Sequence record: KX523699.2 | DNA from: Salmonella phage IME207 | Length of the DNA: 47,564 bases | Strand: one strand, 5' to 3' | Part shown: piece by piece, positions 1 through 47,564 of the stretch | Layout of the letters: each line of letters opens with the position of its first letter | How positions within the stretch are numbered: position 1 is the first letter of the stretch | Program-made: the position numbers and the translations under genes | The notes under the pieces: generated by a model | What the model was told of the DNA's origin: nothing | Seen by the model: only the letters and a program-made list of their open reading frames with translations | Database searches by the model: none

Positions 1-444
1 ATGGCTAATCCAAACCCTGTCATGAAATTTTCCTCTGAGTACCAGCCTGCTAGCAGAGGATTAAGCTACAGAAACAGGCTTATTGAAGCATTAAAGCGAT
101 GCGGGCTTGGCGAGGAGGAGTTTCTTGATGCGTTCATCAGAACTTCAATCAGGATGACCGAGGAAAACCCGACTCAGGGTGTGCAAATGTTAAAGGAAAT
201 ATTCCTGCGTATCAGCCCGGTACAAAAGAGTATGGCACCTCCTGTTAATTTTAAATACCGCAAAGATGCTACTCCAGTTGAGCAGATAGAGGACGTCATT
301 CAATCTGTTTCCAGTGGTGAGCTTCCAATTGACGTGGCGTCTCAGGTTGTATCTATGATTAAGGTTGGTCTTGATGTGAAAGAATTAACCGAGCTAGCAG
401 CGCGCCTTGAGCGGCTGGAGAAATTACTGGAGCAGCAACAGTAA
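1..444 (+). CDS. putative terminase small subunit; ATG at nt 1, possibly complete
   Basis: 147-aa ORF immediately upstream of an HNH endonuclease and the large terminase, which is the canonical TerS position. Not recognised by motif, so the call rests on position only. Confidence 0.4.
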   Translation: MANPNPVMKFSSEYQPASRGLSYRNRLIEALKRCGLGEEEFLDAFIRTSIRMTEENPTQGVQMLKEIFLRISPVQKSMAPPVNFKYRKDATPVEQIEDVIQSVSSGELPIDVASQVVSMIKVGLDVKELTELAARLERLEKLLEQQQ

Positions 445-543
445 CTGATTTATAATAATCAATGCGGCTAGGGGGCACCCGAAAAGCGACTCATCACCGC
501 CTGCCGCATTCACTTCAATGATGCCCTGATGAGGAATCTATAT

Positions 544-1059
544 ATGCTTACGCAAGCAGAATTAAAACACATCCTTGATTACAATCCTGAAACCGGAATT
601 TTTACATGGAAAAACCCACACAAGCAGGGAAGGGCTAAACCCGGGAAGCCGGCAGGAACAATAAAATTATGCGGCTCCGTTGGTAGCAAGCGACCGTATC
701 ACTATATTCATTTTGGAAGAAAGTGGTATAGATCGCACAGGCTGGCTTGGCTTTACATGACTGGTAGTTGGCCTGAAAAAGAAATAGACCACATAAACAA
801 CAATACGCTTGATAATCGTTTTGTTAATCTGCGAGAGGCTGACCATCAGCAAAATGGTTACAACAAAAAGCTACAGGCAAACAACACATCAGGGGTTAAG
901 GGTGTGTATTGGGATAAATCAAGATGCAAGTGGATGGCAAGATTAAATATAAATGGCAGGATGGTTAACCTTGGCCTGTTCGCCAACATTGAAGATGCAG
1001 TCAAAAAGATAATGGAAGAAAGAGAGAAAAATCACGGGGAGTTTTGTAATCATGGCTAG
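544..1059 (+). CDS. HNH homing endonuclease (HNH_3 + AP2 DNA-binding domain)
   Basis: HNH motif EIDHINNNTLDNRFVNLREADHQQN. AP2-like GVKGVYWDKSRCKWMARLNINGRMVNLGLF. Internal ATG at 544 (MLTQAELK). Its stop overlaps the TerL start. Confidence 0.8.
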   Translation: MLTQAELKHILDYNPETGIFTWKNPHKQGRAKPGKPAGTIKLCGSVGSKRPYHYIHFGRKWYRSHRLAWLYMTGSWPEKEIDHINNNTLDNRFVNLREADHQQNGYNKKLQANNTSGVKGVYWDKSRCKWMARLNINGRMVNLGLFANIEDAVKKIMEEREKNHGEFCNHG

Positions 1060-2476
1060 AAAAAGACTCTCAAGTGTGGCAATCGAAAAACTTGAACAGG
1101 TAGTTGGCAACTCAACTGCAAAGCCTGAGTCTGCTGTGTTTGGCATTGTTGATAAACTTCTTGCTGATGGAACGCCTAATGTTATAAAGCGCCTGAAAAT
1201 GACAGCAACAGGTGTCTCGGAAACAAACGAAGAGCCAACAATTCTGATACCAAAGCGGATGGAGCTATTGCTTTACCCTCGTCGCTTCAAAGTGTTCTAT
1301 GGTGGTAGGGGAAGCGGAAAGACGGCTAACGTCGTGTCTTACCTGATAGAAAAGGCAAGATTCCGCAACAGCCGCGTCGGATGCTTCCGTGAGATACAGA
1401 ACTCAATCAAAGAATCAAGCTATGCCGAGCTGGTCGATGAGATAAACAGGAAGGGGCACACTCAGGAATATCGTTGCGTGGATGGCGAGATAACACACCA
1501 CACAACGAGATCAAAGTTTGTTTTTCGTGGCCTTTGGCGAAACATAACCGCAATCAAGGGCATGGCTGGCCTTACGGATGTCTTCTGTGAAGAATCCGAA
1601 AACATCAGTCAGGTGTCATGGGATACGCTTATCCCAACAGTCCGTGCGGCTGGCTCTGAAATTATCATTGTTTTTAACCCTAATAAAGAGACGGACCCAA
1701 CGTGGACTAACTTTGTTGAGCCTTACATCGACAAGATGGTTGATGGCATATATCAGGATGATGACATCGTTGTTGTTAATGTTAACTACGTCCACAACCC
1801 GTGGTTCACGGAAGAACTTAAACAGCACATGAACCAGATGAAGGCGGTGGATTATGATCGCTATCTGTGGGTGTATGAAGGGTTATTCAACAAGCGTTCC
1901 GAAGAGGCCGTGCTTGGCGGAAAATGGCAAACGCTGGACTTCGAGCCATCTCCAGAATGGGGAGGTCCATATTATGGCATTGACTTTGGTTTTTCTCAGG
2001 ATGCAACCGCAGCAACAGAATCATATGTAGAAGATTTGGGAGATGGGCGCAGAAATCTATATATCTATCGTGACTTTGCAAAGGTTGGCCTTGAGATAAC
2101 TGACACGCCAGAAGCGATGCGCTCAGCATTCCCAAATTCAGAGAAGTACAGATGGTATGGGGATTGCGCAAGGCCTGAAACAATAAGCCATATACGCCGA
2201 TCTGGATTCGATATTCATCCGTGCGCAAAATGGCCTGGGAGCATTGAGGACGGGATTACGTGGCTTCGTGGGTGCGACAGGATTTACGTACACTCAAGAT
2301 GTAAACACGTCATTGAAGAGATGACAATGTATAGCTATAAGGTTGATAAGTTAACAGGTAACATACTCCCTGACATAGTTGATAAATACAATCACGCGAT
2401 TGATAGTTTACGCTATGGACTTGGAGACCACATCGTCCAGCGCGGTAGCGGGATGCTAATCCGGCGCAGGAGATAA
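1052..2476 (+). CDS. terL: terminase large subunit
   Basis: 474 aa. Walker A FYGGRGSGKT. A C-terminal nuclease domain is inferred from length and position, not from a recognised motif. Confidence 0.9.
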   Translation: MARKRLSSVAIEKLEQVVGNSTAKPESAVFGIVDKLLADGTPNVIKRLKMTATGVSETNEEPTILIPKRMELLLYPRRFKVFYGGRGSGKTANVVSYLIEKARFRNSRVGCFREIQNSIKESSYAELVDEINRKGHTQEYRCVDGEITHHTTRSKFVFRGLWRNITAIKGMAGLTDVFCEESENISQVSWDTLIPTVRAAGSEIIIVFNPNKETDPTWTNFVEPYIDKMVDGIYQDDDIVVVNVNYVHNPWFTEELKQHMNQMKAVDYDRYLWVYEGLFNKRSEEAVLGGKWQTLDFEPSPEWGGPYYGIDFGFSQDATAATESYVEDLGDGRRNLYIYRDFAKVGLEITDTPEAMRSAFPNSEKYRWYGDCARPETISHIRRSGFDIHPCAKWPGSIEDGITWLRGCDRIYVHSRCKHVIEEMTMYSYKVDKLTGNILPDIVDKYNHAIDSLRYGLGDHIVQRGSGMLIRRRR

Positions 2477-2552
2477 ATCTGCATCACCACACTTGACCAA
2501 TCTACACCGAGCGCATAGTATAATCTACATCAGGTTTATCGGAGATATAACT

Positions 2553-2759
2553 ATGCGCAGCTATGCAGGATTCACACAGGAGGAAAAAGAGCAGGTTTAT
2601 TCACTGGCACGGGCTGGTGTGCCTGATGAGGTGATTTGCCGTCGATATGACATCGACGAGGATTTCCTGCTGCGCGTTCTGGATGATGTTTTCGTTAACC
2701 TGCAAGAGAAACGCGGGTACAAGGGCATCTGCTGCAAGAATGATTTTTTGAGAGGGTGA
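2553..2759 (+). CDS. hypothetical protein
   Basis: Internal ATG with GGAG RBS 9 nt upstream. Lies downstream of a TTGACC promoter-like region carrying two AATCTACA motifs. Confidence 0.35.
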   Translation: MRSYAGFTQEEKEQVYSLARAGVPDEVICRRYDIDEDFLLRVLDDVFVNLQEKRGYKGICCKNDFLRG

Positions 2760-2965
2760 TTATGAGAGATTTTGTAAGAGATTTCCTGTTCATTGGCATC
2801 AAGTACTCCATTGCACTGGCGATTGCTTTCCCGTTTATCTGGTTGATTAGATGGGAAGCTCCAAGTATTGATGAAATTCTAAACTGGCAGGTTTTCAGGC
2901 TTGTTATCGGATTGTGGGTTATTTCAGCCATTGCCTCATGGTGGATTAATCATGTTCGGAAATAA
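2756..2965 (+). CDS. hypothetical membrane protein
   Basis: 69 aa with two hydrophobic segments. ATGA-type overlap with the upstream gene. Confidence 0.4.
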   Translation: MIMRDFVRDFLFIGIKYSIALAIAFPFIWLIRWEAPSIDEILNWQVFRLVIGLWVISAIASWWINHVRK

Positions 2966-3320
2966 ACTAAAGAAAATAATACGCGATGCTGCGGATAAGA
3001 AATACACCAAAAAGATTGACATCTCATTCATTGATGGCGCTGGCCTGTACAATCACGCCTGCCACCTGAATGCAGTAAACCGCGCACGGGATGGGAGTTC
3101 GTGCGCAGTGGTTGAGGTTGTGGTGATTGATGATAAGCCAGTGACTGCACATTACATCAATATGCAGGCTGACGGTACATACATTGATTACACGCTTGGC
3201 TGGCACTGGTCTGGTGCAGATTACCGATTCGTGCGATTTGTTCCGTTTACCGAATGGTCTGATATTACAGGTTCGTTAAGCAGACTGAAGTCTGAACTAT
3301 GTAAGCCAGTGGCTAAATAG
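2952..3320 (+). CDS. hypothetical protein
   Basis: ORF 2901-3320, with a likely internal ATG at 2952. Confidence 0.4.
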   Translation: MFGNKLKKIIRDAADKKYTKKIDISFIDGAGLYNHACHLNAVNRARDGSSCAVVEVVVIDDKPVTAHYINMQADGTYIDYTLGWHWSGADYRFVRFVPFTEWSDITGSLSRLKSELCKPVAK

Positions 3321-3367
3321 CAGAAGTTGTTAATGGTGACTGATGGTGAACTTTGTTGAGGTGAGTG

Positions 3368-3535
3368 ATGAAAATTGAAGAAACAGTTAACTGTATGGCA
3401 ATCAATGTGTTCACGGATTACGACACCATTTGTGTGCAGGATTTTGCTGGTGATTATGTCAGGTTTGATAAACATCAGGCCGCACAACTAATCGAAGTCC
3501 TGCAACGCTGGGTAAATGGTGAGGAGATTGAGTGA
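3368..3535 (+). CDS. hypothetical protein (55 aa)
   Basis: GAGGTGAG RBS. Stop overlaps the next start (GTGATGA). Confidence 0.3.
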   Translation: MKIEETVNCMAINVFTDYDTICVQDFAGDYVRFDKHQAAQLIEVLQRWVNGEEIE

Positions 3536-3723
3536 TGAGCGTTTATTTTATTCATGCTGAAGTCTTTGTTAATAATGACTGTGCGGCAGAAAAGTTAAGT
3601 GGAGTGGTGGTTGCCACCAACGCAGTTGATGCTCTAGAGAATTTCTGGCGTGATGATATGGTGTCATCTTTAACATCTCAAGGCATCAAAGTAGTAATCG
3701 ACAAATTCGAAAAGGTGGAGTGA
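3535..3723 (+). CDS. hypothetical protein
   Basis: Translationally coupled ORF. Confidence 0.4.
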   Translation: MSVYFIHAEVFVNNDCAAEKLSGVVVATNAVDALENFWRDDMVSSLTSQGIKVVIDKFEKVE

Positions 3724-3971
3724 TGGCAGCTACGATTCTTACTCTTATCGTTACGGCGTTCTTTGTTTATATCCTGATAAGAAATCAGCTTGTTTATATC
3801 GCCCGTGGGAGATTTATAGACTACTTCTATACAGAAGACCCTGATGGTTATTCATCCGGGATGGTGTTTCATGAGGCGCTACCAAGCTACGATGAGATGC
3901 TGTGGAAATTCTGGGTGTGGCCTCTATCAAAATTCTATCCGGCCTACAGAAATCGAAATAGCAATAAGTGA
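3720..3971 (+). CDS. hypothetical membrane protein
   Basis: N-terminal TM helix. ATGA overlap with the upstream ORF. Confidence 0.4.
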   Translation: MMAATILTLIVTAFFVYILIRNQLVYIARGRFIDYFYTEDPDGYSSGMVFHEALPSYDEMLWKFWVWPLSKFYPAYRNRNSNK

Positions 3972-3981
3972 CCATGCTATA

Positions 3982-4009
3982 ATCCCTCCATCGTGAGGGA
4001 TTTTTTATT
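3982..4009 (+). terminator. rho-independent terminator
   Basis: ATCCCTC-catcgtg-AGGGAT stem-loop followed by TTTTTTATT. Confidence 0.6.
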
Positions 4010-4017
4010 GGTGACAT

Positions 4018-5430
4018 ATGTCAAAAGTTGATGCATTAAACGCCTATATACGCGACCGCGTAGCGAACAATAACCGGGCGCTTCAGCAACAAAGGCTTTG
4101 TGCTGGCGGGAAGAACCTTGACCAGAAGCACGACAGGCTTTGGCAGGAATGCGGCTACCCACAGGAAATCACCGCCGAGATGTTCCGCTATGCATACGAG
4201 CGACATCCAGCCGCCGCCGCTGGTATTAACCGCATTATTAATAAATGTTGGCAGAAATACCCTGAAGTGGTCGAAGATGGCGAGGATGATAAGAACTCAA
4301 CGCCGTGGGAGTTGTCCATCAACGACATGATGAAGCGCGCCTATCCGTTCATCAAAGAGGCTGACAAGCGCAACGCCATCAACCGCTATTCCGCTGTTAT
4401 CCTGCAAATCCGTGACGGAAAGCAGTGGAGTGAGCCGGTAGACGTCACCAAAACCCGCCGCATTAAAGATAAATCCATCGTCCGCTTTATTCCGGTGTGG
4501 GAAGAGCAGCTACGCGTCAGCGCATGGAATAATGACGAAACCAGCGAAGACTACGGCATGCCTGAGCTGTACGAATATCAGGAAAGCGCCGTGGAGGATT
4601 TCGACAGCGATGGCAAACCTGAGCGTTCCGTACAGATTCATCCTGACCGCATCATTATTCTGGCTGAGGGTAGTTTTGACGGTAGTATGTTCAGTGGCAT
4701 CCCGATGCTGCGTGCTGGATACAACAGCCTTATCGACATGGCTAAAGTTTCCGGTAGTTCTGCGGAAGGCTTCCTGAAGAATGCAAGCCGCCAACTGGCT
4801 GTTAACTACACGAAGGATAACGTAACGCCAGCAAGCCTCGCGCAGTCGATGGGCGTCGATATTGAAGAACTCACCGACATCATGAATGAGAACATTGAGG
4901 CGTTGAACTCCGGGATTGACGCAGCTATGTTCACAATGGGGGCGGATGCAAAGGTTCTCGCTGTGACGCCAGCCGACCCGAAGCCAACATGGGAAGTTGC
5001 TGCCAATCAGTTCGCTGCATCAATGGCGCTTCCGTTCACCGTCATTTTTGGTCAGCAGACCGGACGCCTTGCGAGCGATGAAGACAAGATGCAGGAGGCG
5101 ATGACCGCCAAGCAGCGCCGTGAAACGTGGGTTGATTATGTCATCTCAATGTTCGTTGAGCGCATGATTCAGTTCGGCATTGTCGATAAGGCACCGGCAA
5201 ACGGCTACAAAGTTAAATGGGATGACCTACTTGCCCCATCAGAACTGGATAAAGCCGAGTTGCTGGCTAAGCTCGCCACTGCGAATAAATCCTTCTTTGA
5301 CGCTGGTCAATCTGCGTTGCTGACCGTCGATGAGGCTCGCGGCATGGTTGGTATGGAGCCGATTGAACTCGACGAAAGCTATCGCGAAGACGCACCACCG
5401 GAAGACGAAAATGAAGATACTCCGGTTTAA
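4018..5430 (+). CDS. portal protein
   Basis: 470 aa with acidic C-terminus. Sits between TerL and the head morphogenesis gene. Confidence 0.75.
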
Positions 5431-6358
5431 CGCCAGACTTCCGCAGCCGCGCATTTCTCAAAGTCTCAGCGACCCGTTAGGCGCTGCGGCTCGCCTGTCG
5501 AAGATGGGCAAGGTGATAACGCGCAAATACAAACAGCTCAGGACTCGTTCGCTTGAGTTGTTTCGCACCATTCCGAGCAGTCAGGCTAACGCAGAATCAA
5601 GCGGTCTGTATTTCTATGATTTCAGTAGTGCGCGTGCTGCTACGTTCATGGATGAGCTACAAGCGCTGATTGACGAGATTCTGCTGGAAGGTGATGATTT
5701 CGGTCACAGTAGGATGTGGGCTAATGTGTTCATCGGTGATGCATATCAGGCCGGAACGCAGAAGGCCAACTCAGAACTATCAAGCCTGTCTCCGGTTTAC
5801 GCCGAGCAGAGACCGATTGCTGCAATACTCTACAGTGAGCCTTATCTGAATCGACTGCAACTGGCTTACACGCAAGGATACTCTGACTGGCGCGGATTGA
5901 GTGATTACTCACGTCAGCAACTGGCATCCGTTATTATGGAAGGCATTGCCAGGGGTGCTAATCCTCGCGATGTTGAAGCTGATATCGTTAAGCGCGTTGA
6001 CGTGTCTCACAGCTACGCGAAACAGTTAGCGCAGACAGAAATCACCGGAACACTGCGACAAGCTAACAGGCAGGAAGTCATTGAAGCGCGCGAGGAGTTA
6101 GGAATTGAAACGGTGATGCTGTGGCAATCGGCGCTGATGAAATCAACTAGGGCTTGGCATGCGTCACGGCATGGCAAGTTCTATACACCGGAAGAGATTG
6201 ACACGTTCTATAGTGAAGTCGCCAACCGAAGGAATTGTCATTGCGCACAAACTCCTGCGTTATTAATGGATGGCAAGCCAGTTATTCTCGAATCGTCGCA
6301 GGAGAGGCTTGATAAGCAGCGCGAGGCATGGCAGTCAGCCAATAAAAAAGCCACCTGA
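5411..6358 (+). CDS. head morphogenesis protein (Mu F / SPP1 gp7 family)
   Basis: ATG at 5411 overlaps the portal end. Long head-morphogenesis-like ORF immediately downstream of portal. Confidence 0.7.
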
Positions 6359-6390
6359 TGGTGGCTTCTGCTTATTTCTTCTTAATGAAT
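6345..6390. terminator. bidirectional rho-independent terminator between convergent genes
   Basis: AAAAAAGCCACC-tgat-GGTGGCTT followed by a T-rich run. Confidence 0.6.
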
Positions 6391-6492
6391 CCTCCGCATC
6401 CACACATTGGACACATCGTGTATCTTATTCCTTTCTTTTCAACCCTATCAAGATGATGATGTACGTACTTGCACGCTACACAGATAATCATA

Positions 6493-7092
6493 TCAATCCT
6501 CCAGTTTCACGCCGGGAATTTTGCCTGCTGCAATAGCGTCGTAAATTTTCTTTGCGTGATAAAACTCATTTGGTGTGTCTGGGATACATTCAGGCATATA
6601 CCAGTCAATAGCCTCAATCGCAGCATTACGCTTCCTTTCTGCTTCTGAATGGGAAGGCCGCAGGAATCTAGCTTCAAAACAACCAAGTCCGTAGCTCATG
6701 CGAATAACTGCGGTATTCTCGACATGAGCAATCACCTCTCCACTTTCACCTTGACCGTACATTAACACTCCCTTAGGGTCTACAATTTCGCAGTGCATTC
6801 CAACTGGCGGCAGACCTTTGCTGTTCCATACTGGCTTTTGAGATTCAGCGAGCGCGGATTCATATTGCTTGCGAGATATTGACTGAAGACAATCGCTTCC
6901 AGATGCCTCCTCGTAAATGCAATTCTTGGCGAAGTCTTTGCCGTACTTTAGATAGCAATCATCATCCCAATTGCCTGTTTCGTCATAGAAATCTATGCTG
7001 TTTGTCCCATAATGGCGGCAGCACTCAATAGCCCCATCAGGCCAACCACCATGCTTAGGCAATTCTTTAACTAATAGGTCGATAAGTTTCAT
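6493..7092 (-). CDS. hypothetical protein, accessory cassette gene 3
   Basis: 199 aa. First-listed (distal) gene of a coupled antisense operon inside the structural module. No recognisable domain. Confidence 0.5.
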   Translation of the reverse strand: MKLIDLLVKELPKHGGWPDGAIECCRHYGTNSIDFYDETGNWDDDCYLKYGKDFAKNCIYEEASGSDCLQSISRKQYESALAESQKPVWNSKGLPPVGMHCEIVDPKGVLMYGQGESGEVIAHVENTAVIRMSYGLGCFEARFLRPSHSEAERKRNAAIEAIDWYMPECIPDTPNEFYHAKKIYDAIAAGKIPGVKLED

Positions 7093-7298
7093 TTTGTTTC
7101 CTCCACAAACTCAAATTTTGATTCGAATTCCTTCCTGCTAACACAATATTCTAGATAGGATTCATTTAATTTTATCAATGGGTAGTCAGCAATCAGGACG
7201 CTGTTTAACCCTGCGGCGGTCACAATGAATCTTGCGCCCTCATTCCAATAGTGATGGCTCTTGTAAATTCCACCAACGCTAACATTTTTGTTGCTCAT
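7089..7298 (-). CDS. hypothetical protein
   Basis: 4-nt overlap coupling with neighbours. Confidence 0.45.
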   Translation of the reverse strand: MSNKNVSVGGIYKSHHYWNEGARFIVTAAGLNSVLIADYPLIKLNESYLEYCVSRKEFESKFEFVEETK

Positions 7299-7594
7299 TT
7301 TGTTTCTCCCAACGCCTTATTAACCGCCGCACGAGCATTATCCAGAGCGCGACGCTTGCTTGATGTTGTCCAGACTTTACCTGATTGGTCGTCGTAGATT
7401 TCCAGCAGTTGCTGGAGTGCCGATAGTAGCTCTGGCGATGATGCGATTAATTTTGCGTTTGCATGTTGAGCTTCCGCATCCGTGTTGTAACGAGTTACCC
7501 TTGCTACTGCTATATTGTCATTGCTATCTGTAACCCAATCCGGCTCTTCAGCACAGTAATTCCACGGTCCTCGCGTACCTTTAAATTCTTTCAT
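7295..7594 (-). CDS. hypothetical protein
   Basis: ATG (MKEFKG) preceded by GAGG RBS. The ORF track's GTG start lies 12 nt upstream. Confidence 0.45.
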   Translation of the reverse strand: MKEFKGTRGPWNYCAEEPDWVTDSNDNIAVARVTRYNTDAEAQHANAKLIASSPELLSALQQLLEIYDDQSGKVWTTSSKRRALDNARAAVNKALGETK

Positions 7595-7602
7595 CACTAA
7601 CC

Positions 7603-7746
7603 TCACTTAATATATTCAACAATCTCACATTCACGCATCTGCACCAGACCAAATGGTGCAATCACTTTACCGCACGGGCGGATTTTGATTTGCTCAAGGT
7701 TGAACACTCCGCACCGTCCATTTTCTTTGAATTTGACCATTACCAT
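7603..7746 (-). CDS. hypothetical small protein (47 aa)
   Basis: Below the ORF-track cutoff. Translated by hand as MVMVKFKENGRCGVFNLEQIKIRPCGKVIAPFGLVQMRECEIVEYIK. It would be the first gene of the antisense cassette. Confidence 0.25.
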   Translation of the reverse strand: MVMVKFKENGRCGVFNLEQIKIRPCGKVIAPFGLVQMRECEIVEYIK

Positions 7747-7760
7747 GATTTCTTCCTCGC

Positions 7761-7830
7761 TCTACATTTGATGTAGATACTATGCACCACCACTCAATCT
7801 ACGTCAATAGTCATTGTGATAGAATTAATC
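7761..7830 (+). promoter_or_regulatory. divergent promoter region with palindrome and AATCTACGTCA motif
   Basis: Palindrome TCTACATTTGATGTAGA at 7761-7777. AATCTACGTCA at 7796-7806. Extended -10 TGATAGAAT at 7817-7825. CAGGAGG RBS precedes the ATG at 7852. Confidence 0.45.
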
Positions 7831-7851
7831 ATTATTTGAACAGGAGGCAGA

Positions 7852-8130
7852 ATGAAACTATCGCAACGCGGCAAAGAGACGCTTGGAGTCACAGATGCCG
7901 TGGATATATCGCATTACATCACAACCGAGACAACACAGAATCAGTTTGACGCACTGACAAGCCTCGCCACCGACATTGGTATTGACACTTTCCGCAAATC
8001 AACGCTTCTGAAGAAACACAACCTTCGCTGCTTCTCATGTGCTGTTGCGCATTTCATCGTGTGGGGTGAGAAGACTGGCAATAAAGCAAAACGCAATGCT
8101 GAAAAAGAGGTTTACTGGTATGGCTATTAG
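7852..8130 (+). CDS. hypothetical protein, first gene of lysis cassette
   Basis: 92 aa. Its stop overlaps the endolysin start. No TM segments, so not an obvious holin. Confidence 0.4.
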   Translation: MKLSQRGKETLGVTDAVDISHYITTETTQNQFDALTSLATDIGIDTFRKSTLLKKHNLRCFSCAVAHFIVWGEKTGNKAKRNAEKEVYWYGY

Positions 8131-8584
8131 CAAAAACATGAGGGCGTTTCTGGATATGCTGGCGTACAGCGAAGGCACGGATAACGGGCGGCAGAAAACC
8201 AATAACCATGGCTATGATGTGATTGTTGGTGGCTCGTTATTTACTGACTACTCCGACCACCCGCGCAAGCTGATTAGCCTGCCGAAGCTGGGAATCAAAT
8301 CCACTGCCGCAGGGCGCTATCAGGTGCTGGCTAAGTTTTATGATGCATACAAAAAGCAACTGCGCCTGCCAGACTTCTCTCCCGCATCGCAGGACGCCAT
8401 TGCAATGCAGCTAATCCGTGAATGCAAAGCCACTGCCGATATTGAGGCTGGTCGCATTGCTGATGCCATTCATAAATGCCGCTCCCGTTGGGCCTCGCTG
8501 CCGGGAGCTGGTTATGGTCAGCATGAGCAGAAACTGGATAAGCTGATTCAGGTATACAAGGATGCTGGCGGAGTCGTGGCATGA
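8120..8584 (+). CDS. R: endolysin, lambda R-like lytic transglycosylase
   Basis: Close match to lambda R: AFLDMLAYSEGTDNGRQKTNNHGYDVIVGG...WASLPGAGYGQ. AAAGAGG RBS sits before the ATG at 8120. Confidence 0.85.
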   Translation: MAISKNMRAFLDMLAYSEGTDNGRQKTNNHGYDVIVGGSLFTDYSDHPRKLISLPKLGIKSTAAGRYQVLAKFYDAYKKQLRLPDFSPASQDAIAMQLIRECKATADIEAGRIADAIHKCRSRWASLPGAGYGQHEQKLDKLIQVYKDAGGVVA

Positions 8585-8811
8585 AAAAGCTAAGCAACTG
8601 GCTGCTCGGGGTATGGATTTCATTCTGCTCACTATTGCAGCTATGGCCAGATGCAATGATGCATGTGTGGGTAATGATGCCGGATGACCTGAAAGCGGCG
8701 CTACCGCCAATCGTGGTTAAAGGTGTGAGCTACTCCATCATGCTGGTTGGCATCCTCGGCAAGATGAACGGCATGAGGAAGGAAAACCGGAGGCTGCGCA
8801 ATGATAAATAA
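8581..8811 (+). CDS. putative holin (two TM segments)
   Basis: 76 aa with two hydrophobic helices and a charged C-terminus. ATGA overlap with the endolysin. Confidence 0.5.
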   Translation: MKKLSNWLLGVWISFCSLLQLWPDAMMHVWVMMPDDLKAALPPIVVKGVSYSIMLVGILGKMNGMRKENRRLRNDK

Positions 8812-9007
8812 TGCATGGATTGCACTCGCCTCCGACTTCATACCAGATGGCATCAAGAGTCACCAGTGGAGAATGTGGGAGTACAGAACGCTTTATCTTG
8901 GTATCAGGAAAAAATACGGCATCCAATGGTCATATGAACTGATACGTATATTTCTTGATAACTATCAGTTATTTCAGAGGCTGCGCAATGATGTCGATTC
9001 TCGCTAA
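8801..9007 (+). CDS. hypothetical protein
   Basis: 68-aa ORF overlapping the holin stop and the Rz start. It may instead be the N-terminus of a longer Rz. Confidence 0.25.
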   Translation: MINNAWIALASDFIPDGIKSHQWRMWEYRTLYLGIRKKYGIQWSYELIRIFLDNYQLFQRLRNDVDSR

Positions 9008-9470
9008 ATGCTGGCGACCACTGGCAATTATTATAATTGTTGCTGCTGGAGCGCTGTGGGCGCGTAGCGAAATCATCAGCTATGGCGACCAGCGATACGC
9101 AGAAGGCAGAGCTCAAGCAATCGCAGAGCAGAAGGCCGCAGACGAACAAGAGGAGCAACGACGCAATGCAGAACTGCAAAAGATTCAGGCCGACGCACAG
9201 CAAAGGATTGATGCTGCGCGCAATGATGCCGTTAATGCTGCTGCTAAGTCTGGCAGGTTGCAGCAACAACTCGCAAATATCCGCAAGCAGCTTGTCGGAT
9301 ATTCCACCTCTGAGTCCATTGGCAACCCAGCCGCAGATGCCGGAGTTTTGCTTGGAGACGTGCTCAGCAAATCTGTCGAAAGAAATAGACAACTGGCAGA
9401 TTACGCTGACAGGGCAAGAGAAGCAGGACTAGCGTGCCAGAAGCAATACGAATCACTGACAAGGAGATAA
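8988..9470 (+). CDS. Rz: i-spanin (Rz-like)
   Basis: N-terminal TM (LAIIIIVAAGALW), a long Ala/Gln-rich coiled coil, and a C-terminal Cys. Confidence 0.7.
   Translation: MMSILAKCWRPLAIIIIVAAGALWARSEIISYGDQRYAEGRAQAIAEQKAADEQEEQRRNAELQKIQADAQQRIDAARNDAVNAAAKSGRLQQQLANIRKQLVGYSTSESIGNPAADAGVLLGDVLSKSVERNRQLADYADRAREAGLACQKQYESLTRR
9211..9432 (+). CDS. Rz1: o-spanin lipoprotein (Rz1-like), embedded in the +1 frame of Rz
   Basis: MLRAMMPLMLLLSLAGCSNN carries the lipobox LAGC. Pro-rich mature region. AAAGGA RBS. Confidence 0.7.
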   Translation: MLRAMMPLMLLLSLAGCSNNSQISASSLSDIPPLSPLATQPQMPEFCLETCSANLSKEIDNWQITLTGQEKQD

Positions 9471-9476
9471 AAATAA

Positions 9477-9818
9477 ATGTTCAAATCCGACCTTATCGTC
9501 AAGCTGAACAAAAACTCAACGTGGACGCTAATGGAGCCATTAATCTATGAGTTCAGGCATCAAGAAATAAAAGTGCCAGCTGGGTTTCGTGCTGATTTTG
9601 CCAGTGTCCCGAGGCTTCCAATTTTGTTTGCCTTTATCGGTGATGTAGGGCAGAAAGCGGCAGCAGTTCATGATTATTTGTATGCCACCCATTCAGACAG
9701 GCATTTCGCTGATGATTGCTTCAGGCAAGCTTTGAAGGATAGCGGTGTTTCATCACTGAGAGCTGGCGTTATGTGGCTTGGTGTCAGGATGTTTGGCTGG
9801 ATAAAGTTTAAGGGATGA
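9477..9818 (+). CDS. DUF1353-family protein
   Basis: GFRADFASVP motif, in the typical position just after the spanins. Confidence 0.5.
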   Translation: MFKSDLIVKLNKNSTWTLMEPLIYEFRHQEIKVPAGFRADFASVPRLPILFAFIGDVGQKAAAVHDYLYATHSDRHFADDCFRQALKDSGVSSLRAGVMWLGVRMFGWIKFKG

Positions 9819-9850
9819 AAAAAAGCCCCGTAATGGGGCTTTGTTTTATT
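9819..9850. terminator. bidirectional rho-independent terminator
   Basis: AAAAAAGCCCCGTAATGGGGCTTTGTTTTATT. Confidence 0.75.
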
Positions 9851-10022
9851 GGAGTGATAGATACTTAGCTAACTCCCCATTCTTATCTAGTTTGGCCATC
9901 TCAATAATGTCTTTCCCTGACATACCGGCAGTGTTACGCGCCACCACAACCCCACCCTCTACAGTGAGGCTAACACCAGATGACTGCATTCTTTTGACGA
10001 ATTCCTCAACTTTCTTACTCAT
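9846..10022 (-). CDS. hypothetical protein (58 aa)
   Basis: MSKKVEEFVKRMQSSGVSLTVEGG..., last gene of the antisense six-gene cassette. Its stop lies inside the terminator. Confidence 0.35.
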   Translation of the reverse strand: MSKKVEEFVKRMQSSGVSLTVEGGVVVARNTAGMSGKDIIEMAKLDKNGELAKYLSLQ

Positions 10023-10161
10023 ATAAAGCCCTCATTTTATACCCAAACATAACTGCATTCTGATGCTCAACGCTACCAGCAAACACCAGATAGCGGCGAC
10101 CACGATTATCCGTAACGATGTAGGCAGAAGGCTCACTCTGCTGGCAATGCTGTTGGTTCAT
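10015..10161 (-). CDS. hypothetical protein (48 aa)
   Basis: GAGGAA RBS. ATGAGTAA overlap with the downstream gene. Confidence 0.3.
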   Translation of the reverse strand: MNQQHCQQSEPSAYIVTDNRGRRYLVFAGSVEHQNAVMFGYKMRALYE

Positions 10162-10173
10162 CAACAGATTCCT

Positions 10174-10443
10174 CTACCGCAGTTTCAACGATGCGTACCA
10201 GCGAACACTCAAGATTCGGTGCGTTGTAATTGCCAGCCAAAAAAAAAGAACGCTACCAGTGCTGATTAGCACCTGCTTTGCGTTTGCCTGCGACAGGTTC
10301 TGCACGATGAATTGCGCCGTTTCTGTGCCGATTTTCAGCACTGCGCTGCCGTCGCTGTTCAGTGATACCAGTTGCGCGGAAGTGTCAGCAATATTGGTGA
10401 AGTTCGCGTTTCGTTGCGCGATTGTGATGTCGCAGAATGACAT
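10174..10443 (-). CDS. hypothetical protein; contains a T9 homopolymer in coding sequence
   Basis: AGGAG RBS 7 nt before the ATG. An A9/T9 run at 10238-10246 encodes FFW. Confidence 0.45.
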   Translation of the reverse strand: MSFCDITIAQRNANFTNIADTSAQLVSLNSDGSAVLKIGTETAQFIVQNLSQANAKQVLISTGSVLFFWLAITTHRILSVRWYASLKLR

Positions 10444-10444
10444 T

Positions 10445-10657
10445 TTATGCTCCTGTGTTGAATTTAATTAACCCATTTTCGCTGCGCGTCTGCGTTTCAA
10501 TAGATGCAGTGATTACAGAAATCGCATTTGGCGAAGCGTTAAGATGAAAATTGATTACGCCAGCAACTTGCCGCCCATCCTGATCGACAATCATTGTCCT
10601 GCCATTAACCTGCTCAACATGAAGATACACCATCTTAAGTTCTTTCTGTGTTTGCAT
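10445..10657 (-). CDS. hypothetical protein
   Basis: 70 aa, coupled to the upstream gene. Confidence 0.45.
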   Translation of the reverse strand: MQTQKELKMVYLHVEQVNGRTMIVDQDGRQVAGVINFHLNASPNAISVITASIETQTRSENGLIKFNTGA

Positions 10658-11241
10658 TACTTACTCTCCAGTTCTTTTGCGCGAATTGCGCTGTCAATGA
10701 TGTCCTGTAAATCCTGTTCGCGTGATTTGTGTCCGCGCTCGCCAGCTTGCAACGCCTTTTTAATCAGGTGCTGCAATGCTGGATTGGTGACATTCCACGC
10801 CACGAGCACGTCGTACACATCAACAAATACACCCGGATTAATCTCGTGTAGGTATTTGTTGGCATCCGCTGGTTGTTTGCATTTATTTAACGCCGGATAT
10901 CCTTCAGGTGATGAATCGCCAACAAATGATTTGGTGTTTGCAATAAATCCTCCGCGTTTAACATCAGCTTCCGGTGCGCCAATGCATTCGTTGAGGTCTT
11001 GTTCGTCGCCTGTTACTGGCTCGCGAATACCAACCGAAAACCAATTCTCCTTATTGCCAATGAAATATGCGTTCTTTTTGTTTGGCTCCCACATGGTTGC
11101 ATGAGTTTCCAGTTTTTCGCACCACGCTAAGCGATCATCCATTCTGTGTCGTATTGCTAAGCGCACATTTGCTGGTGCTCCAACAAAATCGCAGGCGCTA
11201 CCTTTAAGCAATCTGTATCTTGTTGTCATTTCCCTCTCCAC
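10657..11241 (-). CDS. hypothetical protein with DUF3310-like C-terminal region
   Basis: C-terminus NPALQHLIKKALQAGERGHKSREQDLQDIIDSAIRA resembles the DUF3310 core motif. The N-terminal ~130 aa are unassigned. Confidence 0.45.
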   Translation of the reverse strand: MEREMTTRYRLLKGSACDFVGAPANVRLAIRHRMDDRLAWCEKLETHATMWEPNKKNAYFIGNKENWFSVGIREPVTGDEQDLNECIGAPEADVKRGGFIANTKSFVGDSSPEGYPALNKCKQPADANKYLHEINPGVFVDVYDVLVAWNVTNPALQHLIKKALQAGERGHKSREQDLQDIIDSAIRAKELESK

Positions 11242-11449
11242 TTAATCATCTCGCGTCGTGGCATTGTGACGCGGTTGTATTCATCAATATCAAAATTCTC
11301 ACGAATCATCTGGTACATCTCATCCTTAGGCATATCAGCCAGCGCCACATAGCAACGGGCAAAGTAGCGAACATCACGGAGTGTCAGCGGCTGCCGCTTC
11401 TCCACAATGCTGGTGATAATGTCCATCGGCTCGCGTCGTGGTCTTGGCA
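11226..11449 (-). CDS. hypothetical protein
   Basis: Internal ATG (MPRPRREP) with AAGGAG RBS. First gene of the cassette. Confidence 0.45.
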
Positions 11450-11454
11450 TATTT

Positions 11455-11545
11455 ACTACTCCTTTTCGAAAATTATTGTTGACCAATCTACATCATTTAG
11501 TCAATACTTATTGACGTAGATTGTACCACAACGGAAAAGGTGATG
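11455..11545. promoter_or_regulatory. divergent promoter region with inverted motif pair
   Basis: TTGACC+AATCTACATCA at 11479-11495 and TTGACGTAGATTG at 11511-11523. The two motifs are in inverted orientation. Confidence 0.45.
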
Positions 11546-11550
11546 TGGAA

Positions 11551-11754
11551 ATGAGCGTAGAAAAAGTAATAACGGAAAGATGCGAGTATTTACGCTCCAT
11601 GCTTGAAGCTCGCGGAGTTAGCACTGAAGACATTGACCTGTGTCTTACGCATCTCACAAACGCGGTCCTTGAAGGTTATCATCAGGGGCAGGTCGATTAC
11701 TCGACTGGGGTGCTGCCTGAACTACTGAGAATGGCAACAGTTGGTAAATTTTAA
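11551..11754 (+). CDS. hypothetical protein
   Basis: Internal ATG (MSVEKVI) with AAGGTGA RBS. Confidence 0.4.
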   Translation: MSVEKVITERCEYLRSMLEARGVSTEDIDLCLTHLTNAVLEGYHQGQVDYSTGVLPELLRMATVGKF

Positions 11755-11764
11755 GGAACACACA

Positions 11765-11959
11765 ATGACAACTGATGAACTGCACGAAGAATCGTTAATC
11801 CAGCGACTGAATGAAGTTGAGCGCACTCGTGAATGGCTGGAATGCGAACTGCGAGAGGTGCGAAACCGCCTGCAACGCAAGCGTAGCCAGCAGAAAGACG
11901 TTATCGACTGGTCTGGCGATGCGCCTAAATTTAACAACATTGGAGAATGGTTGAAATGA
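11765..11959 (+). CDS. hypothetical coiled-coil protein
   Basis: AAGGAA RBS. MTTDELHEESLIQRLNEVERTREWLECELREVRNRLQRKR. Confidence 0.4.
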   Translation: MTTDELHEESLIQRLNEVERTREWLECELREVRNRLQRKRSQQKDVIDWSGDAPKFNNIGEWLK

Positions 11960-12177
11960 GAAAGCTCAGCACGATACACGAATTGGCTTTAGCTGACATT
12001 CGTGAGTTAAATGCCAGAAGCAAGAAGCACAGAAATCAGCGGAAAAGTTATGCTACTCGCGACTTTATCAAGCAGATTTCACAGAACAACAAACGAAACA
12101 GTTATAGACGCGATAGGGTTTTGTTGAGGCTCTGTGATTTAAACATGAATAAGATACTTAAGGATATGACAAAATGA
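11956..12177 (+). CDS. hypothetical highly basic protein
   Basis: GGAG RBS. Arg/Lys-rich, 73 aa. Confidence 0.4.
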   Translation: MRKLSTIHELALADIRELNARSKKHRNQRKSYATRDFIKQISQNNKRNSYRRDRVLLRLCDLNMNKILKDMTK

Positions 12178-12422
12178 GCGCACCACATATGCCAATGATG
12201 AATGATGAAGGATTGCTGGAGTGCCCATTCTGTGGGAGCGGCGAGACGACAATGGATAGAGAGGGTGGATTATCGCAAATTGTTTGCTTGCGGTGTGCCA
12301 TTGCAACTGATTTATATCAACAGGAATCATTCATAATTAAAAAATGGAATACCCGCAACGGACACCTCTACACAGCCGACGACTTCAATCATGCAGCAAA
12401 GGAACGCGATTATGGATTATAA
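12174..12422 (+). CDS. Lar-family restriction alleviation protein
   Basis: LECPFCGSGETT...VCLRCAIATD...IIKKWNTR matches the Lar signature CPFCG...C..C...WN.R. Confidence 0.6.
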   Translation: MSAPHMPMMNDEGLLECPFCGSGETTMDREGGLSQIVCLRCAIATDLYQQESFIIKKWNTRNGHLYTADDFNHAAKERDYGL

Positions 12423-12432
12423 ATCACAAATC

Positions 12433-12887
12433 ATGCGCGTGATTATCAATCATCCTGGTGCAACTCGCGCATACATTGAGAAGCATTGCGGCGGAAAACA
12501 TTCAAGCACTACAACGCATCGTTTGCATGAGATGCTTGCTCTTGCTTCATTCGCCGTGAGAAGTCAGTGATTCGTGGTGGCAAGTGGCAGTATAAATATT
12601 TCATCTCTGATGATGCGGCTGGCATTGATGATGCGATTAAGTGTCACCTGCTTGATAATGCTGGCGCGGAAGTGAAAGAAATCAGCGCCACCACTGGTAT
12701 TGATTATCGCATCGTGAAAAGCCGCATCCGCATTATGTTTCATAACGGCGATGTAACGAGAAGCTATGACCACCACAAGAAGCTGTGGCGTTACTCATGG
12801 CTGGAGCAGGAAGTAAGCGTCAGCAATTTGTTCAACTCACTTCTTCGCAACGCAAGAGGTCATCATGGGAAAAGCCAAGCGCAATAA
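12433..12887 (+). pseudogene. winged-helix DNA-binding protein interrupted by a 1-nt frameshift near 12546-12570
   Basis: ORF 12433-12570 (MRVIINHPGATRAYIEKHCGG...HRLHEMLALASFAVRSQ*) is followed by ORF 12567-12887, which starts at GTG with no RBS. A -1 join gives ...HEMLALASF-IRREKSVIRGGKWQYKY, a typical recognition-helix-plus-wing. Confidence 0.4.
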
Positions 12888-13041
12888 GCAAGAGTATGAG
12901 CCACTGCCACCATGCGAAATGTCGGGAATTCCGCAGCAGGAGGATGTGATTCTCACCGAAGCTGAGTGGCGCAAGGTGGCGAGGGTGCAAATTATGTTTC
13001 GCAAACTTGCTGAGGAAGTACTAAATGAGATGGGCTATTAA
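12865..13041 (+). CDS. hypothetical protein (58 aa)
   Basis: AAGAGG RBS. Not in the ORF track because it is under 60 aa. Confidence 0.35.
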   Translation: MGKAKRNKQEYEPLPPCEMSGIPQQEDVILTEAEWRKVARVQIMFRKLAEEVLNEMGY

Positions 13042-13270
13042 GCATAAATCTGGCAGAACTCTGTTTGTAACATCGGATGAGTTTATTGCCGATAACCGTA
13101 GAAAGATGGGCTGGATAGTGGAGGAAGTTAAATGTGACCACGAGTGGGTCAGTAGCGGAGGATGGCCTTACATTCATTATACTTGCATGTGGTGTGACGA
13201 GCATGGATGGACTGTAAATTTAGAAGGCGATGATGAGGATTTAGAAGATGACGAGCAGAGAGCAGTTTGA
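13025..13270 (+). CDS. hypothetical Cys/His-containing protein
   Basis: 81 aa with an acidic C-terminus. Confidence 0.4.
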   Translation: MRWAIKHKSGRTLFVTSDEFIADNRRKMGWIVEEVKCDHEWVSSGGWPYIHYTCMWCDEHGWTVNLEGDDEDLEDDEQRAV

Positions 13271-13544
13271 AGAAGAAATGAGTGACAAGTATGAGTGGTT
13301 CAGCGATGCGATCGCTTGCGCTGATTTTTGCGGTGACGATGATGATGGCTACTATGTTGGCGGTGATTATCTATATTATGGGAAATCATGCTCAGAGGCT
13401 CTGTTCTGGTTGTGGCGAGGATGGCAGGCATCGCGCGCGGCGATTCATATTCAAGCGTGCCCCTACCCAAACGATCATGGGCCACATGTTGATGACTATT
13501 ATCTCGCGCAAATTAATAATGCAGGCTTAAAGGTGAAAAAATGA
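13248..13544 (+). CDS. hypothetical protein
   Basis: 98-aa ORF. Confidence 0.4.
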   Translation: MTSREQFEEEMSDKYEWFSDAIACADFCGDDDDGYYVGGDYLYYGKSCSEALFWLWRGWQASRAAIHIQACPYPNDHGPHVDDYYLAQINNAGLKVKK

Positions 13545-13867
13545 TTATCCAACTAAACGACATTATGAAAGCAGACATCATTCAGCTTGAAGATTATGAC
13601 GTGCAACTGGCATTTGAAATCGAAACAGTTGAGCGCCAACTGCAATATGCTGACAAGAAGAACGACCGCGTCTGGCATGAGAAAGCACTTAAGGCTCGCG
13701 ACCACATGAAGCGCACGCGAGCACTTATTAAAACTCGTCTGGATAAACTTTATTTTGGCGAGGAAAGGATGATTCACGGAGCTATTCTGGCGCAAATCCG
13801 TAAGGAAATGCCTATTGGCAAGTTCATGTCTTACGTTCACCGCGCAAAACAGGAGGCTGGGTTATGA
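13541..13867 (+). CDS. hypothetical protein
   Basis: 108 aa. ATGA coupling. Confidence 0.4.
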   Translation: MIIQLNDIMKADIIQLEDYDVQLAFEIETVERQLQYADKKNDRVWHEKALKARDHMKRTRALIKTRLDKLYFGEERMIHGAILAQIRKEMPIGKFMSYVHRAKQEAGL

Positions 13868-14052
13868 GCGGTCCAAAATTTCCAGAGTTGCCTGTTGAGG
13901 TTCAGGTTGCATTGATTAATGCAGCAAGTTCAATGGCGACAAAAAAGATTGAGGCGATAGGCAGCGATTACAACAGGAACATAGACTGGTTTCAGAGGGA
14001 GTATCAAAAAATCTGCGACGCACTCTACAAAGAAAACAGAGGTAGATTATGA
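13864..14052 (+). CDS. hypothetical protein
   Basis: 62 aa. ATGA coupling. Confidence 0.4.
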   Translation: MSGPKFPELPVEVQVALINAASSMATKKIEAIGSDYNRNIDWFQREYQKICDALYKENRGRL

Positions 14053-14194
14053 CTCCATTACTGTGGATATTATCAGCCTACGCATTCGCAAGGGTATTTG
14101 AGGATGATACTCTGTACCAGATGATTTGTTATGGCGCACTGTTCTGCCTTTCAGGTGCTGCGATCGCATTCATGGTTGATGTGATTTCAGACTA
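14048..14194 (+). CDS. hypothetical small membrane protein (48 aa)
   Basis: Hydrophobic. ATGA coupling. Confidence 0.25.
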
Positions 14195-14250
14195 ACACCG
14201 TATATCTTTTGTTCATCATGGGCTGCTATCATTTAATCAGGAGGTAGCCC

Positions 14251-14373
14251 ATGAATATAATCCCTATCACTTACTTTCTCACGCTATACGCGCTCACAGA
14301 CTCACCATTGTTTGCACTGGCTACCGCCTCATGGTGCTACATCTCCCTGTGTTATAATTCGACCACAAACTAA
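14251..14373 (+). CDS. hypothetical small membrane protein (40 aa)
   Basis: Strong AGGAGG RBS 7 nt upstream. Confidence 0.3.
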   Translation: MNIIPITYFLTLYALTDSPLFALATASWCYISLCYNSTTN

Positions 14374-14389
14374 CCGTGGAGAGTTAACC

Positions 14390-16269
<1,880 letters not shown>

Positions 16270-16271
16270 TA

Positions 16272-17360
16272 ATGGAAAAGATTATTTTTACCAAAGACCT
16301 GGTAGCCAACTCCGCAGTGGTGGCTGACCAGTGGAAACATCTCACTATCGACCGCAAGGTGTTCTGCAATGCAGAAGCTGAACTGGCGAAAACCTACGGT
16401 GTGAACGCCACCGCACTGGTAACGAAAGATTACTGGCGCGACGTGGATAATGTTACCACCCGCGTTTTCCGCAACGAGGCTGGTCAGGACATGATGGCTG
16501 ACCTGATGGGTATCGCGGCAAACATCAACATTGGCAAGACTGTAGCAATCAGCCGCATTGCTTCCGATGCTGGCAAGGTCGTTCGCACTCTGTCTGGTCA
16601 GGAGCCGGAAGATTTGGATAAAACTCGCTACGATTACACTGGCGACGTGATTCCAATCTTCAAAACTGGCTACAGCCGCGAATGGCGCGAACTGCTGGGT
16701 ATGCAGTCTGAAGGTTTCGACCCACTGCTGGACGATCAGGCTAACGTCACCTTTAATCTGCGTTCCGATATGGCGCAGTACCTGCTGACTGGCGACCAGA
16801 CTCTGAACGTGAACGGCGTTTACACTGGCTACGGTATCACCAACCACCCGAACACTATTCAGGTTAACCTGAATGCTTCCGGCGGCCTGAATGCTTCCGG
16901 CGGCCTGAATATCGACCTGCAAACCGCAACGCCAGATAAAATCGTGACCTTCTTCAATCAGGACTTCCAGGCTATTCTGGATGCGCAGAACGTATTTGAG
17001 CAGGTGACTCTGTGGGTTTCCCCGGCAGTGCGTCGCAGCTTCATGCGTCCGTATTCTGATGCGGCAGGCTTCAAAGGCGGCACGGTTGAGCAGTACATCA
17101 CGCAGTTCGGTAACGGTCGCATCGGCAAGATTGGCACCAACTTCCTGCTGACCGGCAACCATTTTGTTGGCTATGTTCGCAACGACATGTACATCCGTCC
17201 GCGTGTTGCTCAACCTGTTTCCACCTATGCGGCTGCCCGTGACAATCCGCACGATAACTTTAACTTCCTCGTGTGGTCTGCTATGGGGCTTCAGGTGCGC
17301 AAGGATTTCTCCGGTAAGTCCAAGGTGTTCAACGGCTACGGTACGCAAACTCCGCAGTAA
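16272..17360 (+). CDS. major capsid protein
   Basis: 362 aa, followed by a strong terminator, and in the expected position after protease/scaffold. Confidence 0.7.
   Translation: MEKIIFTKDLVANSAVVADQWKHLTIDRKVFCNAEAELAKTYGVNATALVTKDYWRDVDNVTTRVFRNEAGQDMMADLMGIAANINIGKTVAISRIASDAGKVVRTLSGQEPEDLDKTRYDYTGDVIPIFKTGYSREWRELLGMQSEGFDPLLDDQANVTFNLRSDMAQYLLTGDQTLNVNGVYTGYGITNHPNTIQVNLNASGGLNASGGLNIDLQTATPDKIVTFFNQDFQAILDAQNVFEQVTLWVSPAVRRSFMRPYSDAAGFKGGTVEQYITQFGNGRIGKIGTNFLLTGNHFVGYVRNDMYIRPRVAQPVSTYAAARDNPHDNFNFLVWSAMGLQVRKDFSGKSKVFNGYGTQTPQ
16869..16910 (+). repeat. 18-bp perfect tandem duplication (2.3 copies) inside the capsid gene
   Basis: CTGAATGCTTCCGGCGGC x2 encodes NASGGLNASGGLN. Confidence 0.8.
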
Positions 17361-17361
17361 T

Positions 17362-17394
17362 AAAAAAGGGGGCTTCGCCCCCTTTGTGAATTTG
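17362..17394 (+). terminator. rho-independent terminator
   Basis: AAAAAAGGGGGCTTCGCCCCCTTTGTG. Confidence 0.75.
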
Positions 17395-17403
17395 AGGTGA
17401 ATA

Positions 17404-17601
17404 ATGGCTAAGTACGAAGTGATCGCACGCGGAATCTTTGTTAAGGAGAAAGGCAAGATTCGTGAATTGCAGCTTGGCGAGGTGATTACCGAACCAGCTG
17501 ATCATCTGATGTCAAAGCTGCGCGTCATGCCAGAACTGGAAAAATCTTTCGAAGTCGCAACCCCGCAAGAAAAGACGACAAAGAAAAAGAAAGCAGAGTA
17601 A
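17404..17601 (+). CDS. hypothetical protein with Lys-rich tail
   Basis: 65 aa, flanked by two terminators. Confidence 0.4.
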   Translation: MAKYEVIARGIFVKEKGKIRELQLGEVITEPADHLMSKLRVMPELEKSFEVATPQEKTTKKKKAE

Positions 17602-17605
17602 ACTG

Positions 17606-17632
17606 AACCCGCATCATGCGGGTTTTTTATTG
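17606..17632 (+). terminator. rho-independent terminator
   Basis: AACCCGCATCATGCGGGTTTTTTAT. Confidence 0.7.
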
Positions 17633-17641
17633 GGGGTTTCT

Positions 17642-18490
17642 ATGGCTGTAAGATACGACATATTCACCACGCGCGAAGATGGCGAGGTGATGCTTGATGA
17701 GTTGATGTCCGCTGACTGGACGGCGCTACAGGTTAACGTGATGCCGCTTAATTCATCTGGCGCATACACGCCGTTGGTGAGCGGAACCGTGTCCGTGAAG
17801 GTGTCGCCATTTGAGTCTGGCAACTACTGGATTGACGTCAACAATAATAATTATTACGGCGTAGCGCTGCGCCTGAAGATAATCAAAACTGAATTGCCAG
17901 CGGCAGTAAACTCGCTGCGCGTTTCGGTGTGGCGAGCTGGCGTGTCTCCGCAATCGGTGGTAAACCTTCAGCCAGATGTTGCGCTAAGCGACATCACCAC
18001 GCAGTCATATATTGAACGCGCCAATAAGCAAGGCAAGCTGTTCACTGCGTCGCGCAGAGTAACTGATGTCGCTGGCAGCTCAAACCTTGACAGCATCTTT
18101 ATCACCGGAACAAAGCAGGTGATATTCAACCAGCGCATTATTGGTTATACGGGGAAAGGTGTTGTTGCATCAATCTATCGCGGCGCGGTTGCCACTGGCG
18201 GTACGGCGGCAGAGATTAACAACCCAAACGACATAACGCCGCAGGCAGCTACGGCGCAGCTTCTGACTGGCTCTACAATCACAAGTATTGGGCAGCTGAC
18301 GGTGGCGGCGACGTATAGTGAAGGGAACGCATCAAATCAGGGGCAGGGTAACTCTCAGGCTCGATTAGGTGAGCAAATTATCATGGCACCAAATACGACG
18401 TATCTGCTTCGCATAACATCACTGGATACTGCGGTGCAGAATATCAATGCGTATGTGTCATGGTTTGAGGATGATACTTATCTTGCGTGA
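17642..18490 (+). CDS. hypothetical structural-type protein on its own transcription unit
   Basis: 282 aa. GGGGG RBS. Terminators on both sides. Confidence 0.4.
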   Translation: MAVRYDIFTTREDGEVMLDELMSADWTALQVNVMPLNSSGAYTPLVSGTVSVKVSPFESGNYWIDVNNNNYYGVALRLKIIKTELPAAVNSLRVSVWRAGVSPQSVVNLQPDVALSDITTQSYIERANKQGKLFTASRRVTDVAGSSNLDSIFITGTKQVIFNQRIIGYTGKGVVASIYRGAVATGGTAAEINNPNDITPQAATAQLLTGSTITSIGQLTVAATYSEGNASNQGQGNSQARLGEQIIMAPNTTYLLRITSLDTAVQNINAYVSWFEDDTYLA

Positions 18491-18492
18491 TA

Positions 18493-18524
18493 AAAGGAAA
18501 GCCCCGTCAAGGGGCTTTGGTTTA
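18493..18524. terminator. bidirectional rho-independent terminator
   Basis: AAAGGAAAGCCCCGTCAAGGGGCTTTGGTTT. Confidence 0.7.
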
Positions 18525-18704
18525 CTGACGATCTGGGTCTGCATAGAAGTTAACTAACTTAATGAAATCTCGTTTTCCGCTATGGTTTAAATAAAAACCA
18601 GCAATTTCATTAAACGCTTCGTTTGCCGCCCTTACACTGCAACCCATATTTAAAGCATCACGCGCAGCGATGGCAGCTAGCTTTGTTTTCTCTTTGATGT
18701 CCAT
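18522..18704 (-). CDS. hypothetical protein
   Basis: 60 aa, last gene of the antisense cluster. Confidence 0.4.
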   Translation of the reverse strand: MDIKEKTKLAAIAARDALNMGCSVRAANEAFNEIAGFYLNHSGKRDFIKLVNFYADPDRQ

Positions 18705-19243
18705 TAATTAATCCTCATCGGCATAACAACAATCTTCGCAGTCTCGCCAGATGGCGAATTAAGACAACAAACTGCGGCATTTGTGTTTCCGTTTAGTTCA
18801 AACTTAACGCTGCAGAATTTAGGATTGAACAGCTTCGCAGCTTTCTCGATATTCACAAGATAACCAGCATTGAAACCAATTTCCTCTGCTGCTTTCGTTT
18901 CTTTTGGTATCACGCGATCAATATCAGGGAACCGACCGTTAATCTCTTCGCAGATACCAGCGCCAACCATCACGCCAGCTTCATCATGATATGTTGCTAT
19001 TTTCGACTTGGTATCAATGATGGCGTAGTCATAGCGTTTTGTTGGAGATTTGCCAATCTTGATAATCACATTTTCTGTCAGCGTATTGTCATGGCTTCCA
19101 CCAATGAATGCGCGATGACCGTCAGTTGATGCAATGCGACCATCTGGCATAAAGCAGATACCGTTCAGGTAATATCGCACATCATTGCGAGCCTGAAATA
19201 TTAATGCTGATTCAAGTAATAGTTTGTTGATTTTTAGTTTCAT
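18704..19243 (-). CDS. hypothetical protein with beta-clamp-like motif
   Basis: ASTDGHRAF resembles the ATDGHRLA motif of DnaN, and the N-terminal pattern is similar. This is a weak call. Confidence 0.4.
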   Translation of the reverse strand: MKLKINKLLLESALIFQARNDVRYYLNGICFMPDGRIASTDGHRAFIGGSHDNTLTENVIIKIGKSPTKRYDYAIIDTKSKIATYHDEAGVMVGAGICEEINGRFPDIDRVIPKETKAAEEIGFNAGYLVNIEKAAKLFNPKFCSVKFELNGNTNAAVCCLNSPSGETAKIVVMPMRIN

Positions 19244-19464
19244 TCAATCACCTCAATACAGGATAATTTATCAGGAATAACTGCGTATGCGTAATGCTCA
19301 GGGAAATCACCTCCGCAACAATTACAGTGGCCTGATTGTCTGTTTTGCTCACCAATAGCAGCCAAAGTGCCATCGTTACAAATTAAAATTACATCGCCAA
19401 TTATCTCACCCCATTCATTGGTTGGTGCTTTCCCTTGTTTTACGTCGATAACCAGTTTCATCAC
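19240..19464 (-). CDS. hypothetical Cys-rich protein
   Basis: Contains GHCNCCGG. Confidence 0.4.
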   Translation of the reverse strand: MMKLVIDVKQGKAPTNEWGEIIGDVILICNDGTLAAIGEQNRQSGHCNCCGGDFPEHYAYAVIPDKLSCIEVIE

Positions 19465-19634
19465 TTCACCTTAATCATATGCTGTTTTGCAACCTTCATG
19501 CATTCCTCAAAAATGCCACCCTTCTTTGCGCTCTGATTGCGCTTGTAATACTGGATTGCCGCATCAATTGCCATTTGGTCGATGTCTGGCAGCTTGGAGC
19601 GAAGTTGTTTTTCGATGAATTGTTCTGTTGTCAT
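19461..19634 (-). CDS. hypothetical protein (57 aa)
   Basis: Hand-translated MTTEQFIEKQLRSKLPDIDQMAID.... ATGA coupling on both sides. Confidence 0.3.
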   Translation of the reverse strand: MTTEQFIEKQLRSKLPDIDQMAIDAAIQYYKRNQSAKKGGIFEECMKVAKQHMIKVK

Positions 19635-19849
19635 TGACTTATCCTTGTGTCGAATTGAGATTTGTAAAACAAATCAATACTTCCAAATACTTTGTATTCA
19701 AATTTCCCATTCTCGCGGCAAACCCACTTCTCAAACCCATAATTGTCATTATTTGCCGTCCATGTTGTCACAGAGAAAAAACCACTAGCCTGGACTATTG
19801 CGCCATTACCATCCATGTCGCCGAACTTTATAATTTTGTAACGCATCAC
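19631..19849 (-). CDS. hypothetical protein
   Basis: 72-aa ORF. Confidence 0.4.
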   Translation of the reverse strand: MMRYKIIKFGDMDGNGAIVQASGFFSVTTWTANNDNYGFEKWVCRENGKFEYKVFGSIDLFYKSQFDTRISQ

Positions 19850-20655
19850 ATCTTCTCCAGAATTGCCATAACCTCGTGAATGTCAGCAACAGGAATCTGG
19901 ATAAATTCCTCATCCTCTGCCACCACATGACCAGCAGGAAGAATTACGTGGTCGGCTGGCTTTAATAACTCAATCAGGCGTTCTACTGGCTTAATCTTTT
20001 TCGATTTCAGCACCTTCGCCGTGACCTTATCCTTGCCTTGTGCTTTTGCTTCTTCTACTGCTTCGTCGATAACTTTTACCGCATCATCTCCATGCTCGCG
20101 CGTTACCGCTACGGCGTTGGCATAGCTGATTTGCCCGGCACTGATTCGCGCTTTTACTTCCGCTGGCACATCACCAAGCGACAGATGCATTTGCACGTCA
20201 GATACTGAGCGACCTACCTTTTTGGCGATTTCTTCATTAGTCCAGCCAAAGCCTTTTAGTCGCGTATAAGCCTTTGCGCGCTCAAAAGGGTCGAGCTGCT
20301 TACCCTGACTGGATGACACCATGAAGGCGATTTTATCCGCCTCGTCGCCAGTGAAATCCTTGCACTCAATGCGAACGATTGGTGCTCCACGTTCAATTGC
20401 ACGCAGTGCGCCGAGATATCGATGCTGACCGTCAAGAATGCGGATTCCCTTCTCGTCTGGAATAACTGTTAATGCTGGTAATGGCTGGCCTGATTCCCAG
20501 CATTGCGCGAAATATTCGACATGCTGCTCATCTGCTTCACGGATGTTGTATCCCGGCTCCAGATAGATTTGCTCAACTGGCACGAGATATGTTTTGTTAA
20601 CAGCGATGCCGTTGCGCGTTTCTTTGTCTGAATAGATTTTGCTTAGTGTTTTCAT
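19846..20655 (-). CDS. ParB-like nuclease domain protein
   Basis: ParB N-terminal domain motif ILDGQHRYLGA. HTH-like middle region. Confidence 0.7.
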   Translation of the reverse strand: MKTLSKIYSDKETRNGIAVNKTYLVPVEQIYLEPGYNIREADEQHVEYFAQCWESGQPLPALTVIPDEKGIRILDGQHRYLGALRAIERGAPIVRIECKDFTGDEADKIAFMVSSSQGKQLDPFERAKAYTRLKGFGWTNEEIAKKVGRSVSDVQMHLSLGDVPAEVKARISAGQISYANAVAVTREHGDDAVKVIDEAVEEAKAQGKDKVTAKVLKSKKIKPVERLIELLKPADHVILPAGHVVAEDEEFIQIPVADIHEVMAILEKM

Positions 20656-20658
20656 TGT

Positions 20659-20943
20659 TTATTTCTCACCACAAAATGGCAGCTCAGGAAGATACATCCA
20701 GTGCGTTATCCCCATTTCAATGTAACGCTTCGTATAAAGCTGATTGCCTTTTTCATCAAGACCAGCAGTAATGTCGTCAAAATAGTCTTGGATATGAACC
20801 ATATCAATGCCGCCTTCTGGGAATCCATTTTCATTGTATTTGCTTCCATCGACAGAACAAACAAGCACGGAGTCGTCTTTTGATTCTGGTAATTCATCGT
20901 TTACATTAATCCATTCCATTTCCATCTTCATCACCTCTAACAT
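20659..20943 (-). CDS. DUF551-family protein
   Basis: C-terminal THWMYLPELP matches the DUF551 signature. First gene of the cluster. Confidence 0.5.
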   Translation of the reverse strand: MLEVMKMEMEWINVNDELPESKDDSVLVCSVDGSKYNENGFPEGGIDMVHIQDYFDDITAGLDEKGNQLYTKRYIEMGITHWMYLPELPFCGEK

Positions 20944-21042
20944 TTATTGTTGTTTCTACATCAACAACTATAAACGCTACGCCAATCTACGTCAACAGGA
21001 ATATGCTAAAATCATGCTAATCAAACAACAGGAGATTTAAAC
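20944..21042. promoter_or_regulatory. divergent promoter region
   Basis: Palindrome TTGTTGtttctacatCAACAA at 20947-20968. On the minus strand: TTGACG, 17 nt, then TATAGT, overlapping AATCTACGTCA at 20984-20994. AGGAG RBS precedes the ATG at 21043. Confidence 0.5.
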
Positions 21043-21162
21043 ATGGGTTCAACCAATTCGCCGTCTCGCTCACGCGCTACTGGCAATACCAAAACTGGCG
21101 GCAAAACTGGCGCAGTGAAGCCAAACGGCTCTACCCGTTCACCATCGCGCGGTAAGAAATAA
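21043..21162 (+). CDS. hypothetical small basic protein (39 aa)
   Basis: AGGAG RBS. MGSTNSPSRSRATGNTKTGGKTGAVKPNGSTRSPSRGKK. TAATG coupling to the next gene. Confidence 0.35.
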   Translation: MGSTNSPSRSRATGNTKTGGKTGAVKPNGSTRSPSRGKK

Positions 21163-21602
21163 TGTTCGGCGCAGACGTTGCCATCATGATCATGTATGTG
21201 CTGGGTTTCGCCTGCACTGGCATGGTTGCGTTTCTGGTGTTCATTCCGGCAATGGTGATGTCTGTGTATCTTGGATGGGTGCTTGTTGATTCTTTTCCCG
21301 CCGAATATCTGTATTGCCTTGCGCAGTCTATGGTCTGGCTATTTCCGGCTATTGCACTTCGCAAAAGTACAAAGATGGCGCTCTGCGTGCTGACGATGAG
21401 CCTTTACGAATGGCTGGTAGCGATAGAGTCATTCGTATGGGAATTTATCACGCCTGTAGAAACGCCGCTTCATGCGCAGTACGCATTTATTATTATCGGC
21501 ATCCATCTATTCATCCTTTCCATCACTTTTAAATGGGGCGGCGAAATTGGACATTATTCTTGGCGTGGTTGCCATCGTTTTTTCGCTGATTCAAATCTAT
21601 AA
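21162..21602 (+). CDS. hypothetical polytopic membrane protein
   Basis: 146 aa with 4-5 hydrophobic helices. Confidence 0.45.
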   Translation: MFGADVAIMIMYVLGFACTGMVAFLVFIPAMVMSVYLGWVLVDSFPAEYLYCLAQSMVWLFPAIALRKSTKMALCVLTMSLYEWLVAIESFVWEFITPVETPLHAQYAFIIIGIHLFILSITFKWGGEIGHYSWRGCHRFFADSNL

Positions 21603-21634
21603 GTGCTGGAAACATATTATCAGCGAGACTCGCA

Positions 21635-21919
21635 ATGAACGAAACACTAAGACAGGCCGCAGAGCAAGTTATAAGCGGGACGACGGGGCAGGTGATTGAC
21701 AAGGCTGGATATGCCTCTATTGGTACTGGCATTGGCCTGAAAGTTGCAGAGCAAACACCTGTCACGCAGTCTTATTTTGAGGCTATGATTCCACACAGCC
21801 TGACGGAGTGGGCGGCAGTGGCGTCAATCCTCGGCGCTCTGTCTCTGGTAATAAAAAACCTGTTTGAGATGTGGTGGAAAGTCCGGGAGTCAAAAAGAAA
21901 TGACAGTACCAACACCTGA
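21635..21919 (+). CDS. hypothetical protein with C-terminal TM helix
   Basis: 94 aa. A small TM ORF at 21544-21699 (TTG start) overlaps it in another frame. Confidence 0.35.
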   Translation: MNETLRQAAEQVISGTTGQVIDKAGYASIGTGIGLKVAEQTPVTQSYFEAMIPHSLTEWAAVASILGALSLVIKNLFEMWWKVRESKRNDSTNT

Positions 21920-22292
21920 AGAACTTGTCAGTCAGATGGCATCGCGCGGGATGACTATCACCACAACAGATGCGTCTGGCATTCTGTGTCTTGTGGCGTC
22001 AATCAGTGAATGCCTTGAGCTGAACTACCCAAATGATGAATGCCGACAAAATGCGATCATGCTGTGGGCTTCCATCCTGATTAGCGCAAATACCGCAGGT
22101 CGCTACGTTACCAGTCAGAGCGCACCGTCTGGAGCATCACAATCATTCGCCTATGGCAGCAAGCCGTGGGTGGCGCTGTACAATCAGATGAAGCTACTGG
22201 ATACAGCTGGATGCACTGGCGATTTGGTGGAAGACCCTGACGGCGGTGGTAAGCCGTGGTTTGCGGTTGTGCGTGGGAGTAAGTGCAAATGA
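21900..22292 (+). CDS. putative head-tail adaptor
   Basis: 131 aa. GGAG RBS. Position is first in the head-tail joining block. Confidence 0.35.
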   Translation: MTVPTPEELVSQMASRGMTITTTDASGILCLVASISECLELNYPNDECRQNAIMLWASILISANTAGRYVTSQSAPSGASQSFAYGSKPWVALYNQMKLLDTAGCTGDLVEDPDGGGKPWFAVVRGSKCK

Positions 22293-22630
22293 CTTCGCTG
22301 GCTAACTGGAGCTATACGCAACCATGCACCATCTGGCAAAAAAGCGGAACTGACAAGTACGGCAAGCCGACTTTTGATGCGCCAGTGAGCATCATGTGCG
22401 ATTATGGCTTTAACGATGATGTATCGACTGACGCGAAAGGCAATGAGATTGTGCAGAAGAATACTTTCTGGACAGAATACACTGGCGCTAGGGTTGGTGA
22501 TTACATCATGATTGGCGCGACAACAGAAGCTGACCCGCTGGCGGCTGGTGCAAACCAGATTCTGAATGTGATTAATTATGGCAACACTTTCCAAAGAAAT
22601 GAACCTCCCGATTTCGCACTGGTGACATGA
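22283..22630 (+). CDS. putative head closure / head-tail joining protein
   Basis: 115 aa. Called from position and size. Confidence 0.4.
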   Translation: MQMTSLANWSYTQPCTIWQKSGTDKYGKPTFDAPVSIMCDYGFNDDVSTDAKGNEIVQKNTFWTEYTGARVGDYIMIGATTEADPLAAGANQILNVINYGNTFQRNEPPDFALVT

Positions 22631-23028
22631 TGCCAGCGAAATTAAGAGGTGTCCGTCAGGCTGTAGAAAGAACATCGCAGATTGTGGATGAGATAATCGC
22701 CACGAAAGCCGTGCGCGCTCTGAAATCGGCGACATACATCATCCGCACCGAATCAGCCACGTTGACGCCGATTGATACATCGACTCTGATTAACAGTCAG
22801 TTTGACACGGTGGAAGTTAGCGGAACGCGCATCACTGGCAAAATTGGCTACTCTGCAAAATATGCGCTGTACGTTCACAATGCCAGTGGCAAACTTGCAG
22901 GTAAGCCGCGCAGCAATGGTAACGGCACGTATTGGAGTCCGGGAGGAGAGGCACAATTCCTGACCAAAGCAGCGCAACGCACAAAAGACATGGTTGACGG
23001 CGTGATTAAGAAGGAGATGAAACTGTGA
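22627..23028 (+). CDS. HK97 gp10-like neck protein
   Basis: 133 aa. ATGA coupling. The call rests on size and position in the head-tail joining block; the text is not motif-verified. Confidence 0.45.
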   Translation: MMPAKLRGVRQAVERTSQIVDEIIATKAVRALKSATYIIRTESATLTPIDTSTLINSQFDTVEVSGTRITGKIGYSAKYALYVHNASGKLAGKPRSNGNGTYWSPGGEAQFLTKAAQRTKDMVDGVIKKEMKL

Positions 23029-23399
23029 ATATGCTTGAACTGGTTGATGCATATCTTCAGGATGCCGGATTGTATGATGGCTGGACTTCGCAGTTGCAGT
23101 TCTGGAATGATACCGGAGATGGTGATGATCAATTCATTGTTCTGCAAACCAATGGTGGCACGCAGGTGATGGACTCCCTCGGCGGGGATTTCTATTTCTC
23201 GTTGTATATTGTCGGCAAACATGGACAGTATAACGTGGCGGATGTTGATGCGAAGGCCAATGAGATTATCGAATACATCAAGACGCATCCGATTGATTCA
23301 TGCGTTAACTACATCCAGTTGCAAGCGCCGCTGGGTAGGCCAATGCTGACGGAAGAAAAAAGACCAGTGCATGAACTGCTATTGCGTGTTATGAAATAA
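23025..23399 (+). CDS. putative tail terminator protein
   Basis: 124 aa, last before the major tail transcription unit, followed by a terminator. Confidence 0.4.
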   Translation: MNMLELVDAYLQDAGLYDGWTSQLQFWNDTGDGDDQFIVLQTNGGTQVMDSLGGDFYFSLYIVGKHGQYNVADVDAKANEIIEYIKTHPIDSCVNYIQLQAPLGRPMLTEEKRPVHELLLRVMK

Positions 23400-23402
23400 A
23401 TA

Positions 23403-23427
23403 AAGCCGCACGAGGCGGCTTTTAATT
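23403..23427. terminator. rho-independent terminator
   Basis: AAGCCGCACGAGGCGGCTTTTAATT. Confidence 0.65.
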
Positions 23428-23601
23428 ATCTTTTTCTTTTATTGAGCTAACCACATCATCAAATGACTCGAACCTTCCGGCATAACCTCCATTGGCAAGA
23501 CTAACTACGTACCATTTGTTAATCATTGATATAGAAGCAATGCGCCTGTTGTGGTTGTCAGCGATTCTCCAGTAATCATTATGGATTTGCTGGATTGTCA
23601 T
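23422..23601 (-). CDS. hypothetical protein
   Basis: ORF 23422-23646 trimmed to the internal ATG (MTIQQIHNDYW) because the longer form overlaps tRNA-Arg. Confidence 0.3.
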   Translation of the reverse strand: MTIQQIHNDYWRIADNHNRRIASISMINKWYVVSLANGGYAGRFESFDDVVSSIKEKDN

Positions 23602-23616
23602 CGGAATTTCCCGAAC

Positions 23617-23692
23617 TGGCACACCATGCAGGACTCGAACCTGCAACCAATAGCTTAGAAGGCTACCGCTCTATCCGTTGAGCTAATGGTGT
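23617..23692 (-). tRNA. tRNA-Arg (anticodon UCU)
   Basis: Folded by hand: acceptor ACACCAT/ATGGTGT, D stem GCTC/GAGC, anticodon loop CTTCTAA, T-loop TTCGAGT. CCA is encoded. 76 nt. Confidence 0.8.
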
Positions 23693-23698
23693 TTAATG

Positions 23699-23786
23699 TG
23701 GCGGATAGTACAGGATTCGAACCTGTGAACCGTTTCCGGTTTATCGGTTAGCAACCGACTGCTTTCGGCCTCTCAGCCAACTATCC
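23699..23786 (-). tRNA. tRNA-Ser (anticodon GCU), long variable arm
   Basis: Acceptor GGATAGT/ACTATCC, anticodon loop TTGCTAA, variable arm ACCG-GAAA-CGGT, T-loop TTCGAAT. CCA is encoded. 88 nt. Confidence 0.8.
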
Positions 23787-23789
23787 GTT

Positions 23790-24247
23790 GATTTAGTGCT
23801 GGTTTAAGCATTGCCAGCGTGCTTTCTTAATATCCAGCCCCGTAACCCATACATACCCCTACATATGATTGCGATAATGCTGGATATTAAGTGTTGTGGT
23901 GGCCGGTGCTGATCTCCGGCTTGCGGTTATTTCAGACTCTCACGGGCGTTTAATTGCCCCGCCGAACAGCTCTTTTCCGCAATAGCTGCAATGTCTTTCG
24001 CGCATCAGCCTGCGCATTCATCACAACGGTAAGAGCACTGATGCGCTCACTTGGTACTCCTTATCCATAACCCACGGGCTTCTGGTACACCAATGCTCTT
24101 ACCTGTTGTGTGCCGGTTACGCGTCCGGCGTCTGTCGACCGCTAATTATTTTGACCTCTTCAAATTGAGATTTCATTCATTTTGGTCACCTTCCTTTCAG
24201 AAAGTTGAAAACTCACGCATAAATCAATTCATATCTTAAGTAGACTT
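23790..24247. other. 458-bp ORF-free structured non-coding region
   Basis: 13-bp perfect inverted repeat CTTAATATCCAGC/GCTGGATATTAAG at 23827-23839 and 23880-23892. 10-bp inverted repeat GGTAAGAGCA/TGCTCTTACC at about 24026 and 24104. The only ORF here (24051-24239) has no RBS. Confidence 0.35.
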
Positions 24248-24295
24248 TAATCTACACCACAAAATAATCACTGTCAACACCTGTGATATAATCAC
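24248..24295 (+). promoter_or_regulatory. late promoter for major tail gene
   Basis: AATCTACACCA at 24249-24259, TGTCAACACC, and extended -10 TGATATAAT at 24284-24292. Confidence 0.55.
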
Positions 24296-24328
24296 CACGT
24301 TAGCAGCTAACACAATTCGGAGATCGAA

Positions 24329-25048
24329 ATGGCTATTTGTGCAAATGATAAAGGCGTTCTGGTCGGTCGTATGACCCGACTGTTCCTTGCTGAGGGGTGC
24401 GGTGATGCAGTTCCAGAGGCGGTAGACTGGAAATATTTAGGCTCAACCACCAGTAAAGGTGTTGACTACTCGCCACAGACCACTACGTCGGAAGCGGATA
24501 CCGCTGGCGGTTTTGTTTCCACTCTCGTTACCAGCTCTGATATGACCATCAGTGCAGAGGTGGAAATCCGCAAGAATGACCCAAGCGATGAGTTTGGCTT
24601 CCATCGCCTGGTTGAGATTTACGCCACTGAACTGAAAGCGCGTCGCCAGCCTTCCTTGTGGGTGCGTCAGGTGACTGGTGCAACTATCGTTACAGCGTAC
24701 TGCAACATCACCAGCATCAGCTACGAAGGTGGCACGAACGACATTGTGACTGGCAGCCTTGAGTTCAAGGTTTACGATTCTGACAGCGTTACCGTCGAAA
24801 GCCTTGAGCCTCTGGCGTTCACCACCGACCTGCGATCAACTGGCAGCACTGGCAGTCCGTTAACTGTTGCTGTTGAAGGTGGCGTTGCTCCTTACACTTA
24901 TGTATGGCGCAAAGATGGCGTGGTTGTCGGCAGCGAATCAGGCGCATCTCTGGCAAGCCCTACCGCTGGCGTGTATACCGTCACAGTTACGGATTCATCT
25001 ACTGACCCTGAAATCATCATCAGCACGGCTTGCACCGTATCCTGGTAA
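24329..25048 (+). CDS. major tail protein with C-terminal Ig-like domain
   Basis: 239 aa. The C-terminal ~90 aa (TVAVEGGVAPYTYVWRKDGVVVG...YTVTVTDS) look Ig-like. GGAG RBS. Followed by a terminator. Confidence 0.65.
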   Translation: MAICANDKGVLVGRMTRLFLAEGCGDAVPEAVDWKYLGSTTSKGVDYSPQTTTSEADTAGGFVSTLVTSSDMTISAEVEIRKNDPSDEFGFHRLVEIYATELKARRQPSLWVRQVTGATIVTAYCNITSISYEGGTNDIVTGSLEFKVYDSDSVTVESLEPLAFTTDLRSTGSTGSPLTVAVEGGVAPYTYVWRKDGVVVGSESGASLASPTAGVYTVTVTDSSTDPEIIISTACTVSW

Positions 25049-25050
25049 AG

Positions 25051-25080
25051 AAAAAGCCCCGAAAGGGGCTTTGTTTTATT
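25051..25080. terminator. bidirectional rho-independent terminator
   Basis: AAAAAGCCCCGAAAGGGGCTTTGTTTTATT. Confidence 0.75.
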
Positions 25081-25276
25081 CTTGCGGTGGTTCTGGTAGT
25101 GGCATCCAGTGAGTCACGTACTTACCATAGTGATTCCAGAATGGCTTTCTCCCGTCATCAGGAACGATGTAATAATCATGCTGAACTGCGTTATTCAACG
25201 TTTCATACACCAGGAACTCCTTATCCGTACACCCATTTCCAGGTAGCATCTCACTACACTTAATCCACTTACTCAT
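25076..25276 (-). CDS. DUF551-family protein (second copy)
   Basis: C-terminal THWMPLPEPP. Confidence 0.5.
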   Translation of the reverse strand: MSKWIKCSEMLPGNGCTDKEFLVYETLNNAVQHDYYIVPDDGRKPFWNHYGKYVTHWMPLPEPPQE

Positions 25277-25416
25277 ATCACCTTATCCTCATCAAAAATA
25301 ACACCAATCACACGAAGCAAGTCTTTCGCCATGCGCTCCGCTTCTTCATAGTCGCAACCTGCATCAACATACAATTCGGTGTAGAAAATCAGGTCAGCTT
25401 TTGTTTGTTCGTTCAT
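25273..25416 (-). CDS. hypothetical small acidic protein (47 aa)
   Basis: Hand-translated MNEQTKADLIFYTELYVDAGCDYEEAERMAK.... ATGA coupling on both sides. Confidence 0.25.
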   Translation of the reverse strand: MNEQTKADLIFYTELYVDAGCDYEEAERMAKDLLRVIGVIFDEDKVI

Positions 25417-25619
25417 TTATTATCATCGCTCTTAACTAATGCCCAAACAAGCGCCGCAACCCAGCCAATAAAACTCCATCCAACGAGAATATTCAGCACG
25501 CAGATTGCAGTCGTGTTTACGTGCTTGCGTTGCAGAGCCACAAAAGATGGCAGAAGGTACGCAAATATCACCAAACCAACAAAAAACAACAAAATAACAA
25601 CATCCATAACTAACCTCAT
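25413..25619 (-). CDS. superinfection-immunity-like small membrane protein (Imm_superinfect type)
   Basis: YLLPSFVALQRKHVNTTAICVLNILVGWSFIGWVAALVWAL matches the PF14373-type pattern LLGWtGIGWiiAliWAl. Confidence 0.5.
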   Translation of the reverse strand: MRLVMDVVILLFFVGLVIFAYLLPSFVALQRKHVNTTAICVLNILVGWSFIGWVAALVWALVKSDDNK

Positions 25620-25640
25620 TCATATCTCGTTTCGATGACT

Positions 25641-25700
25641 TGAATCTACATCACCGCCTCACAGGTGTCAACACCACTGAGATGATATAATCAACATCAG
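25641..25700 (+). promoter_or_regulatory. late promoter for tail chaperone / tape measure operon
   Basis: AATCTACATCA at 25643-25653, TGTCAACACC, and extended -10 TGATATAAT at 25683-25691. Same architecture as the promoter at 24248. Confidence 0.55.
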
Positions 25701-25720
25701 TCAAATTCAGGATGCAAAAC

Positions 25721-26428
25721 ATGAGCAATCGCACGCCACTAACAGAAATCGGGGAGATGCGCATCTCGCTTTCTGACAGGAGTTTTTTCTTTAAGCCATC
25801 ATTTCGTGCCATGAATGAAATCGGCACACCAAAAGAAATCGTCGAGGTGTACGCTAAGCTAAATGGCATTGATTATGTTGCACCGTTGCAGCACGTCGAA
25901 TACCTGCCATTTGGCGCTCAGATGCAGGTCATGAAAACCATCAGTAAACCTGTGTATGGTCGGCACGTACTGAGTGCTGCCTATATCGTCATGCAGTCAT
26001 GCTGTGAAGATGATATTTCTGTTCTGATTGGTGGATGGAAGCCAACACCGCGCGGCGTGCGATACGTTCCCGGTATCATGCCAGTGAACGACATTATTAT
26101 TATTGCGCGCAACTTGATGCAGCACGGCATCATTGGCAAATCCCCACTCAAAGTGCCTGAACGTCTGGAAGAGCAGGGCAAGAAAACCACAAACGAGTTT
26201 CATGCGTCGCAATACATCATCTCAGCACGCACGCATTTCGACATGACGCGTGAAGAAGCTGAAAACCTGTCCATGACAGAGTTTCAGATGATGATTAAGA
26301 ATAAATATCCAGAGCCGAAAGGCTTAACGAAAGAAGAGCGAGCGGCAGAGTACGATCAGGCTAAAGCAGACCGTGAGCGCATGAAGGCACTGGCTGAACG
26401 CAAAGCGAAAAAAGCGAGGAATACATAA
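25721..26428 (+). CDS. tail assembly chaperone (G/GT-like, single ORF)
   Basis: Lies between the major tail and tape-measure genes. Basic/acidic C-terminus. No alternative-frame extension was detected. Confidence 0.45.
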   Translation: MSNRTPLTEIGEMRISLSDRSFFFKPSFRAMNEIGTPKEIVEVYAKLNGIDYVAPLQHVEYLPFGAQMQVMKTISKPVYGRHVLSAAYIVMQSCCEDDISVLIGGWKPTPRGVRYVPGIMPVNDIIIIARNLMQHGIIGKSPLKVPERLEEQGKKTTNEFHASQYIISARTHFDMTREEAENLSMTEFQMMIKNKYPEPKGLTKEERAAEYDQAKADRERMKALAERKAKKARNT

Positions 26429-28806
26429 TGGCTGAAGAAGTCGGCGGGATTGTCTATGAAGTCGGGATGGATGTTAAAGGTCTGAAAGCTGGCGCGACAG
26501 CAGCCAATAAGACTTTGGACGACCTTGAATCATCAACCAACAAAACCACAAATGCGCTTGGCAAGCTGGATAAAAACGCCAGAAATGCTGGCAACGGGAT
26601 GAAGAATGCTGGCGGCGCAGCTTCAGGGCTTAAAACCAGCATGTCGATGTTGGCAGGTGCAATCTCGGTCTCATTGATTATCGAATGGGGAAAGCGATTC
26701 CTTGAGGTTGCAGATAACATGACGCAGCTTCAGGCAAGGATTGCTCGCCTGTCAACTGACGCGAAAACCGCGAACGAAACATTCAGTTCACTGGCAAGTA
26801 TCGCCTCAACCACTGGCGCAAGCCTCAGCGACACCACGAAGCTGTGGGAAACATTGACGTCATCACTGAAGGAGGCTGGCGCGACAAATGCGCAGGTTCT
26901 GAACCTTACCGATACCCTGCAAAAAATAGGTCGAATCGGCGGGTCATCAACAGAAGAAATGGCGAACGCCCTGCGTCAGTTCGGTCAGTCAATTGCTTCT
27001 GGTACAATCCGCGCCGAAGAATTTAACTCCATCCTTGAGCAGATGCCTGAGCTTGCTCGCCAGATTGCGGCGGGTCTTGGTATTTCAATGGGTGAACTTC
27101 GCGCCAGAATGCTCGATGGCAAACTGACAGCAGAAGATGCGCTAAATGCCATTCAGGACAGGACAAGCGTGGTCAATGCTGAGTTTGAAAAACTTCCTCG
27201 CACAATGGATCAGGCTGTTGGTTCTCTTGAAGTTTCATTCTCCAAACTTGTGGTTGCCGTTAACGATGCCACTGGTGCATCAAAAACAGCAGTAGAGATT
27301 ATCGACCAGCTGGCAAAATACATTGATTTCCTCGGCGACAAATCAACCAGCACAAGCGATAAGATTTTATCTCTCGCCACTGTCATTTCTAAGCTAAACC
27401 CGGGCGCATGGGCGCGGATGGGAGTCGATGCGCTTTTTGGTGATGATGATATTGAGAAGCAAAAACAATATAACGATCAGGTCGAGCGATTCGTCAAGGC
27501 ATCAGCAGAAGGTTACGAGCAGACAAAGAAACAGGCTGAAGCAACAAAACACCTGAAGATTGCACAAGCACCAACAAAAGACAAAAAAGGAAAAGGAAAG
27601 GGCAAAAGCGCCGAAGAACGACAAGCTGAATCAGTAGCTGAAAAGCTGGAGAAATTACGCCAGCAAACCATGCTAAATGCAACATCTACCAGCGAACTAT
27701 CCCGCGAGCAAGCCATCCTCAACGCGCAGCAATCTCTTGGCAAGGCTGCCACTCAGGAGCAAATAAAACTGGCTGGCGAGTACGCTGCGAAGATTTGGGA
27801 CCAGAAGAATGCACTGAAGGAACAGGCAGCTGCGGAGAAGGAAAGGCAGCAGCTGGAAAACTCATTTATCGACCTGCGCAAGAAAGCGTCAGCACTAACA
27901 GGAATTGAAGACCAATATGCTACGGACATGGCAAATCTTAAGCAGTACGCAGCAATGTATCCAGAAGAGATAAAAAGAGTTGAGCAGGTAAGGTCAGGGA
28001 TAGAAGCGCAATATCGCCAGCAGCGAATGGATGCTATGTGGGCAGAGTGGCAGCAACAAAGCCTCGGCGCGCAACTGTTCGGCACCGCTCTTGATTCGGC
28101 AATGAGCACGGCATCAAACAGTATCACCGGATTACTGACAGGCACAATGAGCGTTCAGGATGCCATGCGCAGTCTCGGCTCTACGGTGCTGAACTCTCTG
28201 GTAAATAGTTTCGTCGAAATGGGCGTGCAATGGGTTAAATCAGCCGTTATGGGGCAGACTGCGCAGGTTGCAGCCACAGCGACAACCACAGCGGCGCAAA
28301 CGGCAGGACTGGCAACCACAACAGCAGCATCCACGGCGGCGGCAGCCACCACCACGGCGGCATGGACTCCTGCAGCAATCGTAGCATCAATCGGATCATT
28401 CGGCGGGGCAGCTGCAATTGGGGTAGGTGCTGTTCTCGGGGCACTGGCAATGGGTATTGCTGGCAAGCGTAAAAACGGTGGCCCTGTTAGCGCAGGAAGT
28501 ATGTACGAAGTGGGTGAGGGAAACGCACCAGAAATATTCCAGGCGAGCACAGGCAGGCAATACATGATACCTGGTAACTCAGGAAAGGTTATCAGCAATA
28601 AGGATATTCCCGGTGGAGGTGGTGGAGTTGTGGTTTATAATAATGTTTACAATAATTCAAGCAATGCTAGCGCAACAAGCAGGGCCACTGATAACGGTGA
28701 TGGTTCGATAACTATTGAGACATTTATATCCGATATGAATGAAGGCGGACCGATGAGCCAATCTATCTCAAGGAACTTTAATGCCAACAGGAGAGCAACC
28801 GAATAA
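26428..28806 (+). CDS. tail tape measure protein
   Basis: 792 aa, helical and Ala/Gln-rich, with a Thr/Ala low-complexity tract and a Gly-rich C-terminus. Confidence 0.85.
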   Translation: MAEEVGGIVYEVGMDVKGLKAGATAANKTLDDLESSTNKTTNALGKLDKNARNAGNGMKNAGGAASGLKTSMSMLAGAISVSLIIEWGKRFLEVADNMTQLQARIARLSTDAKTANETFSSLASIASTTGASLSDTTKLWETLTSSLKEAGATNAQVLNLTDTLQKIGRIGGSSTEEMANALRQFGQSIASGTIRAEEFNSILEQMPELARQIAAGLGISMGELRARMLDGKLTAEDALNAIQDRTSVVNAEFEKLPRTMDQAVGSLEVSFSKLVVAVNDATGASKTAVEIIDQLAKYIDFLGDKSTSTSDKILSLATVISKLNPGAWARMGVDALFGDDDIEKQKQYNDQVERFVKASAEGYEQTKKQAEATKHLKIAQAPTKDKKGKGKGKSAEERQAESVAEKLEKLRQQTMLNATSTSELSREQAILNAQQSLGKAATQEQIKLAGEYAAKIWDQKNALKEQAAAEKERQQLENSFIDLRKKASALTGIEDQYATDMANLKQYAAMYPEEIKRVEQVRSGIEAQYRQQRMDAMWAEWQQQSLGAQLFGTALDSAMSTASNSITGLLTGTMSVQDAMRSLGSTVLNSLVNSFVEMGVQWVKSAVMGQTAQVAATATTTAAQTAGLATTTAASTAAAATTTAAWTPAAIVASIGSFGGAAAIGVGAVLGALAMGIAGKRKNGGPVSAGSMYEVGEGNAPEIFQASTGRQYMIPGNSGKVISNKDIPGGGGGVVVYNNVYNNSSNASATSRATDNGDGSITIETFISDMNEGGPMSQSISRNFNANRRATE

Positions 28807-29278
28807 TGGCTATCATCAAATACCCTGACTGGCTGCCATTGGCGCAGCGCGCCAGTAAAAACCTGACACAGCAAACCCCGTTCCGCAGCGATCAACCTGC
28901 TGTCGGAGCGCCGATTTTTCAGAAGATGACAACTGATATTGCGGCGACATGGAGTCTGACGTGGGTTTTCACGCTGGCGGAGGAGCGTGCATTTATCCAG
29001 TGGTTGCGTAGTCCTAACTACCTCAACAAATGCAACAACTGGTTCACCATGATGATTGATCTCGGAGGCAGCGGCTTACAGGAGCAGACGCTGCATTTTA
29101 CCGATTATCCGGTGCAGACCAGTATTGATGGTGGCGTGGTCACGTGGACTGGCAATGTTATCGCCAAGAAACTCAATAACACTATGGATGAGTTTGATGA
29201 TGTTCTGGTTGAGCTGGATTACAGATGGTATAGCTTCCTTGATGAAACTGTAAACAGAGAACTACCAGAACACAGTAA

Positions 29279-29282
<4 letters not shown>
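28806..29282 (+). CDS. minor tail protein (M-like / distal tail)
   Basis: ATGG overlap with the tape measure stop. Position. Confidence 0.45.
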
Positions 29283-33277
<3,995 letters not shown>

Positions 33278-33316
33278 TACAATATACATCAAATTCACAA
33301 AGGAGCATTTATTATA

Positions 33317-36247
33317 ATGGCTACCACACCAACTAATAAACCAATTCCATCGGAAGACCCACGCGACCTTAAATTTAATGCTGGGAAAATCGACGAAGTT
33401 GTCAACTCTGATGCGCACTACTACACCGACCGCTTCGGGGTGCGTCGCTGGACAATTGCTGGTTTCCAATACACCGCAGAAGAAGCTATCCGTAAATATG
33501 GCTACATCACTATGGACAGCTTCGAAGATGGTGCGACACTGACGCTTCCCAATCAGACACTGCGTTATGAAGCAAATGGAGAATATTATCGCTGGGATGG
33601 GGAATTTCCCAAAGTAGTACCAGCTGGTTCAACTCCAGATAGCACTGGTGAGGTTAAATTAGGAGCGTGGGTGAGTGTTGGTGATGCTTCATTAAGAAGC
33701 CAGCTTTCTGACCCTGATGGCGCAACAAAATATCCAGATTTGCAGATCGCAAGATGGAGAGACACATTCGACCCGCGCGGGTGGAATGCAAAAGGTGATG
33801 GGGTCACCGATGACACCTCAGCGCTTAATGGCGTATTAAACGCCGCACCAGTTGGTCAGAAAATTAATGGCAATGGGAAGACATATAAGGTCACATCCCT
33901 GCCTGACATTAGTCGCTTCATCAACACTCGTTTCGTTTATGAGCGCATTCCCGGACAACCTCTTTATTATGTCTCTGAAGAATTTGTTCAGGGTGAGCTG
34001 TTCAAAATAACGGACACCCCTTATTACAATGCGTGGCCTCAGGATAAAGCGTTCGTATATGAGAATGTGATATATGCACCTTACATGGGTAGCGATCGTC
34101 ATGGTGTTAGTCGTCTGCATGTATCATGGGTTAAGTCTGGTGATGATGGTCAAACATGGTCTACTCCAGAGTGGTTAACTGATCTGCATCCAGATTACCC
34201 TACAGTGAACTATCATTGTATGAGTATGGGTGTATGTCGCAACCGTCTGTTTGCCATGATTGAAACACGTACTTTAGCCAAGAACGCATTAACCAATTGT
34301 GCATTGTGGGATCGCCCCATGTCTCGTAGCCTGCATCTTACTGGCGGTATCACTAAAGCTGCAAATCAGCGATATGCAACAATACATGTACCAGACCACG
34401 GACTATTCGTGGGTGATTTTGTTAACTTCTCTAATTCTGCGGTAACAGGTGTATCCGGCGATATGACTGTTGCAACCGTAATAGATAAGGACAACTTCAC
34501 GGTTCTTACACCAAACCAGCAGACTTCAGATTTGAATAACGCTGGAAAGAATTGGCACATGGGTACTTCTTTCCATAAGTCTCCATGGCGTAAGACAGAT
34601 CTTGGTCTAATCCCTCGTGTCACAGAGGTGCATAGCTTTGCTACTATTGATAACAATGGCTTTGTTATGGGCTATCATCAAGGTGATGTAGCTCCACGAG
34701 AAGTTGGGCTTTTCTACTTCCCTGATGCTTTCAATAGCCCATCTAATTATGTTCGTCGTCAGATACCATCTGAGTATGAACCAGATGCGTCGGAGCCGTG
34801 CATCAAGTACTATGACGGTGTATTATACCTTATCACTCGTGGCACTCGTGGGGATGGACTAGGTAGCTCTTTGCATCGTAGTAGAGACATAGGTCAGACT
34901 TGGGAGTCACTGAGATTTCCACATAATGTTCATCATACTACATTACCTTTTGCTAAAGTAGGGGATGACCTTATTATGTTTGGTTCAGAACGTGCAGAAA
35001 ATGAATGGGAAGCAGGTGCACCAGATGATCGTTACAAGGCATCTTATCCTCGCACCTTCTATGCACGCTTGAATGTAAACAATTGGAATGCAGATGATAT
35101 TGAATGGGTTAACATCACTGACCAGATTTATCAGGGCGGAATAGTTAACTCAGGTGTAGGCGTTGGTTCGGTAGTTGTGAAGGATAATTACATCTACTAC
35201 ATGTTTGGTGGAGAGGACAATTTTAACCCATGGACATATGGAGATAACTCAGCGAAGGATCCATTCAAATCAGATGGTCATCCCTCAGATTTGTATTGCT
35301 ACAAAATGAAGATTGGCCCAGACAATCGTGTTTCCAGGGAGTTCAGGTATGGTGCTGTACCTAACAGAGCTGTTCCCGTGTTTTTTGATACGAATGGGAT
35401 TCGCACTATTCCTGCGCCAATGGAATTTACAGGGGATTTGGGTTTAGGTCATGTGACCATTAGAGCCAGCACCAGTAGTAACATTCGCTCTGAAGTTTTA
35501 ATGGAAGGTGAATATGGGTTTATCGGGAAATCTATACCGACTGATAACCCGGCAGGGCAGCGCATCATATTTTGCGGGGGTAAAGGCACCAGTTCAACGA
35601 CTGGCGCACAGATTACGCTTTATGGTGCAAATAACACCAACTCAAGGCGAATAGTTTACAACGGGGATGAGCATCTATTTCAGAGTGCTGATGTTAAGCC
35701 TTATAACGATAACGTCACTGCGCTTGGTGGGCCTAGCAACCGTTTCACCACCGCATACCTCGGAAGTAACCCTATTGTTACTTCTAACGGGGAGAAGAAA
35801 ACAGAGCCGGTAGTTTTTGATGATGCTTTCCTGGATGCCTGGGGTGACGTTCACTACATCATGTACCAGTGGTTAGATGCTGTTCAACTGAAAGGCAATG
35901 ATGCTCGTATTCATTTCGGGGTTATTGCTCAGCAAATTCGTGATGTATTCATTGCACATGGTCTGATGGACGAAAACAGTACGTCTTGTCGTTATGCCGT
36001 TCTGTGCTATGACAAGTATCCACGGATGACCGATATGGTATTTTCGCACAATGAAATCGTTGAACACACTGACGATGAGGGTAATGTCACTACCACGGAA
36101 GAACCTGTATACACCGAGGTGGTTATTCACGAAGAGGGTGAGGAATGGGGTGTTCGGCCTGACGGAATTTTCTTTGCTGAAGCTGCTTATCAGCGAAGAA
36201 AACTGGAAAGAATCGAAGCCAGACTTTCTGCTCTTGAACAGAAGTAA
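33317..36247 (+). CDS. tailspike / tail fibre with sialidase-type beta-propeller and C-terminal intramolecular chaperone (peptidase S74)
   Basis: Asp-boxes SGDDGQTW and SRDIGQTW. C-terminal DAWGDVHYIMYQWLDAVQ...HFGVIAQQIRDVFIAHGL is typical of the endosialidase-type auto-cleaving chaperone. Confidence 0.7.
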   Translation: MATTPTNKPIPSEDPRDLKFNAGKIDEVVNSDAHYYTDRFGVRRWTIAGFQYTAEEAIRKYGYITMDSFEDGATLTLPNQTLRYEANGEYYRWDGEFPKVVPAGSTPDSTGEVKLGAWVSVGDASLRSQLSDPDGATKYPDLQIARWRDTFDPRGWNAKGDGVTDDTSALNGVLNAAPVGQKINGNGKTYKVTSLPDISRFINTRFVYERIPGQPLYYVSEEFVQGELFKITDTPYYNAWPQDKAFVYENVIYAPYMGSDRHGVSRLHVSWVKSGDDGQTWSTPEWLTDLHPDYPTVNYHCMSMGVCRNRLFAMIETRTLAKNALTNCALWDRPMSRSLHLTGGITKAANQRYATIHVPDHGLFVGDFVNFSNSAVTGVSGDMTVATVIDKDNFTVLTPNQQTSDLNNAGKNWHMGTSFHKSPWRKTDLGLIPRVTEVHSFATIDNNGFVMGYHQGDVAPREVGLFYFPDAFNSPSNYVRRQIPSEYEPDASEPCIKYYDGVLYLITRGTRGDGLGSSLHRSRDIGQTWESLRFPHNVHHTTLPFAKVGDDLIMFGSERAENEWEAGAPDDRYKASYPRTFYARLNVNNWNADDIEWVNITDQIYQGGIVNSGVGVGSVVVKDNYIYYMFGGEDNFNPWTYGDNSAKDPFKSDGHPSDLYCYKMKIGPDNRVSREFRYGAVPNRAVPVFFDTNGIRTIPAPMEFTGDLGLGHVTIRASTSSNIRSEVLMEGEYGFIGKSIPTDNPAGQRIIFCGGKGTSSTTGAQITLYGANNTNSRRIVYNGDEHLFQSADVKPYNDNVTALGGPSNRFTTAYLGSNPIVTSNGEKKTEPVVFDDAFLDAWGDVHYIMYQWLDAVQLKGNDARIHFGVIAQQIRDVFIAHGLMDENSTSCRYAVLCYDKYPRMTDMVFSHNEIVEHTDDEGNVTTTEEPVYTEVVIHEEGEEWGVRPDGIFFAEAAYQRRKLERIEARLSALEQK

Positions 36248-36253
36248 TAAACA

Positions 36254-36283
36254 AAACCCCGCTTCGGCGGGGTTGTTTTATCA
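36254..36283. terminator. bidirectional rho-independent terminator
   Basis: AAAACCCCGCTTCGGCGGGGTTGTTTTATC. Confidence 0.75.
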
Positions 36284-36784
36284 TCAGAACGGAATGTCGT
36301 CTGAAAAGTCCATCGGAGGCTCATTGCCTCCTTGTGGGCTTTGTTGTTTTTGTGGCTGCTGTTGCTGATTTGTTACCCATCCGCCTTGAGGTTGTTGGCC
36401 TGATTGCTGGCGCGGTTGCTGACCGGAGTCATCACGTTTACCACCAAGCATCTGCATCACGCCGCCCATCTGCGGAATGACAATCTCTGTGGTGTATCTG
36501 TCTATTCCGTTGCTGTCAGTCCATTTACGAGTACGAAGCTGGCCTTCGATGTAAACCTGCGAACCTTTTCGAAGGTATTCTCCTGCAACTTCCGCAAGTT
36601 TCCCGAATATGACAATACGATGCCACTCTGTCTGTTCTTTCTTTTCTCCTGTCTGCTTATCTTTCCACTGCTCAGATGTTGCAACGGAAATGTTGACAAT
36701 TGCAGAACCTGATGCTGAATATTTAACTTCAGGGTCGTTTCCGAGAGTTCCGACAATAATTACTTTATTTACGCCGCGTGCCAT
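36284..36784 (-). CDS. ssb: single-stranded DNA-binding protein
   Basis: OB-fold N-terminus, Gln/Gly/Pro-rich linker, acidic C-terminal tail DFSDDIPF. Confidence 0.85.
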
Positions 36785-36787
36785 TTA

Positions 36788-37459
36788 TTAAAATCCTTCA
36801 ATTGGAGTTTGCTTGTGTTCGGTTTTGGTTTCTTCCTGTGGCTCTGGATGTTGTGGTTGCGGTTTAGCCAGTTTTGCAGGGTTAAATGATTCACCTGATA
36901 CCATGAATTTAGCCTTCATTTCCTGGTAAGCGCCAACAATAACACGAGTTGCTGCATCATCACCACGGAACGCCTTGTATTCTTCGCCATAGATTGAAGC
37001 TAATTCTTCCATGCTGGCTGCGTTTCTAATTAATGCAACTGCGTCTTTTGGTGATTTGCGAGCGGCATTACCGTCATCATCAGCCTGAGCAATACCAAAC
37101 ATTGCTGCGATGGAATATCTGCGTGCATACGTCATTGCTGAACCGTAACCCTGCGCGTCCTTCTTTGCTACTGGCATTGGCATAACGGATAACATGTACT
37201 CGCCAGATTCATGCATTATCGTTGTTTCAAGTTTAAGCACATCCATTGAATCACCATCAATGGCATTCTGGATGATTATAAGACCGTTAGCCTCAAGCGC
37301 TGGGCGTATTGCATCAAGAAACGACTCAAGGTTTGCGTAATTGCTTTTCAGGTGTGGGTTTTTGGCGTTTTTCTTTGCGCCACTACTCATCACCTTACGA
37401 GCCTCAACCAGAGCCTTAATCAGATTTGCTTTTTGTTCTGAAAAAATCATTTCCATCAC
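36788..37459 (-). CDS. Erf-family single-strand annealing protein
   Basis: NPHLKSNYANLESFLDAIRPALEANGL motif region. Genomic context with exonuclease and SSB. Confidence 0.65.
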   Translation of the reverse strand: MMEMIFSEQKANLIKALVEARKVMSSGAKKNAKNPHLKSNYANLESFLDAIRPALEANGLIIIQNAIDGDSMDVLKLETTIMHESGEYMLSVMPMPVAKKDAQGYGSAMTYARRYSIAAMFGIAQADDDGNAARKSPKDAVALIRNAASMEELASIYGEEYKAFRGDDAATRVIVGAYQEMKAKFMVSGESFNPAKLAKPQPQHPEPQEETKTEHKQTPIEGF

Positions 37460-37467
37460 CTCATTAA

Positions 37468-38406
37468 TTATAAATTAAACTGCTTTTTGAACCATTCCGG
37501 CGTTTCCATTTCTATGACAGGATTACCCATTGAATAACCCGGCCACGAATTAGCTTTTTTGCACGCCTTGTAAATTTCCATTGCACCATTCAACTGAATG
37601 CGACCGATGCGCAATTGCTCTTCCGTTAATCGAATTAACGCTGGGATAAACGGCGCTTTCTTTTCCTGAACTAAAAGGTTTACCGAACGCGGCGCGTGAC
37701 CGTATGCCGCAACAAACATATCGTGCTGCATAGCCATTTTCATAAAGTAGCCAAGTCGCGCAGCATGACGGAAAAACTCATCAGGCTTGGCGCTAACTGC
37801 TGTCTTGTAGTCAATGATGTCGCCACCTTTGGTAAGGCAGTCAAAACGAACTTTTGCTTTTTCTCCGTTGAGTTCACCAAGAATTGACACTTCAGCATAA
37901 GCACCAGCAAGAAGGCTGCTGTAATAGCTGTTTGCGTGTATTACAGCACGCATTTGCTGAATGGCGTCATAATCATTTCCTTCTAACAGAATGCGACCAT
38001 TGGCGTTAATTTCAGCAATTAGGCGCTCTTCGTCGTAAATCTTCACCGGCTCGCCAGTTGCACGAATGATTTTGATCACCTCAGCTTTCGGCTTCCCTGA
38101 AAGCCCTTTGATGCCGCGCTCTTTTGCCCATGAGTTCATGTCACTGACGGTAACGAGCAGGTCATCACCAAAATCTTCTTTGGTTGGCATTCGCGCATAT
38201 TCCGCATCGAAACGTTCAGGTTCAAGCAGGGCTGTATGGCTTCCTGTTCCGAAGATAAGGGCTTTTGACTGCTCATCTTCTTCGTCTTTGTAGCGCCATG
38301 CTGCTGGGCATCTGTCATATATGTTCCACAGGCCAGAGCCATTAATATGCTCAGTGTCGGAGTGGTATTGCTCGTTAGTTAATTCATTATTGAAATAGAC
38401 TTTCAT
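37468..38406 (-). CDS. PD-(D/E)XK exonuclease (YqaJ/RecB-nuclease-like)
   Basis: VRFDCL...DIIDYKT fits the D-x(n)-D/E-x-K pattern. Partner of Erf. Confidence 0.6.
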   Translation of the reverse strand: MKVYFNNELTNEQYHSDTEHINGSGLWNIYDRCPAAWRYKDEEDEQSKALIFGTGSHTALLEPERFDAEYARMPTKEDFGDDLLVTVSDMNSWAKERGIKGLSGKPKAEVIKIIRATGEPVKIYDEERLIAEINANGRILLEGNDYDAIQQMRAVIHANSYYSSLLAGAYAEVSILGELNGEKAKVRFDCLTKGGDIIDYKTAVSAKPDEFFRHAARLGYFMKMAMQHDMFVAAYGHAPRSVNLLVQEKKAPFIPALIRLTEEQLRIGRIQLNGAMEIYKACKKANSWPGYSMGNPVIEMETPEWFKKQFNL

Positions 38407-38675
38407 TTCCCATCCTTAGCGACGCGAATAGCCGCATCAATACCTGAAGTTTTAACCTGAGGAAAATCTTTTTCCTTTGAAGCAAATACCGTGAGAGTTG
38501 ATGGATAAAAACTAACTCTTCGAACTCCACCAAGAATAGTCAAATGTCTTACCTCACTATCATGCTCGCTATTGTTTTCATGCTCATAAACAGAAAGCCC
38601 ACAAGAAACTATCTTCTCAATAGCATCGCGAACTTGCATTTTTGCTTTCTTCTTAACTGTTTTAGTTTTACTCAT
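38403..38675 (-). CDS. hypothetical Lys-rich protein
   Basis: Internal ATG (MSKTKTVKKKAK). ATGA coupling. Confidence 0.4.
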   Translation of the reverse strand: MSKTKTVKKKAKMQVRDAIEKIVSCGLSVYEHENNSEHDSEVRHLTILGGVRRVSFYPSTLTVFASKEKDFPQVKTSGIDAAIRVAKDGK

Positions 38676-38712
38676 GATTAACCTCACTCATCATCATGTA
38701 AATGAATCTACA

Positions 38713-39147
38713 TCAATCCACATCAAAAGGCAAGCCAAAATAGAAAAGCGTGGCTTTTTTTAGTTCATCAAGTCCGTAAGCTATTGCGGCATAATGACCA
38801 AGTCTGCACATCTCAGTTAATACAGTTGATTGCTCCTTGCTCACTCTGCTTTTGCTTTTATCGCGGCGCTTTGCCTCAATCATTCCGCAACTGTGCTTCA
38901 CTCCCGGCGTCATTATCACATTGTCGCCTATTCCAGCCTTAACCCCCATCTTCTGGCGCTTCATCACAAACTGCACCCTGCTTGATGTGCCAGTTTCGTT
39001 GGGTACATGAAACCACAGAACATCAGGGAAGCGGTGTTGCATCCATGTGCCGTAACCAATCTGGTCAGTCTCCTCTTTCGGGCATTCTCCGCGATAACCG
39101 CTATCAAATACCCATATGCCGCTATCAAGCTGCTTCACTTTGCTCAC
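38713..39147 (-). CDS. VRR-NUC domain nuclease
   Basis: FHVPNE...GDNVIM...GMIEAKR pattern (PD-(D/E)XK VRR-NUC). Confidence 0.6.
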   Translation of the reverse strand: MSKVKQLDSGIWVFDSGYRGECPKEETDQIGYGTWMQHRFPDVLWFHVPNETGTSSRVQFVMKRQKMGVKAGIGDNVIMTPGVKHSCGMIEAKRRDKSKSRVSKEQSTVLTEMCRLGHYAAIAYGLDELKKATLFYFGLPFDVD

Positions 39148-40855
39148 CTGTAAAATCTTTTCTGTGGATTATGTCACGGCCCTTATCGTTGATACGATGC
39201 GTGATGCGTTTTGGCGCTTTAATCAATCCCGCATACATCATGAATTGCTTGGCGTTCTGGCATTTCAGTATTTTCCCCGCCATTGACTTATCATCAAGGT
39301 GAGGAAAGACGGCCTTTGCCTTGAACATGTTTTTCATGTGAGTTGCGCCGCCATAAGGGTAGAAAACTTCGTTAGCCCAGCCTTCCTTGCCATCACAACG
39401 ATTAATCCAGTAGCGATACAAAACCCCTTCCCCGTCTTTCGTTAACTGAACCTTGAAATCCATAACATCAGCCCACTCATTATCGGTATACGCGCGCTCA
39501 TTAAGTGCCGCATTAGGGTCGCGCAAAACGTGATCGCAATGTCGGCAATAGCGCGCTGTAGGGTCGTTTTTAGTGCCACATCCATCATCAAAGATACGGA
39601 TTCCGTGCTTATCGAAACCGCAACGGATGTAACTGAAAAACTCCTCGCACCGACCATCTGGAGATAGTGCATCTTTACCAATGCAGCGACGCGCATATGG
39701 ACTGTTCATCGTTCCGCATTTCGGGCACGGAACCTGTTCGCCACTGCGTTTTGAGCGTTGCGCTTCAGCCTCTTCCAGAATTGGGTCTTCATACAGCTGA
39801 CCAAGCTCAAACATCGTGCCAGAGAAATCCAGAACCAGATGGTCTTCTTTATGATACCCGGCATCAATTTGCTCTTTCTTCAGCAAGCGCATTCCGCGAC
39901 CAAGAAGCTGCACAAGAAGAGTGAGTGACATTATTTTTCGCAATATGCAACTCGTATCCCATAACGGTATATTTACGCCAGTGGTAAGGGCGGCTATCTG
40001 GAATGTGAATTTTTTGCGCCCGGTGTATGCATCCTTTAGAGCCTTCCTTCTGGCTTTTGACCCCATATCTTCTGTAACTATTGAATAACTTCCTTCAGGC
40101 AAATATTTTGCCGCCTCCTGACAATGCTTCTTACCGGCACATGTAATTAGCACTCCGTTCCTGTTTTTAGTCAATTCCATAACCTTGAGCATGATTTTCT
40201 GCGTCAACGTACCTTGCTCAAGAATTTCTTTCTGCATCTGCTTGAGCTGCTCGGCGGTAAAGTCCTGAGTACCATCAACATCTGAGCCATGAAAATCTGA
40301 AAGGTCATAATGCAGACTATCAACATCATGAAGACCAAAAATTGTTGGCACAAGAAAACCGTTTTCAACCATGTACTTGGTGTCTATGTTGATAATCTCT
40401 TTCTTCCAGAAAGCGCCTTTTATTGATGTAGTTCCGCGAAACGGTGAGCCTGTATAACCTATTATTCTCAACTCATGGCCGTGCTTATCTTTGCACCTTT
40501 TCATTAGCTCATTAATTATCACTGCATACTGCGTATCACCATCATTAACAACATCAATGTCATTAACCATATGATTTTCATCGATAAGCAGGAATCTTGG
40601 GCAAAAGTCAGAAAGCGCACATTTTGCAATAACATTCCCTGACTCATCCTTTTTATCAAACAAAGCATTTACAACAGTACCCTCGGAGCCGCAGATTATT
40701 GGGTACGTAGAACTTTTCCTGCCCAACGAAGCACTGAATAGTGAGTTTCTAACACCAAGCGCCCATAGCTCTTCCGCATCTTGCTCCACTATTTCGCCCT
40801 GTCTTGATAAAATCATTCCTGAATATCCCATTTCCTGAAAACGCTTTGCTATCAT
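39125..40855 (-). CDS. SF2 DNA helicase, C-terminal 576-aa part (motif II LIDENH onward)
   Basis: DExH box LIDENHMV and later helicase motifs. Cys-rich C-terminal Zn-ribbon-like region. ATG overlaps the stop of the upstream fragment (ATGA). Confidence 0.7.
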   Translation of the reverse strand: MIAKRFQEMGYSGMILSRQGEIVEQDAEELWALGVRNSLFSASLGRKSSTYPIICGSEGTVVNALFDKKDESGNVIAKCALSDFCPRFLLIDENHMVNDIDVVNDGDTQYAVIINELMKRCKDKHGHELRIIGYTGSPFRGTTSIKGAFWKKEIINIDTKYMVENGFLVPTIFGLHDVDSLHYDLSDFHGSDVDGTQDFTAEQLKQMQKEILEQGTLTQKIMLKVMELTKNRNGVLITCAGKKHCQEAAKYLPEGSYSIVTEDMGSKARRKALKDAYTGRKKFTFQIAALTTGVNIPLWDTSCILRKIMSLTLLVQLLGRGMRLLKKEQIDAGYHKEDHLVLDFSGTMFELGQLYEDPILEEAEAQRSKRSGEQVPCPKCGTMNSPYARRCIGKDALSPDGRCEEFFSYIRCGFDKHGIRIFDDGCGTKNDPTARYCRHCDHVLRDPNAALNERAYTDNEWADVMDFKVQLTKDGEGVLYRYWINRCDGKEGWANEVFYPYGGATHMKNMFKAKAVFPHLDDKSMAGKILKCQNAKQFMMYAGLIKAPKRITHRINDKGRDIIHRKDFTGEQSEAA

Positions 40856-41052
40856 GCAATCATCAGTGACTTGCCACTACCTACACTTGCCGTTACATAG
40901 CTTGGTCCAACATAATGACGAATCACATCACCAGTTAACTTATATATCAACCACTGATAAGGTCTTGGTTCAATATCACCAGTATCCAGATAAGATTTCA
41001 GCAGATTAATATCAATATCTGAAATCATTTTGTCGATTTTATGCATCACCAA
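40852..41052 (-). CDS. SF2 helicase N-terminal fragment (Q-motif + Walker A)
   Basis: PRPYQW and VGSGKSLMIA. Stops 1 codon after Walker A. Continues in the -1 frame as the 576-aa ORF. Confidence 0.5.
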   Translation of the reverse strand: MVMHKIDKMISDIDINLLKSYLDTGDIEPRPYQWLIYKLTGDVIRHYVGPSYVTASVGSGKSLMIA

Positions 41053-41309
41053 ATCCTCGCGCCAAGACGTTCAATTGCTTGTCTCTTTGTTTCATCATCT
41101 ATTCCGCTATAAAAATACATATAACTAAGATTCCATAGATAATCTTCTGGCCTCTCATCGGCAAACAAATCATCCCACTCAAAAATCCATTCTCCAGTTC
41201 TCTGTCTTCTGTATATGGTTAACCATGTGTTGCTTCGTGGAGGGTATCCGAAGGCAACAGGGATTGGCTTGCCATGAAAAATCCTCTTAAAAATGCTATC
41301 AAGGAACAC
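41046..41309 (-). CDS. hypothetical protein
   Basis: 87 aa. First gene after the promoter region. Confidence 0.4.
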   Translation of the reverse strand: MFLDSIFKRIFHGKPIPVAFGYPPRSNTWLTIYRRQRTGEWIFEWDDLFADERPEDYLWNLSYMYFYSGIDDETKRQAIERLGARIW

Positions 41310-41319
41310 TGCTATATCC

Positions 41320-41384
41320 TTTTATTGATGTTTCTACGTCAGTTAGCTTATACTCAATCTACACCAACAATCAAGGGTCAATTT
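41320..41384 (+). promoter_or_regulatory. promoter for primase gene
   Basis: TTGATG at 41325-41330, 17 nt, TTATAC(T). TTCTACGTCA in the spacer. AATCTACACCA at 41356-41366. AAGGG RBS. Confidence 0.55.
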
Positions 41385-42338
41385 ATGAGATACGACTGGA
41401 AAGACATTGAGCCAAAAATGATTGGCAACTGGCAGGCAGCCATCATGTCTATCGTCAATGTGGATAGCAGAGTTTTCAACGGCAAGCACCAACCATGCCC
41501 GTCATGCCTTGGCAAAGACAGGTATCGTTTTGATGATAACTTCGAAACAAAAGGCGATGGCGGTGCAATCTGCAATCAGTGCGGTTCCGGCAGCGGAATG
41601 AACTGGCTGATGAAACTCTCCGGAATGAGCTTTCCTGAAGCACTTGAGGCACTTGGTGGATTCCTGAATATGCACCCGCGCGAAAAACTGGAGGCAATCA
41701 GGAAGGAATTACCGAAGATAAATTACAACGATGACTTCATCACCGAGCAGGAAGTCGCAGCAATCATGTCTAAAACGACTCGTGTCGCGATGAATGAGTG
41801 GACTTTGATAAATGGTATTGGTTGCGACGTTAACGTCGTCAGAGGTAAATCTGGGGAGCTTATTGCGGTTGAGATGATGCATGCTGACACAATGAAGCCG
41901 TGCAACGTGGCATTCATTGGCATGGATGGTGATTCATTCAGAGCTTTTTTCCGCGCAGGATACAACAAAGACTCAGCCATCAACGGAAAACTCACACGTG
42001 GCGCGATAAGTCCAATCGGAGAAGACAACGGAAAGTTCATTTACCTGGTATCTGATTATGCCGATGCGTGGAAGTGCCATTACTTCACTGGCGCGCATGT
42101 CTGGTGCTGCTGGTCGCCGGAAAACATGTGGGAAGTGGTGCGATCGGTTAGCGATGAGATGAAAGCACGGTTGCGTTGCATAGTTAATTATAAATTCGAC
42201 GAACTGTGCGCTGCGGAAAACGCAGGGCTTCCGGTGATGCTGCCTGATGATGCGGACACAATAAGGATGGCGAAGCGGATCAGAAGAAGGATTTATGACG
42301 CTGGCGAGTTGATAGAGAAAATGTCAGTTAGAAGATAA
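41385..42338 (+). CDS. DNA primase-like zinc-binding protein (P4-type zinc-binding domain)
   Basis: CPSCLGKDRYRFDDNFETKGDGGAICNQCGSGSGMNWL. Internal ATG at 41385. Plus-strand gene inside a minus-strand module. Confidence 0.5.
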   Translation: MRYDWKDIEPKMIGNWQAAIMSIVNVDSRVFNGKHQPCPSCLGKDRYRFDDNFETKGDGGAICNQCGSGSGMNWLMKLSGMSFPEALEALGGFLNMHPREKLEAIRKELPKINYNDDFITEQEVAAIMSKTTRVAMNEWTLINGIGCDVNVVRGKSGELIAVEMMHADTMKPCNVAFIGMDGDSFRAFFRAGYNKDSAINGKLTRGAISPIGEDNGKFIYLVSDYADAWKCHYFTGAHVWCCWSPENMWEVVRSVSDEMKARLRCIVNYKFDELCAAENAGLPVMLPDDADTIRMAKRIRRRIYDAGELIEKMSVRR

Positions 42339-42340
42339 AA

Positions 42341-42370
42341 GAAACCCTCCAATCGGAGGGTTTTTGTTAT
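42341..42370. terminator. bidirectional rho-independent terminator
   Basis: GAAACCCTCCAATCGGAGGGTTTTTGTTAT. Confidence 0.7.
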
Positions 42371-42672
42371 GCTTTGATGTTAACTTTTATTGCGAACACT
42401 TCCACCGGGTCATGCCCGAAGTGTGGGTGAGTGATGGTTTTAACCGTCCATCCATCGTATGGGATATCAATACGCCTGGATTTATCATCCTTCTTTGGAT
42501 ATCCTTTTGTGATAATTAACCTTTCGAACTTCCTTCCAATCTGTCCGCTATCTTTAAAGTTAATAAGGCGTTTCTTCCAGTAGTCATTGAAAAGGCGATA
42601 CTCTTCCGTTTTCTCCCCGCGAATCATGGCATCGAAGTATTCACCTTTTACAGCAAGTTGCAGGTTAGCCAT
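42367..42672 (-). CDS. ASCH domain protein
   Basis: LQLAVKGEYFDAMIRGEKTEEYR matches the ASCH GxKxxExR signature. GGAGGT RBS. TAATG coupling. Confidence 0.55.
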   Translation of the reverse strand: MANLQLAVKGEYFDAMIRGEKTEEYRLFNDYWKKRLINFKDSGQIGRKFERLIITKGYPKKDDKSRRIDIPYDGWTVKTITHPHFGHDPVEVFAIKVNIKA

Positions 42673-42929
42673 TACCGCACCTCCAGTCTCCATACCGCCT
42701 GACCAATCCGGCTGGCATAGGTGTCTTTGGATACTGCTCCGTCTTTAGCCATCTCCATAAGAATTTTGCGCAAATCTGCAGAACGCCACTCTTCATCAGG
42801 AAATTCCTTCTCCATTGCCAACCGCAAATTCCAGGTTGCTATCGTGAATGGATATTCCCCGCCGAGAGCTTTCTCTTGCAGGGCAGCCCGTGAACGCATC
42901 ACCTGCAAAACCTTCTCTTTTACATCCAT
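42672..42929 (-). CDS. hypothetical protein
   Basis: 85 aa. AGGGTAAGGAA RBS. Confidence 0.45.
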   Translation of the reverse strand: MDVKEKVLQVMRSRAALQEKALGGEYPFTIATWNLRLAMEKEFPDEEWRSADLRKILMEMAKDGAVSKDTYASRIGQAVWRLEVR

Positions 42930-42939
42930 TTCCTTACCC

Positions 42940-43131
42940 TCACTTAATCATCAATTTTGAAATGTCAACATACCCAACACAAAATCTGTGCCAGCAATCA
43001 TCAAGCACGTGGTAATTAGAGCGAATCCATACTTTGTTAATCCCACTCCAGAAAAACCACGTCGAATAACCATGCGGCCTGAAATGCCATGAACCTTCTG
43101 AGCGGCAAAGTTCGCCTGATATTGTTCTCAT
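42940..43131 (-). CDS. hypothetical Trp/Cys-rich protein (doubtful)
   Basis: 63-aa ORF with GAGGT RBS. Unusual composition, so it may be non-coding. Confidence 0.2.
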   Translation of the reverse strand: MRTISGELCRSEGSWHFRPHGYSTWFFWSGINKVWIRSNYHVLDDCWHRFCVGYVDISKLMIK

Positions 43132-44681
43132 TTCAACCTCGGATTAATGTGGACAGTATTACCAATAAAAACGCAGTAACCATCCTCTTCAAGTGATGGC
43201 AATACACTTGATCTGAGTCGGTCATAAATTTTAGGTATCCCTTTGAATGGTCGCACGTTTTTAAGTGAATCATAAAGCCACTTCACCGTTACGTTTGTTT
43301 TTCCTTTCTGAGCGGCAGAGCGTAGCTTTTCTGCAACAACATCAAATTCAGAACGCTCGCCAGCATATCCATTTGATTCAACAGCATCAGTGAATGTTTT
43401 TGTCAGTGCGTCATAAACACTGATGGCGCGACTAATCTCATTTTCGCCGATAATCTTTGAACGCTTTCCTCCATCGCACCAGTTTTCAGCAGCGTGAAAT
43501 ATTGCTGCCAGACGGATTATTTGCTTATCAGCTTTACCCATCGCGCCACGAAGAAGAACGTGGTCCCACTTACCGCCGGGAAGGAAGTTTTTCTCCCACT
43601 GATTTCGTAACAGGCCGATCATTCTTGCTGAGTCATTGTGAAGCGTCAGTTTTGTTTTTTCTGCTGACACAACATTATGTATAAATCTTGCATATTCCGA
43701 CCTCAAGCTGTCTGGCATTGGCTTGCTTACAGGGCAATCATTAACCATGTCCCAGTGTTCGCGATAGCCAAGCATTGATTGCTCTCGCAACATGAGGAAA
43801 CGTTCAGAAAGCCCGTTACCCCTGTCGCCAGCGGCAAGAATGGCATCAATACTTTCATCCTGCGCAATCACACTTATGTTTCCAAGCACATAACCAGATG
43901 AAACGCCACGACCAACACGAGCAGAGCCAATGAATCCGCCATCCCATCCTTTCAGGATGACTTCTGCGTTTGCCTTTCCACCTTCCTTTCCGTAAGAGAG
44001 GCCAAGACATGTGTTAAGAACGCTTGCCTCGTCACTTATCAGATTAAAAAAACCACCCTCATGGATTGCCTGATGCTGGACAGCCTCTGGAGTTGCGTCA
44101 GTAAGTGGATATGTAATCGTATAAAGCTCTTCCAGCTTCTCCTTTTCCCTAGCAATATCATCGCCGATTAGTGCCTTTGCATTCTGATTACTGGCCTCTT
44201 TGTATGCCTTCATCAACTCTTCGATGCGAAGATTTATTTTTATGATTTGTTTTTCCATCTTTTTGGAAAGGTTGTCATATTCAATCTTCACCGGATTCAT
44301 ATGCATTGAGTTGATAGCGGTTTTCCCTGCTGATGGAGGCTGAGAAGTAACCACGTAAAGAGAAACTGGAAGCTCTGAATGGTAATACTCAACGCTAAAG
44401 TTTCTCGTCATTGCGCTGGCAACGCACCCAAGTAAATGCATGAACGATGTATTTATTGGGAACTGAACGGCGCGAGCTGCAGCGATTGCATAACGAGACA
44501 GCAAATCAGCCCGGTGCTCACTGGTCAGTTCTGTTTCTGAGTACGTTACATCACGCTCCTTACCTTCCTTGATGTCAAGCCACATGTTTGAGCTTGGTGT
44601 CATGCCATGATGGAAGGCGACGCGAGCAGGAGATACTTTTAATTCCCTTGCTTCGTTGAAGATGTCTTGAGCTGTAATCAT
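43128..44681 (-). CDS. putative replication-associated P-loop protein (DUF3987/VirE-like)
   Basis: 517 aa. P-loop-like QPPSAGKT. Position in the replication module. Confidence 0.4.
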   Translation of the reverse strand: MITAQDIFNEARELKVSPARVAFHHGMTPSSNMWLDIKEGKERDVTYSETELTSEHRADLLSRYAIAAARAVQFPINTSFMHLLGCVASAMTRNFSVEYYHSELPVSLYVVTSQPPSAGKTAINSMHMNPVKIEYDNLSKKMEKQIIKINLRIEELMKAYKEASNQNAKALIGDDIAREKEKLEELYTITYPLTDATPEAVQHQAIHEGGFFNLISDEASVLNTCLGLSYGKEGGKANAEVILKGWDGGFIGSARVGRGVSSGYVLGNISVIAQDESIDAILAAGDRGNGLSERFLMLREQSMLGYREHWDMVNDCPVSKPMPDSLRSEYARFIHNVVSAEKTKLTLHNDSARMIGLLRNQWEKNFLPGGKWDHVLLRGAMGKADKQIIRLAAIFHAAENWCDGGKRSKIIGENEISRAISVYDALTKTFTDAVESNGYAGERSEFDVVAEKLRSAAQKGKTNVTVKWLYDSLKNVRPFKGIPKIYDRLRSSVLPSLEEDGYCVFIGNTVHINPRLK

Positions 44682-44954
44682 TTAGACCTCGTACTCTGTT
44701 GCAAATTTCTCATGAGGATTTTCTGATAACCATTCCTTTGCTCTCAAAACTGCAGCGTTTGCTTCCTCTGCCGTTTCAAACATACCAAGCTCATATCTTT
44801 TCTTGAGTACCATCACTCTCGCTCTGAATTTTTTCGATGCCTTGTGGTAATCAACACCGTAGTATCCAGTGGTTGATTTTGATGATGCAACCCACCCAGC
44901 ACCACGACCATGTTTGTTTAGTTTGCGCTTTAATAATACACCGTGATTGCTCAT
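44682..44954 (-). CDS. stand-alone AP2-domain DNA-binding protein
   Basis: GYYGVDYHKASKKFRARVMVLKKRYELGMFETAEEA is an AP2 fold like the HNH C-terminal domains. First gene of the leftward early operon. Confidence 0.55.
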   Translation of the reverse strand: MSNHGVLLKRKLNKHGRGAGWVASSKSTTGYYGVDYHKASKKFRARVMVLKKRYELGMFETAEEANAAVLRAKEWLSENPHEKFATEYEV

Positions 44955-44984
44955 TTCCGCTCCCCAATCAAGTATTTCCCCAAA

Positions 44985-45013
44985 ATACTACCACCTACTC
45001 CCCAGCATTGCAA
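44985..45013 (-). promoter_or_regulatory. candidate leftward early promoter
   Basis: On the minus strand: TTGCAA, 17 nt, then TAGTAT. Confidence 0.3.
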
Positions 45014-45033
45014 CACAACTAAAATCTGCAAAA

Positions 45034-45345
45034 GGGGTAAATTGGGTTAACGTGGGGCAACCCACCTGCCCCACGAAACTTTCCTCTAAGTATATGTAAT
45101 ATAATAAAATTATTATTATTTGGGGTAATGGGTAATATTATTATTCATATTATAGATAGAAATTAACATAATATTAACAAATTGATTATTTGAATATATT
45201 TATAAGGGGATGGGTGTGAAATCTGCCCCTTTTTACCCACGAAAAATAAAAACATTCAAATCAATGATTTACGATGAAAAACGTGGGGCAACCCACCTGC
45301 CCCACGACCTGCCCCACAGGCAAAAATTTACCCCACGAGCACGTT
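45034..45345. repeat. iteron/AT-rich region: candidate origin of replication or pac
   Basis: Perfect 28-bp direct repeats AACGTGGGGCAACCCACCTGCCCCACGA at 45049-45076 and 45280-45307. Each is a near-palindrome. Additional CCCCACGA-like copies at about 45236, 45312 and 45331. A ~130-bp core at 45090-45220 is ~80% AT. Confidence 0.5.
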
Positions 45346-45360
45346 TTTAACGCATTCCTG

Positions 45361-45400
45361 TTGACGTAGAATAGCAGCTGATGTAGATTGAACTCATCGA
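45361..45400 (+). promoter_or_regulatory. rightward early promoter
   Basis: TTGACGTAGAAT at 45361-45372, then CTGATGTAGATTG at 45378-45390. TTGACG, 17 nt, then TAGATT. Confidence 0.45.
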
Positions 45401-45419
45401 AACAAACGAGAGTGAAGAG

Positions 45420-45566
45420 ATGAAAATCAAAAACCGTGAAGAATTCGAGGATGCACAGGCCATGGCACGCATTGCAGTTGAGAGCACAAACAACAGCATT
45501 CCTGCAGATTCATTCTGGAACGCTGCAATGCAGGCATTAATCTCAGCGTATGGGTTAAGAAAATGA
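45420..45566 (+). CDS. hypothetical protein (48 aa)
   Basis: GAGTGAAGAG RBS. Confidence 0.3.
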   Translation: MKIKNREEFEDAQAMARIAVESTNNSIPADSFWNAAMQALISAYGLRK

Positions 45567-45661
45567 CGGGCGCAGCATTCGAACTTATCGCCAGTCTGGT
45601 TGCTGTGGCGTTAATTATCATAGCAGTGGCAGTATCTAAATCAGGGTATAAGGAGTAACAA

Positions 45662-45862
45662 ATGGCAAAGACTATCTATCGTCGCGAAAAGCTGGAACAA
45701 GAACTCGGTCACGTTGGCGCGCAAAACTTTATGAGCAGGCAGGTTGAGCGAGCAGTGAACTCTCCAAGATGCTCTAAGGTGTGTCGTGTATGGCACAGAG
45801 ATGGAGATAAACGCGTGCTGGACGAGGTAATCATCTCTGGGCAGGCAAACTACCAGCTTTGA
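45662..45862 (+). CDS. hypothetical protein
   Basis: AAGGAG RBS. Confidence 0.4.
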   Translation: MAKTIYRREKLEQELGHVGAQNFMSRQVERAVNSPRCSKVCRVWHRDGDKRVLDEVIISGQANYQL

Positions 45863-45910
45863 TGTGTTTTATTGAATTGTAAACGATTCAGCTATGTACA
45901 TGGTGATGAT

Positions 45911-46099
45911 ATGAGTGAGTTGATTATAAAGAAATGCCCGTTTTGTGGTGGTGAACCAAAGGTTAAGCCATGGCGCTCATCTGACCATGAAAAACCATAC
46001 TTTCTCATTCGATGCTCATGCGGGGCGAGAATGACAAACTTCAGGGAGTCTGCAGAACAGGCAATCGACGACTGGAATCGCAGAGCCGATGGTGTTTGA
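45911..46099 (+). CDS. Lar-family restriction alleviation protein (second copy)
   Basis: KKCPFCGGEPKV...IRCSCGARM...AEQAIDDWNRR is a textbook Lar pattern. Confidence 0.65.
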   Translation: MSELIIKKCPFCGGEPKVKPWRSSDHEKPYFLIRCSCGARMTNFRESAEQAIDDWNRRADGV

Positions 46100-46144
46100 G
46101 ATGGAAAAGTAAAAACATATGAGTTCTTGTTTGTGCAAAACAAA

Positions 46145-46333
46145 ATGTATGCGAGCAAGACAATCAAGCGAGTGCGCTGGTGGAATAAGTGGTTAATCAT
46201 GTCAGGCTTCATTGTGCTGGCAAAGTGCAAATTCAAAGCGATTGACATCACCGATGATGATGCGCTCACAATCTCGAAGATTGAGTTTGAAGAAGATGGC
46301 TATTACGAAGAAATTATGGGGGTTAGGGTATGA
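46145..46333 (+). CDS. hypothetical protein
   Basis: Internal ATG of ORF 46127-46333. Confidence 0.3.
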   Translation: MYASKTIKRVRWWNKWLIMSGFIVLAKCKFKAIDITDDDALTISKIEFEEDGYYEEIMGVRV

Positions 46334-46632
46334 CAATCACAAAACAACGAGTAGAAGAAATCATATCGCGCATTGAAATGTATGGGCATGGTGCAGGGTA
46401 TACCGCAGACGAGGTTTATGACCTTGCTGTGCTGGCGCTGAATTTATCAAATATCGCAAACCTGAAGCGATACGAGCTTGATATGAGTGGTTGTGACTCA
46501 TGCGGTCAGGATTGTGGCGCTGATATGACTGAAGACCCTGATGGCGAGTTCGTCATGTTCGATGATGTTGTAAGATTGGTTCAGTTTGACACTACAGCAC
46601 AGCAATTCGAAAGTCTGGATAAAACTGAATAG
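46330..46632 (+). CDS. hypothetical Cys-containing protein
   Basis: 100 aa. ATGA coupling. Confidence 0.4.
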   Translation: MTITKQRVEEIISRIEMYGHGAGYTADEVYDLAVLALNLSNIANLKRYELDMSGCDSCGQDCGADMTEDPDGEFVMFDDVVRLVQFDTTAQQFESLDKTE

Positions 46633-46695
46633 CTACCCGTTCATATTAATTATCAGTGCGCTCTATGTGGCGCACGCTTTAGTGGAGGCATGCCA

Positions 46696-46803
46696 ATGAA
46701 CAACCACAAACGACGCCGATACACCACTGGCGCTAAAATCTTCCTTGCTGTTTATGCTCTGGCACTGGTGGCAGCTATTGCAGGAGTTGTGCATTATGTT
46801 TAA
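46696..46803 (+). CDS. hypothetical small membrane protein (35 aa)
   Basis: GGAGG RBS. Single TM. Confidence 0.25.
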   Translation: MNNHKRRRYTTGAKIFLAVYALALVAAIAGVVHYV

Positions 46804-47116
46804 TCAATTAGCCGATTTTTATAAAGCATATTCCTACTGGATTGATTCTGGAGCACCAGAAGGGGAGCCATTTGGCCGCAGGGTTGGTCTTTGTGGTTCT
46901 TTATGTTTATACCTTATAAACAAAGGCTGCAGATTACCGGAAAGGGATATGGTGCTGCAGTTAATGAAGTCGCAATTCATTAAGGCCGGACTCAGCCGTG
47001 ATTACCCGTTTAATAACGCAGATAACTCATACCGTATGGAAATCATTAACGGAACAATTCACACCAACAAGAATCGCGTAGCATGGGTTAAAAGGGAGTG
47101 GCAGCATTATGTTTAA
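46797..47116 (+). CDS. hypothetical protein
   Basis: Internal ATG (MFNQLADFYKAY). Confidence 0.4.
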
Positions 47117-47288
47117 CGACATTAGCGACGCAATGCAAAACATGTGGGAACGCTACTGGAACAGCATGAAGACGTGTCACTACATGATGGTACAGATAGG
47201 CAATTACATTGAGGTTGTGCCTGACAATGGCGTGCATGACATTAAGTACATGTGCTCAACGATGGATTATGCTAATGAAAACCACTAA
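47109..47288 (+). CDS. hypothetical protein (59 aa)
   Basis: Coupled ORF. Confidence 0.3.
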   Translation: MFNDISDAMQNMWERYWNSMKTCHYMMVQIGNYIEVVPDNGVHDIKYMCSTMDYANENH

Positions 47289-47448
47289 GCAGAAAGTTTG
47301 GAATCTCGCCAAACAACACGAATTGGACGATTTCATCGCGAAGGTCGCAAAGACATTCCCCGATGCGCTTGAAATCGTTCATGTGCAGACGCGAACAGAA
47401 AACGCATGGTGCTATGCTGGCAAGCGTGACAATGATGGTGTACAATAA
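47275..47448 (+). CDS. hypothetical protein (57 aa)
   Basis: Coupled ORF, followed by a terminator. Confidence 0.35.
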   Translation: MKTTKQKVWNLAKQHELDDFIAKVAKTFPDALEIVHVQTRTENAWCYAGKRDNDGVQ

Positions 47449-47491
47449 ACGCATAACCACCATTGCTTTCCTCATATCATCACCCAACCTT

Positions 47492-47518
47492 AACCCGCCT
47501 TGTGCGGGTTCTTTTTTA
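47492..47518 (+). terminator. rho-independent terminator
   Basis: AACCCGCCTTGTGCGGGTTCTTTTTTATC. Confidence 0.75.
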
Positions 47519-47564
47519 TCTGTGTTAAACTAACGATATCGAAATACGAAAAGACGAAAATAGA

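What the first reader, a model, noticed from the sequence alone, without database searches (positions are those of the whole stretch)
2493..45390. Recurrent 11-bp motif AATCTAC(A/G)(T/C)CA at 15 or more intergenic sites, coinciding with promoters
Copies read by eye: 2499-2508, 2522-2532, 7761-7777 (palindromic), 7796-7806, 11485-11495, 11511-11523 (inverted), 20954-20963, 20984-20994, 24249-24259, 25643-25653, 38705-38715 with tandem half-copy 38716-38726, 41332-41341, 41356-41366, 45361-45372 and 45378-45390 (both inverted). All are intergenic and none sits in a long ORF. Several overlap a TTGAC -35 element in the form TTGACGTAGATT. Two late promoters share the architecture motif, TGTCAACACC, then TGATATAAT. 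This is far more conserved than sigma70 recognition requires. It points to a phage-specific regulator or operator system. Candidate binders are the stand-alone AP2 protein at 44682-44954 or the wHTH gene at 12433-12887.
Basis: seen in the sequence. Interest (0 to 1): 0.75.

Follow-up and report, generated by a model that had tools for sequence, protein, structure and literature searches.

The report
Shared operator motif at phage promoters

Summary
AATCTACRYCA occurs 10 times (0.09 expected). Its 9-base core occurs 14 times (1.0 expected): 13 copies lie in the ~7% non-coding DNA, one at a gene edge, none inside genes. The copies form nine clusters, covering all seven divergent gene junctions and no convergent one. 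The clusters are kept at the same loci in relatives, including a Klebsiella clade with only 79% capsid identity.

The motif overlaps the core (-35, spacer, -10 or start site) of every sigma70-type promoter I predict before early genes. The "late" box TGTCAACACC is really the -35 (TTGACA) of a leftward promoter whose -10 (TAGATT) is the motif itself. Late genes use seven extended -10 promoters, and only four have the motif nearby.

Both proposed binders fail:
- The AP2 protein is in about 10% of relatives.
- The wHTH gene is frameshifted here and deleted in a viable mutant that keeps the motif.

The ParB-like protein is missing from two phages that keep the motif network. The best candidate is a 74-residue predicted winged-helix protein (11226-11450, minus strand). 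It is universal in the family and encoded beside the motif, and its distant homologues sit beside clade-specific motif variants. Binding is untested.

The parts
2476..2486 (+). Cluster A, degenerate copy AATCTGCATCA, about -52..-42 of promoter P_A
2499..2509 (+). Cluster A copy AATCTACACCG, in the spacer directly after the -35 of P_A
2522..2532 (+). Cluster A copy AATCTACATCA, directly after the -10 of P_A (start-site region)
2493..2521 (+). Predicted early promoter P_A, TTGACC-17-TAGTAT, before small genes 2553-3971
   Evidence: conserved in Bas77, Sf11 and E1
7769..7779 (-). Cluster B copy TATCTACATCA. With 7761-7771 it forms the palindrome TCTACATTTGATGTAGA. It lies at the start site of the leftward promoter. 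The Klebsiella clade has this copy in the opposite orientation
7796..7806 (+). Cluster B copy AATCTACGTCA. It supplies the -35 (TTGACG) of the leftward promoter and sits at about -36..-26 of the rightward extended -10 promoter
7779..7807 (-). Predicted leftward early promoter TTGACG-17-CATAGT
7817..7825 (+). Extended -10 TGATAGAAT before the lysis genes
   Evidence: conserved in both clades
11485..11495 (+). Cluster C copy, in the spacers of both divergent promoters
11512..11522 (-). Cluster C inverted copy (TGACGTAGATT on the + strand), at the start site of the rightward promoter
11475..11508 (.). Overlapping divergent promoters: TTGACC-18-AATACT (+, 11479-11508) and TTGACT-18-AACAAT (-, 11504-11475). 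The leftward one leads into the candidate binder gene
   Evidence: the block TAGTCAATACT is invariant in 14 relatives
20953..20963 (+). Cluster D copy TTTCTACATCA, at the start site of the leftward promoter
20984..20994 (+). Cluster D copy AATCTACGTCA. It supplies the -35 of the leftward promoter and sits at about -35 of the rightward extended -10 promoter
20967..20995 (-). Predicted leftward early promoter TTGACG-17-TATAGT (operon with the ParB-like and RusA-like genes)
   Evidence: same in ZCKp20p
21004..21012 (+). Extended -10 TGCTAAAAT before the head-tail genes
24249..24277 (-). Cluster E. The motif at 24249-24259 (+) supplies the -10 (TAGATT) of the leftward promoter TTGACA-17-TAGATT, which points at tRNA-Ser and tRNA-Arg (23617-23786, minus strand)
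24284..24292 (+). Extended -10 TGATATAAT before the major tail gene
25643..25671 (-). Cluster F. The motif at 25643-25653 (+) supplies the -10 of the leftward promoter TTGACA-17-TAGATT, before the operon that starts at 25619
25683..25691 (+). Extended -10 TGATATAAT before the tail genes
38705..38733 (-). Cluster G. Copies at 38705-38715 and 38715-38725 (AATCCACATCA) inside the leftward replication operon. Possible internal promoter TTGCCT-17-TAGATT
   Evidence: the promoter is read by eye
41331..41341 (+). Cluster H copy TTTCTACGTCA, in the spacer after the -35 of the primase promoter
41356..41366 (+). Cluster H copy AATCTACACCA, directly after the -10 (start-site region)
41325..41354 (+). Predicted promoter TTGATG-18-TATACT before the primase gene; same layout as P_A
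   Evidence: read
45361..45389 (+). Cluster I. Two inverted copies (45362-45372 and 45379-45389), 17 bp apart, form the promoter TTGACG-17-TAGATT before the rightward small early genes
   Evidence: same layout in Bas77 and at ZCKp20p 5505-5533
11226..11450 (-). Best candidate binder: 74 aa, pI 9.6, predicted winged helix, no Pfam family, first gene of the leftward operon at cluster C
2553..2759 (+). Rival candidate: 68 aa, HTH-like pattern read by eye with an acidic third helix, pI 5.0, first gene after cluster A
19846..20655 (-). ParB/KorB-like HTH protein. It is highly conserved but absent from SB28 and P400
44682..44954 (-).
12391..12887 (+).

Best explanation
The motif is the operator of a phage-encoded, sequence-specific DNA-binding protein that probably binds as a monomer. 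It sits on the core of every early, sigma70-type promoter of the phage, in one to three copies per control region.

The site itself contains a -35-like TTGAYG and a -10-like TAGATT. It is used in four registers:
- as the -35 (clusters B, D and I);
- as the -10 (E, F, G and I);
- in the spacer just after the -35 (A, C and H);
- at the start site (A, B, C, D and H).

Occupancy in any of these registers should block host RNA polymerase, so the protein would shut off early transcription after it has been made from an early transcript, as lambda Cro does.

At four divergent junctions (B, D, E and F) the blocked leftward early promoter overlaps, back to back, a rightward extended -10 promoter for lysis or structural genes. 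Shut-off of the early promoter would free that late promoter, or help it directly.

The most likely binder is the 74-residue basic winged-helix protein encoded at 11226-11450 (minus strand). It is transcribed from cluster C and would therefore regulate itself.

Shown: the motif, its placement and its conservation; the presence or absence of each candidate protein; the clade-specific motif variants. Inferred: that a protein binds at all, that the effect is repression, the early/late assignment of promoters, and the identity of the binder.
For: Enrichment and placement. The motif is strongly enriched and confined to non-coding DNA. It is at all seven divergent junctions, at none of the seven convergent ones, and at two gaps within operons.

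Link to promoters. All five non-coding matches to TTGACN-16..18-TAnnnT overlap a motif copy. In the divergent phage ZCKp20p, 8 of the 15 matches to TTGACN-16..18-(T/C/A)AnnnT lie within 15 bp of a motif copy, and those eight fall in the gaps between annotated genes at the orthologous clusters.

Footprint. Motif columns are 86% identical between the two clades, against 50% for the other columns; Fisher p about 1e-11.

Selection as a site rather than as hexamers. The second copy of cluster B has opposite orientation in the two clades. SB28 has two motif copies, and E1 one, between a homing-endonuclease gene and the tail-fibre gene, where this window has none.

Candidate gp11226:
- It is found in 205 records, all with at least 80% coverage, which matches the family size.
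- It is present in all eight genomes checked, including the natural deletion variant SB28 and the 36-kb seszw mutant.
- The AlphaFold model (pLDDT 84) has winged-helix order H-S-H-h-H-S-S. All the top Foldseek hits are winged-helix DNA binders: forkhead, MarR, IclR, CggR.
- pI is 9.6.
- The family is tiny: 14 clusters among 1.84 billion representatives. The motif is equally restricted.
- Distant homologues sit next to variants of the motif that keep WATCTAC and change the 3' part: CC(C/T) in Yersinia phage P400 and in L129, TAA in L130 and L132.
- Residues 24-29 of helix 2 read LRDVRY in both RYCA clades, although the two proteins are only 54% identical. They differ in the other clades.
Against: - No binding, transcript or start-site data exist. 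Every promoter here is a consensus match, and such matches are no more frequent than in shuffled sequence genome-wide.
- The Foldseek E-values for gp11226 are not significant; the best is 0.16.
- The distant contigs were found through gp11226 homologues, so its presence there is by construction.
- gp2553 homologues and, except in P400, ParB-like genes also occur in those distant genomes. ParB-like genes lie directly beside the gp11226 homologue in L130, L132 and L133.
- At clusters B and D the motif occupies the -35 zone of the late promoter as well, so the protein could repress rather than free it.
- Three of the seven late promoters have no exact motif copy near them.
- A host factor is not formally excluded.
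Confidence: 0.6

Rival explanations
1. The motif is nothing more than promoter sequence read by host RNA polymerase: a family-specific -35/-10 flavour (TTGACG and TAGATT) with no separate binding protein.
For: The reverse complement holds TTGAYG and TAGATT. At clusters E, F, G and I these fall exactly where a -35 or a -10 belongs, with 17-bp spacers. The constant core in all clades, GTAGATW, is itself -10-like.
Against: In clusters A, C and H the copies lie in the spacer or at the start site in the opposite orientation, where polymerase reads no specific sequence. When only the -35 half or only the -10 half is used, the other half is conserved just as well. The second copy of cluster B flips orientation between clades. 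The TG in TGRYGTAGATT is not in the register of an extended -10 (read from the sequence).
Confidence: 0.1
2. The binder is the ParB/KorB-like HTH protein (19846-20655, minus strand). It would act as a global regulator that loads at many operators, as KorB does on IncP plasmids.
For: It carries the HTH_ParB and KorB domains. It is the best conserved non-structural protein: 99% identical within the Salmonella/E. coli clade and 81% in the Klebsiella clade. It is kept in the 36-kb seszw mutant. In distant contigs its gene lies divergently next to the gp11226 homologue, across a motif-bearing gap.
Against: Phage SB28 has only a 40-residue remnant yet keeps 15 motif copies, including two before its tail-fibre gene where this window has none. 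A profile HMM finds no ParB-like ORF in P400 at E up to 10 and only that remnant in SB28, although P400 has its own motif variant at eight or more intergenic sites. From my own knowledge, ParB and KorB sites are palindromes; this motif is not one.
Confidence: 0.1
3. The binder is the 68-residue HTH-like protein gp2553 (2553-2759), encoded directly after the triple motif of cluster A.
For: It is present in all eight genomes checked and is 100% identical in the 36-kb mutant. It has homologues in P400 and L132, each with the local motif variant just upstream. Its family is small and restricted to this group.
Against: It is acidic, pI 5.0. The helix that would read DNA is D-I-D-E-D-F-L-L, and it stays acidic in every clade. 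It has no Pfam or PDB relative.
Confidence: 0.1
4. A host protein of Enterobacterales binds the motif, and the phages exploit or evade it.
For: The motif is identical in phages of Salmonella, E. coli, Shigella, Klebsiella and Citrobacter.
Against: No E. coli regulator site that I know matches it; this rests on my own knowledge and was not tested. The 3' half of the motif changes between phage clades while the core stays constant, which is what a co-evolving phage protein would produce. I did not scan host genomes for the motif.
Confidence: 0.07

Closest known systems
Mycobacteriophage L5 gp71 operators and stoperators (Cluster A phages)
   Same: A short asymmetric site is repeated many times across a siphovirus genome, only in non-coding DNA. 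The L5 repressor is described as binding as a monomer (PMC9283540). The consensus differs between related phages together with repressor specificity (PMC6550527). From my own knowledge, the L5 operator overlaps a -35.
   Different: L5 has more than twenty 13-mer sites, many in short gaps inside operons, and their orientation follows the direction of transcription (PMC9283540). Here 7 of the 9 clusters are at divergent junctions and orientation is mixed. The L5 repressor has 183 residues with an HTH plus a 'Stoperator' domain and belongs to temperate phages. The candidate here has 74 residues and a winged helix, and the papers I read describe these phages as lytic (PMC5084854).
Lambda Cro at OR/OL and Mu Ner
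   Same: A small early protein (66-75 aa), encoded next to its own operators, turns down early promoters during lytic growth. Ner acts on overlapping divergent promoters. (My own knowledge.)
   Different: Cro binds 17-bp near-palindromes as a dimer, at two control regions only. Here the site is an asymmetric 11-mer at nine regions spread round the genome. There is no sequence similarity.
Phage phi29 p4 early-to-late switch
   Same: In the proposed logic, one protein blocks early promoters and favours a neighbouring late promoter. (My own knowledge.)
   Different: p4 acts at one control region with an inverted-repeat site and contacts the polymerase alpha subunit. Here nothing shows activation, and three of the seven late promoters have no exact motif copy nearby.
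T4 MotA box
   Same: At clusters B and D the motif replaces the -35 of a promoter that has a good -10. One weak fold hit is to the MotA N-terminal domain (rank 13, probability 0.66).
   Different: From my own knowledge, MotA boxes have one position (-30) and one orientation. Here position and orientation vary. No AsiA or MotA homologue was seen among the proteins scanned.
KorB operators of IncP plasmids
   Same: About a dozen operators lie at promoters around a replicon, and a KorB-domain protein is encoded in the genome.
   Different: OB sites are palindromic (my own knowledge). The motif network persists in two phages that lack the ParB/KorB-like gene.

Membership tests
Plain sigma70 promoter hexamers | The element sits at a fixed distance and in a fixed orientation relative to the start site (-35 or -10) | tested here: not met
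   It works as a -35 or -10 at clusters B, D, E, F, G and I. At A, C and H it lies in the spacer or at the start site, and orientation is mixed.
L5-type stoperator system | Asymmetric repeated site found only in non-coding DNA | tested here: met
   Asymmetric 11-mer. 13 of 14 copies are intergenic.
L5-type stoperator system | Orientation of the sites follows the direction of transcription, and many sites lie in short gaps within operons | tested here: not met
   Both orientations occur within one cluster (B, C). Only 2 of the 9 clusters are within an operon. Other same-direction gaps of 40 nt or more carry no copy.
L5-type stoperator system | A gp71-like repressor (HTH plus Stoperator domain, about 183 aa) | tested here: inconclusive
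   None of the 17 candidate proteins scanned matched a repressor family in Pfam or PHROGs. The best candidate has only 74 aa. The rest of the proteome was not scanned, and nothing was compared directly with gp71.
Lambda Cro/CI-type operators | Two-fold symmetric operator bound by an HTH dimer | tested here: not met
   The motif is not a palindrome. Spacing between copies varies: 10, 17, 23, 24, 27 and 30 bp.
T4 MotA-dependent middle promoters | Box centred at -30, in one orientation, with a -10 and no -35 | tested here: not met
   This holds only for the rightward promoters of clusters B and D. At E and F the motif starts at about -50 and -55.
ParB/KorB operator network | The ParB/KorB-like protein co-occurs with its sites | tested here: not met
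   SB28 (15 copies) and P400 (variant motif) lack the gene.
AP2-domain protein binding site | The AP2 protein is present wherever the motif is | tested here: not met
   The AP2 protein is in 22 of about 200 family records. Its Pfam AP2 score of 20.3 is below the cut-off of 33.3.
Winged-helix DNA-binding proteins (for gp11226) | H1-S1-H2-H3-S2-wing-S3 fold with structural matches to known winged helices | tested here: inconclusive
   The model (pLDDT 84, pTM 0.68) has that order of elements. The top hits are forkhead, MarR and IclR domains with TM 0.55-0.64, but the best E-value is 0.16. There is no sequence match in Pfam or the PDB.
Winged-helix DNA-binding proteins (for gp11226) | Sequence-specific binding to the motif | not testable with these tools
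   This needs a gel shift, a footprint or ChIP.

The most novel reading that the evidence does not exclude
One monomeric 74-residue winged-helix protein works as a genome-wide toggle in a strictly lytic phage. By sitting on an asymmetric site that doubles as a -35 or a -10, it turns off the leftward early promoter and hands the same stretch of DNA to an overlapping rightward extended -10 late promoter at each junction. The protein-site pair has diversified into at least three specificity classes (RYCA, CCY, TAA). These could give cross-regulation or exclusion between co-infecting lytic phages, in the way immunity groups do for temperate ones.
Probability: 0.2. Interest if true: 0.75.

Novelty: new variant of a known kind. 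Interest (0 to 1): 0.6.

Why it matters
These phages (Vi-typing phage E1, IME207, the Skatevirus group, the Klebsiella Roufvirus-like group) are widely isolated for therapy and biocontrol. One of them has been used for genome minimisation. I found no description of their transcription programme: the motif string occurs in no phage paper of the library, and the genome papers I opened do not mention promoters.

The motif gives a ready map of all control regions and suggests an early/late logic that can be tested. It also points to a small unannotated protein family as the likely master regulator. For engineering, it marks sequences that must be kept and offers a compact repressor-operator pair with natural specificity variants.

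Tried and rejected
1. Motif pairs in IMG/VR, to find other phage groups. About half the 120 loci were family members. The rest were chance matches or coding tandem repeats in low-GC contigs, so no new group came from this.
2. AP2 as binder: rejected on its distribution.
3. wHTH as binder: rejected because of the frameshift here and its deletion in a viable mutant.
4. ParB/KorB-like as binder: made unlikely by SB28 and P400.
5. gp13541 (108 aa, with an invariant basic helix): the model is a long helical hairpin with no informative fold match, and the gene is absent from P400.
6. RNA-level reading of the motif: Rfam gives only two tRNAs and an int-alpA hit elsewhere. Cluster G has no gene in the motif's direction, and copies lie between the -35 and -10.
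7. DnaA, IHF and other host sites: compared from memory only; none fits.
8. Pickard et al. 2008 on phage E1 could not be read. The seszw paper has no supplement held, so the essentiality class of the gp11226 homologue is unknown.
9. Viral-contig scans for two of the distant homologues found nothing.

Full report
**What the window is**

The window is 47,564 bases, the genome length published for phage IME207 (PMC5084854). It is about 90% identical to Skatevirus-like and E1-like lytic siphoviruses of Salmonella, E. coli and Shigella. Klebsiella phages such as ZCKp20p form a second clade, with 79% capsid identity.

**The observation**

- AATCTACRYCA occurs 10 times against 0.09 expected.
- With one mismatch it occurs 20 times against 3.0 expected.
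- The core TCTACRYCA occurs 14 times against 1.03 expected.

With my own gene calls, 6.9% of the window is non-coding. Thirteen of the 14 core copies are intergenic, one touches a gene edge and none is inside a gene. The binomial probability is about 1e-14. The motif is asymmetric and 11-12 bp long, with no conserved flanks.

Copies form nine clusters, which I label A to I: 2476-2532, 7761-7806, 11485-11522, 20953-20994, 24249, 25643, 38705-38725, 41331-41366 and 45362-45389. All seven divergent gene junctions carry a cluster and none of the seven convergent junctions does. Two clusters (A and G) lie between genes on the same strand.

**Conservation**

The same clusters are present in seven other genomes:

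| Genome | Core copies |
|---|---|
| Bas77 | 16 |
| Sf11 | 13 |
| E1 | 11 |
| ZCKp20p | 13 |
| SB28 | 15 |
| seszw_290S (36-kb engineered mutant) | 13 |

I aligned the nine regions across up to 33 relatives. The motif stands out as a conserved island. Between the window and ZCKp20p, motif columns are 86% identical and the other columns 50%, with Fisher p about 1e-11.

Two details argue for selection as a binding site rather than as polymerase hexamers. First, the second copy of cluster B has opposite orientation in the two clades. Second, SB28 has two copies, and E1 one, between a homing-endonuclease gene and the tail-fibre gene, a place where this window has none.

**Relation to promoters**

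The reverse complement, TGRYGTAGATT, holds a -35-like TTGAYG (when a T precedes it) and a -10-like TAGATT.

All five non-coding matches to TTGACN-16..18-TAnnnT in the window overlap a motif copy. In ZCKp20p, 8 of the 15 matches to TTGACN-16..18-(T/C/A)AnnnT lie within 15 bp of a motif copy, and those eight fall in gaps between annotated genes at the orthologous clusters.

The motif is used in four registers:

| Register | Clusters |
|---|---|
| As the -35 | B-left, D-left, I |
| As the -10 | E-left, F-left, G-left, I |
| In the spacer, directly after the -35 | A, C, H |
| At the start site | A, B, C, D, H |

The distance from motif to TGTCAACA is 12 nt at both loci and in both clades. The distance from TGTCAACA to TATAAT is 3, 7 or 12 nt. 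On the minus strand the element reads TTGACA-N17-TAGATT, which is a leftward promoter. At cluster E it points at two minus-strand tRNA genes. At cluster F it points at the operon that starts at 25619.

**Late promoters**

Seven matches to the extended -10 pattern TGnTAnAAT lie in or at the edge of non-coding DNA on the plus strand. Each sits just before lysis or structural genes: 3975 (portal), 7817 (lysis), 14350 (head), 21004 (head-tail), 24284 (major tail), 25683 (tail) and 33275 (tail fibre). None has a -35. Four have the motif upstream, at about -36 (clusters B and D) or at about -50 and -55 (E and F). The other three have no exact copy.

So the motif tracks the early-type promoters, not the late ones. 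At B, D, E and F the leftward early promoter and the rightward late promoter overlap back to back.

The early/late assignment rests only on gene content and promoter type. Consensus promoter matches as a whole are no more frequent than in shuffled sequence.

**Who binds**

I used presence or absence across genomes that keep the motif network.

| Candidate | Result |
|---|---|
| AP2 protein (44682-44954) | At least 80% coverage in 22 of ~200 family records; absent from Sf11, ZCKp20p, seszw and P400; Pfam score below cut-off |
| wHTH gene (12391-12887) | One ORF in Bas77 and E1, but a 1-nt deletion frameshift here; deleted in the viable seszw_290S |
| ParB/KorB-like protein | Very well conserved and kept in seszw_290S, but SB28 has only a remnant and P400 has none, even by profile search |
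| gp13541 | Models as a helical hairpin with no informative match; absent from P400 |

Two small family-restricted proteins remain: gp11226 (74 aa) and gp2553 (68 aa). Both are present in all eight genomes checked.

**The case for gp11226**

- It is found in 205 records, all at 80% coverage or more.
- It is basic, pI 9.6.
- It has no Pfam, PHROG-function or PDB relative.
- Its family has only 14 clusters among 1.84 billion representatives.
- The AlphaFold model (pLDDT 84) has the winged-helix order of elements. The top Foldseek hits are forkhead, MarR, IclR and CggR domains, but the best E-value is only 0.16.
- It is the first gene of the leftward operon at cluster C, so it would regulate itself.

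Distant homologues lie beside variants of the motif:

| Source | Identity to gp11226 | Local motif |
|---|---|---|
| Yersinia phage P400 | 33% | WATCTACC(C/T); ATCTACC is the top non-coding 7-mer, 8 of 12 copies non-coding |
| L129 | 32% | Two TATCTACCCAA copies over the gene's promoter |
| L130 | 43% | WATCTACTAA |
| L132 | 36% | WATCTACTAA; 5 of 6 intergenic ATCTAC copies have this form or ATCTACCCA |

The core WATCTAC is constant and the next three or four bases are clade-specific. In the protein, helix-2 residues 24-29 are LRDVRY in both RYCA clades, although the two proteins are only 54% identical overall. They differ in the other clades.

Two caveats apply. These contigs were found through the protein itself. 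gp2553 and ParB-like homologues are also present in several of them.

gp2553 is the less likely binder because it is acidic (pI 5.0), and the helix that would read DNA is D-I-D-E-D in every clade.

**Mechanism, and what is inferred**

That a protein binds is inferred from conservation beyond what polymerase needs. Repression is inferred from the overlap with promoter cores. Freeing or helping the late promoters is a further inference. At B and D the site also covers the -35 zone of the late promoter, so the opposite effect there cannot be excluded.

**Comparison with known systems**

- The nearest analogue is the L5 gp71 operator/stoperator network: asymmetric 13-mers at more than twenty non-coding sites, a repressor described as monomeric, and a consensus that differs between related phages (PMC9283540, PMC6550527). 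It differs in that orientation is locked to transcription, many sites lie within operons, the repressor has 183 residues in two domains, and the phages are temperate.
- Lambda Cro and Mu Ner share the logic: a small early protein next to its operators shuts down early promoters. They do not share the site symmetry or the number of sites.
- phi29 p4 shares the early-off, late-on idea.
- The T4 MotA box resembles only clusters B and D.
- KorB is excluded by the two genomes that lack the ParB-like gene.

I found no description of this motif or of these promoters in the searched literature. The 2008 paper on phage E1 could not be read.

**Verdict**

The feature is real, conserved and regulatory. 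It is a new variant of a known kind: a phage operator network.

Noticed in passing
window 12391-12887, deletion near 12541: The double winged-helix gene is one ORF in Bas77 and E1. Here a single-base deletion (GCTCTT-GCTTC against GCGCTTGGATTC) splits it into two ORFs. This is either a real pseudogene or a sequencing error in the deposited genome.
   Followed up: yes
window 3975-3983, 7817-7825, 14350-14358, 21004-21012, 24284-24292, 25683-25691, 33275-33283: Seven extended -10 elements (TGnTAnAAT), all on the plus strand and none with a -35. Each lies just before a lysis or structural gene block. They look like the late promoter class of this phage family.
   Followed up: partly
window 3975-4010: The extended -10 before the portal gene overlaps a terminator-like hairpin (3981-4002, followed by a T run). 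Transcripts from upstream would stop there, while transcripts starting at this promoter would begin inside the hairpin and escape it.
   Followed up: no
window 461-524 (+): Rfam match to int-alpA RNA (42.6 bits, gathering score 35.8) in the gap between the terminase-small-like gene and an HNH endonuclease gene.
   Followed up: no
window 45052-45076 and 45283-45307, with the 78% A+T stretch 45100-45260 between them: Two exact 25-bp direct repeats, GTGGGGCAACCCACCTGCCCCACGA, plus extra CTGCCCCAC and TACCCCAC copies, flank a very AT-rich segment in the 507-bp non-coding region next to cluster I. The E1 record annotates the same repeats. It could be a replication origin or a packaging site.
   Followed up: no
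window 23617-23786 (-) and 23787-24248: tRNA-Arg(TCT) and tRNA-Ser(GCT) lie on the minus strand, downstream of the leftward promoter of cluster E. About 450 nt between that promoter and the tRNAs have no called gene.
   Followed up: partly
window 544-1059 (+) and 29279-29893 (-): Two HNH endonuclease genes; the second interrupts the tail gene block on the opposite strand. The stand-alone AP2 protein's only other matches are weak ones (35-47% identity, partial) to homing-endonuclease genes in related and unrelated phages, so it may be a remnant of one.
   Followed up: partly
L126 (SB28) 30002-30033; L004 (E1) 29819-29827: In phages with a homing endonuclease gene before the tail-fibre gene, motif copies lie between the endonuclease gene and the fibre gene (two in SB28, one in E1), where this window has none. 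This suggests a promoter there.
   Followed up: partly
L130 3401-4520; L132 3749-4890; L133 2-464: In distant relatives the ParB-like gene and the gp11226 homologue are divergent neighbours across one motif-bearing gap. In this window the two genes are 8 kb apart.
   Followed up: partly
L003 (ZCKp20p) 24132-25262: The ZCKp20p record annotates a TnpB-family RNA-guided endonuclease gene inside the head-tail gene block of this lytic Klebsiella phage.
   Followed up: no

Follow-up and report, generated by a model that had tools for sequence, protein, structure and literature searches.

Hairpins in a non-coding gap upstream of two tRNA genes of Salmonella phage IME207, one of them from an apparently unannotated RNA family common to many enterobacterial phages

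Between two tRNA genes and the major tail promoter, the genome of Salmonella phage IME207 leaves 458 bp (positions 23790-24247) without an evident gene. What this gap encodes, and on which strand, is the question addressed here. All positions refer to the whole 47,564-nt stretch of record KX523699.2, hereafter the window. The first-pass annotation had pointed to two inverted repeats in the gap and had proposed a structured non-coding RNA, a degenerate intron or tRNA remnant, or a regulatory landing site.

Both inverted repeats exist. The 13-bp repeat (CTTAATATCCAGC at 23826-23838, GCTGGATATTAAG at 23879-23891) pairs at 13 of 13 positions around a 40-nt loop, and the 10-bp repeat (GGTAAGAGCA at 24028-24037, TGCTCTTACC at 24094-24103) at 10 of 10; the loop of the latter measures 56 nt and not about 68 nt as first reported. 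This 10-bp repeat is the core of a longer stem in which CACAACGGTAAGAGCAC (24022-24038) pairs with TGCTCTTACCTGTTGTG (24094-24110), with one bulged base. Such repeats are rare by chance: when 23790-24247 was subjected to 300 dinucleotide-preserving shuffles, a perfect repeat of at least 13 bp arose in one shuffle, one of at least 10 bp in six, and two repeats of at least 10 bp in none. The gap also folds better than its shuffles on both strands (z = -5.0 for the minus strand and -4.4 for the plus strand).

The description of the gap as ORF-free holds in practice. Its longest ORF, on the plus strand, has 62 aa and a TTG start, and no ORF of at least 25 aa in the gap matched Pfam or PHROGs; the ORFs that Bas81 and mEp460 have annotated in the homologous stretch gave no match either. 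No tRNA was found in 23790-24247 by ARAGORN or by the Rfam tRNA model, and an Rfam scan at E ≤ 10 returned nothing credible in 23790-24328 (no intron, ribozyme or riboswitch). The proposal of a degenerate intron is thus left without a match even at this threshold. That of a tRNA remnant fails for the window itself and stands only for related phages, where tRNA-like pieces occupy the same slots.

The two tRNA genes lie on the minus strand, so that the gap, which had been placed after them, lies upstream when they are read in the direction of their transcription. The minus strand, shared with the tRNAs, is also the functional one. We infer that the gap forms the untranslated beginning of a leftward transcription unit that is RNA-only and built of interchangeable hairpin modules. 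The unit has the following features, in the leftward direction:

24249 to 24277, minus strand: predicted sigma-70 promoter, 10 of 12 consensus positions, with the start probably near 24242.
24130 to 24242, minus strand: variable 5' leader, read from the sequence and not conserved in relatives.
24112 to 24129, minus strand: small hairpin GCCGG-ACGCGUAA-CCGGC, seen in folds, 1 nt before hairpin A.
24022 to 24110, minus strand: hairpin A, with the 10/10 repeat, identified by covariance model R1 and stem covariation.
23892 to 24021, minus strand: inter-hairpin block of about 130 nt, with 95-98% identity to other elements.
24000 to 24015, minus strand: tail hairpin GCGCA-GGCUGA-UGCGC, with RUGAAU before it, the commonest 3' extension of family members.
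23826 to 23891, minus strand: hairpin B, the 13/13 repeat, with a 13-bp stem and a conserved 40-nt loop rich in G tracts.
23798 to 23818, minus strand: small hairpin GCUGG-CAAUGCUUAAA-CCAGC, after hairpin B and conserved together with it.
23699 to 23786, minus strand: tRNA-Ser(gct), from ARAGORN and the Rfam tRNA model.
23617 to 23692, minus strand: tRNA-Arg(tct), from ARAGORN and the Rfam tRNA model.
23601 to 23422, minus strand: 59-aa ORF matching phrog_35112 (E = 1e-42).
23402 to 23422: bidirectional intrinsic terminator from a terminator scan, closing the leftward unit.

The predicted transcript would run from the TTGACA-17-TAGATT promoter through the leader, hairpin A, the block of about 130 nt and hairpin B into tRNA-Ser, tRNA-Arg and the 59-aa ORF, and would end at the terminator. 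Counted in favour of an operon are the conservation of this promoter and the shared minus strand of the tRNAs (tRNA-Ser and tRNA-Arg score 57.5 and 69.9 bits with the Rfam tRNA model), the PHROG-matching ORF and the terminator. The promoter consists of a -35 element TTGACA (24277-24272), a 17-nt spacer and a -10 element TAGATT (24254-24249); five related phages carry it unchanged, with similarity lost directly past the -10. It also overlaps the region of the plus-strand tail-gene promoter (extended -10 TGaTATAAT at 24284-24292, read from the sequence). The leftward promoter is a consensus match only, and its conservation could stem from this overlap. Within the leader lies a mini-ORF of 6 codons (MNEISI, 24180-24160) behind the Shine-Dalgarno-like motif AAGGAAGG, and the small hairpin that precedes hairpin A is also found in NX263 and CECAV_048.

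On the minus strand hairpin A reads 5'-CACAAC-A-GGUAAGAGCAUUG-(apical domain)-CAGUGCUCUUACC-GUUGUG-3', a 20-bp stem with a bulged A that carries a 49-nt apical domain; the window fold predicts these 20 bp plus 3 further pairs. With model R1, which was built here, it scores 53.8 bits on the minus strand against 33.8 on the plus strand, so that the minus strand is favoured by 20 bits, and it occurs as a single copy in the 47.5-kb window. Hairpin A is a member of an RNA hairpin family, apparently unannotated, that is common to many enterobacterial phages, lambda included. Among Enterobacterales phages and prophages, 99 different members were found, and the phages that carry them are of several kinds: lambda, P22-like, P1-like, N4-like and the siphovirus group of IME207. 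Its type member lies in lambda at 44,787-44,862, just past tR' (57.4 bits with model R1). In the consensus stem, the 5' arm CACAAC-A-GGUAAGAGCAUUG pairs with the 3' arm CAGUGCUCUUWCC-GUUGUG over 19-20 bp with one bulged A. This stem is nearly invariant, and the window arms show 0 mismatches to it; the apical part, of 33-82 nt, is wholly different between members. The window hairpin shows every feature by which members are recognised: the stem, the tRNA strand, a structured element flush on its 5' side, and on its 3' side a RUGAAU tail with a 5-bp hairpin, here AUGAAU followed by GCGCA-GGCUGA-UGCGC at 24021-24000. Variants of the tail hairpin in the family (GCACA/UGUGC, ACGCA/UGCGU and ACGUA/UACGU) retain pairing. 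The strand and the operon context had escaped the first-pass annotation, as had the fact that the 10-bp repeat marks a family found in phages unrelated to one another.

At permissive thresholds, Rfam gave no family spanning the hairpins at the window, lambda, mEp460, P1-like or N4-like loci, and a literature search on the arm sequences and the element, outside which older subscription literature lay, found nothing relevant. Another 21 matches from outside Enterobacterales were taken as lambda contamination and set aside, all being 100% identical to the lambda copy and mostly on tiny or ~48.4 kb contigs. A MITE or insertion sequence was likewise rejected, given that the arms lack a target-site duplication, that orientation relative to tRNAs is strict and that a single copy is found in 47.5 kb.

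The stem covaries across the family. Over 81 distinct arm pairs, 94.1% of cells pair, and double-sided changes occur in 8 of the 19 pairs; 500 shuffles, judged on five measures, all fell short of what was observed on each of them, and in slid controls 35-65% paired. The arms vary jointly: the P1-like GUACCCUUACC goes with GGUAAGGGUA, and other members carry UGCCAUUAUC or UACUAUU with compensating partners. Read in the minus-strand sense, the stem cells contain 163 G.U against 24 A.C. The 5' arm changes slightly more than the 3' arm; wobble tolerance explains this excess, and a boxA constraint, considered as its cause, was dropped since wobble tolerance suffices.

Covariation extends into the apical domains. 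The apical sequence of the window also occurs, with compensatory changes, in the N4-like phages IME11, 24-32N and CU10EC, as well as in HC6, ST1UNAM and SEzh_1, and this apical type covaries from CCA/UGG to CCG/CGG. The lambda type shows GCAGA/UCUGC, GUCGA/UCGGC and GCCGA/UCGGC, and a T-arm-like type GUAGAG/CUCUAC, GCAGAG/CUCUGC and UCAGAG/CUCUGA. A canonical T-loop hairpin is present in 16 of the 99 apical domains. Several, found in relatives and not in the window, are tRNA-like, with acceptor, D-arm and T-arm and no anticodon arm.

Family members keep close company with tRNAs. In 131 loci, every tRNA called by ARAGORN has the orientation of the hairpin (116 of 116, a count that takes in many near-identical P1-like loci, the independent contexts being far fewer). 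A tRNA lies ahead of the hairpin in 15 cases, and in 14 of these a single nucleotide separates the two; three hairpins reach into the 5' end of the tRNA that follows. A terminator T-run precedes 25 hairpins. Across the 122 distinct contexts examined, a small hairpin precedes the member in 59, and a RUGAAY tail is present in 86. In mEp460-type phages one member lies in the N-less pL leader upstream of an intrinsic terminator, and a second directly past that terminator.

Downstream of hairpin A, the inter-hairpin block recurs at 95-98% identity in lambdoid prophages, in P1-like phage-plasmids and in 938 of 5426 E. coli genomes, and its 3' end reads GCCGG-AGAUCAGCA-CCGGC-CACCA. From one phage group to another its closing helix, GUUGUG(R)UGA / UCA(Y)CACAAC, covaries; in the window, itself a recombinant, this helix is mismatched. 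A 25-aa minus-strand ORF of the shared block begins within a motif that in other members is followed by unrelated sequence.

Hairpin B, with CACAACA ahead of it (23898-23892), is conserved within one lineage: with its loop, it is 95-100% identical in 138 phage records, all of them siphoviruses of ~45-48 kb. Position 6 of its stem is U-A, C-G, U.G or C.A depending on the phage, with additional U.G pairs solely in the minus-strand sense; the U-A, U.G and C-G states are consistent with a wobble intermediate. The strong conservation of the loop suggests a role beyond punctuation. A duplex scan of the loop against the whole window gave -37 kcal/mol, against -30 to -34 kcal/mol for shuffled queries, and nothing clearly better. 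In Skatevirus and Deseoctovirus, an intrinsic terminator directly follows the GCUGG-CAAUGCUUAAA-CCAGC hairpin, and the unit contains no ARAGORN-called or full-length tRNA, with one record annotating a 58-nt tRNA-Ser. As the unit ends past hairpin B without a full tRNA in these phages, the hairpin RNAs would be products in themselves and not just a tRNA leader. The Skatevirus block also holds a D-arm and T-arm body similar to the anticodon-less mimics.

These results show that the gap is non-coding and that its minus strand, presumably transcribed, is under RNA-level structural constraint. Of the functions first proposed, a structured non-coding RNA is the one that gained ground: both repeats are minus-strand RNA helices with compensatory and G.U-intermediate substitutions in relatives. 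Lack of conservation of the repeats in relatives had been named as an argument against it; both are conserved. For a regulatory landing site, the sole point in favour is the overlap between the predicted leftward promoter and the tail-gene promoter region.

Taking these observations together, we incline, tentatively, to the reading that the hairpins are cis-acting processing and stability punctuation for an untranslated transcript carrying several stable RNAs. Each hairpin would fold independently and fill a 'tRNA slot', setting the sites at which host nucleases cut between adjacent stable RNAs. Substrates of E. coli RNase III belong to the size class of about two helical turns, which is the constant length of the family stem, and hairpin A in its predicted fold has a double-stranded helix of this length; by this analogy RNase III is a likely candidate for the two-turn stem, with RNase P or RNase E acting at the adjoining tRNAs. 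After cleavage, an RNA end closed by the stem would withstand exonucleases and 5'-end-dependent attack by RNase E, and the dense structure would leave no long unstructured RNA on which Rho could load. The fixed stem would then be a shared scaffold for small RNAs that vary, setting them free and protecting them. Near-invariant arms across unrelated phages are not obviously needed by a pure stabiliser or nuclease site, and point to a sequence-specific partner or to spread by recombination. The leader is a recombinant mosaic with junctions inside the conserved arms.

Several known systems resemble parts of this arrangement. RNase III processing stalks (rRNA leader-trailer helices and the T7 R sites, for example) are helices of about two turns with bulges or mismatches that bracket a stable RNA in an untranslated or polycistronic transcript. 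Hairpin A, compared from its predicted fold, is likewise a helix of about two turns bracketing RNA in a predicted untranslated transcript; the family helix differs in being local (arms 33-82 nt apart) and fixed in sequence across unrelated phages, with a small and interchangeable cargo. The M3 RNA of phi80 and the species 1 and 2 RNAs of T4 are small, structured and functionally uncharacterised; they are transcribed together with phage tRNAs, and the tRNA-processing machinery matures them. They are similar, by description only, as non-tRNA RNAs in phage tRNA clusters, and we know of no common stem scaffold among them. Some members in relatives recall YrlA and other Y RNAs (RF02553) in having a long end-to-end stem and a tRNA-like domain of D-arm and T-arm, whereas most apical domains of the family, that of the window included, are not tRNA-like. 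Identity with Y RNAs was rejected: Rfam YrlA matched none of the hairpins and only true tRNAs (19.7 bits in the window), and the Rsr-binding motif of Y RNAs, GNCGAAN0-1G (PMC4201824), is absent from the hairpin A sequence.

STnc100 and PasD are Hfq-associated prophage sRNAs encoded near Q (bioRxiv 10.64898/2026.05.13.724894). The family shares its genomic niche with STnc100 (RF02076) and PasD: in lambdoid and P1-like prophages, they lie in untranslated leaders, late or early, close to Q and tRNAs. The P1-like block that follows family hairpins matches positions 31-147 of the STnc100 model, its central domain only, and the window block has the same frame: UGUGAUGAAUGCG and a hairpin at the 5' side, a CCGG...CCGG hairpin with CACCACA at the 3' side, and a covarying closing helix. 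The differences are that the 34-42 bits scored by relatives lie below the gathering score of 47 bits, that the window has no STnc100 match in 23300-24500 at E ≤ 10, that no terminator follows the window block, and that the conserved-stem hairpin falls outside the STnc100 model.

This likeness belongs to a rather doubtful alternative, in which the modules are trans-acting sRNAs, regulators or decoys, that the stem merely presents and protects, with the apical domains, the hairpin B loop and the block acting on host or phage targets. They may resemble the prophage Hfq sRNAs STnc100 and PasD, or be tRNA-elbow mimics that titrate a tRNA-binding host factor or a defence nuclease. Apical domains that are hypervariable yet covary within, a canonical T-loop hairpin in 16 of 99, the anticodon-less tRNA-like bodies of several members and the similar one in the Skatevirus block, the STnc100 scores of the P1-like blocks, the conservation of the hairpin B loop in 138 phages and the stand-alone non-coding RNA gene of relatives without full-length tRNAs are all arguments for it. 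The window itself answers poorly to this idea: it lacks the STnc100 match and a terminator after the block, its hairpin B loop scan did not rise clearly above shuffled queries, and the tRNA mimics are seen in relatives. Quite improbable, in our view, is that the modules are Nus-factor sites of boxA/boxB type that render polymerase Rho-resistant while it makes untranslated RNA, in the manner of rRNA operons or lambda nut. For boxA, the rrn sequence is CACUGCUCUUUAACAA and that of lambda CGCUCUUA. The 3' arm, CAGUGCUCUUU/A, is boxA-like, and a UGCUCUU(U/A) core followed, 14 nt past the arm, by a covarying 5-bp hairpin recalls the boxA-spacer-boxB layout; many members are preceded by small hairpins whose GAAAGA or GAAGAGA loops resemble those of lambda boxB, and members lie in untranslated leaders that require read-through (lambda past tR' and the mEp460-type N-less pL leader). 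Yet the boxA-like sequence is locked in a 20-bp helix. The window segment UGCUCUUA (24037-24030) is base-paired, and relatives swap segment and partner together (e.g., UACCCUUA with UAAGGGUA), so that evolution has kept the pairing and not the boxA sequence, as also in the joint arm variants described above; moreover, loop, order and spacing are unlike those of both rrn and nut.

The arms could also act mainly as DNA, as short homology 'linkers' for recombination between unrelated phages, the RNA structure being incidental and the rest mosaic filler. Homology does break within the arms (P1-like and lambdoid similarity ends at 24039, that of NX263 begins at 24090 and that of CU10EC spans 24000-24112), the mismatched closing helix of the window block is what a hybrid of two types would be expected to show, and the same arms surround dozens of unrelated inserts and flanks. 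We nevertheless consider this hardly probable: compensatory changes and the G.U excess over A.C in one orientation are an RNA signature, the apical domains and hairpin B covary as well, recombination needs no strict co-orientation with tRNAs and transcription, and no target-site duplication can be read at the arms. A decayed gene, the remains of a tRNA or an intron, or a DNA site at which a protein binds for the tail promoter, any of them devoid of an RNA role, is more improbable by far. Relatives do annotate hypothetical ORFs or the 58-nt 'tRNA-Ser' in the equivalent stretch, and the leftward promoter does overlap the tail promoter region; against this, neither those ORFs nor the gap ORFs match Pfam or PHROGs, tRNA and intron models find no match, the helices are under selection, and an arm spacing that varies over 33-82 nt is ill-suited to a dimeric DNA-binding site.

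Beyond cis-acting punctuation, phages of very different kinds might share an exchangeable 'RNA cassette', in which the fixed stem is the scaffold, the cargos, anticodon-less tRNA mimics among them, are effectors against host tRNA handling or defence, and cassettes are swapped by recombination in the arms; we regard this wider proposal as unlikely. For annotation, the findings speak against the hypothetical ORFs placed over the hairpins in several deposited genomes. If we are right to read the hairpins as punctuation for processing and stability, some of the best-studied phages carry a recurrent RNA element that has apparently gone unannotated, in lambda past tR' and in P1 beside tRNA genes, and E. 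coli prophages carry it by the hundreds. The content of the long 'empty' leaders that surround phage tRNA genes would then have an explanation, and the element would show how tRNA and small-RNA modules are processed from phage transcripts and move between unrelated phages.

The 458-bp gap at 23790-24247 holds no ORF longer than 62 aa, and none of its ORFs has a match in Pfam or PHROGs. The 13/13 inverted repeat reported there by the first-pass annotation was confirmed (CTTAATATCCAGC, 23826-23838, and GCTGGATATTAAG, 23879-23891, with a 40-nt loop) and forms hairpin B. For the 10/10 repeat the pairing holds (GGTAAGAGCA, 24028-24037, with TGCTCTTACC, 24094-24103), but the loop is 56 nt and not about 68 nt; a longer stem, 24022-24038/24094-24110, with a single bulged base, is built around this repeat, and we call it hairpin A. 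Of 300 dinucleotide-preserving shuffles of the region, one produced a perfect repeat of length 13 or more, and none produced two of length 10 or more. The suggested tRNA remnant was not found, as Rfam (E <= 10) and ARAGORN return only the two adjoining tRNAs; these lie on the minus strand, therefore the region is upstream of both, whereas it had been proposed to follow them.

Features of the predicted leftward unit, in order of transcription:
24277-24249, minus strand: predicted promoter TTGACA-17-TAGATT, 10/12 consensus positions
24195-24160, minus strand: mini-ORF MNEISI (24180-24160; AUG AAU GAA AUC UCA AUU UGA) with its Shine-Dalgarno-like motif, where the leader is variable
24129-24112, minus strand: small hairpin GCCGG-ACGCGUAA-CCGGC, preceding hairpin A
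24110-24022, minus strand: hairpin A
24015-24000, minus strand: tail hairpin GCGCA-GGCUGA-UGCGC, 3' of hairpin A
23891-23826, minus strand: hairpin B
23699-23786, minus strand: tRNA-Ser(gct), ARAGORN
23617-23692, minus strand: tRNA-Arg(tct), ARAGORN
23601-23422, minus strand: 59-aa ORF MTIQQIHNDYW..., phrog_35112 (function unknown), E = 1e-42, between tRNA-Arg and terminator
23402-23422: bidirectional terminator, downstream of the tRNAs and the 59-aa ORF

We infer a single leftward unit, comprising promoter, leader, hairpin A, the block between the hairpins (23892-24021), hairpin B, tRNA-Ser, tRNA-Arg, ORF and terminator, which would sit antisense amid plus-strand structural genes. In the alignment of five related phages (A1) the promoter site shows no variation, and similarity stops directly past the -10 TAGATT. 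This promoter overlaps back to back (24249-24292) with the plus-strand tail-gene promoter region, which has an extended -10, TGaTATAAT, at 24284-24292 (+); both lie within an 82-bp stretch invariant in the five phages, and they may compete for RNA polymerase. The six-codon mini-ORF starts 8 nt past a Shine-Dalgarno-like AAGGAAGG and is not kept in relatives, and a mechanical call of the 59-aa ORF with a TTG start (23646) extends it into tRNA-Arg.

Hairpin A is one member of a large family. A search with a degenerate arm pattern matched at least 119 viral contigs and, together with other loci, gave at least 99 distinct hairpins, which in the RNA sense (the window minus strand) read 5'-CACAAC-A-GGUAAGAGCAUUG...CAGUGCUCUUWCC-GUUGUG-3'. 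Among the matches listed, the stem is almost invariant, and the intervening 33-82 nt fall into dozens of unrelated sequence types; G.U cells number 163 vs 24 A.C cells when read on the tRNA strand, and pairing holds in 94.1% of cells across 81 distinct arm pairs, with double-sided changes in 8 of 19 pairs. The observed value was reached by 0/500 shuffles on any of the five measures, and slid controls paired at 35-65% only. R1, a covariance model built from the family arms, gives hairpin A 53.8 bits on the minus and 33.8 on the plus strand and finds one copy only in the window; a weak match at 42024-42052 (-) (15.5 bits, E = 0.08) is probably due to chance. Given the G.U excess, the covariation of the arms, the strand preference of R1 and the single window copy, the family stem is a helix at the RNA level, formed on the strand of the tRNAs.

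The lambda member (44,787-44,862; R1 57.4 bits) begins 7 nt past the T-run of tR'. Apart from one on a 4.2-kb scaffold, all non-lambda copies in species-representative bacterial genomes are from Enterobacterales. Another 21 assemblies in other taxa (Pseudomonas, Enterococcus, Bradyrhizobium, Segatella and others) contain the lambda hairpin at 100% identity (L133, L134, L140, L142 and 17 more), mostly on tiny or ~48.4-kb contigs, and most likely reflect contamination with lambda control DNA.

Placement of the family hairpins is strict. Among the matches listed, all 116 ARAGORN tRNAs in 131 loci share the hairpin RNA strand, across P1-like, lambdoid, N4-like and siphovirus settings, the independent contexts being fewer than 116 because many loci are near-identical P1-like sequences. 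In the 122 distinct contexts among these matches, the hairpin starts 1-2 nt past a tRNA 3' end in 15, overlaps a following tRNA at its 5' end in 3, follows a terminator T-run in 25 and is preceded by a small hairpin ending 1 nt before the stem in 59; RUGAAY lies 3' of it in 86, usually with the covarying hairpin GCGCA-GGCUGA-UGCGC. HK633 and IME10 have the element in their late leader, with Q on one side and the holin gene on the other, and in mEp460-type phages it stands in a ~700-nt N-less pL leader, once before and once right after an intrinsic terminator.

Several retrieved loci deserve separate description. In mEp460 (L005, 2305-3029), L007 and L011, cI is separated from the first early-left gene by a non-coding leader of ~700 nt that has no N gene; this leader carries two divergent family hairpins together with the shared block, an intrinsic terminator and a hairpin resembling boxB (CCUGG-GAAGAGA-CCAGG). 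In the N4-like CU10EC (L008, 1560-3630) and 24-32N (L176, 1385-2943), non-coding stretches of 1.5-2 kb are densely filled with family hairpins and with numerous tRNA-like T-arm + ACCA sequences that ARAGORN does not call. At L066 the Rfam isrJ sRNA (2710-2786, minus strand; 60 bits) ends in a terminator directly followed by a family hairpin, which is the layout of lambda 6S RNA, tR' and hairpin; IsrJ may be a short prophage transcript of the pR'-tR' type. Deposited hypothetical-protein ORFs cover hairpin leaders on the strand opposite the RNA (Bas81, L003, 1695-2036 and 2170-2526; L005 2563-2931; L002 2073-2186; L184 443-610); the three examined, two of Bas81 and one of mEp460, lack support from Pfam and PHROGs alike and probably do not represent genes.

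The region is a mosaic of modules common to unrelated phages. Unannotated DNA of lambdoid phages (mEp460, Stx2 phages) and P1-like JL22 shares 95-98% identity with window 23892-24039, a segment that also occurs in 938/5426 complete E. coli genomes, on chromosomes and plasmids (some of ~86-102 kb); 24000-24112 is 95% identical to N4-like CU10EC, and 24090-24328 matches NX263. The breakpoints of these shared segments fall within both arms of the 10-bp repeat.

The block starts with the tail hairpin and finishes with GCCGG-AGAUCAGCA-CCGGC-CACCA, followed by the CACAAC of hairpin B. Its ends can form a helix, GUUGUG(R)UGA/UCA(Y)CACAAC, that covaries as A-U (P1-like), G-C (mEp460 type) and U.G (one locus) and competes with the six base pairs at the foot of hairpin A; in the window this helix has A.C mismatches, as expected of a recombinant. 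Analogous P1-like blocks match the central domain of Rfam STnc100 (positions 31-147) with 34-42 bits, short of the 47 set as gathering score, and the window block has no such match (Rfam, E <= 10). A 9/9 inverted repeat (24000-24008, GCGCATCAG; 24038-24046, CTGATGCGC) pairs the 3' end of the hairpin A apical domain with the tail hairpin, an alternative to both folds that is kept wherever the window-type apical domain occurs.

The family apical domains are under selection. The 5-bp helix of the lambda type occurs as GCAGA/UCUGC, GUCGA/UCGGC and GCCGA/UCGGC. The window type, also present in IME11, 24-32N, CU10EC, HC6, ST1UNAM and SEzh_1, changes from CCA/UGG to CCG/CGG in the apical helix and from AAGAGCA/UGCUCUU to AAUAGUA/UACUAUU in the stem. 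Among the matches listed, 16/99 apical domains hold a canonical UUCRANY T-loop hairpin, and some have tRNA-like bodies with acceptor, D-arm and T-arm without an anticodon arm (P1-like L006, 2632-2718; L054/L072); Skatevirus phages have a similar D-arm and T-arm body within the block. The window apical domain is not tRNA-like.

Hairpin B falls outside the family by R1; it begins with CACAACA like hairpin A and occupies the same type of slot, directly past a '...CCA' end. A total of 138 phage records carry it, every one a siphovirus of ~45-48 kb of Salmonella, Escherichia or Shigella, and for most of them identity is 95-100%, 40-nt loop included. At the sixth stem position the window has U-A, HC6 has U.G, VSt472 has C.A, and DS8, CECAV_048, S192 and SeSz-2 have C-G; further substitutions yield U.G in the minus-strand sense only (A1 and A4, alignments of related phages). 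The window loop has three G-tracts (GGGG, GGG, GGGG), and that of Shigella phage DS8 (L183) has an additional UAUGUAGGGG repeat, giving four. In Skatevirus and Deseoctovirus no tRNA lies past hairpin B, and an intrinsic terminator directly follows it and a small hairpin GCUGG...CCAGC, which suggests that the leftward unit is basically a non-coding RNA gene, to which the window phage would have added two tRNAs and a small ORF ahead of the terminator.

Taking into consideration the fixed two-turn stem, the interchangeable cargo and the strict placement at RNA ends, the best-fitting reading is a cis-acting punctuation of the transcript, in which autonomous helices, arrayed one directly after another with the tRNAs, would set nuclease cuts between stable RNAs, leave stem-closed protected ends and keep the untranslated transcript fully structured. 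RNase III, judging by its known substrates, would be the obvious candidate nuclease for the stem. We hold this reading tentatively, because it does not account for the near-invariant arm sequence. That the modules act in trans, as sRNAs or decoys, is a less probable explanation that we nevertheless take seriously. As for a Nus/boxA-type site, the 3' arm contains the UGCUCUU core, but this core is base-paired and covaries with its partner arm, and we consider such a role improbable; equally doubtful are DNA-level recombination linkers, for although the homology breakpoints are located in the arms, the RNA signatures of the stem favour an RNA role. A decayed gene or DNA-binding site is very unlikely.

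No Rfam family covers hairpins A or B, and text searches for the arm sequences or such an element found no description (older subscription literature was outside their scope). The nearest known things include the stable non-tRNA RNAs of phage tRNA clusters; RNase III processing stalks, which share the same logic; Y RNAs, whose architecture recurs in some family relatives without the defining Y RNA features; and STnc100 and PasD, with the same niche and a related neighbouring block. The latter two are described as related prophage sRNAs near Q, with the Pas sRNAs found via Hfq by RIL-seq (2026 preprint, bioRxiv 10.64898/2026.05.13.724894). What is surprising in this family is its breadth, lambda included, together with its scaffold-plus-cargo design.

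Follow-up and report, generated by a model that had tools for sequence, protein, structure and literature searches.

Background

Transfer of endosialidase cassettes among podo-, myo- and siphophages has already been documented. EndoNF, the endosialidase of Escherichia phage K1F (gp17; Kayfunavirus), is specific for α-2,8-polysialic acid. It is represented by PDB entries 1v0e, 3gvj-l and 3ju4 and, for the chaperone complex, 3gw6, and gp17 is annotated as cut into gp17* (aa 2-910) and gp17-CTD (aa 911-1064). The catalytic set of the K1F enzyme is H350, R549, E581, R596 and R647 (PMC12632334). Roles in endoNF have been described for a Ser-Lys dyad and a GVIAQ trimerisation motif (PMC8326128, PMC3742440), and R897 is required in autocleavage (PMC8326128).

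In Shigella siphophage Sf11, cryo-EM revealed six tailspike trimers docked on the distal tail protein via an N-terminal anchor interface, which involves gp13 residues 4-59, Arg16 and Lys19 together with defined adaptor residues of the distal tail protein (PMC12724387). Tailspikes of the Skatevirus group (Skate, swi2, C1, 6947, Bas77-81 and Vi II-E1) have the same N-terminal anchor type as Sf11 gp13 (PDB 9occ), and the receptor-binding domains throughout this Sf11/Skatevirus group act as enzymes on O-antigen or Vi capsule and have no relation to endosialidase. According to the BASEL study, Skatevirus-group phages have one enzymatic tailspike, coded right after the J-like gene, and the glycan that it recognizes is the essential receptor. 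In the K1-dependent siphophages K1G, K1H and JSSK01 (Kagunavirus), the endosialidase tailspike combines an S74 chaperone with the four Pfam domains described below (PMC11641727); phages with long non-contractile tails are thus already known to carry the endosialidase cassette.

The tailspike gene and its anchor

The window analysed here comprises the entire genome (47,564 bp) of "Salmonella phage IME207" (Shuimuvirus). The ORF at 33317-36247 (+) is genuine and is predicted to encode an endosialidase precursor. It has an ATG start, 976 codons and a TAA stop (36245-36247), and its product is an exact match to ANW46772.1/YP_009322784.1, annotated as "tail spike protein" of Salmonella phage IME207. 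A ribosome-binding site, AAGGAG (33300-33305, +), is seen in the sequence 11 nt 5' of the ATG. The preceding gene (30791-33277, +), which ends 39 nt 5' of the tailspike ATG, encodes the baseplate hub, a J-like tail tip protein of 828 aa that matches Sf11 gp14 (PDB 9occ_E) over its full length (E=0) and is 95-98% identical to hubs of Escherichia, Shigella and Salmonella phages. On the 3' side, the tailspike and SSB genes converge, and the 36 nt that separate them carry a bidirectional terminator hairpin (36255-36274, both strands), found in a terminator scan, with an 8 bp stem containing six G-C pairs. A promoter scan of 33000-36500 gave 7 sites against 6.5 expected in shuffled sequence, which is no excess, and the tailspike gene is most simply read as a member of the tail operon.

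The first 135 residues of the tailspike match Sf11 gp13 (PDB 9occ_G, E=1e-69), with Arg16 and Lys19 kept, and are 93% identical to the tailspike of phage 6947. From the gp13 match, the N-terminal anchor helices (aa 4-59; 33326-33493, +) are predicted to dock on the distal tail protein. They are followed by a Tail_spike_N domain (aa 60-123; 33494-33685, +; Pfam PF18668, E=1e-19), which contains the 5' recombination zone. The predicted docking partner is a distal tail protein of 158 aa (28806-29282, +); its aa 1-155 match Sf11 gp17 (PDB 9occ_C, E=5e-100) and all four of the adaptor-helix residues Glu129, Glu136, Glu147 and Glu152 are kept. Sf11 gp17, however, has 457 aa, and the IME207 protein is without its C-terminal appendage of ~300 aa. 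Because this is a short form, a tail tip with six trimers would be expected by analogy only. A search of the ORFs of at least 150 aa in the window yielded no second tailspike or depolymerase.

A probable endoNF-type enzyme

We infer, with a probability of about 90%, that the IME207 tailspike is the phage's sole receptor-binding and receptor-destroying protein, an endo-α-2,8-sialidase (endo-N-acylneuraminidase) of the K1F endoNF type; its activity, cleavage and host are all predicted from sequence. The tailspike matched all four Pfam endosialidase domains as well as Peptidase_S74. The endosialidase N-terminal extension (aa 158-224; 33788-33988, +; PF12218, End_N_terminal, E=2e-38), where the alignment runs from residue 2 of 1v0e, leads into a six-bladed β-propeller catalytic domain (aa 225-666; 33989-35314, +), whose match to PF12217 (End_beta_propel, E=1e-220) spans 366 of the 367 profile positions. 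Inserted within the propeller is a lectin-like β-barrel (aa 336-418; 34322-34570, +; PF12195, End_beta_barrel, E=3e-48, full profile), a stretch with 100% identity to K1F. In endoNF this barrel carries a polysialic-acid binding site. A triple-β-helix stalk (aa 669-822; 35321-35782, +; PF12219, End_tail_spike, E=2e-79) completes the enzyme.

A preliminary description, made from the sequence without database searches, had proposed a sialidase-type centre from two Asp-boxes. Both are present in the central region, at positions equivalent to those in K1F gp17: a regex scan placed SGDDGQTW at aa 274-281 (34136-34159, +; K1F aa 362-369) and SRDIGQTW at aa 522-529 (34880-34903, +; K1F aa 610-617), where ~0.0006 matches to S.D.G.TW would be expected by chance from the composition of the tailspike protein itself. 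The case for a sialidase-type centre proved stronger than claimed, given the four endosialidase families and the comparison with the endoNF structures 1v0e and 3gvl, which align without gaps over aa 153-822, β-propeller included, at ~98% identity (E=0).

The catalytic residues are kept as His262, Arg461, Glu493, Arg508 and Arg559, corresponding to H350, R549, E581, R596 and R647 of K1F. Also kept are R837, S848 and Q853 (K1F numbering), which we take to be the stalk polysialic-acid binding site, and the same holds for R812 and Y821, stalk residues named in the K1F mutational scan. Altogether, 22 of 22 functional residues checked against endoNF are kept, the Ser823/Lys828 dyad described below included. 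The ~98% identity to an active enzyme suggests polysialic-acid depolymerase activity. The propeller match and the kept endoNF residues likewise support the earlier suggestion that the receptor is polysialic acid (K1) or a related capsule and the tailspike a capsule depolymerase.

C-terminal chaperone and predicted self-cleavage

The intramolecular chaperone/autoprotease domain comprises the last 154 aa (aa 823-976; 35783-36244, +), as supported by PDB 3gw6, Pfam PF13884 and the K1F mat_peptide. The Peptidase_S74 (PF13884) match covers aa 826-883 with 36.7 bits (cut-off 22), and DAWGDVHYIMYQWL and HFGVIAQQIRDVFIAHGLMDE, by which a chaperone of the endosialidase and T5 type had been recognized in the preliminary description, are located within it at aa 840-886 (nt 35834-35974). 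This assignment agrees with the structure matches: aa 702-976 align without gaps to 3gw6 (E=3e-183), and there are further matches to 3gud, the neck appendage chaperone of GA-1 (E=8e-13), and weakly to 4uw8, the L-shaped tail fibre of T5 (E=0.0019).

The numbering of IME207 and K1F gp17 differs by a constant offset of 88 residues. A check for a serine-lysine dyad gave Ser823/Lys828, the counterparts of endoNF Ser911/Lys916 and the predicted nucleophile and base, and stalk Arg809 corresponds to endoNF R897. The GVIAQ trimerisation motif is contained in HFGVIAQQ at aa 866-873. The mature protein would therefore end at Thr822, with a predicted cleavage site at Thr822-Ser823; the crystal-structure alignment (1v0e/3gvl) also stops at aa 822. 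By alignment to the annotated gp17-CTD of K1F, the C-terminal fragment put earlier at ~150 aa would be 154 aa (Ser823-Lys976). The chaperone domain alone is not diagnostic, because the tailspike of phage 6947, a backbone relative, pairs a homologous C-terminal domain (42% identity) with an unrelated central domain. It is the propeller match that settles the predicted specificity.

Which host?

As its sole tailspike is a predicted polysialic-acid depolymerase and the published hosts are not known polysialic-acid makers, the natural host of IME207 is predicted to be a polysialic-acid-encapsulated bacterium, most probably E. coli K1. Neither Klebsiella pneumoniae nor Salmonella is known to produce α-2,8-polysialic acid. 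A review of K1 biology lists polysialic acid only for E. coli K1, group B N. meningitidis, M. nonliquefaciens and M. haemolytica A2. One genome per species was scanned, by exact matching of 8-residue words, for NeuS as encoded in the kps/neu cluster of E. coli UTI89; no carrier turned up in Klebsiella or Salmonella, but E. coli itself was missed too, so that this negative counts for next to nothing. An endosialidase scan with an alignment of eight catalytic domains, also of one genome per species and hence uninformative on strain-level prophages, yielded no confirmed relative.

The genome announcement reports that IME207 was isolated on multidrug-resistant K. pneumoniae and that it lyses K. 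pneumoniae and Salmonella strains. If these hosts are right and both are productively infected, the tailspike might act on another or a sialic-acid-containing glycan, or might be dispensable where the hub suffices. Many Salmonella phages belong to the backbone family, with hubs 96-98% identical, so that entry into Salmonella is plausible once the glycan barrier has been passed. We nevertheless consider this account improbable. The catalytic core, the three binding regions and the named functional residues are all endoNF-like, polysialic acid is unreported for Klebsiella and Salmonella in the K1 review, and Klebsiella phages are absent from the best 40 hub protein matches. Backbone relatives strictly need the glycan that their one tailspike cuts, and their host ranges are very narrow (BASEL study), and no second receptor-binding protein was found in IME207 (ORFs of at least 150 aa). 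Furthermore, the announcement contains no plaque, efficiency-of-plating or strain-identification data, and similarly odd labels occur elsewhere, such as "Acinetobacter" for a Kayfunavirus with a K1F-type endosialidase and for a Skate-like siphophage.

That the host data are correct, and that a phage with an endoNF-type tailspike plaques on clinical Klebsiella pneumoniae and/or Salmonella, is likewise improbable. Were it true, either some hospital Klebsiella or Salmonella isolates would carry an unnoticed α-2,8-polysialic-acid (K1-like) polymer, or a Skatevirus-group siphophage would infect without engaging the only substrate of its tailspike. It is much more likely that IME207 is an E. coli K1 phage which has borne the wrong label in GenBank, RefSeq and ICTV since 2016 and which virome studies take for a Klebsiella/Salmonella phage.

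Substitutions relative to K1F

From aa 178 to 976, 785 of 799 residues are identical to K1F gp17 and 14 differ. These include R602G, near Arg596, and E844K and D863N in the stalk. The tailspike could in principle be an endosialidase-derived binder, its catalysis reduced or lost through these substitutions, like the inactive endoNA2 variant that serves as a polysialic-acid probe (PMC10272209). The K1F tailspike is generally fragile, as 44% of single variants were depleted in deep mutational scanning. However, reduced or lost catalysis is very unlikely here, since none of the 14 substitutions falls on a reported catalytic, substrate-binding, folding or cleavage residue, and S522R, A538V and A307V recur in the natural variants P0013, P0014 and P0017. 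Moreover, a lytic phage whose only tailspike was unable to cut capsule could not get to the membrane.

R602G (Gly514 in IME207) is six residues past the catalytic Arg508. Position 602 is Ile in P0013, a natural near-identical variant, and is occupied by other residues in more distant endosialidases; because natural variants differ here, R602G is probably tolerated. The main text of the K1F scan mentions none of the six substitutions searched for, R602 included. The IME207 endosialidase almost duplicates the best-characterised enzyme of this kind and is an unremarkable new member of a known enzyme family.

Mosaic structure and junctions

The tailspike gene is a mosaic, in which aa 1-128 form a Skate/Sf11-like siphophage anchor and the remainder is an endosialidase cassette. 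At the 5' junction (blastn), backbone similarity extends to 33693 and K1F similarity starts from 33576; at the 3' junction, backbone similarity resumes from 36246 and K1F similarity extends to 36258. These crossovers, one within the segment of Tail_spike_N that is shared and the other at the stop codon, show where such swaps happen. Given the 3' limits, the terminator hairpin is part of the backbone and not of the K1F-like cassette.

The backbone has ~86-91% DNA identity to any sequenced relative, which is lower than the 95.4% identity (over 2.68 kb) of the cassette to K1F DNA. The cassette is thus closer to K1F than the backbone is to its own relatives, which points to a recent exchange with K1 coliphages. 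An ENA metagenome contig (ERZ28663180, 17.6 kb) shows 99.06% identity to 31226-36887 of the window in one ungapped block, which covers the hub gene, the whole tailspike gene, the SSB gene and both junctions; the remainder of the contig is 84-96% identical. One rival notion is an assembly artefact: working from Ion Torrent reads, Newbler might have fused a co-purified podophage of the K1F type with the Skate-like siphophage backbone at borders (33576-33693 and 36246-36258) that are also backbone-similar and where mis-joins are possible. The independent contig, which carries the same mosaic across both junctions, effectively refutes this. A second endosialidase family, which has the same anchor and occupies this locus on many contigs of 45-48 kb, and a reported coverage of 890-3056x throughout also speak against it.

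Proposed mode of action and implications

Under the endoNF-type reading, a precursor of 976 aa would be made first. After trimer folding, Ser823, activated by Lys828 and helped by stalk Arg809, would cut the Thr822-Ser823 bond, and release of the chaperone would leave a kinetically stable mature trimer of ~822 residues per chain. In every trimer, the helices at the N-terminus (aa 4-59) may bundle with the adaptor helix of the distal tail protein so that, as in phage Sf11, six trimers might ring the tail tip. The propeller active sites (Glu493, Arg508, Arg559, His262 and Arg461) would cleave polysialic acid while the barrel and stalk sites grip the chain, and the phage would tunnel through a K1-type capsule until the hub meets the outer membrane.

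Nothing new is added concerning the enzyme itself. One modest point is the host label. The genus Shuimuvirus has as its type species IME207, labelled a Salmonella phage and isolated on Klebsiella, and a wrong label may pass into host-prediction training sets, phage-therapy candidate lists and interpretations of viromes. The tailspike is also a natural case of an Sf11-type adaptor-helix docking interface bearing a capsule depolymerase in place of an O-antigen enzyme. This example supports the idea of the anchor as a scaffold for tailspike swapping, for which the mapped junctions indicate the sites.

Comparison with known systems

K1F gp17 shares with the IME207 tailspike the N-terminal extension, the propeller with its inserted barrel, the triple-β-helix stalk and the cleavable chaperone, all in the same order, together with both Asp-boxes, the catalytic and binding residues and the Ser-Lys dyad. 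In contrast, gp17 begins with a tail-fibre anchor of the T7 type (PF03906, ~140 aa), whereas the first 128 aa in IME207 are of the Skate/Sf11 siphophage type, and the IME207 protein is 88 residues shorter. Between the anchor and the near-identical region, aa 129-177 have ~65-85% identity to K1F, yet are identical to those of a family of 983-aa endosialidases found on uncultured siphophage contigs of 45-48 kb (for example, P0019, BRDB01017406.1).

These 983-aa proteins have an anchor 95-98% identical to that of IME207 over aa 1-80, are identical to it over aa 121-200 and have a near-identical chaperone, and their contigs share the gene order hub, tailspike, SSB, ERF, DUF3799. Their central catalytic region is just 45-85% identical (77% overall), making them a different endosialidase subtype. 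K1G, K1H and JSSK01 are set apart by their descriptions as Guernseyvirinae of ~44.5 kb and 50% GC with another anchor, compared with 47.6 kb and 46.4% GC in IME207. The Skatevirus group, with a backbone at ~90% DNA identity to IME207, and Sf11 share with it the locus directly 3' of the hub gene and a docking partner with kept adaptor-helix residues, but the tailspike of phage 6947 has no similarity to that of IME207 from aa 136 to ~790.

A predicted K1F-type endosialidase

The tailspike gene of IME207 (33317-36247, + strand) starts with ATG and encodes 976 aa in by far the longest frame there, and a ribosome-binding site (AAGGAG) can be read 11 nt 5' of the start codon. A strong hairpin (36255-36274), called on both strands by a terminator scan, follows the TAA stop within the 36-nt gap separating the tailspike gene from the convergent SSB gene. 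The protein matches ANW46772.1/YP_009322784.1 exactly; this is annotated "tail spike protein", and no functional description was found in the literature on IME207, although the sequence has been public since 2016. The sequence observations made on this ORF in the preliminary description were confirmed as written: two Asp-boxes occupy aa 274-281 and 522-529 (chance expectation ~0.0006 in this protein) and the quoted C-terminal strings lie at aa 840-886.

Full-length Pfam matches were obtained for all four endosialidase families: End_N_terminal (E = 2e-38), End_beta_propel (E = 1e-220), End_beta_barrel (E = 3e-48) and End_tail_spike (E = 2e-79). Peptidase_S74 (E = 5e-09) and, N-terminally, Tail_spike_N (E = 1e-19) were also found. 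In a PDB search, aa 153-822 aligned with endoNF (1v0e, 3gvj-l; E = 0) without gaps, and structure 3gw6, which covers the endoNF stalk and chaperone, aligned with aa 702-976 (E = 3e-183). The chaperone domains of the GA-1 neck appendage (3gud) and the T5 L-shaped fibre (4uw8) matched less strongly, in line with the chaperone kinship guessed earlier. Against K1F gp17 (endoNF) the offset is constant at 88 residues, and the 799 residues from aa 178 onwards include only 14 differences.

Of the endoNF residues named as functional, 22 were compared and all are conserved (K1F numbering throughout). These include R812, Y821, R837, S848 and Q853 in the stalk, where R837/S848/Q853 form the binding site, the folding residues R866 and D994, and the active-site network Q330, D331, H527, S528, K585, N699 and K410. 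Also kept are the catalytic residues H350, R549, E581, R596 and R647 (roles in PMC12632334) and the autocleavage residues R897, S911 and K916 (roles in PMC8326128 and PMC3742440), so that both members of the Ser-Lys dyad are present. The K1F gp17 record annotates processing between residues 910 and 911, which corresponds to Thr822 and Ser823 in IME207; a released fragment of 154 aa is therefore predicted, close to the ~150 aa first proposed. As far as sequence can tell, the protein has every testable feature of phage endosialidases, of the S74 intramolecular chaperone family and of Sf11-type docked tailspikes. Domain, structure and residue matches thus support the original reading of a K1-type endosialidase with a self-cleaving chaperone.

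Attachment to the tail and receptor binding

Tailspike aa 1-135 match gp13, the tailspike of the Shigella siphophage Sf11 (PDB 9occ_G, E = 1e-69). Cryo-EM of Sf11 revealed six gp13 trimers. Each trimer contributes its three N-terminal helices (residues 4-59) to a bundle that also holds a single adaptor helix from the distal tail protein gp17, and salt bridges link tailspike Arg16 and Lys19 with gp17 Glu129, Glu136, Glu147 and Glu152 (PMC12724387). Arg16 and Lys19 are kept in IME207, as are all four glutamates in its 158-aa distal tail protein (28806-29282; matching Sf11 gp17 residues 1-155, E = 5e-100), and the hub protein (30791-33277) matches Sf11 gp14 end to end. From these residues and the hub, the same docking on the distal tail protein is likely. 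The C-terminal appendage of Sf11 gp17 is absent from the IME207 protein, so six trimers per tail would be an analogy with Sf11.

PHROGs and Pfam scans, covering 25 of the 33 ORFs of ≥ 150 aa, found no second tailspike or depolymerase among these. The scanned ORFs comprise the major tail, tape measure, minor tail, NlpC/P60 and hub proteins, together with head proteins, lysis genes and replication genes. A 496-aa ORF (14312-15802, + strand), in the head module directly 5' of the head decoration and major capsid genes, matched only phrog_760, to which no function is assigned there, and had no Pfam match. Among these ORFs, the endosialidase of E. coli K1 type is the sole recognisable receptor-binding protein. 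In the BASEL study, Skatevirus-group phages have very narrow host ranges and a single enzymatic tailspike, encoded at the same locus; the glycan on which it acts serves as their essential, terminal receptor.

Mosaic structure of the tailspike gene

The backbone DNA is ~90% identical to that of Skate/swi2/C1/6947/Sf11/Vi II-E1-like siphophages of Escherichia, Shigella and Salmonella. Similarity to phage 6947, the closest backbone relative, spans the hub gene, ends at 33693 inside the tailspike gene and resumes at 36246, and the K1F-like segment (95.4%) extends from 33576 to 36258. Their overlap places the crossovers at the stop codon and within 118 nt that code for part of a Tail_spike_N domain also present in K1F gp17. 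In the protein, aa 1-128 are of backbone type (92-100% identical to the phage 6947 tailspike), and aa 121-200 are identical to 983-aa endosialidases of uncultured 45-48 kb contigs but only 65-85% to K1F. Residues 200-800 are K1F-type (95-100%), and the chaperone domain (aa 801-976) is near-identical in K1F, P0019 and P0012. P0019 (983 aa) lies on a 47,425-bp contig (BRDB01017406.1) with the IME207 gene order of hub, tailspike, SSB, ERF and DUF3799.

An assembly chimera was rejected, as an independent ENA metagenome contig (L004) carries the same mosaic: its 976-aa gene lies in a single 5,663-nt block 99.06% identical to 31226-36887, outside which identity is only 84-96%. The gene is therefore real and circulating. 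Directly beside this block the recombination module has been exchanged, a 346-aa AAA_24 protein (L004 5563-6603) taking the place of the 223-aa ERF-family recombinase of IME207 (36788-37459).

K1F gp17 aa 141-245, between the T7-type anchor and the endosialidase, are homologous to the IME207 Tail_spike_N region (33482-33787; 28-65% identity, climbing to 85%). PF18668 is listed for K1F-type proteins, and P0014, a 973-aa K1F-like variant, is without this segment. This suggests that part of an older Tail_spike_N-type anchor accompanied the cassette into K1F.

Relatives and other genome features

At least ten protein clusters (P0018-P0027) of 983-aa endosialidases share the siphophage anchor and chaperone domain of IME207 but diverge in the catalytic core (75-77% identity overall). 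Their contigs, which come from metagenomes and assembled sequencing runs, reach 45-48 kb. Shuimuvirus-like K1 phages seem to be common, if uncultured. Atlantibacter hermannii has a 984-aa endosialidase (P0031; 69% identity, full coverage, Tail_spike_N-type N-terminus) on a chromosome contig of 4.56 Mb, presumably in a prophage, which raises the question of whether this species makes a polysialic-acid capsule. The ST1UNAM and ZCEC08 tailspikes are annotated 'endo-N-acetylneuraminidase', but similarity to the IME207 gene ends at nt 33694 and the annotation probably rests on the common chaperone domain only.

A 204-aa homing endonuclease gene (HNH_3 + AP2 domain; 29279-29893, - strand) separates the distal tail protein gene from the next baseplate gene; in phage 6947 these are adjacent. 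In BRDB01017406.1 another kind of endonuclease-like gene (T5orf172/DUF723) separates the gene for the tape measure protein from that for the distal tail protein. Adjacent tRNA-Arg(TCT) and tRNA-Ser(GCT) genes (23617-23786, - strand) are located upstream of the gene for the major tail protein; the 2016 genome announcement makes no mention of them.

Host of IME207

The window is the complete genome of IME207 (now Shuimuvirus IME207). According to that announcement, the phage was isolated from hospital sewage on multidrug-resistant Klebsiella pneumoniae and lysed K. pneumoniae and Salmonella; the only gene product of this kind in its list is a "tail fiber protein", and an endosialidase is nowhere named. 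A gut-virome paper interpreting IME207 enrichment in centenarians already repeats the Klebsiella/Salmonella host. Polysialic acid, however, has not been described for either genus. Among the matches listed, the IME207 hub is 95-98% identical to those of 40 Escherichia, Shigella and Salmonella phages, with one further match labelled as an Acinetobacter phage and none from a Klebsiella phage. The cassette DNA is closer to K1F-like coliphages than the backbone DNA is to any sequenced relative, implying recent co-infection of a common host. Polysialic acid distribution, hub relatives and this recent exchange lead us to infer that the phage naturally infects E. coli K1. For the published hosts, the likeliest explanations are misidentification, a mixed lysate, or spots that cleared although no productive infection took place. 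Scans of species-representative genomes for NeuS (polysialyltransferase) and for endosialidase genes gave no match, but both were insensitive, the former missing E. coli itself.

Host labels elsewhere also look unreliable: the name Acinetobacter phage vB_Aba_01KA is attached to a Kayfunavirus whose endosialidase gene is 93.9% identical, and the name Acinetobacter phage vB_AbaM_AB4P2 to a Skate-like siphophage. The sole point worth passing on is that IME207, a genus-type phage, probably carries a mislabelled host.

Endosialidase cassettes are already known on podophages (K1F, K1E, K1-5), myophages (phi92, phAPEC8), P22-like prophages and Kagunavirus siphophages (K1G, K1H, JSSK01; PMC11641727). 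One published comparison clusters the IME207 tail protein with those of Kayfunavirus and Phapecoctavirus, drawing no conclusion. The IME207 backbone differs from the Kagunavirus backbone of K1G, K1H and JSSK01, and its tailspike is one more endosialidase member, on a different siphophage backbone.
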